This document shows, in pieces, positions 1-56,140 of a stretch of 56,140 bases of DNA. The notes beneath the pieces are model-generated. The model searched no databases. It was not told where the DNA came from and saw only the letters and a list, made by a program, of their open reading frames with translations. The stretch is from a virus (lineage: Duplodnaviria; Caudoviricetes). Made by a program: the position numbers and the translations under genes. The stretch spans positions 1 through 56,140 of the IMG/VR virus record IMGVR_UViG_3300012005_000007. One strand, given 5' to 3'. The stretch's first letter is position 1. Each line of letters opens with the position of its first letter.

Positions 1-261
1 CCAAAAGATAGATTACACAAAGAATTTTGGTGTGAAATACCTTTAGAGGAAACTGAATACTACTTACATTATGGTATAGAATATGAACTCTATATCTGTA
101 ATCTAAAAAATAATGAAGAAGTAGATATTTTAAGAAGTATAAGATTTCAGAAGAAAAAAGATAGTAAAACCCGTAGAAATATATCTTTTTATGGTTATAC
201 TTATAAATATTTTGATGAAACAGATGAAATTTATCTAGTTAAAACTGAAATTGAGATATGA
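1..261 (+). CDS. 5'-truncated hypothetical protein
   Basis: Frame +1 is open from base 1 (PKDRLHKEFWCEIP...) to TGA 259-261, which overlaps the next ATG (ATGA). Confidence 0.7.
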   Translation, partial: PKDRLHKEFWCEIPLEETEYYLHYGIEYELYICNLKNNEEVDILRSIRFQKKKDSKTRRNISFYGYTYKYFDETDEIYLVKTEIEI

Positions 262-1049
262 ACCTACACATAAATAAAGAGGAATTTGACTTCCTAATGT
301 CGGCTCCAAAGTTTGGAATTTTTGAGGTAGGGAGTAAACTGTACGGTTTAAATGATGCAGAAAGTGATACTGATTACCTGATAATACTTTATCCATTAAA
401 ATCTAATTGTTTCTCAAACCACCATAAATTTCAATATAAAGACATAGAGAACAATATTGATTACAACTTTACTGACTTAACTAATTTTGTCTCAAATATA
501 GTTAAAGGAGATGATTTAACTGGTTTTGAACTCATCCATTCTCATGAATTTCAATTGTCTACACTTGGTTGGTTATCAGATTTTAGATATGAGTTCTATA
601 CTTATAACATCATAAAAGCATATCTTGGAGTAGTTGATAGAGATATCCGCCACTTTTCAAAAAGAGTAGGGAGAGATATAGTTTCTGGAATGTTACATAT
701 AACTCGAGGATATGAGTTTGCAAAAACTCTACTTAAGGGTCATGAATTAAAGTTAGTAGACCAGGAGCTAATTAAATACAAAAAAATATTAACTGAAGCT
801 GATAATTTTAGAAACAGTTTTATACAAAATCTACCAACAAAAAGAGAAGAGGTAAAAGAATTTAGAAATAAAGTCTTTAACAAAAAATTTGAACAAGGAA
901 AATTAGTAAGATATCTTAAACCTGAAGTTCAAAAAGAAATACAAAAAATGGTAAATTGGCAATCATTTGAATATATAGATTTACCAGATTCTTTATTGAT
1001 GAAAATTTATAACTCAAATGAACAAATAGAAATTAAATATGATGTATGA
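258..1049 (+). CDS. DNA polymerase beta-superfamily nucleotidyltransferase (phage NrdC.11/RlaP-like)
   Basis: GSKLYGLNDAESDTDY matches the GS-x-xYG...SDxD catalytic signature. Confidence 0.8.
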   Translation: MNLHINKEEFDFLMSAPKFGIFEVGSKLYGLNDAESDTDYLIILYPLKSNCFSNHHKFQYKDIENNIDYNFTDLTNFVSNIVKGDDLTGFELIHSHEFQLSTLGWLSDFRYEFYTYNIIKAYLGVVDRDIRHFSKRVGRDIVSGMLHITRGYEFAKTLLKGHELKLVDQELIKYKKILTEADNFRNSFIQNLPTKREEVKEFRNKVFNKKFEQGKLVRYLKPEVQKEIQKMVNWQSFEYIDLPDSLLMKIYNSNEQIEIKYDV

Positions 1050-1070
1050 AAGATGAGTGGTAAATAGTGA

Positions 1071-1107
1071 GTAGTTTTATTTAAGAAAGTTTAATTTAAT
1101 ATCTTTA
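1071..1107 (+). promoter_or_regulatory. Phage bipartite promoter GTAGTTT-N22-TATCTTTA
   Basis: Same consensus and exact 22-nt spacing as copies upstream of structural genes. Confidence 0.65.
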
Positions 1108-1124
1108 GTATTAAAATACCAAAG

Positions 1125-1904
1125 ATGTTAGAAAAGAAATATAAAAGGAACTGTCCTAAATGTCAAAGAGAAGTATACCATACTGATAAATATAATAGAA
1201 ATTCAGCAGAAAGAAAAGGTAATTTATGTAAAACTTGTATTTCAGATACTTTAAGGTCTCCAACTTCAGACTTAAAAAGGAAGTGTCCTAGATGTAAAAA
1301 AGAGTTAAAATATACCTCTACAGGAAACTGTAGAGATGCTGAAAAGAAGGGGACTTGTTGTAAAAAATGTTTAAGTAATAGTGGTGAGGAATTTAAACAA
1401 AATTGTAGAACTTGTAACAGTATTATAATTTATAAAAGAGAATCAGATTATAAAAAAACATTAAAAAAGAAACCTAACTGTAATAAATGTAACACTAGGA
1501 TTTGGGCAGAAAATAACATTGAAAAATGTCGGGTAAGTTCAAAAAAATGGAGTAAAGAAAAAGAATCTGAATATGTTAAAAATAAAAAAAATACGGATTC
1601 TAGTTATAAAATCCTGTGTAATCTAAGAAGTAGGGTTTCAGGATTAATTAAAGAAAATACTAAAACTGGTAGTACTATTGATTTACTTGGTTGTAGTATA
1701 GAGGATTTTAAAAACTATTTAAGTAATAAATTTGATGAAAAAATGAGTTGGGATAATTATACAATTTATTGGGAAATTGACCATATAAAACCTTGTGCTT
1801 GGTTTGATTTTTCTTTAGAAGAACATCAAAAAGAGTGTTTTCATTATTCTAATATGAGACCTCTTGATATAAAAACAAATAGAGGAAGAGGAGTTAAAAA
1901 ATGA
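1125..1904 (+). CDS. HNH homing endonuclease with N-terminal CxxC zinc-binding repeats
   Basis: Repeated CxxC pairs; C-terminal LLGCS...MSWDNY...WEIDHIKPC...CFHYSNMRPL...N HNH motif. Confidence 0.8.
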   Translation: MLEKKYKRNCPKCQREVYHTDKYNRNSAERKGNLCKTCISDTLRSPTSDLKRKCPRCKKELKYTSTGNCRDAEKKGTCCKKCLSNSGEEFKQNCRTCNSIIIYKRESDYKKTLKKKPNCNKCNTRIWAENNIEKCRVSSKKWSKEKESEYVKNKKNTDSSYKILCNLRSRVSGLIKENTKTGSTIDLLGCSIEDFKNYLSNKFDEKMSWDNYTIYWEIDHIKPCAWFDFSLEEHQKECFHYSNMRPLDIKTNRGRGVKK

Positions 1905-2785
1905 AGACAATTTTTACAAGAGGACTACCCGGCGCTGGAAAAAGTTTCTGGGCAAAAGAATTCGTAACTAAAAATCAATCAAACTGGGTTCTCGTGAATA
2001 GGGACAGCTTAAGACACATGAGGGGAACTTACTGGGTACCAAAACAAGAAGAACTAATAACTCAATGGGAGAGGTCAACTACACTAATTGCACTTCAAAA
2101 CGGTTTTAATGTTATTATTGATGCAACAAATTTAAACCCCGATTATATTAAGTCTTTTAAACAATTTTTAAAAGAAAACGTAGTTGGAGAAATTATCTTT
2201 GAAACCAAAGATTTTACTCATATTTCAATAGATGAGTGTATAGAGAATGATTTAAAACGACCAAATTCGGTTGGTGAGAAGGTAATACGGGATATGTATA
2301 ATAAATACCTTGCACCGCCTAAAACTGAATTGGTACAAGATGAAAATCTACCAAAGTGCATAATCGCAGACCTTGACGGAACTTTGACCGATAAGAATAA
2401 TAGATCTCCTTTTGATTGGAAAAAAGTTGGAGAAGATACTCCTCGTAAAAATATTATTTCAATAACTCAAACTTTATACCAAAATTATGAAATTATTTTT
2501 ATGAGTGGACGAGATGAATGTTGTTATGAAGAAACTTATAACTGGTTATGTGAACATTTTTTTGGAAGATCAGTTGAAGAAATAAAAAATGGAGAGTATT
2601 TAAAACTTTACATGAGACCAAAAGATGATATGCGTAAAGACGTAATTGTCAAAAAAGAACTGTATGAAAAGTATGTAGAGGGGAAGTATTATGTAGTAGG
2701 AGTTCTAGATGATAGAAATCAAACCATAGACGGATGGCGTGAAATAGGACTAGATGCGTTACAAGTCGCCCCTGGAAATTTTTAG
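1901..2785 (+). CDS. pseT: Polynucleotide 5'-kinase / 3'-phosphatase (T4 PseT-like)
   Basis: P-loop GLPGAGKS, NRDSLR and IIDATN motifs; HAD domain DLDGTL, SGR, K and DDR. Confidence 0.93.
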   Translation: MKTIFTRGLPGAGKSFWAKEFVTKNQSNWVLVNRDSLRHMRGTYWVPKQEELITQWERSTTLIALQNGFNVIIDATNLNPDYIKSFKQFLKENVVGEIIFETKDFTHISIDECIENDLKRPNSVGEKVIRDMYNKYLAPPKTELVQDENLPKCIIADLDGTLTDKNNRSPFDWKKVGEDTPRKNIISITQTLYQNYEIIFMSGRDECCYEETYNWLCEHFFGRSVEEIKNGEYLKLYMRPKDDMRKDVIVKKELYEKYVEGKYYVVGVLDDRNQTIDGWREIGLDALQVAPGNF

Positions 2786-2811
2786 TAAAATTTAAAAATA
2801 ATATATAAAAA

Positions 2812-3231
2812 ATGGAAAATCAAGAAGAAGAGTATCTATCAATCAGATACAACAGTTTAAAACTATTAACAGCGTACAATGAGGACATTAAGTCAAAACG
2901 AGCAAAGAAACCAGACATCATTAGAATACTTGTTTTTCAAGTTGATGAGGAGTTTGTTATTCATGTACCGGAGTACGCTTTTTTAGACTACCAAGGCAAA
3001 GTTTTTGAAAGTAAGGTAAACTACAATCATTTTTCTGAAGGTTGGTATGCAGGTATTGATTGGTTAACTTTATCAAAAGAGGAAGAGGAATATTCTGACT
3101 CAGGTACCTGGGAATTATCAGTAGGGTTTGATGGAGAAAGTGAGAATGAGGATGATTGGAAATATATTAAGAAAACAGTTCCTTGTTATTTTGTTTATAC
3201 AATGGAAGAAGTTGGATTTGAACATGGTTGA
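2812..3231 (+). CDS. Hypothetical protein
   Basis: 139-aa ORF with A-rich leader, in operon. Confidence 0.7.
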   Translation: MENQEEEYLSIRYNSLKLLTAYNEDIKSKRAKKPDIIRILVFQVDEEFVIHVPEYAFLDYQGKVFESKVNYNHFSEGWYAGIDWLTLSKEEEEYSDSGTWELSVGFDGESENEDDWKYIKKTVPCYFVYTMEEVGFEHG

Positions 3232-3287
3232 AAAATAGTTTGTAATACCATTTCCTTTAATTACATTCAGTAACCAATTATAAGAAA

Positions 3288-3380
3288 ATGTTTTTAGAAG
3301 TAGTTTGTATTATCTTAGTAGTAGTCAATTCGGCTTATTTAGGTTGTAAATACCTACAATACCGGTCAAAAAGAGTTTAG
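3288..3380 (+). CDS. Small membrane peptide (30 aa, MFLEVVCIILVVVNSAYLGCKYLQYRSKRV)
   Basis: Read manually: hydrophobic stretch then basic tail, A-rich leader, terminator directly after. Confidence 0.5.
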   Translation: MFLEVVCIILVVVNSAYLGCKYLQYRSKRV

Positions 3381-3385
3381 AGTAT

Positions 3386-3418
3386 AAGGTGAGATTATTA
3401 TTTTCTCACCTTTTTTTT
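3386..3418 (+). terminator. Intrinsic terminator
   Basis: AAGGTGAGA/TCTCACCTT stem followed by T run. Confidence 0.8.
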
Positions 3419-3425
3419 GAAATTA

Positions 3426-3471
3426 TTTTCAAATAAATTTTAAAAGCTCAGATATTATATTTATATTTACA
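3426..3471 (+). promoter_or_regulatory. Early-type promoter, copy 1 (TTTTCAAATAAATTTTAAAAGCTCA-N11-TATATTTACA)
   Basis: Identical 25-mer and 10-mer at identical spacing also at 26649 and 45636. Confidence 0.8.
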
Positions 3472-3490
3472 TCAACAAAAAAGAAAGAAA

Positions 3491-3712
3491 ATGATAACTC
3501 AAAAGAAAACCAAAAAACAAGGTACTATTGAAATTGACCTTACTGGTCCCGAAGGTAATGTATTTTACCTTATTGGTTGTGTAAGAAAATATGCAAAACA
3601 ACTAGACCTTGACCCGGTAAAAATCCAATCAGAAATGATGTCATCTGACTACGAAAATGCAGTTAATACATTTGACAGTTATTTTGGTGATTATGTAACC
3701 CTTTTAAGGTAA
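3491..3712 (+). CDS. Small conserved phage hypothetical protein
   Basis: IDLTGPEGNVFYLIG...MSSDYENAV motif typical of small phage proteins; first gene after promoter. Confidence 0.75.
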   Translation: MITQKKTKKQGTIEIDLTGPEGNVFYLIGCVRKYAKQLDLDPVKIQSEMMSSDYENAVNTFDSYFGDYVTLLR

Positions 3713-3716
3713 AATC

Positions 3717-4244
3717 ATGAAAACTCTATTAATGGAAAACGATGGTATACCAACTCAAAAAACACTTGAGTTTGTACAATCAATTGACCTAGAATTTAAA
3801 GAATATAATACAGGTGTACGTGAATATATGCACAGTGACGAACTTTTTATATTCGGAGAACTAATACAACCAAATCTTGAAAATTTAGTAACTTCATCTG
3901 CATTTGAAAGAAATATGCCACCTGATGCTTATGAGGTTTTTGGTAAAGAATATGACTTTAATAGTTCTAAGTGTAGATTTAAACAAATTGAGTTCTATAC
4001 ATACCTTATTAGAAATGCAGTAAATTTTAGACAAAGATATAATTTACCAGTTTTAAATATTCATATTAACTACCTTTACCCTGATTTTTTATCTGATTTG
4101 AAGGAAGAAATTTTAGGAAAAGATACAACTCTATATTTAAAACTAATGTTACGCCAATGTGAAGGAGCTGTAAAAGTTTATGTATATAACGAATACAAGT
4201 TACAAACAATTTTATTAACAGAAGAAGATTTAAAATTAAATTGA
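3717..4244 (+). CDS. Hypothetical protein
   Basis: 175-aa ORF, tightly packed. Confidence 0.75.
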   Translation: MKTLLMENDGIPTQKTLEFVQSIDLEFKEYNTGVREYMHSDELFIFGELIQPNLENLVTSSAFERNMPPDAYEVFGKEYDFNSSKCRFKQIEFYTYLIRNAVNFRQRYNLPVLNIHINYLYPDFLSDLKEEILGKDTTLYLKLMLRQCEGAVKVYVYNEYKLQTILLTEEDLKLN

Positions 4245-4245
4245 T

Positions 4246-5157
4246 ATGCTTTTAAAATCATTGATGTATTATGAAGAGGATGAAATGCCTGTTTCAGAAT
4301 TTAAAGTTGGAGATAAAGTCACCAATGAATATGGTGAAGAATTGACTGTCTCAAGAGTAACTTTTCAAATGTTAACACGGGTATATATGTACCAATTTGA
4401 AGGCCAAGGTTTTGCCTGTTCTGCACTTGGTATGAGAAAAGTTGGAGATGACCATGTTTATAAAATTGGTGAAATAGTACAACTAAACCGTTCCGCTGAT
4501 AATATACTTGATGAAATGTTACAGTCACAGGGTAAATTAAATGGGACCCGTGATTTTATGGGTAAGGACTACGCTCTTGAATTTTTCCAACCTGATAATA
4601 CTTATGTTGAGTGGATCCGTGACTATGCAAACGGACGGGTTATAATTGATGTAGGTACAGGCTCAGGTAGACTTACCCACTATTTACAGTCAGCAGGTGC
4701 AAGGGTTATAGGTATAGAACCATTTTTTGACATGGATAAATTGAGTGAATATAACAGATGGGCAATTATGAATGAGAGACCAATGGTACAAATATTGGGT
4801 AAAAAAATTGAGGACTGTGGTTCACTAATAAAAGGACAGGGTAATAAAATACTTATTCTTTTCGCCCGTCCTTGTCATTCAGATTTTGTTACTAATACAC
4901 TTAATATGAAGGATTCTGAAACTGAAGTTTTATATATAACTAAACCTGATGTAGTAGCTAATTATTTAGATCTTGGTGGTTATGATGACCAAAAAGTTTT
5001 AATACCCCATAAAGGTTTTTCAGTTGAATCCGAGGTAGTTTATTCAGTTAAAAATAATACTAAAGTTGAGAGTAAATTCAATAAAACTGAAAGGCAACAA
5101 ATAATAGAAAAGGCAGTTAAACTTTCAGAAGAAATACTTAAAAGAGAAGGGAAATGA
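4246..5157 (+). CDS. Class I SAM-dependent methyltransferase with N-terminal extra domain
   Basis: IIDVGTGSG motif I and VIGIE motif II; N-terminal FKVGDKV SH3-like segment. Confidence 0.75.
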   Translation: MLLKSLMYYEEDEMPVSEFKVGDKVTNEYGEELTVSRVTFQMLTRVYMYQFEGQGFACSALGMRKVGDDHVYKIGEIVQLNRSADNILDEMLQSQGKLNGTRDFMGKDYALEFFQPDNTYVEWIRDYANGRVIIDVGTGSGRLTHYLQSAGARVIGIEPFFDMDKLSEYNRWAIMNERPMVQILGKKIEDCGSLIKGQGNKILILFARPCHSDFVTNTLNMKDSETEVLYITKPDVVANYLDLGGYDDQKVLIPHKGFSVESEVVYSVKNNTKVESKFNKTERQQIIEKAVKLSEEILKREGK

Positions 5158-5726
5158 AATATAAAGCGATAATAATAGAAAATGAAAGAGACATAGTCGG
5201 TTCATTAAAGGGGTTTTTAAAAGATAATCCTGATCTTTTTTCTGAAACTACATTAGTTTCTCAAGCAAGACACCGTCCTGAGGCAGTTGGAGAAAAACTG
5301 AAAGAAGGGTATAATGCAATAATTGTGTCTTCAACTTTTATTTATAAAGACCAATTAGAAGATAATGTGAAACTGTTTTCTGATCTCAACTTAACATTTT
5401 TTGTAGAACACGCTGTCACTTCGCTAAATGAGTTAATTAGTACCTTTATCGGATTACCTAAACATAGAGATAATTTCAAAGATTATAATACTTTCATTAC
5501 TACTATAATTGAATGGGTTAAAAAGGATTGTGTTTATACTATTACACAAGATTTAACTAAACCTAGTAAAATTTTTGATGAGTACCACGGCTGGTCTACT
5601 TATGAAAGTCAGTGGAGGCAAAAATGGGAATATAAATTAGTTAAGTATTCTTTAAAATATAATATCTTCTATGATGAAGATGAAGAAGATTGTTTATTTC
5701 ACTTAAAATATACACACAAACAATAA
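5154..5726 (+). CDS. Hypothetical protein
   Basis: 190-aa ORF with ATGA overlap. Confidence 0.7.
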   Translation: MKYKAIIIENERDIVGSLKGFLKDNPDLFSETTLVSQARHRPEAVGEKLKEGYNAIIVSSTFIYKDQLEDNVKLFSDLNLTFFVEHAVTSLNELISTFIGLPKHRDNFKDYNTFITTIIEWVKKDCVYTITQDLTKPSKIFDEYHGWSTYESQWRQKWEYKLVKYSLKYNIFYDEDEEDCLFHLKYTHKQ

Positions 5727-5728
5727 TT

Positions 5729-6106
5729 ATGAGACCAATAGTAATACAATTAAGTTCAGAAGAACTACAAAAAACAAAAGAATTAATTGCAAAATTTATG
5801 TGTACCAATACTTATACTGATAACGGTATGTTAGTTTTTAAATTTGAGACTCACCCTTGGTTTTATATTGAAAATGAAGCTTCTATTTCATCTGAAGATT
5901 TATTTTATGATACCCGTTGGGACTGGTTAATTCCGGTTTGTAAAAAATGTTTTGATATTATTCAAACTCAAGAACGACCTACTCAGAACCACTGTAATGA
6001 TTTGGATTGGTTGGAATCAGAAATTTCAATAGCTATGCGTGAATATGATTTTAAACTGGTGTATCAGGAGGTAGTGAAGTTTATTGAAGCTTACAATCAA
6101 AAGTAA
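5729..6106 (+). CDS. Hypothetical protein (YDTRWDWLIPV motif)
   Basis: ATG at 5729 just after the upstream stop is preferred to the track's 5690 start. Confidence 0.7.
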   Translation: MRPIVIQLSSEELQKTKELIAKFMCTNTYTDNGMLVFKFETHPWFYIENEASISSEDLFYDTRWDWLIPVCKKCFDIIQTQERPTQNHCNDLDWLESEISIAMREYDFKLVYQEVVKFIEAYNQK

Positions 6107-6264
6107 TCAGGTTTCACACGTTTAAACTGTCAGTAGGTTTATTTATTTAAGTACTCTTACCGTTTTTTCATTTTCTGATGTCTTATTACCTTTTTCTCTC
6201 AAACTGCCTTTAGAATTGAGATATAAGATTTTAATATTTTTTTAAAAACTTACTGTACATGAAC

Positions 6265-7440
6265 TTAAAGTTCTACTAACTTCTCAGAAACTACCTTTGT
6301 ATTACTACTTTTCGTTTCTCCATTAGTGTTTTCGGATGTACCTTCCGAATATTGTCTTACCCCTTCACTAAGTATATTTTTTGCAGCATTTATATCTCTA
6401 TCAAGAATATGACCATTTTTACAAGTCCAAGTTCTTTCTGAAAGATTTAGATTTTTATGAATATATCCACATTCATTACAAGTTTTTGATGATGGGTAGA
6501 ACCTATCAACTTTAACAAGAATACGGTTATTCCAATCTGCCTTATAAGTAAGTTGTCTAATAAATTCATACCAACTAACATCTTGTATATGTTTAGAAAG
6601 ACTTCTCATCTTCATCATTCCATTAACATTCAGATCTTCAACTGCAATAAATTGGTTTTCTTTAATGAGTTGAGTAGTTACTTTATGGATGTTATCTAAT
6701 CTTGTGTTTACTATTTTTTCATGAATTTTTGCAACTTTAATTTTTTGTTTATTATAACGATTACTTCCTTTAATTTTTTTAGATAAATGTTGTTGAGACC
6801 TTTTTAACTTTTTAGAATATTTTTTAGTAGTTCTAATATTTTCAAACTCATCCTCATCTGAGGTCTTGACAAAGGTTTTGATACCTAAGTCAAGACCTAT
6901 AGTTTTATTAGTTGAAGGTAAAATTTCATGTTCAACTAAACAATTTAAAGAAACAAAATATTTACCTGTTGAAGTTTTAGTTATAGTACAAAACCTTATT
7001 TTACCTTCAATTCCCCTATGGAGGTTAATTTTTATGCCTTCTTTGAATTTATGGATCTTAAGTTTATTACTAATAATTTTAGTATCTTGAAGTATAGTAA
7101 AAGAGTTTTTACCAAATTTAGATTTAAAATTAGGAAATTTTGTTTTCTTTTTAAAAAAACTATTAAACGCTAAGTCTAGATTATTTAAAGAAAACTGAAG
7201 AGATTGAGAACTAACTTCTCTTAACCATTTGAATTCTTCTTGTTTTTTTAATTGTGTAAGTTTTAAACAATCTTTATTACAATTAGATTGTTCTTTATTT
7301 TTTAGATAATTTTGGTTTCTTTCATCTAAAAAATGATTATATACAAACCTATTACACCCAAAATGTTTTTCAAGAAGAATTTCTTGGAACTCAGTTGGGT
7401 AAAGTCTAAACTTATATGCTTTATGAACTTGTTTTTTCAT
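6265..7440 (-). mobile_element. tnpB: TnpB RNA-guided nuclease, IS200/IS605 family, without tnpA (IS1341-like)
   Basis: N-terminal KAYKFRLYPT HTH; RuvC I GLDLGIK, RuvC II AVEDL, Zn finger CNECG...C, RuvC III DRDINAAKNI; catalytic D/E/D intact. Confidence 0.95.
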
Positions 7441-7448
7441 TTAAGTTC

Positions 7449-7485
7449 TAAATCTATAAAAAGTTAGATAAAAATCCAAGACTAC
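7449..7485 (-). promoter_or_regulatory. Phage bipartite promoter upstream of tnpB (GTAGTCT-N22-TAGATTTA)
   Basis: Minus-strand match to the consensus with exact spacing, ending 8 nt before the tnpB ATG. Confidence 0.6.
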
Positions 7486-7834
7486 CTAACTTTTATTTTT
7501 AATCTTTTTCTTTTCTTACTTTTCTTTTTCTTATACTCTTACATGCGTACATACACACATACACGTTAAAATGTAGAGGTTAACCCTCTCTTATCTTTTA
7601 AAGTTTATTCTTTTTGTTAAGTTTTTATTATTATTTTTTTATTATTTAAAAGAGCTTTTTGAAGAAAAGCTAAACGAGGGTACCGAAGTTTCTCTTATAC
7701 CTTCAATTATATTAACAACCAAATATATACGTGTACGTGCGAAGATACTATAAAAAATGAGAAAAAAGAAAAAGAATTAAAATAAATCTGAAAACTTTTT
7801 CTTTTCCAAACTTTCCAGTTCATAATTTTACATC

Positions 7835-8266
7835 ATGCAAAACGAAGAAACTTTAGTTGAAGAAATTGAAAACTCCGAAAAAACCAAGAGAGAAGAAAAA
7901 ATACCAGTTGAAACTGAAAAACCAAAAACAGATAAAGAGGTAATTGACAGTTTAATGTCAAATCCAGAAGTCAGGACTAAACTTCTCAATATTGCAAACC
8001 AGTTATCTACAATTTTTAAAGACCATTGGTTTACAAGAACCCAGTTATCTAGAAAAACCATTTATAAAAAAGATGACGAGTTAAACCAGATAATCCAGTT
8101 ATTGATTTTTGCAGACCTCCTAGGTACTCGTTCAGACCGTAATATGGTTGAGTTTAAACTTTGTCTTAAAAAGGAAGATAAAGCGAAAATAATCCAGTTA
8201 GAAATTGACCAGTATCAGTACAAAATTAAAATGTTAGAAAAAGAAATTGTCCGTTTATTAGTATAA
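7835..8266 (+). CDS. Hypothetical protein (possible winged-helix plus coiled coil)
   Basis: 143-aa ORF; TAATTTTA box at 7823-7830. Confidence 0.7.
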   Translation: MQNEETLVEEIENSEKTKREEKIPVETEKPKTDKEVIDSLMSNPEVRTKLLNIANQLSTIFKDHWFTRTQLSRKTIYKKDDELNQIIQLLIFADLLGTRSDRNMVEFKLCLKKEDKAKIIQLEIDQYQYKIKMLEKEIVRLLV

Positions 8267-8295
8267 ATTTTCATAATTAGTTTGTTGTTTTCATG

Positions 8296-8327
8296 AAAAA
8301 TATCTCGAAAGGGGTATTTTTTTTTTT
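8296..8327 (+). terminator. Intrinsic terminator overlapping the next promoter
   Basis: AAAAATATCTC-GAAA-GGGGTATTTTT stem with GNRA loop, then T run. Confidence 0.65.
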
Positions 8328-8350
8328 AGAACTTTTTTTACTTAATTTTA
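8314..8350 (+). promoter_or_regulatory. Bipartite promoter variant GTATTTT-N22-TAATTTTA
   Basis: Exact spacing, upstream of the portal operon. Confidence 0.55.
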
Positions 8351-8372
8351 GAGAATAACTATATATTCTCAA

Positions 8373-9401
8373 ATGTTACAACATATCATAGACCGCAGGA
8401 ACAATCTCATAAATACCTTAGAAAAGTCTTATTATACACCACAGGAGGTTTTAAAAAAATCAAAAGAGGTATATCAAGAACTTGGAGAAAGTCCTGAATT
8501 CCAATCATTAGAAGATGAAGGTATCATAACAGATTTTGATAGTGATAACAGTAAGAAAGACCAAGAAGAAGGTAAGGATGTAGGGTTAGAAAAAGATGAA
8601 GTAAAAAAATCAATTGACCAACTCAACCATGACCTCATAAAAGCAACAACTTTTGAACAGCGTAAAGCTATACAGATTGAGTTAAAAGACCGTATTGAAA
8701 AAGCAGTAGACCGTGAAATATATGGTCGTTCTATACTTTTTAAATCGGTTGAAGATAATGAGTTTGATGAGATAGTAAAAGGCTTTGAAGATTTAGAAAA
8801 AGGTGGAGTAGGTTCAGGACCTCATAAAGTTGATGGTAAAATAGATTATTCATCTGCAATTCATACTCATTCTAAAGAAATTGCAGAACACGCTGGTATT
8901 TCTCATGATGAGTACCAAAAACTTCATCCAGGTACAAAAGAAGAACTTGCAAGAAATAAATTTGAGAAATCTGAAGACCTTGAAAAAGGACTTGGAAATA
9001 AAATTCATAAATACATCTCAAAAATAGGGAACAGATATATATATGAAAATAAAAATGTAGTTTCCTCACTTAATGATCTACGTGAATACCACAAACAAAA
9101 AACAGGACTTGACTCTATAAAAAGATCACTATCAAAATCACCTGACTCACCTCACTTGAAAGATATACATGAAACTTACAAGAAAAAAGCAACAGACTTC
9201 AAAAAATTATATGGACACGACCATGATTCTGATGAAGCAGATGAAAAGAAAAGACTAACCGTAAACGGAATGTTATCACATATTGAAAACCGTACTTATA
9301 ATAATAAACTTGCACGTCTTGAAAAATCAGATGAGGAAGGACTTATTAAAGAACTGATAGTTAGAAATGAGTTAGTAAAAGGAGAAGTTAATTCTAAATA
9401 A
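8373..9401 (+). CDS. Putative capsid-internal protein rich in [LIVF]xK|[GAS] sites
   Basis: LEKS, LKKS, LIKA, IEKA, LFKS, IVKG, LEKGG, FEKS, LEKG, LVKG; directly upstream of portal. Confidence 0.6.
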   Translation: MLQHIIDRRNNLINTLEKSYYTPQEVLKKSKEVYQELGESPEFQSLEDEGIITDFDSDNSKKDQEEGKDVGLEKDEVKKSIDQLNHDLIKATTFEQRKAIQIELKDRIEKAVDREIYGRSILFKSVEDNEFDEIVKGFEDLEKGGVGSGPHKVDGKIDYSSAIHTHSKEIAEHAGISHDEYQKLHPGTKEELARNKFEKSEDLEKGLGNKIHKYISKIGNRYIYENKNVVSSLNDLREYHKQKTGLDSIKRSLSKSPDSPHLKDIHETYKKKATDFKKLYGHDHDSDEADEKKRLTVNGMLSHIENRTYNNKLARLEKSDEEGLIKELIVRNELVKGEVNSK

Positions 9402-9403
9402 TC

Positions 9404-10972
9404 TTGAGCAATTTCTCAGAAAATATTGCCTCAATAGAGGAACAAAAAGCGAAACTTGAGATCCAAAAGGGTCTTGAACTTAAGAAAGCTCTGCAATCAG
9501 ATGATGTAGACACACTTTTTAAAGCCCAACAACTTATCACTTCTGAAAAAGCAGATCCATCCAATGTAAAATCTATCTTAGTTGACCCTAACGACCTTAT
9601 GGTCAATATGGGCTACCGAGATAAACCTTATGCAGTTACTTATGAAATGCTACGAGGAATGGGACGGATACACGTTGTTAAGTCAATTGTAGAAACCCGT
9701 AAGGAACAAGTAGCTTCGTTCTGCCAAGTTCAAAAAGATAAGTACAGTACTGGGTTCGTAATTAAAAAACGTACGCTTCTACCCGGTTCAAAACCTGTTA
9801 AATTATCTAAGCAAGATGAGAAAAAAATTGAGATGATGACCGAATTTCTACTTTTTTGTGGAAATAAAAATCGTCTTTGGAAAGCAGATACATTTGATAC
9901 TTTCACCCGTAAAGTTATACAAGATTCACTTGTACTTGACCAAGCATGTTTTGAAGTTGTAAGGAATAAAAAAGGTGAACTAGATGAAATACTAGCAGTT
10001 GATGCTGCAACTATGAGAATTGCTGATTCTTATGATGATGATGAGTATAAAGGAAAAGAAAGGGTAATGAAAAATAACTGTTATCCAAATACAGTTCAAA
10101 TACTTGACGCCGTTCCTCGTGCCGAATATTATCCTTGGGAATTATGCTTTGGAATACGAAACCCAACAACCGATATTCATAAAAATGGATACGGAAGATC
10201 AGAACTTGAAGATATGGTATTGACCGTAACATCAATTTTAAACGCCGACCAATACAACTCTAACTTTTTTAAAGTAGGAGCTTCACCAAAAGGTATTCTT
10301 TCTTATAGTGGAAATATAAACGAAAACAGTTTACAAGATTTTAAAAGACAATGGATGGCTCAAACATCAGGCGTTGCAAATGCTTGGAAAATGCCAGTCA
10401 TCAATGCCGATAAAATCCAGTTCCAACCAACTCATGTCGCAAGTGCAGATATGGAGTTTTCAAAATTCCAGGAATTTCTTATTAAGATTTGTTGTGCATT
10501 ATACAAAATTGACCCCTCAGAAATTGGTTTCCCAATGTCTGGAAATGCAAGTGGAACCTCAGGGTTAGGTGGAGACTCAACTGCTGAAAAACTTAAATAT
10601 TCTAAAGATAAAGGACTTAAACCACTACTTAAACAATATCAGTATTGGATAAATAAATACATAATTTGGCAAATAGATCCAGATTTTGAGTTTGAATTCC
10701 AAGGAATAGATGGAGAACAAACTTTCCAAGAAGAACTTGATAATGATATAAAGTCAATGGGAAATTTCATGACTATTAATGAAATTCGAGAAAAAAGAGG
10801 AATGAAAAAAGTTCCATGGGGAGATATATCTTGTAACCCAATAGCATATCAAAATTATTCTATGCAACAACAGCAACAAATGCAAGAAGACCAACAGGGT
10901 CAGGACCAAGGTGATGAGGAAGAAAACCCATTTTTGAAATCGCTTAACTTAGATGAAATTTTTAACAACTAA
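9404..10972 (+). CDS. Portal protein
   Basis: RNPTTDIHKNGYGRSELE, NFFKVGASPKGIL, DMEFSKFQEFLIKICCALYKIDPSEIG and MTINEIRE motifs of Herelleviridae-type portals; TTG start. Confidence 0.92.
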   Translation: MSNFSENIASIEEQKAKLEIQKGLELKKALQSDDVDTLFKAQQLITSEKADPSNVKSILVDPNDLMVNMGYRDKPYAVTYEMLRGMGRIHVVKSIVETRKEQVASFCQVQKDKYSTGFVIKKRTLLPGSKPVKLSKQDEKKIEMMTEFLLFCGNKNRLWKADTFDTFTRKVIQDSLVLDQACFEVVRNKKGELDEILAVDAATMRIADSYDDDEYKGKERVMKNNCYPNTVQILDAVPRAEYYPWELCFGIRNPTTDIHKNGYGRSELEDMVLTVTSILNADQYNSNFFKVGASPKGILSYSGNINENSLQDFKRQWMAQTSGVANAWKMPVINADKIQFQPTHVASADMEFSKFQEFLIKICCALYKIDPSEIGFPMSGNASGTSGLGGDSTAEKLKYSKDKGLKPLLKQYQYWINKYIIWQIDPDFEFEFQGIDGEQTFQEELDNDIKSMGNFMTINEIREKRGMKKVPWGDISCNPIAYQNYSMQQQQQMQEDQQGQDQGDEEENPFLKSLNLDEIFNN

Positions 10973-11333
10973 TTTTTACAAAGTGACCGTTCAACTTGAC
11001 AAAAAGCAAATTCACCTTGGTTGGGAAACAGCAGGTGCTATCATTTTATTTTTAGTAGTAACAATGTACGGTTTTGGAGCCGTTGTTACAAAATTTTTAG
11101 AAAAGCAGGATAAGATATATACTGTAGTTATAAAACTTGATAGAAAAGATAGTATTCAGGATAATAATATAGCGTTACTTACAACAAATCAAGCGGTTAC
11201 TACCTCAGATATTTCAACTATAAAGAGTGATATAAAGGACTTAAAAGACCAAAAGAATAGAACACAAGTGGTAACTCATTACTATACTGAGAAAAAGAAA
11301 GATAGACACTTATATGTAAACCAGGTTAGGTAG
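10953..11333 (+). CDS. Single-TM membrane protein with coiled coil (lysis-cassette associated)
   Basis: TM segment AGAIILFLVVTMYGFGAVV; true start may be GTG 10983. Confidence 0.6.
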   Translation: MKFLTTNFYKVTVQLDKKQIHLGWETAGAIILFLVVTMYGFGAVVTKFLEKQDKIYTVVIKLDRKDSIQDNNIALLTTNQAVTTSDISTIKSDIKDLKDQKNRTQVVTHYYTEKKKDRHLYVNQVR

Positions 11334-11366
11334 TTTATCTTTTCTATAAAAAGGTATATATATTTA
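11330..11366 (+). promoter_or_regulatory. Bipartite promoter GTAGTTT-N22-TATATTTA
   Basis: Exact consensus; overlaps the upstream TAG stop. Confidence 0.7.
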
Positions 11367-11398
11367 CAAAATTATTAAGAATAATTTAAAGAAAAATC

Positions 11399-11740
11399 AT
11401 GAATAGTTTATTAAAAAACTGGAAAACAACAACTGCAGGTGTATTAGGTATATTAACAATTATACTTAAAGTTATTTTCCCAAATATATTTACACCTGAA
11501 GTATTAACATTAATAGGTTTAGCATTAGGCTCATTAGGACTTGTTGCAGCAAAAGACGGTTCTGTAACTGGAATTGGATCTCAGGCAACAACTGTAATAA
11601 AAGACGCCTTGCCTATTGTAGTTGACTTGACTGCAAACTCAACCAATGCAACAATTAAGGAAATACATACAATTGTAAGTAATATTCAGGCATCTCAAAG
11701 TGTAACACCAGTTGTAGTAAATGTAGAAAAATCTTTATAA
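11399..11740 (+). CDS. Putative holin
   Basis: KNWKTTTAG N-terminus, two TM helices, GLVAAKD. Confidence 0.65.
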   Translation: MNSLLKNWKTTTAGVLGILTIILKVIFPNIFTPEVLTLIGLALGSLGLVAAKDGSVTGIGSQATTVIKDALPIVVDLTANSTNATIKEIHTIVSNIQASQSVTPVVVNVEKSL

Positions 11741-12297
11741 TGAAAAGATTAATTGGTTTAATTGTAGTTCTATTTTTAGTTTCTTGTTCTTTACAACAAA
11801 AACAGTTAAAGGATAAAAATAAACTGGATGCACTTTCATTACAATACCCTTCAGAAGCTGCTCGTCTTGCAAATTGGTTATATCCCTGTTTTACAGGAAA
11901 GTCAAAATCTGATACGGTTATTAATACGGTTCATGATACAACTCAAGTACCAGGAAGTCCAATTTTTATAAAGGGGCAAGACGGTAAACCTGATACAGTT
12001 AAAATACCAGGGAAAGTTATCCATATAACAACTATAAAGTCAATCCATGATACGGTTACAAATGATAGAGAAATAGCGTATCTGAAAGTACAACTAACTG
12101 TAAGTAATGATAGTCTAAAAACTGTAAAAGAGGATTTAAAATTAAAAAGTAAAGAATCAACTTCTAAAAACAAATATATCTGGATCTTAATAGGATTAGG
12201 GGTATTAGGATTATTAATTATAGTTTGGAAAGTATATAGTTCTATATATGGTGGAGTTGCAATAAAAGCGGGAAGTTCTATTATTTCTAAACTGTAG
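11740..12297 (+). CDS. Putative unimolecular spanin (u-spanin)
   Basis: N-terminal lipoprotein signal (MKRLIGLIVVLFLVS-C) plus C-terminal TM helix; follows holin. Confidence 0.7.
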   Translation: MKRLIGLIVVLFLVSCSLQQKQLKDKNKLDALSLQYPSEAARLANWLYPCFTGKSKSDTVINTVHDTTQVPGSPIFIKGQDGKPDTVKIPGKVIHITTIKSIHDTVTNDREIAYLKVQLTVSNDSLKTVKEDLKLKSKESTSKNKYIWILIGLGVLGLLIIVWKVYSSIYGGVAIKAGSSIISKL

Positions 12298-12305
12298 TTA
12301 TTTTT

Positions 12306-12395
12306 ATGGATCTTTTAGGACCATCAATTTTTATATGTTGGTTAACTTTCTACTTCTTACTCGCAATTTTTATAGGTAGAAAGAAAAAGAGATAA
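12306..12395 (+). CDS. Small membrane peptide (29 aa, MDLLGPSIFICWLTFYFLLAIFIGRKKKR)
   Basis: Read manually: TM plus basic tail, next to spanin. Confidence 0.45.
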   Translation: MDLLGPSIFICWLTFYFLLAIFIGRKKKR

Positions 12396-12432
12396 GTAGA
12401 CTTGGATAACTAAATTCTTATTTATACATTTA
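12396..12432 (+). promoter_or_regulatory. Bipartite promoter variant GTAGACT-N22-TACATTTA
   Basis: Exact spacing; overlaps the ATG of the 74-aa ORF. Confidence 0.5.
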
Positions 12433-12656
12433 TGGAGATAACAATTGGTAATTTTGATTACTCAGCTATTATTGATGAAAAAGGTAAAACTGACTGGATT
12501 TATAAAGCTAAAGACTTTATTCCTCCAAAAAAAGTAATTAAAGAACCAGTTCAATATAAAATACAAAACGTAATTGAAAGGTCTTTTAAAGATAACTATC
12601 AAAAAACGTTAAAAACAACAGTAAAAGAACTCATTTTATACATAAATGGCATTTAA
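12432..12656 (+). CDS. Hypothetical protein
   Basis: 74-aa ORF overlapping the next gene start. Confidence 0.55.
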   Translation: MEITIGNFDYSAIIDEKGKTDWIYKAKDFIPPKKVIKEPVQYKIQNVIERSFKDNYQKTLKTTVKELILYINGI

Positions 12657-13788
12657 AACAGTCACAGACCAGCGTAACGCAATAAACATACTTTCAATGT
12701 ATGGAAAATTACCTGAGAAAAAGGTAGAAACAACTCAATCTGAAACTCTTGTAAAGGCGGTGATTGGTAAAACAAGGTCGGGTAAAGAAGTATACAATAT
12801 GACAGATGAGTCTTATGAAAACTTCACTAAAGTTGACCATAAGTTTGCAACTGAATTGTGTAAAGCACAGAATTTAGTTGAAGAAGTTGAATACCACAAG
12901 GAGCGCTATAATGAGTTACAAAAGTCTGAAGCATATAATGGGTTAAAAGACCAGTTTGATATGTTGATAAAGAGTGAGGTAATTGATGAGTTAGAAAAAG
13001 CAGAAGGAGATCATGGGGGAAAAGTCATTGGTCATACAATTAGTGGAAAGCCTATTTACGAAAACCAATCTGCTCATGATTATGTAGGTTTTTCAAAAGA
13101 AGATCATGAAGGTGGAGCTTTACATCACCAAAGGGAAGCAGATAAACATAATAAAGGTACCAAAAAAAATATTTGGCATGAAGCAAAAGCTCATGGTCAT
13201 AAAGAACGCTATAATGAGTTACAAAAGTCTGAGGCATATAACGGGTTAAAAGACCAGTTTGATATGTTGATAAAGGCAGAAGATGACTTAGAAAAAGGTG
13301 GTGAAGGAAGTAGAGGTGGAAAAGTTATTGGACATACCTCTACAGGTAAACCTATTTATGATAATGCAGATAACCCTGCACATAAAAGTTTTGGTACTAA
13401 TGAACATTTTCAAGCAGCACAACTTCATAAAGACCTTGAGAAACATTGGGATTCTAAAATACCTAAATCAGATGGTACAGGTTTTGGTGATAGGCGAGCA
13501 AGAGCCTCGGTTGCAAATGAAAAAGCAAATCACCATTTTGACCAAGCAAATAAACATGAAGAGTCTATGAGGTCAGTTGCTAATGGTGGTTCAAGAGAAA
13601 TAGGTAAAACTCAATCAGGTAAAAGTATAATGAATGACCCTCATCATGAAGACCATAAAGATTTTACAAAACAAGACCATATAGATGCTACAAAAGTTAA
13701 CAGGGATATAGGTAATAAAGAACGTTCTTCTAAAGCACTTGATAGAGCAGATGCTCATAGGGAACTTGCAAAAACTGCAAAAAATTAA
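12646..13788 (+). CDS. Modular His-rich protein with four IG[HK]TxSGK tags (putative capsid-internal cargo)
   Basis: ILSMY leader; LVK|AVIGKTRSGKEVY, LEK|AEGDHGGKVIGHTISGKPIY, LEK|GGEGSRGGKVIGHTSTGKPIY, REIGKTQSGKS. Confidence 0.75.
   Translation: MAFKTVTDQRNAINILSMYGKLPEKKVETTQSETLVKAVIGKTRSGKEVYNMTDESYENFTKVDHKFATELCKAQNLVEEVEYHKERYNELQKSEAYNGLKDQFDMLIKSEVIDELEKAEGDHGGKVIGHTISGKPIYENQSAHDYVGFSKEDHEGGALHHQREADKHNKGTKKNIWHEAKAHGHKERYNELQKSEAYNGLKDQFDMLIKAEDDLEKGGEGSRGGKVIGHTSTGKPIYDNADNPAHKSFGTNEHFQAAQLHKDLEKHWDSKIPKSDGTGFGDRRARASVANEKANHHFDQANKHEESMRSVANGGSREIGKTQSGKSIMNDPHHEDHKDFTKQDHIDATKVNRDIGNKERSSKALDRADAHRELAKTAKN
12895..13275 (+). repeat. Intragenic 78-bp direct repeat (12895-12972 / 13198-13275)
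   Basis: Both copies encode HKERYNELQKSEAYNGLKDQFDMLIK and differ only at synonymous positions. Confidence 0.9.
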
Positions 13789-13800
13789 AAATAGTAAAAT

Positions 13801-13838
13801 AATACACAATTAAAAAAATAATACACAATTAAAAAAAT
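13801..13838. repeat. 19-bp tandem duplication AATACACAATTAAAAAAAT x2
   Basis: Seen directly in the intergenic region. Confidence 0.85.
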
Positions 13839-13844
13839 AAAAAG

Positions 13845-14153
13845 TTGAAATCATTAATTTTTAGCGATATAAATAATACGCTCCTGGTTGAATACAAAGT
13901 AGACCTTATAGGTTCTAATTTAGGAAATTTTACAGTTATGCAGATAAAGGGACTTACTGATGTAGATCATAGTTTACTTGCAATGAACTTCAAACAATTA
14001 AACTATGATGTACCTAGTTTTATAACTTTTGCAAATAATAATTTTCTTAAGTTGACTATAACTGACCAATCTAAAGGAACCTCTTCAGTTTTAGTTGATG
14101 CCACGCCTTTAAGTTCAGGCGGAGGATTTCCGATTGGTAAAGACTTGTTATAA
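13845..14153 (+). CDS. Hypothetical protein, possibly virion-associated
   Basis: 102-aa ORF with TTG start after A-rich leader. Confidence 0.6.
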   Translation: MKSLIFSDINNTLLVEYKVDLIGSNLGNFTVMQIKGLTDVDHSLLAMNFKQLNYDVPSFITFANNNFLKLTITDQSKGTSSVLVDATPLSSGGGFPIGKDLL

Positions 14154-14175
14154 CTTAAATTCTTTTCAAAAAAAT

Positions 14176-14220
14176 AAAAACCTTATTTTTACTTTTAATT
14201 AAGTAGATAAGGTTTTTTTT
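14176..14220 (+). terminator. Probable intrinsic terminator
   Basis: AAAAACCTTAT...ATAAGGTTTTT inverted repeat with T run. Confidence 0.55.
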
Positions 14221-14227
14221 ATTATAT

Positions 14228-15631
14228 ATGATACGTAAAGCGGTATACTCACTTTGGCAACCTGGAGGGATTGCAGTAAATGGAGGGTTCTTAAAAAATC
14301 GCCATTTAGGACAAACACTTGCACTTTCACTTGAATACTCCAAAAAACAATTTGAAACAGTTGAACTTGTAACTAATAAGGCAGGGTATGAACTACTGAT
14401 TAAGAAATATGACTTACCTTTCGATACCGTAAAATTTTTCCCAACAGAATTTGATACTCTAAATCCAGATTTCTGGGCATATGCTAAAATTTATGCATAT
14501 TCAATCCAAGAGGAACCATTTATTCACATTGACAATGATGTGATAGTTTTCAACAAAATTCCACAAGAAAAACTTGAGGCACCACTATTATTTCAGAATA
14601 AAGAATATTTTAAAGAACATACAGGGTATACTCGTTTAATAGACGAGGCATTAACTTTTCCAAAACTTGATTTTAGTCTGTTTAAAAACCTACCTCAGTT
14701 TGCATATAATTGTGGGGTGGTAGGCTGTAATTCACTAGAATTTATAGTTGAATGGAAAAAAATTGTAGATGAGTATTTATTTAACCCTCGTAATAAAAAT
14801 ACTTGGGATGGAATAAAAGACAAACATTCTCATAACCACTTATATGAGCAATTTTTTTCTTCTAGTTTAATTAGTAGAGATAACATAAAGGCACAAACCT
14901 TACTTGCAGATGATTTTTATGTATCAACATACAGGGATAAAGTAGGACTTGTACATCTTTGGGGAGCTTCAAAGCGTGATTTAGATACCATGGAACGTGT
15001 TAAACAGCGTTTACTACATGAATTTCCAAAATATAAAGATATATTTGATGTAGAAGAAACTCATAGTGAGATTTTTAGCGATATAATTCGTAGTGAAAAA
15101 TGGGGTAAAGGACAAGGGTCAGGAGGAGGTTCATCAATTGAAATAACTAAAGGGTATAGAGAATTCTTACAAAAATTTCTTAAAGACAAAAATATTAAAA
15201 CCTGCCTGGACTTTGGTTGTGGAGATTGGCAGTTTTCAAAACTAATAAATTGGTCAGGGATAAAATACTTAGGTCTTGATTGTGTACAAAAAATTGTAGA
15301 AGAAAACAATGAACTATATTCAGAAGATAATATAAAATTCCAATACCAATCAGATAATATACTTCTTCATAATAATTATGACCTGTTAATAGTTAAAGAT
15401 GTACTAATCCACTGGTCAAACAGTGAAATAAATGAATTCTTAAAACTTGTAAGAGAACTTGACTTTAAATATATATTAATTACGACACAAGTTGAAGTCG
15501 TTAATAACTACGAAATAAAAACAGGAGAATACCATCCAGTTAATTTAAATGAAAGTCCATTTAATTGTAATTGTGAAGAAATTTTTAAATGGTCTTCGGA
15601 TAATAAAATTACGTACCTTTTAACCAAATGA
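14228..15631 (+). CDS. Fusion of glycosyltransferase-like (DUF6734-like) domain and class I SAM methyltransferase
   Basis: WAYAKIYAY..QEEPFIHIDND (DxD), YNCGVVG, EQ and HLWG motifs; C-terminal WG..GSGGGS and LDFGCGDW. Confidence 0.7.
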   Translation: MIRKAVYSLWQPGGIAVNGGFLKNRHLGQTLALSLEYSKKQFETVELVTNKAGYELLIKKYDLPFDTVKFFPTEFDTLNPDFWAYAKIYAYSIQEEPFIHIDNDVIVFNKIPQEKLEAPLLFQNKEYFKEHTGYTRLIDEALTFPKLDFSLFKNLPQFAYNCGVVGCNSLEFIVEWKKIVDEYLFNPRNKNTWDGIKDKHSHNHLYEQFFSSSLISRDNIKAQTLLADDFYVSTYRDKVGLVHLWGASKRDLDTMERVKQRLLHEFPKYKDIFDVEETHSEIFSDIIRSEKWGKGQGSGGGSSIEITKGYREFLQKFLKDKNIKTCLDFGCGDWQFSKLINWSGIKYLGLDCVQKIVEENNELYSEDNIKFQYQSDNILLHNNYDLLIVKDVLIHWSNSEINEFLKLVRELDFKYILITTQVEVVNNYEIKTGEYHPVNLNESPFNCNCEEIFKWSSDNKITYLLTK

Positions 15632-16545
15632 TACTAACCCCAAACCAAGTAGAGGAACTACTCAAAATTATAGACCACAACCACTTGGTCTTCATTGGAG
15701 AAAATCTGGGGATAGAATATTTATCAACCTCAGATAAAGAAGTATTAACAAATTCCGGAATAGACATCAATGACCTTTACCTACCAGAAAATGATGCACT
15801 ACTAACAAGTTTTCATCTTGGACTGTTATCCGATGCACTGCGAGACAATATAAACACACTTTCCTTTGATGACTTAAAAAACTATGTAAAGAAAGGTCAT
15901 TATATACCACTTACTCAAACAGAAAAATATACACTTAATATCATAAAAAACCAGGCATTAAAAGATATAAAAACGTTAAAGGGAAATATATTTAACGATG
16001 TTAACCAAATATTGGTTGATAAAAGTTTAGAAGGACAGAGAAAATTTTTGAGAGAAGAACAAACAAAAGGACTATACGACAAAAAAACAGTAAAACAAAT
16101 CGCCAATGATATTGCAAGAAAAACCGGTGATTGGACAAGAAACTTTGACCGAATAGTAGAATACAATTGTCAATCAGCATTTGAAGGAGGAAAGGCGGAA
16201 TATATCGCAAATACTTACGGAGAAGACTCATTAGTGTACAAGTCTGTTTTTGAAGGTGCTTGTAAACATTGTGTAAGTCTTTATTTGACAAAAGGGGTAG
16301 GAAGTGAACCAAGGATATTTAAATTGTCTGAACTTATAGCGAACGGTACAAATATTGGTAGGAAAACAGCTGAATGGAAACCGACAATTTCGCCCCTACA
16401 TCCTTTTTGCAGGTGTATGTTATTCTATACACAAAAGGGGAATAAATGGAATCCTGGTTCAAAATCTTTTGATATAACTACTCCTTCAAAAAGAATACGA
16501 CCAAAAGTTGAACTAACAATTGGTGACAAAAAATATTGGGTTTAA
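15628..16545 (+). CDS. MuF / SPP1 gp7-like minor head morphogenesis protein
   Basis: RIVEY..., ACKHC and PLHPFCRC motifs; head-gene context. Confidence 0.8.
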   Translation: MILTPNQVEELLKIIDHNHLVFIGENLGIEYLSTSDKEVLTNSGIDINDLYLPENDALLTSFHLGLLSDALRDNINTLSFDDLKNYVKKGHYIPLTQTEKYTLNIIKNQALKDIKTLKGNIFNDVNQILVDKSLEGQRKFLREEQTKGLYDKKTVKQIANDIARKTGDWTRNFDRIVEYNCQSAFEGGKAEYIANTYGEDSLVYKSVFEGACKHCVSLYLTKGVGSEPRIFKLSELIANGTNIGRKTAEWKPTISPLHPFCRCMLFYTQKGNKWNPGSKSFDITTPSKRIRPKVELTIGDKKYWV

Positions 16546-16640
16546 AATAATGAAGCAGGAGAAAAAGCTGGATAGCCTTTAATTAGGTAGGCGTTTTAAC
16601 TGGACAGTCTCATTATTTTAAAAAATCCAACGAAATACAC

Positions 16641-16727
16641 AAAACCCTATTTGCTGTCAAATGTTGGGAAACTAACTACCCCTATTCTGTTACAAAAAAT
16701 CTATAGAACTACCCTCATTCTGTAACA
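16641..16727 (+). repeat. Three imperfect ~21-bp direct repeats at 33-bp period
   Basis: AAAACCCTATTTGCTGTCAA (16641), AACTACCCCTATTCTGTTACA (16674), AACTACCCTCATTCTGTAACA (16707). Confidence 0.65.
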
Positions 16728-16733
16728 TTTAAA

Positions 16734-16770
16734 GTACTTTATAATTTTTAAAAAATTTTCATTACCTTTA
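16734..16770 (+). promoter_or_regulatory. Bipartite promoter variant GTACTTT-N22-TACCTTTA
   Basis: Exact spacing, upstream of 16791. Confidence 0.6.
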
Positions 16771-16790
16771 ACCCTTATTATAAGTAAAAT

Positions 16791-18566
16791 ATGGACAAAC
16801 TTCCTATAGACATACGTAAAGCACAAATTTTATCAATGTATGAACCTGACTTAGAAAAAGGTGGGGTAGGCTCAGGGAGAGTAATAGGACATACAAAATT
16901 AGGTTCTAAAGTATACGAAAACTATAACCACCCCTCTCACAAAGATTTTACTTCCTCTGAACATCTTGAAGCAAGTAATATTCATGCTGATTTAAATAAC
17001 CCAAAGTCTACTTTAACCCATACTCAATCAGATGAAGCTTCTGCACATCATTTTAGAGAACATGAAAAAAGAGAAAAAGCTGAAGAGGGTTTAATAAATG
17101 AATTTAGAAAAAAAGATCCTACATTTTTAGGACAAAATAAAATACAAAAAAGTGAAGAAGAAACTATCTCACAACTCAAAAAATCCATAGAAGATAAAAA
17201 CAATTTAAATAAAGCCTTTGATATCTTAAACGACAAAGATATGTTATGTAAAGCAATCGGACGGACAGGACTTACTCCAAAAAAAGTCACCGTAACAATG
17301 AAAAACGGACAAACTCATCAAGCAATCAGGTGGGTAAATGAACATGATGAAGCACCAAGTCTAAAACATGTATATAAAAATGTAGGAGAAGACGTAACGG
17401 GTGATAATTCAGAACAACGAATCCACAACATTGTTAATCATGACTCTATGTCTCCTGACCTAAAAGTCAAAAATCTTGCACATGAAGGCATCTATGACAA
17501 AGATACACTTTCTAACCTTACTGGTGCAGCACCTCAAAAAGCATACGATATACTCTACAATGCGGGCGTTAAACATAAAGAATTCCGAGATGACCACAAA
17601 GCATTATTAGGAGGTTCAGAAATTTTACCGAAAGATCCAGTGACAGGAGTACAGGTTCCGGTGTCGATGGCGATACATGAGGCGAAGGAGGCACTTAAAA
17701 CTAATGATTTTGAAAAATACCGTGTAGAAAAACAAAGAGAACTTGCTGCAAAATATGGTGTATCAATGGATAACCGTTGGGAGGCATATAATAGAAAACT
17801 AAGAGATACAATACAAGTTGGTTACCCAAGATCATTAATTGCATTTGGGCTCGGCGGGTTGGGTAAAACGTATGATTTTGAACAAATTGCACAAGAATTA
17901 GAGTTAAGACAATACGATGATGACCCTGAGTTGGGTGGTATGGATAATGAAGACGAATATGATTATGTTCTTTTGTCAGGGTCACTTAGTAAAACTGATA
18001 TGTGGAGGCAATTATGCCAACATAAAAATAAATTAATTGTATTTGATGACTTAGATTCTATTTGGGATACTACAGGGGGAGATGATATGGTTAATTGGCT
18101 TAAGAAAATTTGTGATACTACAGGAGATGGGGTAGTACGTAATGGTAATGGTGATAAAGTAAAAGATATCAATGGTGAGCCTTGTCCTAGAATGTGTAAG
18201 TTTAGAGGACGTATTATAAGTATAACTAATCTTAAAGCTTCTGATTTACCTCAACCACTTATAGACTCAAGATCAGGTTCTATTGATTTAACAATGAATA
18301 TGGACCAAACATTAGAAAAAATTGATAAAATCAAGTATAAAATAAAACTAAAAGATGATAAGGGGGAAGAAATAACTGCTTCAAAAGAAGATAGGGAATT
18401 AATGGTAGATTTTTTAAAGGAATTTAAAGACTACCTTAGAATTGAGCAAGTTAACGGTAGAACTGCTGGTCAGATTATAGGAGATGCACAATCTTTAAGG
18501 AGATTAGGTAAATTTTCTAAAGAAGAATTTTATAAAGCTGCATTAATTTCTTTAAGAATTGTATAA
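16791..18566 (+). CDS. Tagged modular protein with C-terminal P-loop/AAA-type ATPase
   Basis: ILSMY leader, LEK|GGVGSGRVIGHTKLGSKVY tag; Walker A GLGGLGKT, Walker B LIVFDD, IISITN and SR. Confidence 0.75.
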   Translation: MDKLPIDIRKAQILSMYEPDLEKGGVGSGRVIGHTKLGSKVYENYNHPSHKDFTSSEHLEASNIHADLNNPKSTLTHTQSDEASAHHFREHEKREKAEEGLINEFRKKDPTFLGQNKIQKSEEETISQLKKSIEDKNNLNKAFDILNDKDMLCKAIGRTGLTPKKVTVTMKNGQTHQAIRWVNEHDEAPSLKHVYKNVGEDVTGDNSEQRIHNIVNHDSMSPDLKVKNLAHEGIYDKDTLSNLTGAAPQKAYDILYNAGVKHKEFRDDHKALLGGSEILPKDPVTGVQVPVSMAIHEAKEALKTNDFEKYRVEKQRELAAKYGVSMDNRWEAYNRKLRDTIQVGYPRSLIAFGLGGLGKTYDFEQIAQELELRQYDDDPELGGMDNEDEYDYVLLSGSLSKTDMWRQLCQHKNKLIVFDDLDSIWDTTGGDDMVNWLKKICDTTGDGVVRNGNGDKVKDINGEPCPRMCKFRGRIISITNLKASDLPQPLIDSRSGSIDLTMNMDQTLEKIDKIKYKIKLKDDKGEEITASKEDRELMVDFLKEFKDYLRIEQVNGRTAGQIIGDAQSLRRLGKFSKEEFYKAALISLRIV

Positions 18567-18583
18567 ATATTAGTAATAAAAAA

Positions 18584-18742
18584 ATGGATACTAAAGAAAT
18601 ATACTCACAATATACTACTGATGAACTAACTAAACTAATGATTACTTTTCTTACTCTTGAAAATGGAGGGGAAATTAGCCAATCTACAGTTACATTATTA
18701 GCTGAATTAGAAAGAAGGAAAAAATTAGAAGAAATTAAATAA
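18584..18742 (+). CDS. Small hypothetical protein (52 aa)
   Basis: Read manually: MDTKEIYSQYTTDELTKLM...ELERRKKLEEIK. Confidence 0.55.
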   Translation: MDTKEIYSQYTTDELTKLMITFLTLENGGEISQSTVTLLAELERRKKLEEIK

Positions 18743-18762
18743 TTTCTTTGTATATTTGGTTA

Positions 18763-20013
18763 ATGAAAAAAAGATTACCTACTAGTACAGATTTAATTTG
18801 TGGAACGCATTGTGTTTATAGACATATTCGACCAGATATTAATCAACCCTTTTATGTAGGTATAGGAAAAGATTCTTGGAGACCTTATGCAAAAAGTAAA
18901 GGTGAAAGAAATGAAGATTGGTATAAAATTGTTGATGAACTTAAAGAAAAAGGATTAGAACCTATAATTGAGATTCTTTTTGAATACCTTACTTTAGAAC
19001 AAGCATGTGAAAAAGAGATAGAATTCATTTCTTTACACGGGAGGGTAGATAAAGGTACAGGGATTCTATGTAATTGGACAGATGGTGGTCTAGGTTTTAA
19101 TGGTATTGTTTACCATGAAAAAAGAATTGAAAAAATGAAATTAATCAGGAGTAGTCCTGAGTATAAAGAAAATCTTGCAAAACAAGTAAGTGAAAGACAT
19201 AAAATAAATCCTAATAATTATAAACCTACTTTAGAGCAAAGGCAAGCTGCAAGTGATAGGAATAAAAATAGAGAAAAATTTCCTTGCAAATATTGTCAAA
19301 AGTTATGTGATAAACAAAGTATTGACAGGTGGCATAATGAAAATTGTAAAAAAAGTCCAACTTATATAACTAAAATAAGTGAAAAAGTTATTTGCAATTT
19401 TTGTCAAAAGGAAGTTATTAAAGGTAAATATCAAAATACCTATCATTTTGAAAATTGTAAAAAAAATCCAGATAATATAAATCTTAAAAAAGGTGATAAA
19501 GAAATCCAATGTCCTTGGTGTTTAAAAGATGGTAAAAGAAAAAGTGGTATGGGCTTTCATATTAAAACCTGTAAAGAAAATCCTGAAAGAATTATAGTAG
19601 AAGTAAAAACCGTTACTTGTCCTTGGTGTAATAAATCAGGTAAAGCTACAGGGATGCATACTACTCATTTTGACTATTGTAAAGAAAACCCTAATAGAAT
19701 TAATAAAGATAAAACTTGTATTCATTGTAATTATAATGGTAATTCAGGAACAATTAAAAAATATCATAATGAAAACTGTAAATTATTAGGTGATAAAAGA
19801 GAAAAAATTTATAATACCCCTCACCACCAAAAAGAAATACTTAGGATAGCTAATACTGGTAGAAAAAAATCAGAAGAAACATTAAAGTTACTTTCTTTAA
19901 ATGGTTATTTTACTAAAATAGCAAAAGAAAAAGAAACCTGCCCCCACTGCGACTTTATCAGTAACAAAGGTAATGTAGTAAAACATATAAAGAGAAATCA
20001 TCCAAATGTCTGA
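18763..20013 (+). CDS. GIY-YIG-like homing endonuclease with tandem CxxC...HxxxC zinc fingers
   Basis: CVYRHIR...PFYVGIG...R, E..FI...GR....GILCNWTDGG; ATG 18763 follows a TATATTTG box (18751-18758). Confidence 0.75.
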   Translation: MKKRLPTSTDLICGTHCVYRHIRPDINQPFYVGIGKDSWRPYAKSKGERNEDWYKIVDELKEKGLEPIIEILFEYLTLEQACEKEIEFISLHGRVDKGTGILCNWTDGGLGFNGIVYHEKRIEKMKLIRSSPEYKENLAKQVSERHKINPNNYKPTLEQRQAASDRNKNREKFPCKYCQKLCDKQSIDRWHNENCKKSPTYITKISEKVICNFCQKEVIKGKYQNTYHFENCKKNPDNINLKKGDKEIQCPWCLKDGKRKSGMGFHIKTCKENPERIIVEVKTVTCPWCNKSGKATGMHTTHFDYCKENPNRINKDKTCIHCNYNGNSGTIKKYHNENCKLLGDKREKIYNTPHHQKEILRIANTGRKKSEETLKLLSLNGYFTKIAKEKETCPHCDFISNKGNVVKHIKRNHPNV

Positions 20014-22345
20014 AACTAAAAGACCTCGTAAGTGCCCAGTGGGAGCTTGTCGTGTATGGCTTTCGGGTCCTGTTATCAAATTCATGGATAATAATTTATG
20101 GAATGATGGTTGGATGCCTTTACCTACCCCTCCAAAATATATTTCTGATGCAATAGATACTCTTGACAGGCTTGCTAAAAGGATAAAATCTTATTCAGAT
20201 CCTGTTGATGGTGGACTTTGGCTTGACAAGGAAATTTCAGAATTTCGTCCCTCTTCAGGTTCTATATACTCACCAAAAGATTTCAAACAATACTCAGGCT
20301 TCTACGGAATAGAAGGATATAGTTTCCTTTCTGAATTTTCCAAACGTTATAACAGTGATAAAATTGATTTAAAGGCAGCAATTACTCAGGCGGTTCTTGA
20401 TGAAAACAGTAATGAAAAATTAGTTCTCTCAAAAGAAAGAATAGAGGACATAAAAGACGAAGTTAAATCAAATTACAAGAATAATTCAAGTTTTAACCCC
20501 AAAGATATCACCGAACTAAAAGATGTCCTTGAACGGGTTAATAAATACCTAGAACAAGGAGAAAACTTTGAAGATCCAATACAACTTGAAACTTACGCTC
20601 GTAACAAAAAGCTACTACAGTCATTTGGAGATACTTACGAAAAACTTCCCATCAAACGGGCATTAAGAGATAAAATGTTATCTGAGATGGATAACGCTTT
20701 TCAGGATAATTGGGGAGTACGTGAATCTTTCCGTAAAAAATTAGAAGATACATATTCTGCATACATCAAGAAAAATATAGAGAGAATAAAGAAAGATGAA
20801 GTTGAAGATTTTGAGAAAGAGATAGGTTGTAAAATAAATGTACCGACCAAAGAATTTTATGAGAAGTTAGATAATAGTTCTATAGTAAAAGATAAAGAAA
20901 TTAATCTAACTGATTTTATAGGGAAGAAGGTACCTGATTTTAATAATAAATATGAAGATGTAACTCTTCTCAGAATTTCTTCAGATGGTGATGTAATAGT
21001 AAGAAGTAAAGATGGTCATGAAAAAAATTATATTAGTCCTTATACTAACTTAAATGAAGCTGACGAACTTAAAAAGAAATTATTAGCGAGAGAATCAACC
21101 GACCTTTCAATAATTTTTCAACTTCGTTTCCAAGAACTCTATAATAAGAATTTAGAGGGTAACTGGGATGTTGCAGACATACCGGCACTTCATACTTTTG
21201 AAAAAATAATACATTACCTTCCACCAGGACATTGTTTAAATAATAATCTTCTGCGAAAAATTGAGAAAGACACTGCGTATTCAGATAAAGGAAACTATGC
21301 ACATTATTCACCAGGCGATAATTCTATATACCTTTCAAACAGTGCAATGTCCTCCACCGACAAATTTTCTGAACTAAACAGTGGAAATGAGTTTGTATCT
21401 GTATTAATTCATGAGATTGGTCATGCAGTATCAGAAAAATTTCATAGAGCACAAAAAACCAAATACCGAGATTTTTCAAGACAATGCGGATGGGGTTGGG
21501 ATTATCTTGATAAAGATGAACTTGGAACTTATCATGCAACCGGTGGTGATAAAGACATAAAACGGACAGGGTTAAATAATAATGTTAATCTAATAACAGC
21601 GTACGCTCATAAAAGTCCGGAAGAGGCATTTGCAGAATATTATTCTTTTTACAATCAGTACAAAACTGAGATTAATAATCTTCTCGATAAAAATGCAGTA
21701 GAAGGATTACACCGAGATAGTTCTGAAATAATTAATCCACATTATGGTAAGACAGTTACAGTTGAGAATATTATTAACACTAACATTGACCCAATTCTCC
21801 GACAAAATATTGATAAAGAACTATTCAGTCAACAGCGTAATGTACAGGATAATATAAAACTTCAGTTTGAGTCCCCTTGGAAATTAAGTCATCAAACAAT
21901 AAGGGAGGATGGGGTAGATAAAAAACAACTGCGTAATTATATTAATTTTGTCAAAGGTGAAGACCATAAACCATTGCTCGCAATTGAATATCCAGATGGA
22001 CGTAAAAAATTAATAGGAGATGAAGGAAGTGTATATCTAAATAGTGCAAACAAAATTGCTAAAAAGATAACACCAATATGTACAGTTTCTGAGGAATTCC
22101 ATACTAATCTTAAAGCGAAGGGATTCTTAGACCAAGAAATTGCAGATTATGCTTTCTTTTCAATTAAAGATTGTAAGTACCCTCTTTCTAAAAAAACTGA
22201 ATGGGAGAAGAAAACAGTATCAGGATTAAGATACGGATCAAACGGAATTATACCAGTTGAAAAAATAATAGGTAGTAAGGAAATATTTAGAAAAATGCGG
22301 ACAATTTATTATAGTGATGAACTTAAAAAAGCGTTAGAAAATTAA
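20006..22345 (+). CDS. Large protein with zincin metallopeptidase domain (putative virion-delivered effector)
   Basis: LIHEIGHAV (HExxH) and AYAHKSPEEAFAE third-ligand region; N-terminal PVGACRVW...DGW tag variant. Confidence 0.75.
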   Translation: MSETKRPRKCPVGACRVWLSGPVIKFMDNNLWNDGWMPLPTPPKYISDAIDTLDRLAKRIKSYSDPVDGGLWLDKEISEFRPSSGSIYSPKDFKQYSGFYGIEGYSFLSEFSKRYNSDKIDLKAAITQAVLDENSNEKLVLSKERIEDIKDEVKSNYKNNSSFNPKDITELKDVLERVNKYLEQGENFEDPIQLETYARNKKLLQSFGDTYEKLPIKRALRDKMLSEMDNAFQDNWGVRESFRKKLEDTYSAYIKKNIERIKKDEVEDFEKEIGCKINVPTKEFYEKLDNSSIVKDKEINLTDFIGKKVPDFNNKYEDVTLLRISSDGDVIVRSKDGHEKNYISPYTNLNEADELKKKLLARESTDLSIIFQLRFQELYNKNLEGNWDVADIPALHTFEKIIHYLPPGHCLNNNLLRKIEKDTAYSDKGNYAHYSPGDNSIYLSNSAMSSTDKFSELNSGNEFVSVLIHEIGHAVSEKFHRAQKTKYRDFSRQCGWGWDYLDKDELGTYHATGGDKDIKRTGLNNNVNLITAYAHKSPEEAFAEYYSFYNQYKTEINNLLDKNAVEGLHRDSSEIINPHYGKTVTVENIINTNIDPILRQNIDKELFSQQRNVQDNIKLQFESPWKLSHQTIREDGVDKKQLRNYINFVKGEDHKPLLAIEYPDGRKKLIGDEGSVYLNSANKIAKKITPICTVSEEFHTNLKAKGFLDQEIADYAFFSIKDCKYPLSKKTEWEKKTVSGLRYGSNGIIPVEKIIGSKEIFRKMRTIYYSDELKKALEN

Positions 22346-22349
22346 TATT

Positions 22350-22739
22350 ATGATAAACGAATTTAATAAAGGTAATGCGAGTAGAATATTAGCTTGTTAT
22401 TCCAATGCAGATGAACTTTTAAAAGGTGGTGAGGGTAGTAAGGGAGGAAAAGTTATAGGACATACCAAATCTGGAAAACCTATTTACGAAAGAAGTAAAG
22501 AAGTAATGAGTAAGTACTCTGATTTTTCAAAAGAAGACCACCAAGATGCTCAAAAAGAACATATTAAACATGCTGAAAAATATGCAGATGAAGAACAAAA
22601 AAACTTATCTGCATCAAATAAAGATTATTTAGAAGGTAAAGATAACTCTAAAAACCATGATAAATATTCTCATTCTAAAATTAAAAAAGAAGAACATATT
22701 GACCATGGTTCTTGGCATAGAGAAAGATCTAATGATTAA
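22350..22739 (+). CDS. Small tagged His-rich protein
   Basis: ILACY leader; LLK|GGEGSKGGKVIGHTKSGKPIY; FSKEDHQDA. Confidence 0.75.
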   Translation: MINEFNKGNASRILACYSNADELLKGGEGSKGGKVIGHTKSGKPIYERSKEVMSKYSDFSKEDHQDAQKEHIKHAEKYADEEQKNLSASNKDYLEGKDNSKNHDKYSHSKIKKEEHIDHGSWHRERSND

Positions 22740-22908
22740 ACATACCCCAACAACTAAAAAGACAGTTTTATTAAAAACTAATAGTCTAAATGCCTATAAA
22801 GCACTTATAATTACAGGAACTATATCACATTATTATTTATATGACTTTTATAATAACCAAATTGGTGGTGCGATAATGGGAAGTATTGATAAAGATTTAA
22901 TAAATTAA
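22732..22908 (+). CDS. Small hypothetical protein
   Basis: ATG 22732 overlapping the upstream gene end is preferred to 22657. Confidence 0.45.
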   Translation: MIKHTPTTKKTVLLKTNSLNAYKALIITGTISHYYLYDFYNNQIGGAIMGSIDKDLIN

Positions 22909-22910
22909 AA

Positions 22911-25900
22911 ATGGAAGATTTAATTGAAATACCAGGGGGATTATTATCAAAATCTTATCTTGGAGAATTATATAATAAATACATTGTAAGCCCCTTTCAA
23001 GATACTTTTGGTCTTAAAAAATCAAAAGAGAAAACTGTTTACTGTGATGCAATAGTACTAAATTATTTAGGACAGTTACTTATCTTACAACGTTCTTATA
23101 ACGCCTCATTTGGACCAGGAAAATGGTCATTACCAGGCGGGCATCTTGATCCAGGAGAAACAATACAACAAGGTGCAGAACGTGAACTTGATGAAGAAAC
23201 AGATATAATTGCAGACCTTGAATTTTTACAAACTATAGAAAAAGAAGATTGTACAATTCATTACTTTACAGGAAATGTAACAGATCCACAACTCATTTTG
23301 GATAATGAAGAACATTACAGATTTGAATGGATAGACACATCTGAGATACCTGAATACGATTTCTTACTAGATCTTGGTACTACACTTTCAAATTTATTTC
23401 CAAATTTTGTAGAAGAACCAATTGAAAATAATGAGGAACCAAATCTTAATTTAGCTGATGAACTAGATAAAAACTATGAAATAGTAAAAGTCGAATTTGA
23501 GAAGGGTAATGTAGATCTTGATACATTTTTAGATTATACACTTAAATATAATATTCTAAAAAAATCAGAAGGCTCCCGTGGAGGTCATATTATTGGACAT
23601 ACGAAAAGTGGAAAACCCATTTATGAAGACCACAACCATCCCTCACACCAAAACTTTACCCATCAAGACCATGAGGATGCAGAAACAGCTCATGCTAATA
23701 TTGGTAATACTTTAAAGAGAAATTCTTCAGATTGGAAACACCATTGGAATGAAGGAGGAAAACATTATGATAGTTCTAAAAATAAAATGGTAGAAGAACC
23801 AACTTTTAAAATAGACAAAGAAGATAAAGATGGTTTTTCAGCTGTACATTATTCTGACCAACCAGATTTTGAAAAAGGTGGAGAAGGCTCTCGTGGAGGT
23901 AAAATAGTTGGACATGATAAAAATGGTAAAGCGATATATAACTCAGGTGAATTAGTTGGTAATAACCAAATTCCTTACCATAGATCTCAATCAGTAACTT
24001 ACCATAGAGATTACGAATTTGGTAAAACAGGAACTGAAACTGCAAAAGTAGTTAGTGTAAACCCACATTCTGGTCATGTATTACTGGATAATGGACATGA
24101 TCTTCACCATATAGAACTCCAAAAAAGAGAAGGACGTGGAAGTAAAATAGTAAAGAGTGAGATAACTGATGAAGAAATAGATGAACTCATCAAAGGTGCC
24201 CGTGCCCAAATTGGAGAGGTACGTACATGGGGTAAAGAAAAATGGGTAAAACACATTGATGGATGGGTACACGTTTCAGACAAAGGTAAACATATACTTG
24301 AACGCCCAGGAGGTAAACGTGAAGTTGCAAGTGAAAGTCATGTAGAACATGCTAAAAAGTATTTAGAAAATAAATTACCATCAGGTTCAACTACTGAAGA
24401 AAGAGAAAAGTTTAGAGAGGAAAATAAACCAGAGGAAATTGATAACTTTTCAGAATTTAAAGATATAGTAAATACCTCCTCTTCACTTGAAGAAGCATTT
24501 AATAAAGTAAAAAACAAAAAAGATGTACCAAATCAAACTGCAAGAGAATTTAGAGATAGGTTCGACCCTGATAATGAATTAACACCACTTCAGGCATTTA
24601 CAAAATTTTATGATGAGGTAAAGAAAGTAGATAAACCTGGAGAGTGGGTAATGGGGTATACAAAAAGTGGTAAACCAATTCATTCAGGTTTTGAACATCC
24701 TGACCATAAAAATTTCACAAAAGAAGACCATAAGGATGCAGCTGAACTAATTGGTCAAAACCAAACTATATTCCAGAAGTTCAATAGAAGTTCTACTGAC
24801 CCTGAGGAAAATGATAAGATGATTAAAATGGGTGAACAGAAACTTAAACATATTGAGAGTAGTAAAGATGAGTTTGAATGGAAGAAAAATAACTTTGGAC
24901 ATGATTTATACCATAATGGTGAAAATACAACTTTAGGTGCAAAAAAAGAAAGTGATAAAAAAGGTGTAGAGGAACTTTATAGAAATTCTCCTAATTATAA
25001 AATTTCAAACAACACTAAAAAGAATGTAAAAGAAGGTAAAGTAGACTTAGGCATAGAAGGTATTAGTTTTAATTATAAAATTAATAATGAGGGTTTTTAT
25101 GATATATACGAGGATAAAACTGAAACCAAAATACCAGTTATGTCACCAACATATACTTTATCTGAGGCAAAAACCGATGCAATTAGCTATATAAAAAATG
25201 ATATAGGTTTAGAAAAGTTTAAATCTTTGGTTGAAAACTTTAAGAAACCAGTTGAAACTGAAATAGAAAAGAAAGAAAAAACAACTGACTTACACCGTGA
25301 AGAACATAACCAATTAGTAAACTCAAGAGATAGATCTTTAAGTAGATTATCTGAAACTCGTAAAAAATATGGTTCAGGTTATGGTAAAATGGAACCATGG
25401 AAACGTGCAGCATTAAAAAGAGATGAACATGAAGTTGATAAGTCAAATAAAAAAATTGACCAATTTAAATATAACCATACTGAAGTTCGTAAAGCATTAA
25501 AAGAAGTTGGTATTTCTGCATCTACAACTCAAACAACTGCAATCAGAGGTTTTACTAATGAGTCTAAAGGTTATAATTTAAATGAAGGTGGTTATAATCC
25601 AGATCTTTTAAGTTTAAACCATATATCACTTGAAAAATTTGAAGAAGTAAAATCTGCACTTGAAAAAAGAGGTTTTGAAATAATATCCTCTTCACCACCT
25701 TCTAAAATAATTGCAGGAGGTTCATCTGCAAGTATAAAGTTTGAACCATATCATAAAGATGAAGATTTAAAATTAAAAAAGATCCAAAAGGCAGATGATG
25801 ACTTAATAAACGCACTAATCAAAGCAAAAGAAGTTAAAAAACCTGAAGATAAAGACAAAGAACCAACCGAAGATGAACAACGCCTAGGTACTGCAGATCC

Positions 25901-26645
25901 TCATTCAGATTACAAACTTAAAAAACATGCTCGTAGTGCCTCAGAAGAAAGTTTAAATAAAACAATCAAAGGATCAGGTGATGAAAAACTACGAAAAATT
26001 GCACATAAAGAACTTGACCGTAGAAAGAAAGAAGAACACATCAAAGATGAAAAAGAAAAAGCAGCAATTGCAGCTGCAAAGAAACCACTAAAAAAAGGTG
26101 AAGAAAACTTCTTTGAAACTACCGCTAAGGAGTTTGAAAAAATTTTAGATAAGGCAGTAGGTGATGAAAATACACCAGTTGAAACTAAACCTAATGAAAT
26201 AAAAACTGATAATCATGTGGTAAGTACAGACAAAGATCTTGAAGTAACTGCAGAGGTTGGTCCTGATAAAATGGAGAAGGGAACTTATGTTGATAATTAT
26301 GAAAACAGACATGAAGGAATAGTGGGACAAGAATATCACCATACAGAAAAAATTGAAGATGATAGACCTGCAAATATTAAACTTGAACATAATATAAATA
26401 CCACACTTGGTAATATGATGAAAGGTATATATTATGAAGATGGTTTAAATGACCAACAGTTATATAGTCTTGACCTTCTTGCAGAAAATTGGAGTATAGA
26501 TCCACTTCACTATATTTCAGACATAACTAAATCTGACTTACCAAACCAAACACATACAGTTAAAATAATTGACCAACGTAATAACCAAACACTGGTAACT
26601 GCGGATATTGACAGTGCAGGGAAGTTGTCAAATGTAGTTTTATAA
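22911..26645 (+). CDS. 1244-aa modular polyprotein: Nudix hydrolase plus multiple tagged modules
   Basis: Nudix box GGHLDPGETIQQGAERELDEETDI; three GHT/GYT tags; AQIGEVRTW tag; many xxK|[GAS] sites. Confidence 0.8.
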   Translation: MEDLIEIPGGLLSKSYLGELYNKYIVSPFQDTFGLKKSKEKTVYCDAIVLNYLGQLLILQRSYNASFGPGKWSLPGGHLDPGETIQQGAERELDEETDIIADLEFLQTIEKEDCTIHYFTGNVTDPQLILDNEEHYRFEWIDTSEIPEYDFLLDLGTTLSNLFPNFVEEPIENNEEPNLNLADELDKNYEIVKVEFEKGNVDLDTFLDYTLKYNILKKSEGSRGGHIIGHTKSGKPIYEDHNHPSHQNFTHQDHEDAETAHANIGNTLKRNSSDWKHHWNEGGKHYDSSKNKMVEEPTFKIDKEDKDGFSAVHYSDQPDFEKGGEGSRGGKIVGHDKNGKAIYNSGELVGNNQIPYHRSQSVTYHRDYEFGKTGTETAKVVSVNPHSGHVLLDNGHDLHHIELQKREGRGSKIVKSEITDEEIDELIKGARAQIGEVRTWGKEKWVKHIDGWVHVSDKGKHILERPGGKREVASESHVEHAKKYLENKLPSGSTTEEREKFREENKPEEIDNFSEFKDIVNTSSSLEEAFNKVKNKKDVPNQTAREFRDRFDPDNELTPLQAFTKFYDEVKKVDKPGEWVMGYTKSGKPIHSGFEHPDHKNFTKEDHKDAAELIGQNQTIFQKFNRSSTDPEENDKMIKMGEQKLKHIESSKDEFEWKKNNFGHDLYHNGENTTLGAKKESDKKGVEELYRNSPNYKISNNTKKNVKEGKVDLGIEGISFNYKINNEGFYDIYEDKTETKIPVMSPTYTLSEAKTDAISYIKNDIGLEKFKSLVENFKKPVETEIEKKEKTTDLHREEHNQLVNSRDRSLSRLSETRKKYGSGYGKMEPWKRAALKRDEHEVDKSNKKIDQFKYNHTEVRKALKEVGISASTTQTTAIRGFTNESKGYNLNEGGYNPDLLSLNHISLEKFEEVKSALEKRGFEIISSSPPSKIIAGGSSASIKFEPYHKDEDLKLKKIQKADDDLINALIKAKEVKKPEDKDKEPTEDEQRLGTADPHSDYKLKKHARSASEESLNKTIKGSGDEKLRKIAHKELDRRKKEEHIKDEKEKAAIAAAKKPLKKGEENFFETTAKEFEKILDKAVGDENTPVETKPNEIKTDNHVVSTDKDLEVTAEVGPDKMEKGTYVDNYENRHEGIVGQEYHHTEKIEDDRPANIKLEHNINTTLGNMMKGIYYEDGLNDQQLYSLDLLAENWSIDPLHYISDITKSDLPNQTHTVKIIDQRNNQTLVTADIDSAGKLSNVVL

Positions 26646-26648
26646 AAG

Positions 26649-26694
26649 TTTTCAAATAAATTTTAAAAGCTCAATTCTTATTGTTATATTTACA
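26649..26694 (+). promoter_or_regulatory. Early-type promoter, copy 2
   Basis: TTTTCAAATAAATTTTAAAAGCTCA-N11-TATATTTACA. Confidence 0.8.
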
Positions 26695-26717
26695 ATATCA
26701 AACAAAAAGAAAAAATT

Positions 26718-27269
26718 ATGAAAACTTTACCATCATTTGATGAGCTTAAAAATTACACAATTGAAAACTGTAAAAGATTAAGTGCTTGTCAACCAGAATT
26801 TAAAAGAATTCTTTCTTCTTCTAACTCAGAGGAACTACTACAAGTTATTAAAGATAACATTCATTGGGTTATTACTAATAAATTATTTACTACTGATGAT
26901 ATACAAGACTGGTTTGGTAAAGATTTATTAAACAAGTCAGGTATTTATGTTTCTGAAATTGTTAGTTTAGAAGTTAAGAATTCAGTTAGTTTAGTCTTTT
27001 TGGGTAGTTCTTCAGCAACAATCAAAACCTTGGGTAGTTCTTCAGCAACAATCAAAACCTTGGGTAGTTCTTCAGCAACAATTGAAACCTTGGGTAGTTC
27101 TTCAGCAACAATCAAAACCTGGGATAGTTCTTCAGCAACAATTGAAACCTGGGATAGTTCTTCAGCAAATTATGAACTAAAAAGTACTTCTTTTGGGACT
27201 ATAAAAGATTTAACTAAAAAGAAATTGATAGTTTATAAATCAGCTTTTGAAATTATTGAAATAATGTAA
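26718..27269 (+). CDS. Protein with 10-aa tandem repeats (probable beta-solenoid)
   Basis: (LG/WD)SSSATI(K/E)T repeated about 5.6 times. Confidence 0.8.
   Translation: MKTLPSFDELKNYTIENCKRLSACQPEFKRILSSSNSEELLQVIKDNIHWVITNKLFTTDDIQDWFGKDLLNKSGIYVSEIVSLEVKNSVSLVFLGSSSATIKTLGSSSATIKTLGSSSATIETLGSSSATIKTWDSSSATIETWDSSSANYELKSTSFGTIKDLTKKKLIVYKSAFEIIEIM
27000..27168 (+). repeat. 30-bp coding tandem repeat, about 5.6 copies
   Basis: Unit TTGGGTAGTTCTTCAGCAACAATCAAAACC with few variants. Confidence 0.95.
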
Positions 27270-27274
27270 CAAAA

Positions 27275-27649
27275 ATGGAAAGCGTACAAGAAAAAATTAG
27301 AGAAGGGTATTATGAAAATAAACTTACTTACCCAGGTCATCCAACCTACAAACCAGGTGAAGATGAGGAACTTCAAAACTTTGTAGGGACATATAAAGAA
27401 TTAAAAGAGTTTGAAAAGTCACAATCTGAAAAATTTAATGAAAACCTTAAAAAATTACAGATTGAATACGGTAATGAAAATGCCCGTTTAGGTGATGAGT
27501 TTATAAAAGACTTGGAAGAAGAATTTGGTGTAACAGGACATCCAAAAGCTGGTAAACTTTATTCAATCGCATATAGTCACGGACACTCATCTGGGTACAG
27601 TGAAGTATATAACTACTATTCTGAATTTGTAGAACTTATAATAGATTAA
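27275..27649 (+). CDS. Hypothetical protein
   Basis: AYSHGHSSGYSEV motif of small phage proteins. Confidence 0.75.
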   Translation: MESVQEKIREGYYENKLTYPGHPTYKPGEDEELQNFVGTYKELKEFEKSQSEKFNENLKKLQIEYGNENARLGDEFIKDLEEEFGVTGHPKAGKLYSIAYSHGHSSGYSEVYNYYSEFVELIID

Positions 27650-27651
27650 TT

Positions 27652-27864
27652 ATGAAAACTTCACCTAAAATAGAACTTGCATTAAATATAATTGGTATAA
27701 ATAAGTGTACTCAAGATCTTATTGATATTATCAAAAATAATAACAAAAAATACTCAATTGATTGCATAGTAGAATTTTTAAATGACTATGACCATAACAG
27801 AGATTTAGGTGAAAATTTATTTTGGGTTGCAGGTAAAGTTTATACTTATCTTAAAAACTTATAA
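27652..27864 (+). CDS. Hypothetical protein
   Basis: 70-aa ORF, tightly packed. Confidence 0.6.
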   Translation: MKTSPKIELALNIIGINKCTQDLIDIIKNNNKKYSIDCIVEFLNDYDHNRDLGENLFWVAGKVYTYLKNL

Positions 27865-27878
27865 AAACCAATTTAACC

Positions 27879-29390
27879 ATGACTCCACAAGATAAACAAA
27901 ACTCAGAAAGAATTCTTGATATGTACACTTCAGACCTTGAAAAAGGTGGAAAACGTGCAGAAATTGGTGAAGTAAGAACTTGGGCAGGACAAAAATGGGT
28001 AAAACATACAGATGGTTGGGTACATATATCCGAAAAAACTGGAAAACACCTTCTTGAATTACCAGGTGGTAAAAGAGTATCTGCCGAACCCCACCATATT
28101 GAACATGCTAAAAAATACTTGAGTAGTAATAAGGAAGTTGGAAGTCTTAAAAAACTAAATAATGGAAATATAAAAACCTTAATAAATGGTAAGGAATATA
28201 TATTTGGTTTTAATGCAGATGAAAGTGGTATATATGGAATAGTTCTACCAGGGGAAGAAACTTTTAGTAATATAAATAAAGGTGAAGCAAAAAAAATATA
28301 TGAAAAGTATAGTGAAGAAATCTTAAAATTTTCAAAAGAAAAACTTTCAACCAACAGTAATATTGTTGATTATGCAGCACGTATGTTTGGAACAGCCGAA
28401 TATCCAGTCATAAATAAAATACTGATTGAAGTTCAACCAAAACTTGATGCAGTAGTTGAGGCGACACGTAAATTTTGTGAAAACCATGAACCAAATCCTT
28501 TAAAATTTGATGAGCGTGATAAAGAATATTGTGAAATAGAAACAATAGGCAAACTTTTAAGTTCACTAGGAAAATATATTAAGAAAACAGATAAAATTTC
28601 AGAGCGTTACCCAATGACTTTTTCTAATACTGCAAAAGGGGTAGAAATAAAATCTCAAATTGAACGAGAAGGAAAAGTATATAATTTTGATACAGATTGT
28701 ATAACCGCAGGTGGATATAATATTCAGGCATGGCATTATCGTTATTTAATCAAAACAGACTTACCCGCAATTCATAACCCTTTCACCGCAAAAATTGAAA
28801 ACCGGGTGAAGGCAATGAAGAAAGAAGATAAACTGGTTGAAGAAATAAAAAGAACAGAAGGGTACCTTGAACGTACAAAATCTGAATACGAAAAAATTAA
28901 AGATATAACCAAAGAAATTTCAGATAAAGAATGGGAAGATAAATACTCTTATCCTAAAACTTATGAAGAAACAAATGAAGGGTCTCATTTAAGAAATCAA
29001 GGACCTGAAAAATTTTATGACTACATAGCTCAAGAAAAAGCAAGGCATTACGAAAGAATTCAAGAACAAGTTAAATATCTACCAAAACAAATCAAACAAC
29101 AAGAAAAAGAAGTTCAAAAGTATAAAGACAAACTAGAAGAAACCATTAAAAATAAATGGAACGAAATTGAAGAACCAGCCGAAGGTGATTTTAAAATAAT
29201 TCGTGACCGTCAAAATTATGGACGTCAACCAGGAATCCATTTACACAAATTTGAAAACGGAAATTATAAACGGTTAGTTACTACTTATGGTAAAAATGTA
29301 CGATCTGCAGGGTTTGACCCGTACAAGGATGAAGACATAATAAAATATTATAACTGGAAGAAAGAAAATCCAGATAAACCAAAAGACTAG
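27879..29390 (+). CDS. Tagged modular protein (AEIGEVRTW tag; AGGYNIQxxHYRY domain; coiled coil)
   Basis: ILDMY leader, LEK|GGKRAEIGEVRTW; ~55-aa block shared with the 22911 protein. Confidence 0.75.
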   Translation: MTPQDKQNSERILDMYTSDLEKGGKRAEIGEVRTWAGQKWVKHTDGWVHISEKTGKHLLELPGGKRVSAEPHHIEHAKKYLSSNKEVGSLKKLNNGNIKTLINGKEYIFGFNADESGIYGIVLPGEETFSNINKGEAKKIYEKYSEEILKFSKEKLSTNSNIVDYAARMFGTAEYPVINKILIEVQPKLDAVVEATRKFCENHEPNPLKFDERDKEYCEIETIGKLLSSLGKYIKKTDKISERYPMTFSNTAKGVEIKSQIEREGKVYNFDTDCITAGGYNIQAWHYRYLIKTDLPAIHNPFTAKIENRVKAMKKEDKLVEEIKRTEGYLERTKSEYEKIKDITKEISDKEWEDKYSYPKTYEETNEGSHLRNQGPEKFYDYIAQEKARHYERIQEQVKYLPKQIKQQEKEVQKYKDKLEETIKNKWNEIEEPAEGDFKIIRDRQNYGRQPGIHLHKFENGNYKRLVTTYGKNVRSAGFDPYKDEDIIKYYNWKKENPDKPKD

Positions 29391-29418
29391 AATCTAAATT
29401 CTTTTTTCTTTTTTTGTT

Positions 29419-29451
29419 ACCCTAATTGTCAAAAGGCAGTTAGGGTTTTTT
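29419..29451 (+). terminator. Intrinsic terminator
   Basis: ACCCTAATTGTC/GGCAGTTAGGGT stem plus T run. Confidence 0.75.
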
Positions 29452-29487
29452 GCGTTTTGAGGAGTTTATTACCTATATTTAAGTATA

Positions 29488-30582
29488 ATGCCTACAGAAC
29501 TAGAACTAAAAACTGAAGAGGAAACACAAATAATCTTAAGAACAGATTACTATAATTATATATTATGTGATCCAAGAAAAGAAAAATATATAATTAAACT
29601 AATCAATGTATTGTTACCTGGTGAACCATTTTATGTGGGACGGGGTTGTGACTGTAGGAAAACTGAACATTTAAGAGAAGTAAGAAACAATTTAGAAGAT
29701 GAAGGTTTTTATGAATGTGGAAATAAAGAGAAGAAAAAGAAAATAAGAGAAATTATTAAAAGTGGTCATTTACCAATTATTTTTCTTGTTAAACAAAATA
29801 TAAGTTTTCAAGAATCAGTTTTTTCTGAAAGATTTTTAATACGAGTAATTGGTTGTGCAGATAAAAAGAAGGGACCTTTAACAAACTTAACAGACGGTGG
29901 TGAAGGAACTGAAGGGTATAGGCATACTCCTGAAACTAAAGAAAAATTTTCTCTTCAAAAGAAAGGTAAGAAAAGGCGTCCTGGAACTTATAATTATCTT
30001 TTCCAAAGTACTTATCAACTTTCATTATCTGGTGAAGTGATTGAACACTTTGAATCTTTAACAGCTGCAATGGTTAAAACAGGTATTGATAAATCTTCTA
30101 TTATGAATATTTGTAAAAAGAAAGGAGAATCCAAAACTGCAGGCGGATTTTGTTGGTGTTATGTAGAAGATTTAGAACAAAGACAAAAGGGGTTAAGTCA
30201 ATTCACCTTAGATGGTGAATTTATAAAAGAATGGGATGATAGTATTCAAATTACTAAAGAATTAAAAATAGATGGATCTTTAATTAGTCCTGTATGTACT
30301 GGAAGAACAAAAACTTGTGCTGGTTTTGGTTGGTGTTATCTAAATGATAAAGAAATCTATCAAGAGAAATTAAAGAAAAATCCATTAAAAGTAATATTTA
30401 AAAAACTTAAAGTTAAACAATTTGATATAAACCATAATTTTATTTCAGAATATAATTCTTTAGAAGAAACCTCAAGAAATACTAATATAAGTGTTGATAG
30501 AATTAGAGCTTGTTGTAAAGGGATTAAAATGGATGGTAAAGCTGGTGGATTTTTCTTTGAGTATTCAGACAAAGTAGGGTAG
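29488..30582 (+). CDS. GIY-YIG-like homing endonuclease with NUMOD3/NUMOD1 repeats
   Basis: YNYILCDPR...PFYVGRG...R; NLTDGGEG; HTPETKEK; three Q.S/T/D..G....F.S...C...KTAGGF.W repeats. Confidence 0.8.
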   Translation: MPTELELKTEEETQIILRTDYYNYILCDPRKEKYIIKLINVLLPGEPFYVGRGCDCRKTEHLREVRNNLEDEGFYECGNKEKKKKIREIIKSGHLPIIFLVKQNISFQESVFSERFLIRVIGCADKKKGPLTNLTDGGEGTEGYRHTPETKEKFSLQKKGKKRRPGTYNYLFQSTYQLSLSGEVIEHFESLTAAMVKTGIDKSSIMNICKKKGESKTAGGFCWCYVEDLEQRQKGLSQFTLDGEFIKEWDDSIQITKELKIDGSLISPVCTGRTKTCAGFGWCYLNDKEIYQEKLKKNPLKVIFKKLKVKQFDINHNFISEYNSLEETSRNTNISVDRIRACCKGIKMDGKAGGFFFEYSDKVG

Positions 30583-30615
30583 TTTTTGATTTAGAACTTT
30601 TAATCCATAATTTTA
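30579..30615 (+). promoter_or_regulatory. Bipartite promoter GTAGTTT-N22-TAATTTTA
   Basis: Exact consensus upstream of the protease/capsid operon. Confidence 0.75.
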
Positions 30616-30634
30616 AAGAATATATCAAAACTAA

Positions 30635-32347
30635 ATGTCCAAAAAAGTACAAAATAAATTCAATTTTCAAATACCAATGCAAAAAATAGAGAAATCTAAA
30701 GGTGCAGACGGTAAGGAAATAATGAAATTTAAAGGTATATGTTCTTCTAAAACTGAAGATTCTGATGGTGAAACTTTACATCCAGATGGATTTGACTTTC
30801 AGCCTTTAATGGAGAAAGGTTTTATTAACTATAATCACCAAGCAGGGAAATCCTCAGGAACTATAGTTGGTCGTCCAACTAAATGTGAAGTTATAAACGG
30901 GGGAGACGCTCTATATCTAGAGGGTATTTTGTACCCGGAAGTTGATGAGGCACAAAAAATCTATAAACTTGCAAAAGCATTAGAAAATGACCCTACAGGG
31001 CGCCACTTATCGTTCAGTATAGAAGGCAATGCTACACAGAGAGACCCTTTTAACCCTAAGAAAGTTTTAAAGGCAACTATTACTGACGTGGCGATATGCC
31101 ATAAACCTAAAAACTCTAATACCTTCATGCAAATTATGAAAGGTGAACAAGAACAAGATTTTGTAACAACCAACGGTGAAGATGAAGAATCAGGCGAAAT
31201 AAACCAACCAATAGAAGGAGAAGATGAAACTGAAAAAGCCTTAACCGCAGAAACCGTAACCAATACTTTTGGAGTACCAGATATTGAAGGAACACCAAAA
31301 AAACTTTTAGCGAAAAGCGAAATATACAAATCATTAATATCTAAATATGATATTGATAATATTGAAAAAGCAAAAGAAATTTATACATTCATTGATACAG
31401 TAAACACAAAATTATATAACAACATGGAAGGAATTACTTCTGAGGCTCTAGTAAAAGCATTTGAGTTTCTAGATACACAAATAACTAAAAGTGAAGAAGT
31501 CGAAATAGTTAAAGCCGAAGGCGGAGTACAAGATGATAACCAAGGCACTGAAGACGAAATAGAAGCTTCAAAGAAAAAAGAAGAAATGGAAAAATCAAAA
31601 GAATTTGCAGTTGAAAACCTTAAAAAAGGTATGTCAAAAGATGAAAATATTGAAGACTGTATCCGTAAAGGAATCTCATTATCAGAATCACAAACAGCTG
31701 TAGAAAGCGCAATTTCAGAATATGAAGCTGGTGAAAAAGAAGGTGGTACAATAACCGCAGTCGTAGATCCAACAATATCATTACAATTAGCGGAAGTATC
31801 AAAAACAGTTGCAGAGTTAACAAAAGCAATTGAAGCACTAACAACCAAAGACACTTTACAAAAGGCAGAAGGCGAAGAAGTAGAAAATACGTTAACAACA
31901 TTATTAAAAGCCCAAAATGATGGACTTAATGACAGGTTTAGTTCAATGGGTGTAATATTAAAAAGCGTTTTTGAAAACTCTGAACTTTTAAAAGCATCAG
32001 TTGAAGAATTAACTGCAGAAAACGAAGAATTAAAAACTACGGTAAATGCAATTGCAAAAAGTTCAGATGGTCCAAAATCTGTACAACGAGTGACAGCGAA
32101 ACCGGTTGATAGATTTATGAAGAGTGAAGGTTCTGGACAAGAAGGTTCAATGACTTACCAATTATCAGACAAAGCGTCTTGTGGTGCATTAACAGATAGA
32201 TTGTTTGCAGATTATACTCTACAGAAGTCTAAGGGTATAGATGACAGTGAGTTGAAGAAGGGTATTGAAAATATAGAATTTACAAAAACATTAACTCCAG
32301 CATTTCAGGCACGTCTTGAGAAGCAAGGTATTAACGTAGTAAGATAA
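30635..32347 (+). CDS. Prohead protease fused to scaffold-like C-terminal region
   Basis: FKGICSS...DSDGE, GFINYNH and SFSIEG herpes-fold protease motifs; acidic coiled-coil tail with about 20 xxK|[GAS] sites; upstream of capsid. Confidence 0.88.
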   Translation: MSKKVQNKFNFQIPMQKIEKSKGADGKEIMKFKGICSSKTEDSDGETLHPDGFDFQPLMEKGFINYNHQAGKSSGTIVGRPTKCEVINGGDALYLEGILYPEVDEAQKIYKLAKALENDPTGRHLSFSIEGNATQRDPFNPKKVLKATITDVAICHKPKNSNTFMQIMKGEQEQDFVTTNGEDEESGEINQPIEGEDETEKALTAETVTNTFGVPDIEGTPKKLLAKSEIYKSLISKYDIDNIEKAKEIYTFIDTVNTKLYNNMEGITSEALVKAFEFLDTQITKSEEVEIVKAEGGVQDDNQGTEDEIEASKKKEEMEKSKEFAVENLKKGMSKDENIEDCIRKGISLSESQTAVESAISEYEAGEKEGGTITAVVDPTISLQLAEVSKTVAELTKAIEALTTKDTLQKAEGEEVENTLTTLLKAQNDGLNDRFSSMGVILKSVFENSELLKASVEELTAENEELKTTVNAIAKSSDGPKSVQRVTAKPVDRFMKSEGSGQEGSMTYQLSDKASCGALTDRLFADYTLQKSKGIDDSELKKGIENIEFTKTLTPAFQARLEKQGINVVR

Positions 32348-32476
32348 CGAATTTAGTAATAAATTCAAAAGATAATAAACAAAACGAATTTTTTATAAAA
32401 ATTCTTATAAATCGGTTAAAATCGCATCTTTTAAAAATTGGTATACATCGTAAATAATGAAAAAATTTTTATATAA

Positions 32477-33946
32477 ATGATTAGTTTAGCTGATTACCAA
32501 GATGGATTTCTTGGTACAGAACAAGAAGGTCTGCAAGAGTTGCAAAAAGCAATGGTTGCGGGCGAAATTACAGGTAGGGATATAACCAACTTACCTTTAA
32601 CTCAAGAACCACTTAAAGTGGAATCACTTGAAAAAACACTTAAATTATTGGATTATCGTCCAAGTGATATTAAGTTATGGGGTGCAGTTCCTAAAATGGT
32701 TGCATATAATACAGTAGAAGAATTCTTGCAATTGCAATCTTATGGTTCTGATGCAAACTTTTATGATGAAGGTGAGTTATCTGATGTAAGTGACTCTACT
32801 TATGTAAGACGTGCAACTTATGTTAAATACATACAACAAACTGGTGAAGTTACAATTCAAGCTCAAATGGTTAAGTCGTATGTTGAGGCCTATGGTCAAG
32901 AATGTAAGAATAAATTAATGAATGTGTTACGTTCTGCAGATAAGTATTTAACTAATGCAGATAGTGATATAATTCCTCAACAATTTGACTCTTTCTACAA
33001 ACAACATGCTTCTATTGGTGGTACACCAGAGTATCTATATCCAAACTTTGAAGCTTATTATAATTCAGGAGTCGTAGTTGATATGCGTGGAAAGTCAATT
33101 AAACAAATTGATATTGAAAGTGCTGCTGTAAATGTGGATAGCCATTATGGTACTGCTAACGTACTATTTGGTCCAACTTCAGTTATCTCAACTATATCTC
33201 AGGATTATTTTGAGACACAACGTATTATGTACGGTGGTGGAGTTAACGCAGCTGTAACCGGAGTAGGTGTAAATATCCAGGAAATTTCCACAACTATGGG
33301 CCCAATTAAGTTAATGGGTGATAAGTTTATGAAAGCAGACCCTGCTCATTTACTTACCGATGCAGCCACCAATGCAAAAGCACCAGCTGCACCAGCAACT
33401 GTAACTGCTACTTTGGCCGCAGATAGTATGTGTCATTATTTGACAGCTGAAATAGGTAATGTTTATTATGCAGTAGCAGCTATTAATCGTTATGGTCAAT
33501 CTAACTTAACTCCTATTGGTTCTGCAATAGCAATAACTGTAGGTGATAGAGTTGATCTGGCAATAACCGCAGGTACTGGTGCAAATGCAGCTTCAGGTTA
33601 TTATATCTACCGTACAGCAGTAACAACTGCAGGTTCATCTACTGGTTTAACTTTTTACCCACTGTTTAAAGTTTCAGCTACACAGTTGACTAATGGTTAT
33701 AACAATGCAGCTGCTGGTCATATTGGTGACTTAGGTTACTTCTTACCAAATACAGAAGGGGCGTTTGTAACACAGATGGATGATGAAGTAATGGCTATTA
33801 AGCAACTTGCTCCTCCATCAAAACTTGATTTGGCAGTAATTTCAATGAGCCGTAGGTTTATCGTGTTCTCATTTTTATCGTGTGTCTTGAGCGCACCTCA
33901 AAAATTTGTGAGATTCATAAATGTGGGCAGGACACACACAGTTTAA
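32477..33946 (+). CDS. Major capsid protein (Herelleviridae-like precursor)
   Basis: PLKVESLE, EGELSDVSDSTYVRR..VKY, QFD, VVDMRG, LAP..KLDLA and APQKFVRFINV; propeptide ends ELQK24|A. Confidence 0.92.
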   Translation: MISLADYQDGFLGTEQEGLQELQKAMVAGEITGRDITNLPLTQEPLKVESLEKTLKLLDYRPSDIKLWGAVPKMVAYNTVEEFLQLQSYGSDANFYDEGELSDVSDSTYVRRATYVKYIQQTGEVTIQAQMVKSYVEAYGQECKNKLMNVLRSADKYLTNADSDIIPQQFDSFYKQHASIGGTPEYLYPNFEAYYNSGVVVDMRGKSIKQIDIESAAVNVDSHYGTANVLFGPTSVISTISQDYFETQRIMYGGGVNAAVTGVGVNIQEISTTMGPIKLMGDKFMKADPAHLLTDAATNAKAPAAPATVTATLAADSMCHYLTAEIGNVYYAVAAINRYGQSNLTPIGSAIAITVGDRVDLAITAGTGANAASGYYIYRTAVTTAGSSTGLTFYPLFKVSATQLTNGYNNAAAGHIGDLGYFLPNTEGAFVTQMDDEVMAIKQLAPPSKLDLAVISMSRRFIVFSFLSCVLSAPQKFVRFINVGRTHTV

Positions 33947-33969
33947 GGTATTAATTAATAATTAATATT

Positions 33970-33998
33970 AAGGAGTAGAAATTTTCTACTCCTTTTTT
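33970..33998 (+). terminator. Intrinsic terminator after capsid gene
   Basis: AAGGAGTAGAA/TTCTACTCCTT stem plus T run. Confidence 0.85.
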
Positions 33999-34041
33999 AA
34001 AAGAAATAAAGTATTTTGATTTATAACAGGTATTTTTAAAA

Positions 34042-35031
34042 ATGGAAATAGATATACAATACAGGTTTTTACCAGGAGTTTATAAAATAATTAACACTAT
34101 AACAAATAAACCATACATTGGTTCTACAGTTGATTTATATGAAAGACTTTCTTGGCAACATTTAAGAGAATTAAGGCTAGGTATTCATATAAATAACCAT
34201 TTACAAAATAGTTGGAAATGCTATGGAGAGGAAGTATTTATTTATGAAATAGTAGAAATAGTTGATTTTATAGAAGATGAAATTGAATTAAATAATTTTT
34301 TACTTGAGCTAGAACAATACTATTTAGACACTGAACTTTTTGCACAAGAATACATTCGTGGTGAAGATAAAAGATTTCTTGAGTATGGGTATAATTTAAC
34401 ACCTACCGCAGGTAAAACAATAGGTTGGAAGGTAAATGAAGAACAAATAGAAAGAAATAGAACTACAATGATTGAGTGTTGGAAAGATCCAGAATATAGA
34501 AGAAAAAGAGAGGAATATTATAAAAATAGAGAACCAATAAGTAAACCTCATTCTGAAGAAACAAAAGAGAAAATAAGGCAAAAAGCAATTTTAAAATATA
34601 GTGATCCAATAAGGAAAGCTGAATTAACTGCATACCAACAAACTGGAGAGTATAAACAAAAAATTTCAGTAAAATCAAAGGCTAATTGGCAGAAACCTGA
34701 ATATGTTGAAAAATTAAAAAATAGTCCATTTTTTACTGGTAGAAAAGAAAGAACTTTAAAAAATTGGCAAAACCCTGAATACAATGAAAAACGTTTAAAA
34801 ACCTGGAATGAAACTAAATCAAATCCAAATTATTTAAACCCTAACTCTCAACCAGTAGAATTAATACATACAGTTACCAAGGAATCTTTAAAGTTTAAAG
34901 ATGTAAAAAGTTGTAAAGATTGGATACTTGAAAAATTTGGTAATAAACCTCAATTAATAGATTACTGTAATGGTAAAAAATTATTTAAAGGTTATGAAGT
35001 AATTTATCACCCAAAACCAAATAGTTTATAA
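34042..35031 (+). CDS. GIY-YIG homing endonuclease (Seg-like)
   Basis: GVYKIIN...YIGST...R, HLQNSW, EQYY, GYN and HSEETKEK. Confidence 0.88.
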   Translation: MEIDIQYRFLPGVYKIINTITNKPYIGSTVDLYERLSWQHLRELRLGIHINNHLQNSWKCYGEEVFIYEIVEIVDFIEDEIELNNFLLELEQYYLDTELFAQEYIRGEDKRFLEYGYNLTPTAGKTIGWKVNEEQIERNRTTMIECWKDPEYRRKREEYYKNREPISKPHSEETKEKIRQKAILKYSDPIRKAELTAYQQTGEYKQKISVKSKANWQKPEYVEKLKNSPFFTGRKERTLKNWQNPEYNEKRLKTWNETKSNPNYLNPNSQPVELIHTVTKESLKFKDVKSCKDWILEKFGNKPQLIDYCNGKKLFKGYEVIYHPKPNSL

Positions 35032-35034
35032 TGT

Positions 35035-35071
35035 GTAGTTTCTTTTCTCACTCAACTTCTTTTTATATTTA
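35035..35071 (+). promoter_or_regulatory. Bipartite promoter GTAGTTT-N22-TATATTTA
   Basis: Exact consensus. Confidence 0.75.
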
Positions 35072-35092
35072 CACTTCACCAAAAATATTAAA

Positions 35093-35851
35093 ATGCAAAC
35101 CGATAAATTGATAGTTATTACAACAGACGAGTATAAAAGAGGACAGACAAACACGGTTCCTTTCTTAGGAACTATAGACATCGACCACGAAGGAAAGACT
35201 TACTTAGACCCCTCATTACTTGAGAAAGCACAGGCATTAGAAGGTCGTAATATTAACTTCTTTGTATATAAAGAAGGAACTGATTACTCTCCAAAAAAAG
35301 TGGAAGTAAAAAGAAAAACAGTTGTTCAAGATATTCAAAAAATACCAGAAGAACATCTTGAAAAACTTGTTAATCATCCAGATATCATAAAGTACTTTAC
35401 AGATCTTTATGCCTCTAAATTTATAGAACTTCAAGACCAAGTAGAAAATTTTAAAGACGAAAAAGAACAATACATACAGTTCACTCAAGAATTACAGCGT
35501 GAGATTGAGAAAAAAGATTTAGAAATTAGTTTTTTAAAGGAAAAATCAGAAGGTGACCAAATTAAACCTCAAGTTCAAGAAGACGAAGATCTATCTAAGA
35601 AAAAAACTGAAGGAGATCCAATAAAACCCCAAACCGAAGAATCTGAAATACTTTCAGTAGACCAATTCTTAAAAGATAAAGTTGAAGCAGGATATACAGC
35701 CGAACAGCAGAAAATGGTTAACGTTATTAATTCTAAATCAGTTGAAGACCTTAGAAAGAAATTCTGTAGTGTTTATCCATTAAAAGAATGGAAAGACCTG
35801 AAAGGTAAACAAGTAAAAGATTACCTTATTGGTAAACTTAAAAAAGCGTAA
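35093..35851 (+). CDS. Hypothetical coiled-coil protein (late operon)
   Basis: 252-aa ORF with short duplicated EGDxIKPQ motif. Confidence 0.7.
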   Translation: MQTDKLIVITTDEYKRGQTNTVPFLGTIDIDHEGKTYLDPSLLEKAQALEGRNINFFVYKEGTDYSPKKVEVKRKTVVQDIQKIPEEHLEKLVNHPDIIKYFTDLYASKFIELQDQVENFKDEKEQYIQFTQELQREIEKKDLEISFLKEKSEGDQIKPQVQEDEDLSKKKTEGDPIKPQTEESEILSVDQFLKDKVEAGYTAEQQKMVNVINSKSVEDLRKKFCSVYPLKEWKDLKGKQVKDYLIGKLKKA

Positions 35852-35869
35852 ACACATTATTATATTAAA

Positions 35870-36658
35870 GTGCCTTCTATAAATTTTGTTGCAAAGTACA
35901 CAGTCGACTTAATGTCGGTCCTTTCACCCTCAGATCTCCGTGATAAATATCTTTTTGGTATAGATTTATCAAAAAATGGTCAAGTGGTAGATGATACGTT
36001 GTTATCTTATTATATAAATGCAGCGACCGAATCTATAGAAAGAGAACTTAATATAAAACTTTCAAAAACAGTCATTGATGAACGTAAAGATTTTTACGGA
36101 GATGATTGGAAGACATGGGGGTACATGAAGGGTTCTTACCCAATTGTTTGTCCACTTGGATTAAATGGTTATCTTGGAACAGTTAAACAAGTACAATACC
36201 CATTAAGTTGGTTATCAAGTCGTAAAACTTCTGATGGTAAATTATATTCTAGACTGATGTATATGGTACCAAATACCGGTGCATCATATTCTGAAGTTGT
36301 AGTATTTACAGGACTTGTACCACTTACTAATGGATATGGACAATCAACTCAGATACCTAATTATTGGCAATTACAATACATAACAGGTTTTGATATAATT
36401 CCAAGGGATATACTAAATGCAGTAGGGAAATTGGCAACTATAAATGTATTGATGGTTGCAAGTGATTTTTTATTACGCTCCCCAGGTGTTTCTTCTCAAT
36501 CAGTTTCTATAGATGGACTATCTCAATCAACCTCAAGTTTTGTAAATGGAACTACTGGTTTATTTGGGTCAAGGGTTAAACAGTATACAGACGAATTAAC
36601 CAAGGAGATTGCAAACTTACGTAATTACTATAGTGATATACTAATGGTTACCTGCTAA
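35870..36658 (+). CDS. Head-tail adaptor / neck protein
   Basis: Y+TGF..IP.D...AVGKLA and GVSSQSVSIDGLSQS motifs; synteny. Confidence 0.7.
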   Translation: MPSINFVAKYTVDLMSVLSPSDLRDKYLFGIDLSKNGQVVDDTLLSYYINAATESIERELNIKLSKTVIDERKDFYGDDWKTWGYMKGSYPIVCPLGLNGYLGTVKQVQYPLSWLSSRKTSDGKLYSRLMYMVPNTGASYSEVVVFTGLVPLTNGYGQSTQIPNYWQLQYITGFDIIPRDILNAVGKLATINVLMVASDFLLRSPGVSSQSVSIDGLSQSTSSFVNGTTGLFGSRVKQYTDELTKEIANLRNYYSDILMVTC

Positions 36659-36689
36659 ATTTTTAGATAAGTTTTTTTCAAAAAATTAT

Positions 36690-37535
36690 ATGTACCCACA
36701 ACCTTCTACAAATATTCAACCCTCACTTAACTACCCAGTAAATACTCCGGATAGAGTAGACTTTGATAAAGATAACTTTGATACACTAGTTGGACAAAAG
36801 GGGAGATCTGTTAAACTTGAACGTTCTTTATTATGTCCATGTAAAGGTGTTTCTTCAAACCAGCAATCAAGTTGTAAAAATTGTGGAGGAAGTGGATATA
36901 TATACTATAACCCTATAACTACTAAAATGGTTATACAAGGTATGGATAAGAGTGTTGATTGGAAACCATGGTCAGAAGAATCCGCAGGGGTAATTAATAT
37001 AACCTCATTTGAAGAAGACCAGATTGCAGTTTTTGATAAAGTTACAGTACTTGAGGCAAATAGTATTTTTTCAGAAGCTCTTAACTTTAAGTATTCATCT
37101 GCACTTTCTCAATATTTTTCTTATACCACTTACCCTATAAAAAAAATGTTGTATAGTGGTTTATTTATAGATGTAAATACGGTACTTACAAGATTGACTG
37201 AAGGTACTGACTTTTCTTATAACGGAGACCGGATATTACTAAATAATTCGTACTATAACCCGACATCCTTACCAAAAACAATTACAGTTAAATATGTTCA
37301 TGCACCAGTATATCTCATTATGGTGATGAAACGTGACTCTATGGAATCTTACGATTATGAAACCGGTGATAAATTAATAAGGTTACCAGTATCTGCAATG
37401 GCAAAACGACTTGCCTATAATATAGTCAAAGAAAATTTATCTGGAGATAGGCTACTTAATAATTCCTTCATAGATACTTGTACAAGCTATACACCACAAG
37501 ATTCTGAGTATGTAAATTATCCACAAGGTACTTAG
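36690..37535 (+). CDS. Head closure / neck protein
   Basis: LCPC...CKNCGGSG motif of Herelleviridae-like neck proteins; synteny. Confidence 0.7.
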   Translation: MYPQPSTNIQPSLNYPVNTPDRVDFDKDNFDTLVGQKGRSVKLERSLLCPCKGVSSNQQSSCKNCGGSGYIYYNPITTKMVIQGMDKSVDWKPWSEESAGVINITSFEEDQIAVFDKVTVLEANSIFSEALNFKYSSALSQYFSYTTYPIKKMLYSGLFIDVNTVLTRLTEGTDFSYNGDRILLNNSYYNPTSLPKTITVKYVHAPVYLIMVMKRDSMESYDYETGDKLIRLPVSAMAKRLAYNIVKENLSGDRLLNNSFIDTCTSYTPQDSEYVNYPQGT

Positions 37536-37572
37536 GTAGTTTTTATTTCTACCTATTTTTTAACTATTTTTA
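37536..37572 (+). promoter_or_regulatory. Bipartite promoter GTAGTTT-N22-TATTTTTA
   Basis: Exact consensus. Confidence 0.75.
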
Positions 37573-37587
37573 CAAAAAATTATAAAG

Positions 37588-38034
37588 TTGAGTACCCTTC
37601 AAATTATTAATCTTGGAACAGTAAAGGCAATTATATCCGGAACTACCCCACCGGTTAATACTCAACTAATATGGTATGATACCACAGTTAATGCTCATAA
37701 AGCTTATAATATTGGTACAGCCTCATGGGTATTATTAGGTTCAGGCGGGTCTTCTGGTTCCCAATTTGATATATTAACATATAATAGTAGTACACTCGGA
37801 CCACCTGAAATAACCTCTTACCAGTCTACATACGCTACACTACTTGGTAATTACCCTACAGTACTGGTTCAGATAAATAAAGGCTCAGGGGTTTATGATG
37901 ATATATACCCACCTATTACTAAAATTTATTCAGGAGTAGGAGATACATTACTTGATACTATTATTATAAACGTAGATCTTGATGGTTCAGGAAATTTGTT
38001 AGATAATATAAGGGTAATATTAATAAAAAACTAA
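37588..38034 (+). CDS. Putative virion fibre/whisker-associated protein
   Basis: GTTPPVNTQLIWYDT motif; Ser/Thr/Gly-rich. Confidence 0.55.
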   Translation: MSTLQIINLGTVKAIISGTTPPVNTQLIWYDTTVNAHKAYNIGTASWVLLGSGGSSGSQFDILTYNSSTLGPPEITSYQSTYATLLGNYPTVLVQINKGSGVYDDIYPPITKIYSGVGDTLLDTIIINVDLDGSGNLLDNIRVILIKN

Positions 38035-38054
38035 CAATTTTTTAAAGAAAATTT

Positions 38055-40208
38055 ATGAGAAAAATATTATTTATACTATTATTTATACCTTTTATACTAA
38101 AGGCACAAAATACTATAACATTACCTGGTGGTACAATACCATCTACTCCAACTTTTAGGTTACTAAACCCTACAGATACACTCAGTAGACAACTCTGGTT
38201 AAATTTCGGAACTACTTATGGTTACCAATGGTTTTATAGTGGAACAGTTATTCAACAAAAACTAAATTTAAAGATAAATAAATCAGATACCACTTCTTTA
38301 TTTGTACCATTTTTAAGAAAAAGTAACAACCTTTCAGACGTAGCTAATGCCGCAACAGCATTAAGTAACCTAAATGGAGTGTCATTGTTGGGTAGTTATT
38401 CTAACCCTGCATGGATAACCGCTTTAGCATGGAGTAAAATAACCAGCATCCCTACAACAGTTGCGGGATATGGTATTACAGATGTTTATACTAAAATACA
38501 ATCAGATGGATTATATGTACCCTACACTGGTGCAACAACAGATGTTGATTTAGGAATTAATGGTTTTTATGCAGGTAGTTCATCTATAGGCGGAAGCTGG
38601 GGAGGTTTAGCATCAGCAGGTTTATTTTATAATACTAATTCAGCAGGTACAGGATTAGACATTACAGGCGGTAGTGCTTCAACTTTTGCATTAAGGGTTC
38701 GTAACTACAATAATACAACTACCGCCATGAACCTACTTGGAAATGGTAATGTAATTTTTGGTGGTACACTAATAAGTCAAACACCATTAGGTACAGCAGG
38801 TACAGATAGTTTAGTTGTTAAGGTAGGAAGCACTAAAAAATATGGTGCTATTTCGGCTAATTACTATTACCCCCGTACCCACATCGATAGCGTTGTAGCG
38901 GGGTTGATACCGATTGCGCTTATTAATGGAATCACAAAGAATTATTACGACCCAACAAGTAGCATACAGGGGCAGTTGAATTACAAACTTAACATCAACG
39001 GCTCAAACGCTAATCAGGATGTTAATATTTATAATAATTCTTATAAAACTACAAAAGGTATCTTAATGGACACTACTTTTGTAGATGGCAGTAATGCCTA
39101 TCTTGAAGCCAATAAAACTGACTTTCTATACGATTTATTTAAACCGAGTACGTATGATATGAGTATGTATCTTACCCATAACTCGGTAAATATGAGTTAT
39201 ACTGAAACTATCGGAGCAAATACATTCGCTTATAATCTAAATGCTCAAAACCATAGGGTAGCTTTAGATTATAATAAGAATAGTCTGTATTCATACTTTT
39301 CTATTGATACACTAGGGCTGCACGTAAAAGATACAACGTATCAGAGAGGCCCGGTAGGCACTGCTTACTATGGCGCAAACTATACCGATAATACCTATGT
39401 GCAAAAGAAATATGTAGTAGATAATTTCCCTCATTCTGTATTTATGACTCCCGCATCTGGCGACTTGTTAAAGTTCAATGGCACCAATTGGGTGAATTAT
39501 GCTTTTACAGCTAATTCACCACTTACGTATAATTCGGGTTTAGCTACTGTAGCTATTCAAATGGCCGGAGCAAGTCAGCCAGGGTATATATCGACAGTTG
39601 ATTGGAATACTTTTAATGGGAAATTATCAACAACGGGTAATGGCAGCGGGTTAACTAATTTAACAGCTGCTAATATAAGTGCAGGTACTGCTGGAATTAA
39701 TATTACGGGTAATGCAGCAACAGCTAGTAATTCTATTAATTCAAATGCTTTAAATGGATTTTCAGCTAATTTTCAGGCAACTACTTCTTCACCAGATTTT
39801 TTAGTTACAAGAACAGGTGGTTCAAGTGGTAGTTTAAGTTTAGTAAGTTCTGCCACTGTTCAGACTTGGTTAGGTTTAGGCTCTAATGCTTATACATCAA
39901 CTGCTTATTTGCCATCAAGTGGCTTTACCACATCTGCAATAAATACGCTTTATGGTTATACACCTGCTAATAGTGCTTATGTACCTATTCATGGTAATTA
40001 TACCAATACGCTAACGGGAGCAACGGTAATAAATGTAACCATAGGAAGTACAATGGGCAATTCAAGTTATTATACTAGTATAACCCCCAGAGATTTGATT
40101 ACTGCTGTTAATTATTATATATCAGCCCAAACAACAACATCATTTGCGGTAACATTTATAAGTGCGTTGACTGGAAGTGTAAGCTTTGATTGGAACGTAA
40201 TACCATAG
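38055..40208 (+). CDS. Putative fibre / receptor-binding protein with signal-peptide-like N-terminus
   Basis: NNLSDVANAATALSNL, PTTVAGYGITD, YVPYTGATTDVDLG and DWNTFNGK fibre repeats; MRKILFILLFIPFILKA-Q start. Confidence 0.7.
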   Translation: MRKILFILLFIPFILKAQNTITLPGGTIPSTPTFRLLNPTDTLSRQLWLNFGTTYGYQWFYSGTVIQQKLNLKINKSDTTSLFVPFLRKSNNLSDVANAATALSNLNGVSLLGSYSNPAWITALAWSKITSIPTTVAGYGITDVYTKIQSDGLYVPYTGATTDVDLGINGFYAGSSSIGGSWGGLASAGLFYNTNSAGTGLDITGGSASTFALRVRNYNNTTTAMNLLGNGNVIFGGTLISQTPLGTAGTDSLVVKVGSTKKYGAISANYYYPRTHIDSVVAGLIPIALINGITKNYYDPTSSIQGQLNYKLNINGSNANQDVNIYNNSYKTTKGILMDTTFVDGSNAYLEANKTDFLYDLFKPSTYDMSMYLTHNSVNMSYTETIGANTFAYNLNAQNHRVALDYNKNSLYSYFSIDTLGLHVKDTTYQRGPVGTAYYGANYTDNTYVQKKYVVDNFPHSVFMTPASGDLLKFNGTNWVNYAFTANSPLTYNSGLATVAIQMAGASQPGYISTVDWNTFNGKLSTTGNGSGLTNLTAANISAGTAGINITGNAATASNSINSNALNGFSANFQATTSSPDFLVTRTGGSSGSLSLVSSATVQTWLGLGSNAYTSTAYLPSSGFTTSAINTLYGYTPANSAYVPIHGNYTNTLTGATVINVTIGSTMGNSSYYTSITPRDLITAVNYYISAQTTTSFAVTFISALTGSVSFDWNVIP

Positions 40209-40211
40209 CTT

Positions 40212-40370
40212 ATGGAACGCCTAGCCGCAATCGAAGAATTGGAAGTTAAAATATCCAGATTGCGATTGGAGTTGGCTATAGCAGAAAATGAGGTAGTGAT
40301 GTTAAAGTTAAGCACAGAAGAAATACCAAAAAGCGTCATAATGGGGTGGCGAATAATAAATAATAAATGA
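40212..40370 (+). CDS. Small coiled-coil protein (possible fibre chaperone)
   Basis: Read manually: MERLAAIEELEVKISRLRLELAIAENE..., 52 aa. Confidence 0.5.
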   Translation: MERLAAIEELEVKISRLRLELAIAENEVVMLKLSTEEIPKSVIMGWRIINNK

Positions 40371-40441
40371 CTTGCAAAATAGAAAATACTGAAAGTTTTT
40401 AAGAAATACTTTTTTATATAAAAAATATTATATATTTATCC

Positions 40442-41212
40442 ATGCTTGTACCTTTTACTATTAATGTATCACCACTAGTTCAACAATATTCACTTTCTCG
40501 TGAACAAGTTGATACTATACTTGATAATGTAGTAAAGGGTGTTACCGCTCGTTATGCACAAGCTCTTGAAATAAATGTACAGAATAACTTACATTCCACT
40601 CGCCAAATTTTTTGTAATGCGATAAAAGTTATAGATTCAGGAAGGTTAATGGGTAGAGTAATGATTGATTATTCCAACAAGTTAGTTGAAAAATTGGAGG
40701 AAGGTTCAGGACCTTACGATTTAAAAGAATCCTTACTTTCTTCTCCAAAAGCAAAAATGTCAAAAGACGGAACTCGTTATATAACCGTTCCATTCCGTCA
40801 AGGAGTACCTGGAACAATTGGTGACTCAACTGCATTTTCTGGTACTATGCCTGAGGATATTTATGCAGTTGCAAAAAAAATGCAATCAAAACAATCATTG
40901 TCTTTTAATGATCTACCAAAAGATTACCAGCAATTACAGTCAAGAGAAAAAATAGTTAGTGGAGATACCGTATTTGAAAAATATGTACACCAATCACCTA
41001 TTTACCAAGGGTTAACAAAAACAACTGACCCTGTTACTTCTCAAAATAGTTATCATACATTTAGAAGAATATCAGATAAATCAAATCCAAATGCCTTTAT
41101 ACATCCAGGGTTTCAAGCACATGACTTTATGGGAAAAACATTACAGAGCTTTAGAATAGATGAAGTTGCAGGAAACTTAATAGATGCACAACTTGACCAA
41201 TTAGGACTATGA
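40442..41212 (+). CDS. Neck / tail-completion protein
   Basis: LEEGSGPYDLK, YITVPFR and TFRRISDKS..NAFIHPG motifs; synteny. Confidence 0.7.
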   Translation: MLVPFTINVSPLVQQYSLSREQVDTILDNVVKGVTARYAQALEINVQNNLHSTRQIFCNAIKVIDSGRLMGRVMIDYSNKLVEKLEEGSGPYDLKESLLSSPKAKMSKDGTRYITVPFRQGVPGTIGDSTAFSGTMPEDIYAVAKKMQSKQSLSFNDLPKDYQQLQSREKIVSGDTVFEKYVHQSPIYQGLTKTTDPVTSQNSYHTFRRISDKSNPNAFIHPGFQAHDFMGKTLQSFRIDEVAGNLIDAQLDQLGL

Positions 41213-41877
41213 GTTTGATAAAAATTCCAGAATACATATTACTTTCTACGGTCCGTATTATACTTAACTTTATTGCCTCTGATTATAACGGTGTTACTGA
41301 TAAAACACAGTCAGTTCTTTACCAATTAATAGGTGGACTACAAGTTGATAAATATGTATCTTTTGACCAAGCAGTTGCAATTTTTATAACAGCACAAACA
41401 GGACCAAGGGAAATAAATACAAATTTAATCTATAATATGGAACTAAACTCTGTTCCGTCTATTTATATTTCACTACCTTCAGAATCTTCTGGTCAAAATT
41501 CAATAGGAAATTCAGAAGGGTTCCAACCAAATATTTTAAACCAAGGTAATTATCAATCTGTATATACCCGCCGTTTTCAACCATCTTACCAAATTGTAAT
41601 TACTTCTGATAATTCAAACGAAGTAGTTATAATATACCACGTATTAAGAGCATTTTTAATATCACTAACTGCACAACTTGAATTCTTAGGACTACAAAAT
41701 TTGCAACTAAGTGGAAATGATATAGGACAAAATGGACAATTATCCCCTAACAGTTATTATAAAGGAATAAACTTATCATTCTTTTATGATACGTCTTCAA
41801 TGTCGCTTTATAAATATCCAATAATTACAGATATACTTGCAATTGGTACACCACTACCTGATCCACCAATAGTTTAA
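41209..41877 (+). CDS. Putative tail terminator protein
   Basis: Position before sheath; PSIYISLPSE and YQIVITSDN. Confidence 0.55.
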   Translation: MSLIKIPEYILLSTVRIILNFIASDYNGVTDKTQSVLYQLIGGLQVDKYVSFDQAVAIFITAQTGPREINTNLIYNMELNSVPSIYISLPSESSGQNSIGNSEGFQPNILNQGNYQSVYTRRFQPSYQIVITSDNSNEVVIIYHVLRAFLISLTAQLEFLGLQNLQLSGNDIGQNGQLSPNSYYKGINLSFFYDTSSMSLYKYPIITDILAIGTPLPDPPIV

Positions 41878-41958
41878 GGGTATGGGGAACCACTAGGGTT
41901 ATATCATTTATAGAAAATTTTGGTACAAAATTTAAAAAAATTATAAACAACAAAATAT

Positions 41959-42657
41959 ATGGAAGACATTTTAAAAAAGGGTAGAGGACACCGTGCAGAA
42001 ATTGGTGAAACTCGTATTCATGCAAACGGAAAATGGAAAAAAACAGGACCAGGTTCAAACGGTTGGACCCTCCTAAAAGATATTCACCGAGCAAAATCTG
42101 ATGGTCATGAAGCACACGTCCATACCGTAACTCCAGAAAAAGTTTACTTCCATGTTCATGATAAAGATGGAAATAAAGTTGCAAACGGAAAATTAAAACA
42201 TGAAGATTTTAGAGAAAACTATACACCTGTTCTAATTAATCATCCAACTATTGGTTCTGACTCTCATGTTCAAACCTACTTTATGGGACAAGATAACTTA
42301 CCAGTAGATACCTCAATTACTGAAGATGAGGACGAGGAAGGAGTATCTGATAATATCCGTCCACTTATTAATGATGATGACTTAGATGAGGTATTAGAAG
42401 ATGATCTGCCTGAAATAATTACAGATGAAGCTGATGAAGACGAATTAGAAGATGAGGCAATAAGTCCTTATAAATTAAATCTACAAACTGATACACTGGG
42501 ACGAGTAACCGGTTATACAATTGGATCACTAGTTCAATTTTTAACAGATGGTCGTAAAAAAGAAGGAAGGGTTGAAGATATTGCAGATAATGGAATATTA
42601 ACAGTGAGTACAGGAAATACAAACCATTACATATCCCCAATGAGGTTAGTAGGATAA
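41959..42657 (+). CDS. Tagged protein (AEIGETR tag, acidic linker, SH3-like C-terminus)
   Basis: LKK|GRGHRAEIGETRIHANGKWKKTG..NGW. Confidence 0.65.
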   Translation: MEDILKKGRGHRAEIGETRIHANGKWKKTGPGSNGWTLLKDIHRAKSDGHEAHVHTVTPEKVYFHVHDKDGNKVANGKLKHEDFRENYTPVLINHPTIGSDSHVQTYFMGQDNLPVDTSITEDEDEEGVSDNIRPLINDDDLDEVLEDDLPEIITDEADEDELEDEAISPYKLNLQTDTLGRVTGYTIGSLVQFLTDGRKKEGRVEDIADNGILTVSTGNTNHYISPMRLVG

Positions 42658-42668
42658 TAATAAAAATT

Positions 42669-42980
42669 ATGGAAGAAAATGATAAACCAGTTGAAAAAAC
42701 TGAAGAAGTAAAACCAGAAATACAAACAGATGAACAGATAAAGTCTGAGGTAGTAGAAGAAATAAAAAACTTACCAATTAAAGAGATTAAAAAGGTAGAA
42801 AAAATTATAAAAGAGGAAAAAATAATTACTGTAGTTATAACTCCTGAACCAGTTTATGATTTATTAACATATTTAGATCTTAAAAAAGTTCCAAAGAGTT
42901 CAAGATTATACTATTTCAAAAAATTTGGACAAAGAAGTAATCTAAACACTATTGATGAGTGGGATAAAATTACCTCATAA
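42669..42980 (+). CDS. Hypothetical protein
   Basis: 103-aa ORF before sheath. Confidence 0.65.
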   Translation: MEENDKPVEKTEEVKPEIQTDEQIKSEVVEEIKNLPIKEIKKVEKIIKEEKIITVVITPEPVYDLLTYLDLKKVPKSSRLYYFKKFGQRSNLNTIDEWDKITS

Positions 42981-42985
42981 TTAGG

Positions 42986-43022
42986 GTAGTTTTGGTTTCC
43001 AGGTCAACTTTTCATAATTTTA
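42986..43022 (+). promoter_or_regulatory. Bipartite promoter GTAGTTT-N22-TAATTTTA
   Basis: Exact consensus upstream of sheath. Confidence 0.75.
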
Positions 43023-43045
43023 TCATTATTAAAATCTAAGAAAAG

Positions 43046-45001
43046 TTGGCACAAAAAATTAATATAAACGGAACACTAATCAGTAAGCCCGGCGTTTACA
43101 GTTTAATAAAATCTGGAGTTAAAAATCCTTCAACTGCCTTACCTTATGGTAACTTATGTATAATTGATACAGGTTTTGGTACAGGTTGGGGTGGTGGATC
43201 AGGTATTAACGGTCAATTATCTCAAGGGTTAAACTCAATTTATAAACTTCAAACTCCTCAAGATTATTCTGCTTTTGTAAAGGGTGGAGAGTTGTGGAAT
43301 TTCACAAAACCACTTTGGACTCCATTTCAAAACCAACCAGGGGTAAACCAAATATATTTTATAAAGGCAGCAACAACTACTGCTGCAACTAAAACACTTA
43401 CTCTTTCTAATGGTACACTTGTTTTTACTGTACTTGATGAAGGCACAGTAGGTAATGGTGTACTAACATCTTCTAACCTAACAAACGGTTATGCAGTAAA
43501 ATTAACTGCAGGGGTAATTGATCCAACAAAATTCATAGTTACAATGTACCTTGGTACTTACCGTGGTTTTGACTCTACAAACGGTGTAGATTATTCGTCT
43601 TCCCCTGCAAATTCTGTACCACAGACTATTGTTACATCACCAGAATTTGCGACAATTGCAGATTTTAATACATGGGCACAGGTAACAAGTTCATTCTTAG
43701 ACTTATTTACACTTTCTGTAACTACCTCATCACTTACAACACCAACAGGACTAGTACTAACAGGTTCAGCAACTGGTGGAACACTTGCAGCTGCAACTTA
43801 TTATATAAAAATAACAGCACTGAATGAAAATGGTGAAACACTTGGTTCTACAGAATCAAACTATGTAGCATCTGGAACAACAAGTTCTATAGGGATTACC
43901 TGGACTGCAGTTGCAGGGGCAGCTTCTTATAATGTATATTATGGTACAGCGGCCGCAGGTGAAGACAAATATTATACGGTTACAACTAATAGTTATACAT
44001 TAGTAGACACAGCTGGTGGGGTATCAGGTACTGTACCAGTCGCAAATACAGCCACAGGAGGATCCTTCTCAACTGCAGATTTAACAACTGTTGCCGGTTA
44101 CAATTTATTTGCAGGTGGTACTGAAACTTATGGTGCTCAGGATCTTACTGATGCACTAAATTCTTGTGGTAATCTTGACAACCAATTTTTCTTAAGTTTA
44201 GAATCAGGTTCTGAAGCAACAAGTGCAAATAATTTTGCAATACTTGATTTTATAAATACAAACTTTACAAAGCTTGAACGCCAACTTGTAATTGCAGGTG
44301 GTTATAATAAATCAACCTTCACAGGAGTTAATAGTTCAATACTTGCAGCACAAACCTTTGACAGTCAGGATGTTATAATTGTCCATGGGGGTGTAAAAGT
44401 TACAAAAAAAGTTACCTCTGGCTACTATACATACTCACAATTATATAAAGCTGCAAATGTTATAGGAAGGATATGTGGACTGTTGCCTCAAAATCCCGTG
44501 ACCTTTAAGCAGCTTGGTTATAACGCAGAAATTCATAATTTGACAGATTTTGGGGTAGGATCTGAGGTTGAACAAGCACTTTCTGCAGGCGTATTAGTTA
44601 CAGGATTTGATTATGACTTAGGTTACATATCAGTAATATTAGGTTGTAATACATTACAAGAAAATAGTTTTCCTGTAAATGACTCGGGTACCTCATATCT
44701 TATACAAATAAGAAGGATCTGTTCATTCTTAAATAAGTCATTAGTAGTTTATTTAAAAGCTAAATTCTTTAGTGACCAATCACAAGGACCAAACAGGTCT
44801 ACTGTAAGTTCACCTGACTTAATTGATGCAGCAACTTCCTTTTTAGCAAGTAACGTTAGTTCAATATTAAATCCAGGTTTGATACAGTCATATAGTAATA
44901 TACAAGCTTCACTTCAAGGAACTGCATATTATTTATCTTATGACTTTACCCCAGATCAAGAAATTGATTTCGTGATTTCTACGGGGACTTTAGTAGAATA
45001 A
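43046..45001 (+). CDS. Tail sheath protein with Ig/Fn3-like insertion
   Basis: KPGVYS N-terminus, PVTFK, AGVLV, NTL and IRRI; insert PTGLVLT...YYIKITALN...WTAVAGAASYNVY. Confidence 0.88.
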   Translation: MAQKININGTLISKPGVYSLIKSGVKNPSTALPYGNLCIIDTGFGTGWGGGSGINGQLSQGLNSIYKLQTPQDYSAFVKGGELWNFTKPLWTPFQNQPGVNQIYFIKAATTTAATKTLTLSNGTLVFTVLDEGTVGNGVLTSSNLTNGYAVKLTAGVIDPTKFIVTMYLGTYRGFDSTNGVDYSSSPANSVPQTIVTSPEFATIADFNTWAQVTSSFLDLFTLSVTTSSLTTPTGLVLTGSATGGTLAAATYYIKITALNENGETLGSTESNYVASGTTSSIGITWTAVAGAASYNVYYGTAAAGEDKYYTVTTNSYTLVDTAGGVSGTVPVANTATGGSFSTADLTTVAGYNLFAGGTETYGAQDLTDALNSCGNLDNQFFLSLESGSEATSANNFAILDFINTNFTKLERQLVIAGGYNKSTFTGVNSSILAAQTFDSQDVIIVHGGVKVTKKVTSGYYTYSQLYKAANVIGRICGLLPQNPVTFKQLGYNAEIHNLTDFGVGSEVEQALSAGVLVTGFDYDLGYISVILGCNTLQENSFPVNDSGTSYLIQIRRICSFLNKSLVVYLKAKFFSDQSQGPNRSTVSSPDLIDAATSFLASNVSSILNPGLIQSYSNIQASLQGTAYYLSYDFTPDQEIDFVISTGTLVE

Positions 45002-45052
45002 TTAAAAAAATTAAATACAAACTGAAAAAACAAAAATTTTAAATATATAAAA

Positions 45053-45562
45053 ATGTCAACACCAAATAGTGTAACCACCGGTGCGGTGGCCTTAATTAAA
45101 GTTAATGGACGTGCGTGTGGGCTCGCAAAAAATGTCCGCATCCAGGAACAATTTTCTAGGGCTCAGGTGACCGGACTTGGGACAATAATTGCAAAAGAGG
45201 TTCCGGTAACAGCATTTAGTGGTTCACTTTCTTGTGATTACTACTTAATTGATTTCCAAAATGATGCCTTCCCTGAATCTATCAACAGAAAATTTAATAA
45301 TGTTGCATCTCAAGCATTAACAGGTGGTACTTCATTTGAAGACCAAATGGTCTTGCAAACAATAGGGTTTGACTTTGTAGTGTTCAGGCGCTTGCAAGAT
45401 TTAGTAGATCCTACAACCGGAGTCATAACTCCAAAAGTATCACCAATCTGTACTGCTCGTAATTGCTTTATAGAAAGTGATAGTTTAGATATATCAGAAG
45501 GCTCAATATCTGGTCGTTCCCAATCATTTAAATACCTTACCCCTATTACATATTCAGTTTAA
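45053..45562 (+). CDS. Tail tube protein
   Basis: Follows sheath; TGAVALIKVNG, VTGLG and SFKYL motifs. Confidence 0.85.
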   Translation: MSTPNSVTTGAVALIKVNGRACGLAKNVRIQEQFSRAQVTGLGTIIAKEVPVTAFSGSLSCDYYLIDFQNDAFPESINRKFNNVASQALTGGTSFEDQMVLQTIGFDFVVFRRLQDLVDPTTGVITPKVSPICTARNCFIESDSLDISEGSISGRSQSFKYLTPITYSV

Positions 45563-45595
45563 TATAATTTTTCTTTTGTTTTCATGGTTTGTTTG

Positions 45596-45629
45596 GTCGA
45601 GTATTTTAAAAAGATACTCGACTTTTTTT
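45596..45629 (+). terminator. Intrinsic terminator
   Basis: GTCGAGTAT/ATACTCGAC stem plus T7. Confidence 0.85.
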
Positions 45630-45635
45630 AAATTA

Positions 45636-45681
45636 TTTTCAAATAAATTTTAAAAGCTCAATTTTTCTTTGTATATTTACA
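45636..45681 (+). promoter_or_regulatory. Early-type promoter, copy 3
   Basis: TTTTCAAATAAATTTTAAAAGCTCA-N11-TATATTTACA. Confidence 0.8.
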
Positions 45682-45698
45682 TAAACAAAAAAGAAATC

Positions 45699-45863
45699 AT
45701 GGAAACTGTAACTTTTAAAAACAAAAAAGAATTTACTTCTTTTCAATATGAAAACATGGTATTTATACCAGGTAGGAAAACAACAAAAATTTTATTTCCC
45801 TTAACAATGAACCGTAAAAAAGGTGAAATGTGGAAAGTACCAAGTGAGAATCTTGTTCATTAA
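45699..45863 (+). CDS. Small hypothetical protein (54 aa)
   Basis: ATG 45699 lies downstream of the promoter; the track's 45669 start is inside the promoter. Confidence 0.6.
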   Translation: METVTFKNKKEFTSFQYENMVFIPGRKTTKILFPLTMNRKKGEMWKVPSENLVH

Positions 45864-45875
45864 CTTATAACTAAC

Positions 45876-46211
45876 ATGAAAACTCTTAAACGTGGTTCAA
45901 TCTGTTGGTTACACTTTCACAACATGGCTAAACCTGGTCATACACATTGTGGAGACTATGGTTACATTCAAGGTAATGTACCAGAACATTCTAAAAAAAT
46001 TGAGGATGGAGAATTATATGTAAAAGTTGCGATAAAAGATATATTTTATAGAGAAATAAATAATCATTCTTCTTTTACTTTTTCTATGGAAGTTATGAAT
46101 AAAGATAATACCTGTAGTTATGGAATTACAGTAACAGAACCTGAAAGATTAACAGAAATAACTTGGGAATATCCAGATAAAATTATGTGGTCTGTAAAAC
46201 AAAATTACTAA
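45876..46211 (+). CDS. Hypothetical protein
   Basis: 111-aa ORF. Confidence 0.7.
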   Translation: MKTLKRGSICWLHFHNMAKPGHTHCGDYGYIQGNVPEHSKKIEDGELYVKVAIKDIFYREINNHSSFTFSMEVMNKDNTCSYGITVTEPERLTEITWEYPDKIMWSVKQNY

Positions 46212-46212
46212 T

Positions 46213-46422
46213 ATGAAATACTGCTGGTTAGATTTAAATACAGGTGAGTTTTCAGGTTCTTGGACTCAAGAAACTCAAGATGAGTATATAAATGAGGTAA
46301 TTAAAGATAAGACCTCTGAAAGAAACTGGAAACTTATTCAGTTTAATTGTTTAAATGATGAAAATTTTGAGTTCCAAAATATTATGAAAATTGTTACTAA
46401 TACTAAAAATCTAAAAAAATGA
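46213..46422 (+). CDS. Hypothetical protein
   Basis: 69-aa ORF. Confidence 0.65.
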   Translation: MKYCWLDLNTGEFSGSWTQETQDEYINEVIKDKTSERNWKLIQFNCLNDENFEFQNIMKIVTNTKNLKK

Positions 46423-46676
46423 AAATACTTGAAACAGAAAACCTCAGAAAAACCGCAATGACAAGTTACTGAGTAATAATTATTAGTGGAGTAATTTCAG
46501 TAGTATTTGCATTTGAGAAAGATATATTTGGATATACTTTCTTAATTTTTATACCACTTTCTTTACTTGGAGGTATCGGAATAGTAACTTCTATGACCAA
46601 ACAGTTTAAAGAAGAAAAACAAAAAGCTATAAAAAAATTAGGTAAAAATACATTTGATAAACTAAATAAATTTTAA
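46419..46676 (+). pseudogene. Two-TM membrane protein gene interrupted by in-frame TGA (46470-46472)
   Basis: MKILETENLRKTAMTSY*VIIISGVISVVFAF...FIPLSLLGGIGIVTSM...KF; frame stays open after codon 18. Confidence 0.6.
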
Positions 46677-46699
46677 AAATCTTTTTTCTTTTTTTTGTT

Positions 46700-46736
46700 A
46701 ACCCAACTACTTTTAACCAGGTAGTTGGGTTTTTTG
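46700..46736 (+). terminator. Intrinsic terminator
   Basis: AACCCAACTAC/GTAGTTGGGTT stem plus T run. Confidence 0.8.
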
Positions 46737-46787
46737 TTTTCTAAAACTTTTTATACTTATTTTTACATTTCACAAAAAACCGATAAA

Positions 46788-47165
46788 ATGTCAAAAAAAG
46801 AAACCGAAAAACCGTTACCACAAAGTGAATTAGAGATCTCTTTTAAAGATCACAAGTACACTATAAAATTTCCAAACAGTGGACAATTTATAGACATCGA
46901 ATTATTGAAAAGTAATTTATCAGGAGGTTCTTATAAAAACCTGTTTGGATCAACAATCAGTGCACAATGGGCAAGATACTACATTGATACCGTTGCAACT
47001 TTTAATATCCTTGTACCCAATTTAATTGAGGATCTGAATACAGATTCTATACTTAATCTATCAATGACTGATTCCATACCACTTGTTAAGGAATTTAAAG
47101 ATAAATTTTTACCTTGGTACAATGAATGGCTTACTTTATTGACAGGACTTGGTGAGGAGGAGTAA
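46788..47165 (+). CDS. Tail assembly chaperone
   Basis: Between tube and tape measure; YTIKFPN...IDIE; ATG 46788 preferred. Confidence 0.65.
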   Translation: MSKKETEKPLPQSELEISFKDHKYTIKFPNSGQFIDIELLKSNLSGGSYKNLFGSTISAQWARYYIDTVATFNILVPNLIEDLNTDSILNLSMTDSIPLVKEFKDKFLPWYNEWLTLLTGLGEEE

Positions 47166-47168
47166 AGT

Positions 47169-47492
47169 GTGCTCTACCATAAAAATTTTAAGAGTCTAGT
47201 AATTTGGTGGAACAATACTTTCCCAGCTGATAAATGGTGGAGAGAAAAACATAATATTGCTTTTAATAGTCCACAGCACCGTGGAACCTCACAAATTGAT
47301 GTTTATTTTGAGTATATAGAATTCATAACATTTGAAAAATACTATGAAGACCAAAAGGTAAAGAAAATTGAGGAAGAGGAATTTAAAAAGGGTAATATAA
47401 TGAAGGAACAAATTGTTGATGATAGTAATATAGAGGAACTGTTTAAAAAAGCAGATTTCTCCTTCGTAAATTCAGGTATAAATATAGAGTAA
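47169..47492 (+). CDS. Second tail assembly chaperone-like protein
   Basis: WWREKHNIAFNSPQH motif; directly before tape measure. Confidence 0.6.
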   Translation: MLYHKNFKSLVIWWNNTFPADKWWREKHNIAFNSPQHRGTSQIDVYFEYIEFITFEKYYEDQKVKKIEEEEFKKGNIMKEQIVDDSNIEELFKKADFSFVNSGINIE

Positions 47493-49583
47493 GTGTCAAA
47501 AACAGTTGATTTTAATGTAAATGCGAATGAAATTTACAATGTCTTTGATAAAGTTAAACAGAAGTCAAAAGCAATGTTTGACAATGAAGTTGAACAGGCA
47601 CAAAAGTACTCTAAAAATCTAAAAGAACAACTTAAATTACTTGAAGAAAAAGCAAGGCTTCTTGATAAATCAGCGAGAGGTTCTTCAAATAACATCACCA
47701 ATTTTACTGATACTTTCCACTCTACCAAACAATCCAAACTTTCCTCAATAGATAACGAATTAGCTGAAATAAAACAATCTCGTGCAAGTCTAAAGGAAAG
47801 TTTAAGAAAAAAAGAAATAACGGGAGCTCAATTCATTAGAGACCGTGATGAACTTGGAATAGAAGAAAAAGGTTTAATAGGACAAAGAAAATCAATATCT
47901 GGTTCTTCTGCACGAAATACAGATGAATACAAATCTCTAAAAGAAATTGAAAAAGCCTCAAAACTTACAGCATCTTCTTTTCGTGAAAATATTGACTTAA
48001 CCCGTACCTCAGGTAAAGATCTTGCAAAAGCAATTGTAATAGGAGATAAAGATGTTGCAGATGAAATACGAGAATCAGCACCATCAAGAACTTTAACTGA
48101 ACAACTTGCACAAAGTGAAATTGAAGATAAAAAGAAGCGTGAGGGATCAGGTGAAAAAGAAAAGGGTGGTGGAGTAGGGTCACTTGTTTCTCAAATAATG
48201 TCCTTCCAAGGATTAAGTAGACTTATAGGTACAGTTTCTAGTTTTAGTAATACTAAAAATGGTTTTGACCAGATAGCAAATGTAAGGAAAACAGAAGGTG
48301 AAGTAGGTGGTGCAGTTGTTGGTACAATAATTGGGTCTATATTAGAGGGTCCTGTAGGTGCTGGTATATTTGCTGATATGTTTTCTAATATTGCAGGCCA
48401 AATAATGGGGACTTCTGGTAAATTAGAACAACAAGGTAAGATAGGGACTCAACAGTTAGAAAAATCTTATTATACACGTAAAGCATTAACAGGCCAAGAT
48501 TATACAGTAGGCTCAAGATCTGATGTAGGCTTAAATCCAATGGAAGTTTTAAGTCTACAAATGGGAACTGCTCGTTCTATGGGAACTTCTAAAGACGTAG
48601 AACGTCAGACAGATCTTTCAGTTTTTTATGAAAAAGGTTTTGGTGTACAACAATCAACTTCTCAAACACTTGAGGAGTTATTAAGGTCTTCAAAGGAAGG
48701 TGATAAAGATATTGGTAATTTATTAGGAGGGATCTTAAAAGAAGGGCAAGGTAGTTTATTTAAAAATGGTGATAGAACTTTTCTTAATGAATTTTTACAG
48801 AAAAATTATACAACTCTACAACGTGAACTATTAAGAGGTCAGAATTCACCCTCTTCTGGTACCACAGCTGATATATTAATGAAATTTAACTCACTTGGAG
48901 GACCTTTTGCTGCAAAAGATTCTAGGTCAATGGGTTTAATAAGTCAGATTGATAATTCGTTAATTAATTCAAGTGATGAGGTTTCAAAACAGCGTAATCT
49001 CCAAGTTTTAAGAAGACTACATCCTAACTTTAATATAGAACAATTAAAGGAGGAGATGGATAAGGGTATTGGGGCAGATGGTTATTTCCAAGGAGTTATG
49101 GATGATGTTAGGAGTACAGGAGGCCCTAGATCTTCTCAAATACTAAACTTATCAGGAAGAACTGGTATAAAGGCATTTGAAGCAAGGCAATTATTAGAGG
49201 GTGGAGTAAGTTTTAAAAATCTTTCACAAAAATATCTTAAAACAGATAAAACTGATGGTTTTCTCAAAGAAAATGCAAGTAGTCTTACAAATGAAATGGA
49301 TAGGTCAGCTGCAAAAATAGAAGAAAGTCTTATTCAAGGAGGGTGGAAGGCAGCTCAAAAAATTTATGATGAAATAACAAGGGCATTAGATGGGGCAACT
49401 GTTACTGTAGTGGGAGATAAATTTGTTATAAATTCAAATACAAATATTAAAGAAAACTTAACTAGAAGTTCTAATGGTGTAGATATACTTAAAACTCCTA
49501 AGAGAGTAATAGTATCTTATAAAGATGCAAATGATGAAATGAACAACCGTATGTACACAGAAAGACCTTCTTGGGCTAAATAA
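47493..49583 (+). CDS. Tape measure protein
   Basis: Helical coiled coil plus Gly/Ala-rich hydrophobic segment; position after chaperones. Confidence 0.7.
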   Translation: MSKTVDFNVNANEIYNVFDKVKQKSKAMFDNEVEQAQKYSKNLKEQLKLLEEKARLLDKSARGSSNNITNFTDTFHSTKQSKLSSIDNELAEIKQSRASLKESLRKKEITGAQFIRDRDELGIEEKGLIGQRKSISGSSARNTDEYKSLKEIEKASKLTASSFRENIDLTRTSGKDLAKAIVIGDKDVADEIRESAPSRTLTEQLAQSEIEDKKKREGSGEKEKGGGVGSLVSQIMSFQGLSRLIGTVSSFSNTKNGFDQIANVRKTEGEVGGAVVGTIIGSILEGPVGAGIFADMFSNIAGQIMGTSGKLEQQGKIGTQQLEKSYYTRKALTGQDYTVGSRSDVGLNPMEVLSLQMGTARSMGTSKDVERQTDLSVFYEKGFGVQQSTSQTLEELLRSSKEGDKDIGNLLGGILKEGQGSLFKNGDRTFLNEFLQKNYTTLQRELLRGQNSPSSGTTADILMKFNSLGGPFAAKDSRSMGLISQIDNSLINSSDEVSKQRNLQVLRRLHPNFNIEQLKEEMDKGIGADGYFQGVMDDVRSTGGPRSSQILNLSGRTGIKAFEARQLLEGGVSFKNLSQKYLKTDKTDGFLKENASSLTNEMDRSAAKIEESLIQGGWKAAQKIYDEITRALDGATVTVVGDKFVINSNTNIKENLTRSSNGVDILKTPKRVIVSYKDANDEMNNRMYTERPSWAK

Positions 49584-49587
49584 ATAT

Positions 49588-52500
49588 ATGGACTTCTACA
49601 CCGTAACTTTCTCCTCTTCTGAATTAAAAACTGTGGGTGACTATTTAACCTCAGATGTTTGTCCTATAGAATTACCTGATGATAATTATAATCCTGTTAC
49701 CCTTTATTCTCATGCAAAAGATTTTTTAAGTTGGACAGATGATAAAATTACTAATCTTGATAGAATACTTGCATCTTATACACCTTCAGAATTAGCTGCA
49801 TATAATTCTTCTCCAAACCCTACCTTTTCTCCAGTTCTAACTTCCCCCTTAATAGTTAAACTTAAAACTGGTGTTAAATTCGTAATACCTCAAGACAAAG
49901 TCAATAGATACGGAATTGTAAACCAAGGACTTCAAATTGTTTCAACTGATGAACCAACTTTTAAAGCACATGAACTTGTAAAACTAGAATCAGATAGAGG
50001 TTATAACCATACTGATGGACCGATACCAAGTTCAGTTGAAAATGGTATAGTAAGACAATATTATCCAAATATAACTATATGGGTTTGGTGCCGGGCACTT
50101 TCTGAAAATAATCCAATACCTCAAACAAGTGGTTCTTTTATTAATAATTTAAAAGGACAAATATTTGACCTTTCCCCTTTTATTATACGTTCACAAACAT
50201 CTGTTGGTAAAAATGGAGGAAATTTTGATATAACACTACCACCACTTGTTTGTGAATTTGAAGGGGGTCATTGGGTTGTTAAAAAAAATTCTATAAAAAG
50301 TACTATTTCAAAAATAACGGGTAATAACGAATATTTATCTCAAGAATCCTTTTCAAAAATTAATACATCAACTAGTTCTCTTGAGCGTAACCAATTCTTA
50401 TTCCATAATATACTATCTACCAATGATTTGGTTTTTATACGCTTTGAGACACTCAATATGGAGTCAGAACAAAGGTATAGCGATGCGACCAATTTCTTTT
50501 TGAATAAAGATAGACTTGGGGGTCGTATTTATGATATGATAGGACTTATTGACTCTAATTCATTTTCATATAATCCAGAAACAAACGATGTAAGTATTCA
50601 GGTATCAGGACGAGATCTTTCAAAACTTTTTATAGATGATGGTGCATATTTTTACGCACTAGAATTATCACAAGGTAAAGCAAATTTTGCAAGTTCACAG
50701 GCAAAAAATGTACTAACACAGCGTGTTTTCTTTGATAATGCACGGGGATTTCAAAATTTGTACTATAATAATTCTATTGAAAACGTATTTAGATTTGTTA
50801 TACAACAGTTATCAACAATTGGGGTAGTACCAGATGATTTATTTACCTCCTATGTTGATAAGTCAAAAAGTGATGGTTCAACTTTTGGTCAAACAGGTCC
50901 TTTAGGACTTTTAGGTATTATAAAGAAACATGATAATGACAGACGAAATTACCAATATCAACCATCAGGTCAATCTCAAAATGAACAACAAAAATCAATA
51001 TCAATAACTGATGGTTATATAACAAAGGCAAAAAATGAACTTTCAAGGTTAAGAAAATTATATGGGTACCAGTATATGGATACAGGACAGAATGTTGTTA
51101 ATCAAAAAGGGGAAGAAGATGAAATAAATACTACCTATAATCTTCTTTATGATTTTATATCTTTTTTAAGAGAACCTGATAACCAAAAAACTACAGTAAG
51201 ACAAGTAACAGGTAATACAACAAGTGGGTGGAAACCAGTTTTTTATAACTCTACAAACTTACAGTCTAACCAATTTCCTACAGACTTTAATATATTTCCT
51301 AATCAATTTACACAACCAATAAATGGAAATACATACCTTTCTTCAGCTGTTTCTCAATTAATTAGTTATATTGATAACGTTATAGATTCACAAAAATCTT
51401 CAGATTATCAAGAAATACCTGTAGAAAAACTATCAACTGGTATTTGGCAAATAATTGATTTAGTACTGGATAGTTCAATTGCAGCAAGAAGACTTGTTGA
51501 TAGTTCAATTTCATCTTCTCAGGGTTCTCTACTTAATTTTTTCAGAAAAGCATGCCAAGATCCATTTGTTGAGTATTTTTCTGATACTTATTCTGATAAA
51601 TTTGTTTTAACTATTCGTAGACCACCTTATAATGCAGAGGGAGTAAAAACATTACTTAATGGTAAAGTAAAAACTGAAATTACAAGTCAAGCGGTAACCG
51701 GTTCAACAATAACAATTAATGAACATAATGTACTTCAAGAATCATTATCTTTTGATGATACAGAAGTATATTCATGGTATAACCTTAAACCAATTGCTTC
51801 AATGAGTGCAGGGGCAGCGAATTTTGCAACTGCTTATTTACCTGCAATTTATTTACCTGAATATGCAGAAATTTGGGGATCAAGACCCTATGAGGCAGTT
51901 TCAAATTATATACCATATTTACCACTTGATAATAAAAATGTAAAAATATCTACTGAATTAAAACAATGTTATATAGACCTTGCATATTTAGTTGAGTCTC
52001 ATGCACATTTACCTTTTACTCGTAAAGGAACATTGGTCTTAAATGGGGATAGACGTATAAAAATAGGAAACCTGATACGATATGAACCAACTGGTGAAAT
52101 ATTTTTAGTAGATGCAGTTTCTCAAACTTATATGATAAATGAAGGTAAAGTTGATAGAACAACAACGGTACAGGTAAGTCGTGGAATGATTGAACAACTT
52201 ATATATGGGGTTGATATTCAATTTGGTTCACATACTAAAAAGGTAAGTTATTTTAATATTGTTAATACAGACCTTAATTTTAATTTAACTAAAACAATTG
52301 TTGTAACTACACCAAAAACTGTTAATAATCCAAACTATTCACCAACTTCAGATTCTACTGATAATTCAGGTGATCCATTAAAAACACCAGAGACATTACA
52401 ACAAACTATATTATCTTCTTTTCAAAAAATTACCAATCCATTAATATTATCAGGTTATAATCTATGGTATATACAAAAACTAGATATATCTGTTCAATCT

Positions 52501-53007
52501 AAGTTTACCTCATTTTTACAACAAGCTCAAAAACTTGGTTGGAATCCAATAATTAAAGATGGTAAACGTAGTTATGCACAGCAATTAGAATACTATAAAA
52601 AAACTCCTGAACTTTATAATAATATACCTCCAACCACAACCGCCCCTCATGTTGCAGGTTTTGCAATTGATGTAAACTTTGTTAATAGTTCAGGTACAAA
52701 TTTAGGACAGAAAACTCCAAAATCTGAGTGGGAATTAAGTGGTATTACAAAAATTGCAGATTCACTTGGTTTAAGGTGGGGTGGAACATTTACTGGTGGT
52801 ACTGATAATAATCATTTTGATTATAAAGGTAATTCAAACCAAAATAGTCAACCACAACAAATTACGGAAAATACTTATACAACTCAAGAGGTACCTGATG
52901 AAACCAAATTATTACAAAATTTTGTAGTAGATAGAGACATATTTGGATTCTTTTTACGTAAACAGCAGATACAGTATGCAAATACCGAATTTATAAATAG
53001 GACTTAA
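49588..53007 (+). CDS. Baseplate hub / tail-associated protein with M15 peptidoglycan peptidase domain
   Basis: VSGRDLSKL, RRPPY and RKGTLVLNGDRRIKIG hub motifs; inserted GKRSYAQQ...PHVAGFAIDV...GLRWGG..DNNHFD. Confidence 0.75.
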   Translation: MDFYTVTFSSSELKTVGDYLTSDVCPIELPDDNYNPVTLYSHAKDFLSWTDDKITNLDRILASYTPSELAAYNSSPNPTFSPVLTSPLIVKLKTGVKFVIPQDKVNRYGIVNQGLQIVSTDEPTFKAHELVKLESDRGYNHTDGPIPSSVENGIVRQYYPNITIWVWCRALSENNPIPQTSGSFINNLKGQIFDLSPFIIRSQTSVGKNGGNFDITLPPLVCEFEGGHWVVKKNSIKSTISKITGNNEYLSQESFSKINTSTSSLERNQFLFHNILSTNDLVFIRFETLNMESEQRYSDATNFFLNKDRLGGRIYDMIGLIDSNSFSYNPETNDVSIQVSGRDLSKLFIDDGAYFYALELSQGKANFASSQAKNVLTQRVFFDNARGFQNLYYNNSIENVFRFVIQQLSTIGVVPDDLFTSYVDKSKSDGSTFGQTGPLGLLGIIKKHDNDRRNYQYQPSGQSQNEQQKSISITDGYITKAKNELSRLRKLYGYQYMDTGQNVVNQKGEEDEINTTYNLLYDFISFLREPDNQKTTVRQVTGNTTSGWKPVFYNSTNLQSNQFPTDFNIFPNQFTQPINGNTYLSSAVSQLISYIDNVIDSQKSSDYQEIPVEKLSTGIWQIIDLVLDSSIAARRLVDSSISSSQGSLLNFFRKACQDPFVEYFSDTYSDKFVLTIRRPPYNAEGVKTLLNGKVKTEITSQAVTGSTITINEHNVLQESLSFDDTEVYSWYNLKPIASMSAGAANFATAYLPAIYLPEYAEIWGSRPYEAVSNYIPYLPLDNKNVKISTELKQCYIDLAYLVESHAHLPFTRKGTLVLNGDRRIKIGNLIRYEPTGEIFLVDAVSQTYMINEGKVDRTTTVQVSRGMIEQLIYGVDIQFGSHTKKVSYFNIVNTDLNFNLTKTIVVTTPKTVNNPNYSPTSDSTDNSGDPLKTPETLQQTILSSFQKITNPLILSGYNLWYIQKLDISVQSKFTSFLQQAQKLGWNPIIKDGKRSYAQQLEYYKKTPELYNNIPPTTTAPHVAGFAIDVNFVNSSGTNLGQKTPKSEWELSGITKIADSLGLRWGGTFTGGTDNNHFDYKGNSNQNSQPQQITENTYTTQEVPDETKLLQNFVVDRDIFGFFLRKQQIQYANTEFINRT

Positions 53008-53054
53008 TTTTGTTTTTAAATAATATATACATATTTTTATAAAAATTTTAAAAA

Positions 53055-53492
53055 ATGGTTAATAATCTAAATAAAGGTAGAGCTGCAACAATATTATCTT
53101 GTTACTCAAATGTGGATACAATTTTGAAATCTGAAGATAAAGGTGACCTAGAAAAAGGTGGAGAGGGGAGTCGAGGTGGAAAGGTTATCGGACACACTCA
53201 AAGTGGAAAACCTATTTATGAAACTTCAGAACATACTAAAAAAGTCCTAAAAACCTTAGATAAGCATGTTTCAGTGAACCATACTCCTGATGAAAATGGT
53301 CATCATGAAATTACTTATGCTCGAGAAGAGTTAGGCAGGTATGAACCTGAAAATAAAAGAGTTGTACTAACAAATAATATTGGTTATTATCAAGATGGAA
53401 GATATAATGTAGAATTAGGTCCTCATCAAGGACGTTTTGAAAGAGATTTAGAGAACCATGAGGTACATGTACATGATGAAGATTATGAATAA
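53055..53492 (+). CDS. Small tagged protein
   Basis: ILSCY leader; LEK|GGEGSRGGKVIGHTQSGKPIY. Confidence 0.75.
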   Translation: MVNNLNKGRAATILSCYSNVDTILKSEDKGDLEKGGEGSRGGKVIGHTQSGKPIYETSEHTKKVLKTLDKHVSVNHTPDENGHHEITYAREELGRYEPENKRVVLTNNIGYYQDGRYNVELGPHQGRFERDLENHEVHVHDEDYE

Positions 53493-53532
53493 AGATAAGA
53501 AAATTTCGCAAAAATAAAAATTATGAGTGATG

Positions 53533-53562
53533 AACCTTCAAATTAATTTTTGAGGGTTTTTT
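53533..53562 (+). terminator. Intrinsic terminator overlapping promoter GTTTTTT-N22-TAAATTTG (53556-53592)
   Basis: AACCTTCAAA/TTTGAGGGTT stem plus T run. Confidence 0.6.
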
Positions 53563-53589
53563 ATTTTCTCAACATTCTTATTCTTAAAT

Positions 53590-54417
53590 TTGGATGTGAC
53601 TAATCCTGTAGGTACAACTCAACTCGCAACCACTAATTTTAATGGGGGATTAGGGTACGTATGTATCCCAAATGATATATCAAGGGATAAGTATATTAAA
53701 CTTTGTTATCTTCAAAATAGGGTTACCATAAAAACTGAGGACGGGGGGTTTTTCAATCGAGTTATGATTGACCCGATGGTTCTTAACTTTATAGAATTCC
53801 CACTTGATAATACAACACTTGGAAGTCAAGTTATTTGGATTAATTTACCTCCAAATAATATCCCGGTAATTGTGGGGAGAGTACCAAAAAATGACCACTT
53901 ATCAGGACTAGGAGAACATAAATTTAAAATTAATAGATTATTTGGAGATAACTTCGTAGAATTTTCAGGAGACCCTAAAAACTCAATACTTGGGATAACA
54001 GTAAGTGGAACTTCAGGTGGTGAAATTGATATAAATATTATCAACAGTGATAATAAAGGACAACTAAAGCTAAATATACAGGGGAACATAATAGTTGATA
54101 GTCAAAACGTAGCTTTAAACCAATCAGTATCTGCCTCAATAACAACCACAGATAATGATAGTGGTGACAGTTCAACATTTGTACAAACAACTGAAGAAAA
54201 CCATTTTAATAACAATAAATTTTCAATAAACCAAGGTACTGAACCTATAACACTTGGAAATCAGGCAAAGGAAATATTTAATAAACTCTTTGATATATTA
54301 GGACAAACAACTACTACTACTGCACTTGGGCAGATGCCAATACTAACAGCTCAGCAAATAGTAGACTTAAAAGATTCTACTGATAAAATATTGTCACAAA
54401 TTGCATTTACAGATTAA
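53590..54417 (+). CDS. Putative baseplate spike / gpV-like protein
   Basis: OB-fold-like FP....GSQVIW...PVIVG, beta-rich C-terminus EPITLG; start may be GTG 53596. Confidence 0.55.
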   Translation: MDVTNPVGTTQLATTNFNGGLGYVCIPNDISRDKYIKLCYLQNRVTIKTEDGGFFNRVMIDPMVLNFIEFPLDNTTLGSQVIWINLPPNNIPVIVGRVPKNDHLSGLGEHKFKINRLFGDNFVEFSGDPKNSILGITVSGTSGGEIDINIINSDNKGQLKLNIQGNIIVDSQNVALNQSVSASITTTDNDSGDSSTFVQTTEENHFNNNKFSINQGTEPITLGNQAKEIFNKLFDILGQTTTTTALGQMPILTAQQIVDLKDSTDKILSQIAFTD

Positions 54418-54429
54418 GATAATTTATAT

Positions 54430-54669
54430 ATGCTAGTACAAGGAGAATTTTCACAAGCTCTTAATACATTTATTACAAATGTAAATAAAGTAGCTGTAGA
54501 TGACCAGGAAACTGCAATAACTAATTATTGTAACATGATTGAGGAGCTTGTTTATAACGCTATAAAGTCTGCAACAATTACAATATTACCAGGTAAAATA
54601 ATAACTGTAGGGTCACCAACAACTCAAACAAACGTAAGTCCAATAATTTTAGAAACAAGTATAGAGTAA
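54430..54669 (+). CDS. Small baseplate-associated protein
   Basis: 79 aa, following the spike gene. Confidence 0.55.
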   Translation: MLVQGEFSQALNTFITNVNKVAVDDQETAITNYCNMIEELVYNAIKSATITILPGKIITVGSPTTQTNVSPIILETSIE

Positions 54670-55388
54670 TGGGGATTGGAATAACTGATGCAATAACAAA
54701 AAGAAATGCACTACTTGGACAAGGTGGTCAAATAGGACTTAATCTTGCATATCCAGATGAGTTTGAACTCTATGTATTTGCACTTGAGGTAGTTGATAAG
54801 AATTTTACAACAACTGATTATTTTATTTTTCCTATTAATCCCTCAAATTTTTCAGAACAAAAACAAGAAATAACAAATATTAAAAAAACAAGTGGTGGTA
54901 TAACAGTATTAACTAATCCAAACTTTGTACCAATTGATATAACAATGTCTGGAAATTTTGGAGGAAAGGCATTTAAAGTATTAATAGGGGACTCAACCCA
55001 AAACTTAATAGGTGCATTTATAACAGATACCTCAGTTACACAAGCTGTTTTTGATAATGATGTAAAAACTGGGTACGGACTAACAAAAATACTTGAAAAA
55101 CTGATTAGTAAATTAAAAAAAACAGATCAAAACGGTCCTTATAAGCTAATTTTTTATAATCTTTCAAGAGGAACCACTTATTTTGTAGTACCTATGTCTT
55201 TAAATTTTTCTCAATCACAAGAATCTAATATGATATGGAACTATTCTTTACAGCTAAAGGCAGTTGCAGATGCAAAAAATTTGGTAGGAGCTGATAAACT
55301 AAAAGATGACAAACAATTAGTACTTGATAGTTATACACAAAAACAAGTACAGTCACTTTTAACCGCAATTGATAAAATAAGAATATAA
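54669..55388 (+). CDS. Baseplate / tail-tube initiator protein
   Basis: YFIFPINPSN, KTSGG, ITMSGNFG, LIFYN and WNYSLQL motifs. Confidence 0.65.
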   Translation: MGIGITDAITKRNALLGQGGQIGLNLAYPDEFELYVFALEVVDKNFTTTDYFIFPINPSNFSEQKQEITNIKKTSGGITVLTNPNFVPIDITMSGNFGGKAFKVLIGDSTQNLIGAFITDTSVTQAVFDNDVKTGYGLTKILEKLISKLKKTDQNGPYKLIFYNLSRGTTYFVVPMSLNFSQSQESNMIWNYSLQLKAVADAKNLVGADKLKDDKQLVLDSYTQKQVQSLLTAIDKIRI

Positions 55389-55405
55389 TTTTAGAATAAA
55401 ATTTG

Positions 55406-56140
55406 ATGAGTATAATTGATGACTTCAAGAAAAAAACAGGGGTAGATTTAAATAACTTCTTCTCATCTGTTACTTCATTTTTTAATACTGACTACCAAAC
55501 CTTAGTCCAATATTATACAGGACAATCTAAAACTATAAGTTCCGTTCCTTACCAAAACCTTCAGTCACTTCAATCACAATTAAGTTCAATTTTTTCTACA
55601 TTTCAAAATTTTAAAAATTCATTAGGAGAATATAAATACTACGAATTATTAGATATAATCGAACAAATAGATAGCCGTGTACAAACCACTCAAAATATAA
55701 ACCGCTGGAGCCGTTCATCTGCAACAACGGTCGCTTATGCACCGGTTCAAGAACTTAACTATACACTTTCTGAATACGAATCTTTAGAAAAGGTTGCACA
55801 AAATATACTAAATTCCCAAAATCCGGAAGACGATTGGTATGGTATAGCATTAAGAAATAATTTAGAAGAAGAAGATTATACATCTGAAGGAGGTACAAAT
55901 ATCCAAGTACCAGGAAATAAACAATCAGTTTACGCCTTTCCATTAAACTCGGTGGTCGATGTAATAAATGGTAAATCAGTTTACGGTAAAGATATACAAA
56001 AAGAACTAACCATCGACCCCGTAACTCAAGATATTGTAGTACTCGGTTATGATGATACGATAAACCAAGCATGTGAAATCTTAGGGGGATTAAAAAAGAA
56101 CTCAAATCCAGATTTCAGAAATAGTGGACTCCAAAAAAGT
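55406..56140 (+). CDS. 3'-truncated baseplate protein (LysM-like segment; gp25-like end)
   Basis: Read manually: MSIIDDFKKKTGVD... open to the window end; ESLEKVAQNIL...DDWYGIALRNNL; YGKDI. Confidence 0.65.
   Translation, partial: MSIIDDFKKKTGVDLNNFFSSVTSFFNTDYQTLVQYYTGQSKTISSVPYQNLQSLQSQLSSIFSTFQNFKNSLGEYKYYELLDIIEQIDSRVQTTQNINRWSRSSATTVAYAPVQELNYTLSEYESLEKVAQNILNSQNPEDDWYGIALRNNLEEEDYTSEGGTNIQVPGNKQSVYAFPLNSVVDVINGKSVYGKDIQKELTIDPVTQDIVVLGYDDTINQACEILGGLKKNSNPDFRNSGLQKS

Follow-up and report, generated by a model that had tools for sequence, protein, structure and literature searches.

A recurrent N-terminal leader, a lysine site and a conserved module on candidate particle proteins of a Bacteroidota-type myovirus

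Do phages of Bacteroidota mark proteins for entry into the particle with a short N-terminal leader? To our knowledge, N-terminal packaging signals have been established experimentally in very few phages (T4 and P1). The question is raised by a viral DNA stretch of 56,140 nucleotides (IMGVR_UViG_3300012005_000007; hereafter the window), which is part of a Bacteroidota-type myovirus and in which five ORFs, named here by their first nucleotide, begin with an alignable peptide ending in I-L-x-x-Y. A preliminary description of the window had likened this peptide to the capsid-targeting sequence (CTS) of T4. The leader is, however, only the first part of a three-part cassette (leader, Lys site and hairpin module), and this cassette turns up in some 2,000 protein clusters.

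The five leaders and their recurrence

All five peptides were found at the proposed positions on the + strand (Table 1). The I-L-x-x-Y pattern falls within residues 12-19, with the Ile at residues 12-15, and the start codons are forced because each ATG lies 0-8 codons past an upstream in-frame stop. A Lys site 5-8 residues past the leader, as had been predicted, is also present, with K at Tyr +6, +6, +8, +6 and +8 in 12646, 16791, 22350, 27879 and 53055, respectively. The leader of 12646 is the most divergent of the five; its first Lys site (P-E-K-K) is atypical, and a canonical L-V-K37↓A follows 18 residues past the Tyr. Each of the five ORFs has one recognisable domain at most.

Table 1. Positions of the leaders, putative processing sites and related genes in the window (all on the + strand; ↓ marks a putative cut)
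Feature	Position	Gene or protein	Peptide or site	Further features
Leader of 12646	12646..12720	12646-13788 (380 aa)	DQRNAINILSMY (aa 8-19); aa 1-25, I15-L16-S-M-Y19, then P-E-K25↓K	Four hairpin modules at nt about 12763, 13027, 13327, 13600
Leader of 16791	16791..16859	16791-18566 (591 aa)	DIRKAQILSMY (aa 7-17); I13-L14-S-M-Y17, then D-L-E-K23↓GG	Variant module GVGSGRVIGHTKLGSKVY after the site; P-loop NTPase-like domain, aa about 295-559
Leader of 22350	22350..22424	22350-22739 (129 aa)	NKGNASRILACY (aa 6-17); I13-L14-A-C-Y17, then E-L-L-K25↓GG	Canonical module GGEGSKGGKVIGHTKSGKPIY after the site
Leader of 27879	27879..27944	27879-29390 (503 aa)	KQNSERILDMY (aa 6-16); I12-L13-D-M-Y16, then D-L-E-K22↓GG	Module of another kind (W-type), AEIGEVRTWAGQKWVKHTDGW, after the site
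Leader of 53055	53055..53129	53055-53492 (145 aa)	NKGRAATILSCY (aa 6-17); I13-L14-S-C-Y17, then I-L-K25↓S and D-L-E-K34↓GG	Canonical module behind K34↓GG
Divergent family member	8373..9401	342 aa		Directly upstream of portal
Putative portal processing site	9479..9490	9404-10972	L26-K27-K28↓A29	Near the N-terminus
Leaderless multi-module protein	22911..26645	1244 aa		N-terminal NUDIX domain; hairpin modules at aa about 217, 318, 575; W-type module at aa about 425
Predicted prohead protease fused to scaffold	30635..32347			phrog_1028, E 1.7e-32
Putative capsid-protein maturation site	32540..32551	32477-33946	L22-Q23-K24↓A25	Major capsid protein
Leaderless protein	41959..42657	232 aa	MEDILKK↓GRGHRAEIGETRIHANGKW	Starts with the site, then a W-type module

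The likeness of the five leaders exceeds chance. A 15-residue HMM built from them and run against 398 six-frame ORFs of at least 40 aa gave 19.9-27.9 bits for the five and 7.2 for the next ORF of the window. When each leader was left out in turn, 12646 (11.7 bits), 22350 (18.7) and 53055 (15.4) were the best non-training match, while 16791 and 27879 were not recovered among the top matches. Of the pairwise scores over residues 2-23, just two stood out, 22350/53055 (72) and 16791/27879 (39); 20 shuffles gave at most 36. The N-termini were also compared by blind single-linkage clustering of residues 2-26 in 140 ORFs, 56 from the window and the others (+ strand, at least 80 aa) from the five closest related loci. 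A single group of 16 ORFs emerged in which each genome has several members, and 16791, 22350, 27879 and 53055 belong to it; every other cluster was an ortholog trio or quartet. Four of the five leaders were thus grouped as paralogs, and 12646 stayed under the threshold.

Beyond these loci, an iterated leader HMM matched 32 of 232 homologs, all starting within the first 35 aa, with 0 matches in the reversed set and 0 in the shuffled set. A post-hoc leader regex at aa 6-36 was present in 83 of the 232 homologs vs 6.9 in shuffles, and upstream of 75/218 N-proximal modules vs 12/295 internal ones (shuffles ~7); the leader Ile fell at residues 11-21 in 98 of 113 cases. Before 110 of the 218 N-proximal modules (about half), even a loose regex found no leader-like pattern, and some clear leaders are internal, such as RILDIY near aa 270 of the homologs P0161 and P0135. 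A profile made from homologs only is weak on the window, with 12.5 bits for 22350, 7.7 for 53055, 4.5 for 16791 and 2.6 for 27879, and 12646 absent from the top 15.

An AlphaFold2 model of 22350 (36-sequence alignment) places a helix at residues 2-18 (pLDDT 80-87) and disorder at residues 19-36, which hold the Lys site (pLDDT about 52), followed by a hairpin and a long helix. The suggestion that the leader helix is amphipathic was dropped, as its hydrophobic moment was not above shuffles in 5/5 leaders.

Searches of the five ORFs in Pfam, PHROGs and NCBIfam gave no leader or module family, the only match being phrog_1250 on the C-terminal domain of 16791. Neither Pfam nor PHROGs gave a T4 internal-protein family, in agreement with the earlier statement that the leader has no sequence kinship to the T4 CTS. 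With 22350, the ESM Atlas returned nothing usable by features and only structures of TM < 0.5, and Foldseek of its model gave no match at E <= 0.001. The tag profile had 0 matches among PDB sequences, tblastn of 53055 against 50,697 phage records gave only three (E 0.8), and the motif strings had no match across 8.4 million papers and preprints. Profile-profile comparison of the tag with the protease-scaffold alignment gave a probability of 0.45%, indicating that the leader is no mimic of a scaffold segment; by eye, scaffold C-termini showed no likeness to the leader.

A lysine site shared with head proteins and the module behind it

The motif hydrophobic-x-Lys↓Gly/Ser/Ala is found behind the leaders and again in the capsid protein, the portal and the scaffold. 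Its narrower form [LIFMV][EQ]K[GSA] has 33 occurrences in 16,998 residues, concentrated in 8373 (6, vs 0.26 expected), the protease-scaffold (6, vs 0.48), 12646 (4) and 22911 (4); it is 10-20 times above expectation in exactly the scaffold and the tagged proteins; single sites lie at the N-termini of the capsid protein and the portal. The prohead protease of T4 cuts at L/I-x-E↓ and that of giant phages at the consensus S/A/G-x-E. The layout here is as in T4, with a hydrophobic P3 and a charged P1, which is Lys here and Glu in T4.

Position is conserved as well. Hydrophobic-x-K-A stands at aa 20-31 in all 16 capsid-protein homologs having an N-terminus, with the LQK↓A-type site kept in 16/16, and within the first 45 aa in 23 of 24 portals, against a background of hydrophobic-x-K-[GSA] in the first 45 aa of 34% of 855 ORFs. 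In the window's portal, an I-Q-K22↓G site lies just ahead of the tabulated one. A hydrophobic-x-K-[GSA] site is found at most 16 aa upstream, at near-constant spacing, in 83 of 89 modules (68 viral loci), and among 104 leader-bearing proteins 102 show such a site no more than 40 aa past the Tyr or Phe (median 9).

The window's capsid protein is a homolog of the Herelleviridae-type (9vel Gp6.1, E 1.8e-37; 5lii; 9row). A related capsid protein is 463 aa long in one PDB entry (5lii) and 439 aa in another (9row), an offset of 24, and the 439-aa form begins directly past ...V-V-K24; the difference probably reflects maturation cleavage after K24. All of these capsid proteins show hydrophobic-x-K and then A/S about 24 residues in, but this propeptide belongs to the capsid protein and not to cargo; we know of no leader-tagged cargo in Herelleviridae. 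The literature searched on cleavage sites of Herelleviridae capsid proteins yielded nothing usable. Another candidate maturation site, ESLEK↓T at aa 50, was rejected, as its Lys is not conserved (N in DAC19, S in SP10) and the fold accounts for the conservation of the stretch.

Behind the Lys site follows a near-invariant hairpin module, GGEGS(K/R)GGKVIGHTKSGKPIY, of the form GGEGS(K/R)GGK(V/I)IGHTKSGKPIY, of which a W-type counterpart exists. The module was found in 1,951 protein clusters (E <= 0.001), frequently joined to a NUDIX, Zeta-toxin or AAA domain; its long homologs also carry ferritin and LPD1 domains. It is conserved far above the leader, with 14 invariant columns among sequences about 35% identical in an alignment (A2) of 34 homologs hand-picked for leader presence. 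It is previously undescribed, having no match in Pfam, PHROGs, NCBIfam, the PDB or the literature searched, and so represents a sizeable blind spot of phage annotation. Of 120 long homologs, at least 9 are prohead proteases whose C-terminal tails contain 1-5 modules; the protease-scaffold of the window has none.

The preliminary description had also held that non-tagged ORFs lack the leader. This is correct for the canonical leader, but 22911, 41959 and 8373 carry downstream modules without it. For instance, 8373 has only a divergent leader-like start, DRRNNLINTLEKSYY, and degenerate modules past LEKGG (aa 141) and LEKGL (aa 203). Other homologs begin almost directly with the module (e.g., P0082, P0092, P0117 and P0172). 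That 22350 and 22911 are halves of a split gene was considered and rejected: homologs with a NUDIX domain start with an N-terminus of their own, MNIFxxIRxLFG, and carry the modules further downstream.

Protease, gene context and modular exchange

In ORF 30635, a beta-rich domain (aa 8-155) is followed by an acidic disordered linker, then by the helical scaffold and last by a small domain at the C-terminus. H68 and S128 do not vary across 16 sequences and are candidate catalytic residues. Its AlphaFold2 model (N-domain pLDDT 62-85) matches T4 gp21 (5jbl) at E 2.5e-4, probability 1.00 and TM 0.60 by target, with herpesvirus proteases next in the ranking. As modelled, the protease domain has the gp21/assemblin fold. 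A PDB sequence search with the protease profile gave only chance matches (E >= 0.3).

In five whole viral records, including two with terminal repeats, rated 100% complete, all 23 module matches fall in a single stretch of 0.5-18 kb in each record, and 57 of 68 loci hold a homolog of the portal, protease, capsid, sheath or 15628-type protein. The gene of 53055 lies between tail lysin and baseplate genes, and the neighbours of its copies in relatives are likewise tail and baseplate genes rather than head genes, which counts against head cargo. Among the other genes of the window, 20006 carries a zincin HEIGH motif.

Leaders and downstream domains are exchanged as modules. ORF 53055 and a relative (L004+4433) have 50 of the first 55 residues in common and nothing beyond, and in the same relative the C-terminal domain of 53055 recurs behind another leader (56% over 101 aa). 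The ortholog of 27879 (P0309) keeps the leader, while distant homologs (P0310 and P0311) have the downstream domain without it. The P-loop domain of 16791 is preceded by three different N-terminal tags in three phages. The leader also precedes other modules (W-type in 27879; other sequences in L014+3250 and L004+8167) and is therefore an independent unit.

What the leader may do

The computed pattern and position of the leader, its recurrence, modular exchange, gene context and the protease fold fit best with a propeptide of packaged proteins that the protease removes and that acts in the manner of the T4 CTS, a reading to which we assign a probability of roughly one half; leader cleavage, packaging and docking are what we infer. 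The five ORFs would encode precursors of proteins loaded into the phage particle. Their first 17-19 residues may form a short, mostly polar helix with a small terminal hydrophobic patch, I-L-x-x-Y, and the flexible stretch past it would hold the hydrophobic-x-Lys↓Gly/Ser/Ala site, as in the capsid protein, portal and scaffold. The serine protease 30635, predicted to lie inside the prohead since it is fused to the scaffold, would cut at this site and remove the leader. Until then, the leader would most likely serve for docking in a lineage-specific way and so bring the precursor into the prohead under assembly, and the hairpin module just past the cut would remain on the mature protein. The CTS-like role proposed earlier finds agreement in that the leader is N-terminus-specific, ends at a site of the capsid-protein, portal and scaffold type, fronts unrelated domains and is encoded only in the late structural gene cluster with a gp21-fold protease alongside; it is at odds with the absence of the leader from many family members (22911, 41959 and the homologs beginning with the module).

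If true, this would predict which proteins of uncultured Bacteroidota phages enter the cell alongside DNA, and such proteins (NUDIX, Zeta-toxin-like, AAA, P-loop) would be candidate anti-defence or takeover effectors. It would also define the substrate preference of a gp21-fold protease that takes Lys at P1, and supply a compact protein-loading tag for phages of gut Bacteroides and Flavobacteria. A wider proposal, offered tentatively, is that leader, hydrophobic-x-Lys cut site and hairpin together form an undescribed general system of cargo loading and processing in a large clade of Bacteroidota phages. The hairpin would dock the gp21-fold protease or the capsid interior and mark every cut position of the polyproteins, scaffold included, and the leader would determine the lineage whose prohead admits the cargo. 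About 45 added residues might then package and deliver any protein into Bacteroides or Flavobacteria.

The main alternative, though less probable, is that the near-invariant module (canonical or W-type) and not the leader is the capsid address. The module would bind an invariant prohead partner (protease, inner face of the capsid protein or DNA) and position the Lys site, and the leader would be an accessory propeptide, for instance keeping the downstream domain inactive or timing its processing. The module could be the real address because many members have no leader at all, 22911 among them, and its 14 invariant columns, its 1,951 clusters, its repeats in prohead-protease tails and the site directly ahead of 83/89 copies agree with such a role. 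Nevertheless, the leader also fronts other modules, is conserved in its own right and keeps a constant distance from the N-terminus, and the window's protease-scaffold has no module.

Less easily reconciled with the data is an uncut leader. Its helix would open a stable N-terminal domain, completed by a hairpin and a His-rich helix, which would anchor the proteins in the mature particle or bind DNA or metal, and the Lys motifs would simply reflect linker composition in a proteome rich in Lys. The high background of the broad motif and the confident helices that AlphaFold2 gives on either side of the linker speak for this, but a linker of few to >60 residues that is predicted to be disordered fits one compact domain poorly, and the enrichment of the narrower motif, its conserved position in 16/16 capsid proteins and the combination of the leader with different modules weigh against it, making it unlikely. 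A bacteriocin-type double-glycine secretion leader (...K-G-G↓), cut by a C39 peptidase-ABC exporter, would account for a short N-terminal leader ending in G-G with a hydrophobic residue at -4. It is highly improbable: a Pfam scan of 53 window proteins revealed neither a C39 peptidase nor an ABC transporter, downstream domains can be as long as 591 aa, site and module are repeated internally, the equivalent capsid-protein and portal sites lack G-G, and all the genes lie within the phage late operon. Equally remote is that five N-termini of an AT-rich, Lys/Asn-rich proteome look alike by chance; several pairwise scores do lie in the shuffle range and two of five leaders are missed on leave-one-out, but the gap between 20-28 and 7 bits, the empty reversed and shuffled controls, the 16-ORF blind cluster and the conservation of the leader in orthologs already contradict it.

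Compared with known systems, the CTS-like propeptide favoured here resembles that of T4 (IPIII etc., removed by gp21) in being a short N-terminal leader on unrelated proteins, with a putative prohead-protease site and a protease of the gp21 fold. Unlike in T4, the leader has about 17-19 residues plus a linker, a near-invariant module absent in T4 follows, and there is no sequence relation, judged by the Pfam and PHROG families of the five ORFs. The T4 CTS is reported to suffice to load foreign proteins, and an N-terminal signal of >9 and at most 30 residues in DarB of phage P1 is reported to send this large injected anti-defence protein, as well as a reporter, into the capsid (PMC9024508). The likeness to DarB lies in the N-terminal packaging signal, which is only a candidate here; unlike here, the P1 signal is known from one protein, with no leader family and no adjacent conserved module. 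Giant phages such as phiKZ and SPN3US, which belong to a different lineage, process many packaged proteins, head and ejection proteins among them, with one prohead protease at a short consensus, and the abstracts name no common leader (PMC10052503; PMC7411985).

Polyvalent proteins, which combine several disparate enzymatic domains and whose genes adjoin those of the portal and head, have been predicted to travel in the particle and to be injected (Iyer et al., 2017; PMC5512222); the leader and module are not described in the portions of its main text covered. The long module homologs with NUDIX and Zeta toxin, AAA or LPD1 domains resemble them, as in part does 22911 with NUDIX and modules, and no LPD family match was found among the window proteins. 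Cultured relatives include Chryseobacterium phage MA9V-3 and the Bacteroides phages of the DAC series.

The leader at protein N-termini

The preliminary description placed an I-L-x-x-Y leader in five ORFs, named here by start coordinate (12646, 16791, 22350, 27879 and 53055), and all five peptides were found where it had put them. In each ORF the distance from the upstream in-frame stop to the ATG is 0-8 codons, which places the leaders at true N-termini; the Ile is residue 12-15. The Lys described as usually 5-8 residues behind the leader was likewise confirmed, the Tyr-to-Lys distances being 6, 6, 8, 6 and 8. A 15-residue profile of the five scored them at 19.9-27.9 bits, vs 7.2 for the next of the 398 six-frame ORFs. 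The signal is uneven: leave-one-out recovery was 3/5, and only two pairs exceeded the shuffle maximum in pairwise comparison. A profile from foreign homologs alone ranked 22350 top and 53055 second in the window, gave 4.5 bits to 16791 and 2.6 bits to 27879, and missed 12646. Blind motif discovery on N-termini, a check proposed in the preliminary description, covered 140 ORFs drawn from the window plus the five relatives closest to it, and returned one 16-member cluster with several members per genome. Four of the five leader ORFs fall in this cluster; the remaining clusters were all ortholog trios or quartets.

Among 232 homologs, an iterated leader profile matched 32, every match starting no later than residue 35; reversed and shuffled copies gave 0 matches. 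Regular expressions for the leader, composed after the data were seen, matched at residues 6-36 in 83/232 homologs in the strict form (shuffles 6.9) and in 113/232 in the loose form (shuffles 14.5), with the leader Ile at residues 11-21 in 98 of the 113. The strict pattern was present upstream of 75/218 N-proximal modules (the conserved motifs behind the leader) and of 12/295 internal ones, the latter no higher than shuffles. Exceptions are two of the homologs, P0161 and P0135, in which a perfect leader (RILDIY) stands at about residue 270; some internal modules are preceded by a looser hydrophobic-K-K-S/A-F/Y element. Across 68 viral loci with 2,836 distinct ORFs, 13 of 14 leader matches were N-terminal and reversed sequences gave 0. 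These matches sit in the closest relatives, with at most four tagged ORFs per locus.

Architecture and exchange of the cassette

Alignment of the first 100 residues revealed a constant order of leader, (D/E)-L-(E/L)-K-G-G and a hairpin-like motif of two forms. The hairpin G-K-V-I-G-H-T-K-S-G-K-P-I-Y occurs in 22350, 53055, 16791 and 12646 (four copies). In some proteins a W-type module stands in for it, with the consensus G-E-x-R-x-W/F-x-G-x-K/R-W/Y-x-K-x-x-D/G-G/K-W behind hydrophobic-x-K sites. It is found in 27879 (A-E-I-G-E-V-R-T-W-A-G-Q-K-W-V-K-H-T-D-G-W), 22911, 41959 and at four places in Chryseobacterium phage MA9V-3, being the sole module type in the portion of that genome examined. 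An AlphaFold2 model of the tag, made on a 36-sequence alignment, predicts a helix at residues 2-18 (pLDDT 80-87), disorder at residues 19-36 (pLDDT ~52), which hold E-L-L-K-G-G-E-G-S-K-G-G, a beta bridge inside V-I-G-H-T-K-S and a long helix spanning 61-100 (pLDDT reaching 96). The hydrophobic moment of the leader is ordinary.

The module family extends far beyond the window. With 22350 as query, a word-indexed search yielded 113 proteins of similar length, all 113 with the hairpin core, and 213 longer proteins, of which the 120 listed hold 1-5 cores each. An exhaustive profile search returned 1,951 clusters at E <=0.001, of which 1,278 at E <=1e-10. In an alignment whose 34 homologs were hand-picked for presence of the leader, the core K-GGEGS(K/R)GG-K(V/I)IGHTKSGKPIY has 14 invariant columns, the sequences being ~35% identical overall. 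The core had no match in Pfam, PHROG, NCBIfam or PDB sequences, a search for structural neighbours found none, and none of its motif strings turned up in the collection of papers searched. The long members among the matches listed carry fused NUDIX, Zeta-toxin, AAA, ferritin, LPD1, DUF6496 and DUF5661 domains. At least 9 of the 120 listed long members (9 by regular expression, 13 by eye) are homologs of the window's protease with 1-5 modules in a C-terminal extension.

Tags and downstream domains appear in different combinations. For instance, 53055 has a positional ortholog in L004, a close relative, and the two agree at 50 of the first 55 residues and have nothing in common beyond; the lysins of the two phages are 80% and the baseplate proteins 73-90% identical. 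The C-terminal domain of 53055 reappears in L004 behind another leader (56% over 101 residues). In 27879 the downstream domain follows a leader, as it does in a 94%-identical ortholog; two distant homologs have the domain with no leader at all. The P-loop domain of 16791 bears three different N-terminal tags across three phages: I-L-S-M-Y with LEKGG in the window, D-L-I-K-A-K-G with a W-type module in MA9V-3, and ...N-L-S-S-F...N-R-K-L-G-R-V-G in Bacteroides phage DAC19. A common tag, ...N-L-S/Q-S/G-F ... G-I/F-Y-x-D ... N-R-K-L-G-R-V-G, is carried in DAC19 by at least four proteins (L072 356-3801; L003 14503-16161), one of them the homolog of 16791, and may represent a second, analogous tagging system.

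Putative processing and the address signal

In the AlphaFold2 model of the protease (30635), a beta-rich domain (residues 8-155) is joined by a disordered acidic linker to a helical region (~229-475), and a small C-terminal domain is modelled with confidence; this layout is that of a protease-scaffold fusion. In Foldseek the model retrieved three T4 gp21 chains on top (E 2.5e-4, probability 1.00, TM 0.60 by target), with herpesvirus proteases ranking after them. Across 16 homologs, H68 and S128 do not vary. The consensus of the T4 cut site is L/I-x-E; the putative site here is also hydrophobic at P3 and charged at P1, but the charge is reversed.

The pattern [LIFMV][EQ]K[GSA] occurs 33 times in 16,998 residues, with 6 copies in 8373 (0.26 expected), 6 in the protease-scaffold (0.48), 4 in 12646 (0.29) and 4 in 22911 (0.75). 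Single copies lie in the capsid protein (residue 22-25) and the portal (residue 19-23). In related loci, hydrophobic-x-K-A lies at residues 20-31 of all 16 capsid proteins whose start is intact, in each case in front of a conserved A-(M/L)-x-A-G, and 23/24 portals have such a site in the first 45 residues (background, 34% of 855 ORFs). A homologous capsid protein in the PDB has 463 residues in 5lii, which we take to be Staphylococcus phage phi812, vs 439 in 9row. Their alignment offset is 24, so the 9row short form starts right after ...V-V-K24, and the 439-residue chain would be the mature form. The corresponding place reads A-L-N-K-A in Gp6.1 of 9vel (presumably phage SPO1) and N-L-N-K-A in phage SP10. 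In viral loci the site lies <=16 residues upstream of the module in 83/89 cases; in leader-bearing proteins it lies <=40 residues past the Tyr/Phe in 102/104 (median 9).

These data are consistent with late-expressed precursors that bear exchangeable N-terminal cassettes and that the prohead protease would cut at hydrophobic-x-K sites. As an analogy, the T4 capsid-targeting sequence is therefore apt, and so is the P1 DarB signal (PMC9024508). It is about an even bet (probability roughly 0.5) that the leader is a removable docking propeptide. Its specificity for the N-terminus, fixed distance from the start, variation between lineages and independence of module type speak for the leader as the address. 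The module could instead be the real determinant, with the leader accessory, being near-invariant and found both in leaderless members and in protease tails; as the main rival, this reading is the less likely of the two. The leftover probability goes to readings with a domain that stays uncleaved, a leader for secretion or a chance resemblance.

Genomic setting

An identical copy of the 22350 protein is recorded on a 173,639-bp contig, and the 56,140-bp window therefore probably spans some third of a large phage genome. Nearly all its genes are on the + strand. In the phage collection, the capsid protein is nearest to that of MA9V-3 (56% identity), followed by Bacteroides phages SJC03 and DAC (36%) and Herelleviridae (~27-31%). 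A search of 185,579 species genomes turned up the tag family just twice, the two MAG contigs being labelled Flavobacteriales and Bacteroidales. Five viral records were examined whole, two of them with terminal repeats and rated 100% complete; 23/23 module matches fall inside one 0.5-18 kb span per record. Of 68 loci, 57 encode a homolog of at least one of these window proteins: portal, protease, capsid protein, sheath and ORF 15628. Tagged genes extend past the head genes: in four loci (L004, L005, L014, L051) they lie between neck, tube and baseplate genes and resemble small inserted cassettes in the late operon.

Features of the window other than the five leader ORFs
Feature	Position	Strand	Description
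TnpB/IS605 OrfB-type gene	6265-7440	-	OrfB_IS605 E 3.3e-28, Cas12f1-like TNB domain; between early-type genes and late operon
ORF 8373	from 8373		directly upstream of portal; degenerate modules, leader-like start, no canonical leader
Portal	9404-10972		Pfam Phage_portal, E 9.9e-27
Trio directly after portal	10953-12297	+	two membrane-like ORFs, one lipoprotein-like ORF (MKRLIGLIVVLFLVSCS)
DUF6734 gene	14228-15631	+	among head genes; one protein, DUF6734 (E 4.3e-48) plus methyltransferase-like
ORF 15628	15628-16545	+	305 aa, conserved
Homing-endonuclease gene 1	18748-20013	+	endonuclease-like
Head-module protein	20006-22345	+	779 aa; zincin-type H-E-I-G-H near aa 469
ORF 22911	from 22911		1244 aa; N-terminal NUDIX, three hairpin modules, one W-type (aa ~425); no canonical leader
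ORF with repeats	26718-27269	+	five tandem 10-residue repeats, SSSATI(K/E)T(L/W)(G/D)
Homing-endonuclease gene 2	29488-30582	+	GIY-YIG, NUMOD1/3; immediately before protease gene
Head maturation protease	30635-32347		phrog_1028, E 1.7e-32
Major capsid protein	32477-33946		phrog_752, E 4.4e-63
Homing-endonuclease gene 3	34042-35031	+	GIY-YIG; immediately after capsid gene
Sheath-like, tube, tape-measure, M15 tail-lysin genes	downstream of capsid gene		
Late protein	38055-40208	+	717 aa; Bacteroidota-style signal peptide at start (MRKILFILLFIPFILKAQN)
ORF 41959	from 41959		W-type module, no canonical leader

The TnpB-type gene is the sole sizeable minus-strand gene of the window. The three homing-endonuclease genes are free-standing within the structural operon, and a homolog of the third occupies the same place in L051. 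The trio recurs behind the portal of MA9V-3 (L001 39819-41480, -). The product of 15628-16545, which many related loci also encode close to the portal (25-55% identity), is probably a MuF/gp7-type head protein; its match to the SPP1 gp7 minor-capsid domain is weak and sub-threshold (E 0.012). The 779-aa protein, with family matches at sub-threshold level only, is a candidate metallopeptidase like those reported for polyvalent proteins. The signal peptide of the 717-aa protein is unusual in a virion gene cluster.

Follow-up and report, generated by a model that had tools for sequence, protein, structure and literature searches.

The DNA analysed here, called the window throughout, is a stretch of 56,140 nucleotides, positions 1 to 56,140 of the virus record IMGVR_UViG_3300012005_000007 (Duplodnaviria; Caudoviricetes). 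In its head gene region, the portal gene (9404..10972, + strand; Phage_portal E 9.9e-27, phrog_12 E 6.6e-49) is directly preceded by ORF 8373 (8373–9401, +), which encodes an acidic protein of 342 aa, and lies upstream of the genes for a prohead protease-scaffold protein (30635..32347, +; phrog_1028 E 1.7e-32) and for the major capsid protein (32477..33946, +; phrog_752 E 4.4e-63, SU10_MCP E 1.6e-5). The genes bearing the repeated sequence studied here, the tag, are all on the coding strand of the head/tail gene block and are placed between the portal (9404) and the protease and capsid protein (30635 and 32477), with the exception of ORF 53055 at position 53055. The latter comes after the gene of a 1139-aa Peptidase_M15_4 protein, an order repeated in the related loci L017, L019/L020 and L043/L045. 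Homing endonucleases and a methyltransferase are interspersed within the head region.

The tag had been described as a peptide of 22 aa present in about ten copies across five or six genes. A tag profile run against the six-frame translation of the window found a copy at all ten positions, in five genes and always on the + strand, and a second search agreed with the envelopes reported below; an eleventh copy was not detected in the window, the next frame by score having E 0.13. Since the profile was trained on these ten copies themselves, independent proof of the tag comes from outside the window, where the profile of the ten copies matched 1,963 proteins at E ≤ 1e-3 among 1.84 billion representatives. 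ORF 12646 (12646..13788, +; 380 aa) consists almost entirely of four tag units (12715–12885, 12985–13158, 13279–13452 and 13558–13728), covered by no Pfam or PHROG family and joined by linkers rich in the motif [LIMF]-x-K-[GAS]. ORF 16791 (16791..18566, +; 591 aa) is composed of an N-terminal leader, one tag unit (16842–17012), a linker with four motif sites and a P-loop ATPase-like C-terminal domain (phrog_1250 E 6.4e-13, residues 295–559; the AAA matches are weak), and this ATPase part has homologues in 18 loci. ORF 22350 (22350..22739, +; 129 aa) shows a leader, L-L-K, one tag unit (22407–22589) and a tail rich in His and Lys. The largest product, that of ORF 22911 (22911..26645, +; 1244 aa), resembles a polyprotein, with a NUDIX hydrolase domain (residues 47–147; PF00293 E 1.2e-16), three tag units (23544–23717, 23856–24011 and 24612–24782), one copy of a different module, tag B (24180–24398), and about 600 further aa of unknown function. 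Finally, ORF 53055 (53055..53492, +; 145 aa) has a leader, two motif sites and one tag unit (53136–53315). None of the five tag proteins matched a peptidase family at E ≤ 1. A degenerate copy had also been proposed at about 8793, in ORF 8373; the L-E-K and the Gly-rich linker are indeed present (8793..8819, residues 141–149), but the tag profile finds no domain there.

The length given for the tag must be revised, as the actual repeat spans about 55–60 aa and continues via a loop into a conserved F-[ST]-x-x-D-H-x-x-A-x-x-x-H helix; copy 23856 retains the front part only and the back half of copy 53136 is divergent. The 22-aa tag is a composite of the [LIMF]-x-K motif, a Gly-rich linker (GEGSRGG) and the first beta-hairpin of a His-rich mini-domain, and forms the leading part of a small domain that had no name before. 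In the AF2 model of the unit (pLDDT 78.9) residues 1–17 are poorly ordered and are followed by a hairpin (18–29) and two helices (35–39 and 42–58). The mini-domain, of about 45 aa, is therein predicted to consist of the beta-hairpin I-G-H-T-x-S-G-K-P-I-Y packed onto two helices with conserved His and Asp, and the Gly-rich stretch, with consensus G-E-G-S-R-G-G, is predicted to be disordered and flexible. This stretch is conserved even in tags located at the extreme N-terminus, where there is nothing to remove, and is thus more than a cleavage-site spacer. The conserved residues of the tag are polar (His, Asp, Thr, Ser and Lys); His accounts for 9.8% of its residues, compared to a background of 1.2%, and at the hairpin tip K/R is found in 77%, and K in 89%, of the instances. 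Among 340 instances, H100 is conserved in 336, H107 in 300, H29 in 241 and H84 in 203. Several His are thus not strictly conserved, and the basic character of the domain is mild (net charge +1.0 ± 2.5, median pI 8.4), so that there is no clear sign of DNA binding or of a fixed metal site. No family in Pfam, PHROG or NCBIfam covers the 60-aa unit, whose best sequence match in the PDB has E 0.068; Foldseek gave no match at E ≤ 1e-3 in PDB and BFVD, and the best Z with VIA-align was 2.5, comparisons in which a match could be missed for a small domain modelled at pLDDT 79. In these comparisons, then, a match to a characterised domain, which would have spoken against the preliminary description, was not seen.

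The copies conserve their amino acids while the codons diverge, as previously noticed: in a 13-residue core 184 of the 351 pairwise identical residues differ in codon, and the mean identities are 0.60 for amino acids and 0.61 for nucleotides. Over 27 codons of eight of the ten copies, the two without the F..DH motif being left out, the median dS was 1.40 and dN/dS was 0.40. The copies are old duplicates kept by purifying selection.

It had also been observed that most copies start right after a Lys. In the window, [LIMF]-x-K-[GAS] closely precedes eight of the ten copies, all but those at 13558 and 24612, and across the family the motif is found no more than 18 residues upstream of the tag in 277 of 366 instances, compared to 319 of 1,830 random windows, with the Lys 10–13 residues before the G of G-H-T. 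When compared to composition shuffles, the motif is enriched in the protease-scaffold protein (22 sites, 2.6 expected), in ORF 8373 (12 and 1.5) and in ORFs 12646 (9 and 1.4), 22911 (14 and 4.4) and 16791 (7 and 2.4). The same holds for the linkers between tags (224 observed, 60.6 expected), whereas the tag cores are depleted of it (8 observed, 91 expected), a count that, the members being related, does not amount to 463 independent events. The protease of the Chryseobacterium phage MA9V-3, a relative, has 17 motif sites. The portal carries three, at residues 20–38, and the capsid protein has L-Q-K24 before A25 near its N-terminus, where K24-A25 matches the motif and does not vary among 16 sequences, the most distant at 23% identity. 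Motif enrichment, the capsid site and the upstream-window counts make a Lys-specific cleavage site before the tag, as predicted earlier, statistically plausible; the predicted cuts fall between each tag and the NUDIX or ATPase domains. Some motif matches must sit inside folded domains and not be cut.

The enzyme responsible would be the phage's own prohead protease. In the product of gene 30635 the protease occupies residues ~20–170 and is followed by a long, acidic, scaffold-like region crowded with the motif. Across 21 sequences, with identities as low as 25%, H68, S128, D42, E130 and G131 never vary, and H68 and S128 are the putative catalytic pair. The AF2 model of the domain (pLDDT 82.3) gave five Foldseek matches at E ≤ 1e-3, all to herpesvirus proteases, with the HCMV protease 2wpo_A on top (E 1.7e-4, probability 1.00, TMq 0.43, 162 columns), and on this model the N-terminal domain is assigned to the assemblin/herpesvirus-protease fold. 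From these features we infer that [LIMF]-x-K, cut before G, A or S, is the site of this assemblin-fold serine protease.

A second element is common to ORFs 12646, 16791, 22350, 27879 and 53055, namely an N-terminal leader of the type ...R/A-x-I-L-x-x-Y... ending in L-x-K, which is also found in the relatives L017, L019 and L070; ORF 22911 has tags, but not the leader. In ORF 27879 (27879..29390, +; 503 aa) the leader and an L-E-K before G-G are followed by tag B (27930–28154) and not by the tag studied here. The two modules are unrelated (hhalign probability 0.2%), and the Lys of the preceding L-E-K is kept throughout 22 tag B sequences. Moreover, in MA9V-3 it is tag B, and not the tag, that stands at the N-terminus of the orthologous ATPase. 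The leader, being present also on the tag-less ORF 27879, is a better candidate for a targeting signal than the tag.

Outside the window, the tag family is an unnamed family of about 2,000 sequence clusters confined to uncultivated large phages of Bacteroidota type. A tblastn search of 50,697 GenBank phage records gave no match, although a control on tag loci worked, and the domain was not found in any cultured phage; a search of 72,556 plasmid records was equally negative, and thus the family appears to be phage-only. Among the best 150 family proteins each has two to seven copies. Within about 10 kb of the tag genes a portal homologue was found in 42 of 85 loci, a protease in 34 and a capsid protein in 32, some of these loci overlapping on the same contigs, and the recurrent gene order is portal, tag genes, then protease and capsid protein. 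Five different relatives (L006 group, L026, L039/L040, L066 and L073) encode the tag and the prohead protease in one open frame, with the tag separating the protease domain from the scaffold region in L073, and with the protease followed by three tags and then an ATPase in L006. The other fusion partners are NUDIX, Zeta_toxin/AAA_33, LPD1, DUF6582, DUF5661, DUF6496, ferritin and VapB; NUDIX, Zeta_toxin and tags occur together in proteins P0025, P0175 and P0179, and LPD1 with tags in P0101, P0145 and P0153. By contrast, 42 of 184 family proteins consist of tags only, no tag-free stretch in them reaching 100 aa, which argues for an intrinsic role of the tag. Complete relatives have down to one copy, and MA9V-3 has none, so that the tag module is dispensable.

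The position in the head module, together with the fusions to prohead protease and enzymes in relatives, agrees with the earlier suggestion that the tag marks cargo-type proteins of the capsid interior. On balance, we think that the tag opens a module, about 60 aa long, from which this lineage builds its internal-head proteins; these would be packed in the capsid and probably leave it together with the DNA. The genes would be translated as precursors, either tag-only (ORFs 12646, 22350 and 53055) or combining tags and enzymes (ORFs 22911 and 16791), which would join the protease-scaffold protein in the procapsid core. The protease would then cut at the Lys sites, by which the scaffold would be shredded and the enzymes freed from the tags, and the tag cores, because the motif is missing from them, would survive as peptides of ~60–110 aa, remain with the DNA and exit with it. 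We favour a role of the tag core in the filled head or in the host, possibly weak DNA or metal binding via Lys and His, over that of a pure loading label. More tentatively, the tag core might represent a new class of internal protein, a His-rich mini-protein of ~45 aa produced in many copies per particle by processing of polyproteins that hold as many as seven units, and injected along with the DNA to act on an invariant target, such as the ends of the DNA, a metal ion or a conserved factor of the host; the cassette of cleavage site and domain could then be a portable unit for adding enzymes to the injected set.

The pure loading label is the alternative that deserves most attention, although we regard it as rather unlikely. 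According to it, the tag core would be a capsid-targeting or scaffold-binding adaptor for the fused enzymes, active only before maturation and then discarded in the way of the scaffold. The insertion of the tag in the protease-scaffold proteins of relatives and its exchange with the unrelated tag B on the MA9V-3 ATPase would fit such an adaptor, several copies per protein would give avidity, and ORF 22911 has tags in place of any leader. In addition, any joint role of tag and enzyme must precede the predicted cuts that part them. The tag-only proteins, however, have no cargo to load, and the avoidance of the motif in tag cores, set against its abundance in the scaffold, fits survival and not disposal. 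A separate shared leader is present, and the polar conserved residues resemble ligand binding more than a docking surface.

Less likely still is the proposal of the preliminary description that the tag is a DNA-binding beta-hairpin keeping attached cargo anchored on the packaged DNA. The hairpin is predicted by AF2, with conserved Lys/Arg at its tip and a Gly-Ser-Arg-Gly-Gly stretch directly before it, the domain is rich in His, and parts of PMC3012670 describe Lys residues of T4 internal proteins in contact with DNA. What finds no support is the anchoring of cargo, since predicted cleavage between the tag and the NUDIX or ATPase domain would leave nothing attached; the low net charge and the lack of similarity to DNA-binding folds in the VIA-align and Foldseek comparisons also speak against it. 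We assign a similarly low probability to the tag being no virion component at all, but a mini-domain that binds metal or regulates in the cytoplasm, on early or late proteins whose genes lie in the head region by chance; the Lys motif would then be structural and no protease site. The conserved His/Asp pattern, H100 and H107 above all, is in line with this, and position alone is weak evidence where homing endonucleases and a methyltransferase are interspersed. Yet the in-frame fusion to the prohead protease in five relatives, the repeated placing of the tag genes after the portal and before the protease and capsid genes, and the occurrence of the motif in the scaffold and at the capsid K24-A25, both without the tag domain, as well as ahead of the unrelated tag B, speak against this reading. 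Finally, a signal for ejection order, in which the Gly-rich N-terminus exposed by cleavage is read by the portal or tail channel, is very improbable: the predicted cut would give each tag the same free G-G-E-G-S-R-G-G, conserved beyond the needs of a spacer even in proteins that start with it, but tag B proteins would lack this N-terminus and yet hold the same positions, and MA9V-3 has no tag copy.

The module preferred here, a component of internal-head proteins, can be compared with known systems. Parts of PMC3012670 describe the T4 internal proteins IPI, IPII, IPIII and Alt as varied small proteins and enzymes with a common short leader at the N-terminus, the capsid-targeting sequence, which ends at a site of the prohead protease; they enter the scaffolding core, are trimmed, stay with the DNA and are injected along with it. 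By analogy, five window proteins share a short leader, ending in L-x-K, and the window protease belongs to the same herpesvirus-like fold class as the T4 gp21 prohead protease. T4 gp21 cuts after L/I-x-E, whereas the window motif ends in Lys. In addition, the T4 element is a 10-residue leader that is removed, while the tag is a folded, repeated domain of ~45 aa retained downstream of the predicted cut, and the precursors are polyproteins of up to four units here and seven elsewhere.

The polyvalent proteins of Iyer, Burroughs, Anand, de Souza and Aravind (2017), in the portions of PMC5512222 that bear on them, are large proteins of phages and conjugative elements that combine unrelated enzyme domains with small uncharacterised LPD domains, 40 of them named; they are encoded beside virion genes and, by prediction, are injected along with the DNA and undergo processing by peptidases. 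The fusion partners of the tag are the repertoire of these proteins. ORF 22911, with NUDIX, three tags and tag B, and its relatives, which add LPD1 and Zeta_toxin, contain at least two disparate activities, and the tag genes lie beside head genes, consistent with packaging; the tag-only ORFs 12646, 22350 and 53055, by contrast, lack multiple disparate domains. The zincin-like metallopeptidase, a common theme although not a required one, is missing, processing being assigned to the prohead protease, and the tag matched none of the Pfam LPD models, the LPDs to which the comparison extends.

In phiKZ-like giant phages such as SPN3US, with their ejection (E) and inner-body proteins, the prohead protease recognises a short motif and cleaves many proteins of the head interior, some of them paralogues; parts of PMC10052503 describe propeptides cut at more than one site. 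Prohead-protease cutting of head-internal proteins, paralogues included, at a short motif is predicted here as well, but the motif is different, the genome measures ~100 kb instead of 240 kb, a single small domain recurs both inside one protein and across several, and an inner body is not in evidence. Encapsulin cargo-loading peptides dock on the inside of an HK97-fold shell and mark otherwise unrelated proteins for its interior; they are short, unfolded and usually C-terminal. Similarly, the tag is a sequence shared by otherwise unrelated proteins that, by prediction, end up within such a shell, and P0030 has two tags fused to a ferritin-like domain; unlike those signals, it is folded, mostly N-terminal or internal, repeated and placed behind a protease site.

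Of all phage molecules, host defences encounter packaged and ejected proteins first. To our knowledge, little has been learnt of their selection, loading and processing beyond a few model phages, namely T4, P22, T7, N4, the phiKZ-like phages and P1. The tag family now has a testable grammar, made of leader, Lys-specific protease site, Gly-rich linker and protease-resistant mini-domain, and the enzymes associated with the domain are listed, namely NUDIX, Zeta-toxin-like kinases and ATPases. MA9V-3, which has tag B in the corresponding positions, is a cultured relative whose virions would allow a check of the cleavage rule by mass spectrometry. If the cassette is a loading or delivery unit, it would offer a compact handle for putting foreign proteins into capsids.

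Ten copies of the tag were found in the window (56,140 bases, linear, ~30% G+C, with an estimated completeness of 56%), all on the plus strand and distributed over five ORFs: four copies in 12646-13788, one in 16791-18566, one in 22350-22739, three in 22911-26645 and one in 53055-53492. Pattern and profile scans in six frames located the repeated peptide at every position listed in the preliminary description, and no other frame of the window scored better than E 0.13 with the profile. The degenerate site near 8793 carries L-E-K and a Gly-rich linker, but does not share the rest of the tag. The codons of the copies do diverge, as had been proposed: in a 13-residue core, differing codons are used at 184 of 351 pairwise identical residues, and the median dS was 1.40 with a dN/dS of 0.40 (27 codons, eight copies). 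The window copies are old duplicates maintained by selection; a recent spread of the repeat at the DNA level was rejected, because the copies show ~61% nucleotide identity and dS ~1.4. Within ORF 12646, a 78-nt direct repeat at 12895-12972 and 13198-13275 (94% identical, 303 nt apart) encodes the inter-tag linker H-K-E-R-Y-N-E-L-Q-K-S-E-A-Y-N-G-L-K-D-Q-F-D-M-L-I-K, with two sites of the putative protease motif inside. Its DNA conservation is far above that of the flanking tag units, the cores of units 2 and 3 matching at 29 of 39 bases in a by-eye count, and may be due to gene conversion or to constraint on the linker. The 1244-aa protein encoded at 22911-26645 is an exact database entry, P0157, whose contig measures 173,639 bases; set against a 56,140-base window estimated as 56% complete, this may indicate either a genome larger than ~100 kb or a chimeric contig.

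The tag was described initially as a 22-aa peptide; the true repeat is longer. A consensus built from the ten window units and 402 more instances out of the best 150 database proteins reads, at the front, [LI]-E-K, G-G-E-G-S-R-G-G-K and [VI]-I-G-H-T-K-S-G-K-P-I-Y, followed by a loop of 3-8 residues (often H-P-x-H) and by K-D-F-[TS]-x-x-D-H-x-D-A-A-x-x-H. Near-invariant positions are the G of G-H-T (98%), the T (96%), the second G (97%), the Y (90%) and the H of D-H (88%). In the structure that AlphaFold2 predicted from an alignment of 97 tag sequences (A3; mean pLDDT 78.9), the Gly-rich N-terminus is poorly ordered over residues 1-17, the strands of a beta-hairpin span 18-21 and 27-29, and two helices follow, a short one at 35-39 and a long one at 42-58; the hairpin suggested beforehand is, thus, present in the model, but as the first part of a larger mini-domain. 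On the basis of the longer consensus and of this predicted layout, the 22-aa tag is a composite, in which a motif that ends in Lys and a flexible linker are joined to the opening hairpin of a modelled mini-domain of ~45 aa. The domain is mildly basic only (net charge +1.0, median pI 8.4) and contains 9.8% His, versus 1.2% in the other window proteins. Losses of H29, H100 and H107, compared as a possible sign of a metal site, show no association; the sole co-varying pair, H51 and H84, reflects two variants of the loop. The Gly-rich stretch and the hairpin were also compared by eye with Walker-A, KH and KOW motifs, and these readings were dropped, the spacings being wrong and no tool giving support.

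No model covering the tag unit was found in Pfam, PHROGs or NCBIfam, and a profile search of PDB sequences returned chance-level matches only (exportin-5, E 0.068; a TRAPP subunit, E 1.6). Searches with the tag model gave a similar picture: Foldseek found 0 matches at E<=1e-3 against either PDB or BFVD, the best Z in VIA-align against 48,161 chains was 2.5, and in ESM Atlas there was no usable feature match and all structural neighbours had TM <0.5. The preliminary description had left room for a characterised domain of unrelated function, and no such family or fold was matched. Four peptide words of the tag had no match in a full-text literature search; in the 10 listed of 46 papers from another search, the match was to EGSRGG only and concerns the SARS-CoV-2 nucleocapsid, which is irrelevant here.

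When 1.84 billion cluster representatives were searched with a profile made from the ten window copies alone, 1,963 proteins reached E<=1e-3; of these, 1,056 passed E<=1e-10 and 81 passed E<=1e-30. The best 150 of the 1,963 contain 2-7 tag copies each, and family members that bear a name in their source are annotated as hypothetical. In IMG/VR, 82 loci held 212 tag instances, on the gene strand in every case; the productive queries for related loci were ORF 22350 and alignment A2, while ORFs 12646 and 53055 returned none. The tag count in four complete relatives (110-119 kb) is 7, 1, 1 and 1. By tblastn, neither ORF 22350, ORF 12646 nor the family protein P0001 matched any of 50,697 GenBank phage records, and P0001 matched none of 72,556 plasmids. 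In a control that kept the low-complexity filter switched on and the database size unchanged, P0001 recovered 65, ORF 12646 78 and ORF 22350 6 of 85 loci, so that the negative result is informative for the first two. Among 185,579 species represented by one genome each, only two contigs match the tag, both from MAGs (108,852 and 89,030 bases, labelled Flavobacteriales and Bacteroidales) and both probably phage genomes. Among cultured phages, the myovirus Chryseobacterium phage MA9V-3 (PMC13120357) comes closest, part of its capsid gene being 67% identical in DNA. Its genome holds no tag copy.

The window is a block of head and tail genes, and most tag genes lie between the portal gene (9404-10972) and that of a 570-aa protease (30635-32347), the latter followed by the capsid protein gene (32477-33946). 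Within ~10 kb of the tag, a portal homologue was found in 42, a protease in 34 and a capsid protein in 32 of 85 loci; these are not independent samples, and some overlap on the same contigs. In five different relatives, tag and protease share one open frame: in L073 the tag separates the protease domain from the scaffold region, and L006 runs protease, three tags, ATPase. The L006 frame (980-4279, also in L007, L042, L044, L076 and L077) is open for ~1,100 aa from stop to stop and, near residues 385-420, resembles by eye the N-terminal segment of the capsid protein, reading K-A-M-x-A-G-x-[IV]-T-G...L-T-Q-x-P-L-K-x-E-S. P0089 was discarded as a further protease fusion, since its DUF2213 shows no detectable relation to the window protease and is a co-occurring domain only. 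The other fusion partners are NUDIX, Zeta_toxin/AAA_33, LPD1, DUF6582, DUF5661, DUF6496, a ferritin-like domain, VapB and LAGLIDADG.

Further features were observed in this block. The small tag gene at 53055-53492 directly follows that of a 1139-aa protein (49588-53007) with a C-terminal Peptidase_M15_4 (E 1.2e-8); the same pairing recurs in L017, L019/L020 and L043/L045, so that the tail region, too, retains a tag gene. A 305-aa ORF without family match (15628-16545) has homologues in 37 loci; where a portal gene is present too, the ORF is mostly downstream of it, which suggests a conserved component of the head module. Three homing-endonuclease-like ORFs, with endonuclease, HNH and GIY-YIG PHROG matches, lie among the head genes at 18748-20013, at 29488-30582, directly before the protease gene, and at 34042-35031, directly after the capsid gene. 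The sole large gene on the minus strand, a transposase (6265-7440; phrog_506, E 7.1e-129), separates nucleotide-metabolism genes from the head module and coincides with the only negative GC skew within the first 36 kb of the profile.

As for the protease, His68 and Ser128 of its N-domain are invariant in 21 sequences, and the AlphaFold2 model of this domain (pLDDT 82) matches herpesvirus proteases, the best being HCMV protease (E 1.7e-4, probability 1.00); as modelled, the fold is that of a prohead protease. The rest of the protein is acidic and looks like a scaffold, and the protease domain has a conserved I-x-K-G at its end. We compared the occurrences of the motif [LIMF]-x-K-[GAS] with those expected from shuffles, which ignore relatedness, and found 22 versus 2.6 in the protease-scaffold protein, 12 versus 1.5 in ORF 8373, 9 versus 1.4 in ORF 12646, 14 versus 4.4 in ORF 22911, 7 versus 2.4 in ORF 16791, 3 versus 0.3 in ORF 53055 and 5 versus 1.9 in the portal, where three sites fall in residues 20-38. 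The motif, a putative cleavage site, is strongly enriched in just those proteins that a prohead protease should cut. The protease of MA9V-3 contains 17 sites, and L-Q-K24|A25 of the capsid protein does not vary among 16 sequences with identities as low as 23%. ORF 8373 (8373-9401), which directly precedes the portal gene and encodes an acidic protein of 342 aa without family match, may represent another scaffold-like or internal protein, one that is processed to small fragments.

The motif was also counted around the tags. It occurs within 18 residues upstream of 277 of 366 tag instances, compared with 319 of 1,830 windows drawn at random from these proteins, and family-wide the upstream Lys is found 10-13 residues before G-H-T. 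Inter-tag linkers contain 224 motifs against 60.6 expected; 463 tag cores contain 8 against 91, a depletion that does not represent 463 independent events, since the cores are related to one another. From these patterns we infer a Lys-specific cleavage at the motif, for which a precedent exists in HK97, which reportedly cuts its own capsid protein after Lys. The predicted cuts would part the NUDIX domain (~residues 38-198) and the ATPase domain (~155-582) from the tags, and would release tag peptides of ~57-111 aa.

Five window proteins share an N-terminal leader of ~20-30 residues with the pattern ...K/R-x-x-x-x-I-L-x-x-Y... and a final L-x-K, encoded at 12646-12720, 16791-16859, 22350-22424, 27879-27944 and 53055-53156. 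The same type of leader is found in L017, L019, L070, L048 and L074, while certain relatives lack it and start straight at the Gly-rich stretch. It is present whichever tag comes after, and is the prime candidate for a capsid-targeting propeptide. In ORF 27879 the leader precedes a different module, tag B (27930-28154), of which a second copy occurs in ORF 22911 (24180-24398). After L-E-K, tag B reads G-G-K-R-A-x-I-G-E-V-R-x-W-G-x-x-K-W-V-K-H-x-D-G-W-V...H-x-E-H-A-K-K-Y-L; it was recovered in 45 frames from 28 sources, the preceding Lys is invariant in 22 aligned sequences, and it has no match in Pfam. A single superfamily of the two modules was rejected (hhalign probability 0.2%). The orthologous ATPase of MA9V-3 starts with tag B where the window protein has the tag, so the modules are interchangeable.

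The best-supported account is that the tag proteins are internal-head proteins made as precursors. These would enter the procapsid alongside the protease-scaffold protein, and the protease would then cut at the Lys sites, shredding the scaffold and freeing the enzymes; the motif-free tag cores would persist as small peptides, which might be ejected. As to the tag core itself, we favour as a candidate a function of its own, exerted inside the filled head or in the host: 42 of 184 family proteins are tag-only, the motif is avoided in the cores, and the conserved residues are polar. A role in loading is a further candidate, in line with the presence of the tag in scaffold proteins of relatives and on a leaderless polyprotein, and with its exchange for tag B; a complex prediction of the capsid protein (A4) with the tag, run without controls, scored 0.00 and speaks neither way. 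The original suggestion that the tag anchors cargo on packaged DNA is weakened by the predicted cuts, which would detach the cargo from the tag, and by a tag charge that is only modest.

T4 internal proteins offer a likeness in their targeting leader and gp21 processing (PMC3012670), and SPN3US in its multiply-cut head proteins (PMC10052503). The fusion domains of the tag family correspond to the repertoire of the polyvalent proteins of Iyer et al. 2017 (PMC5512222), and large members of the family qualify as such. The tag system differs from these in its predicted Lys specificity, in its polyprotein organisation, in the absence of the family from cultured phages within the GenBank phage records searched by tblastn, and in that the tag is a reiterated domain, predicted to fold and to be retained, rather than a short leader that is removed. 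The tag proteins would reside in the virion, and we rate the tag as a probably undescribed domain family, the comparison with LPD domains being with Pfam models only, which would operate within a known strategy.
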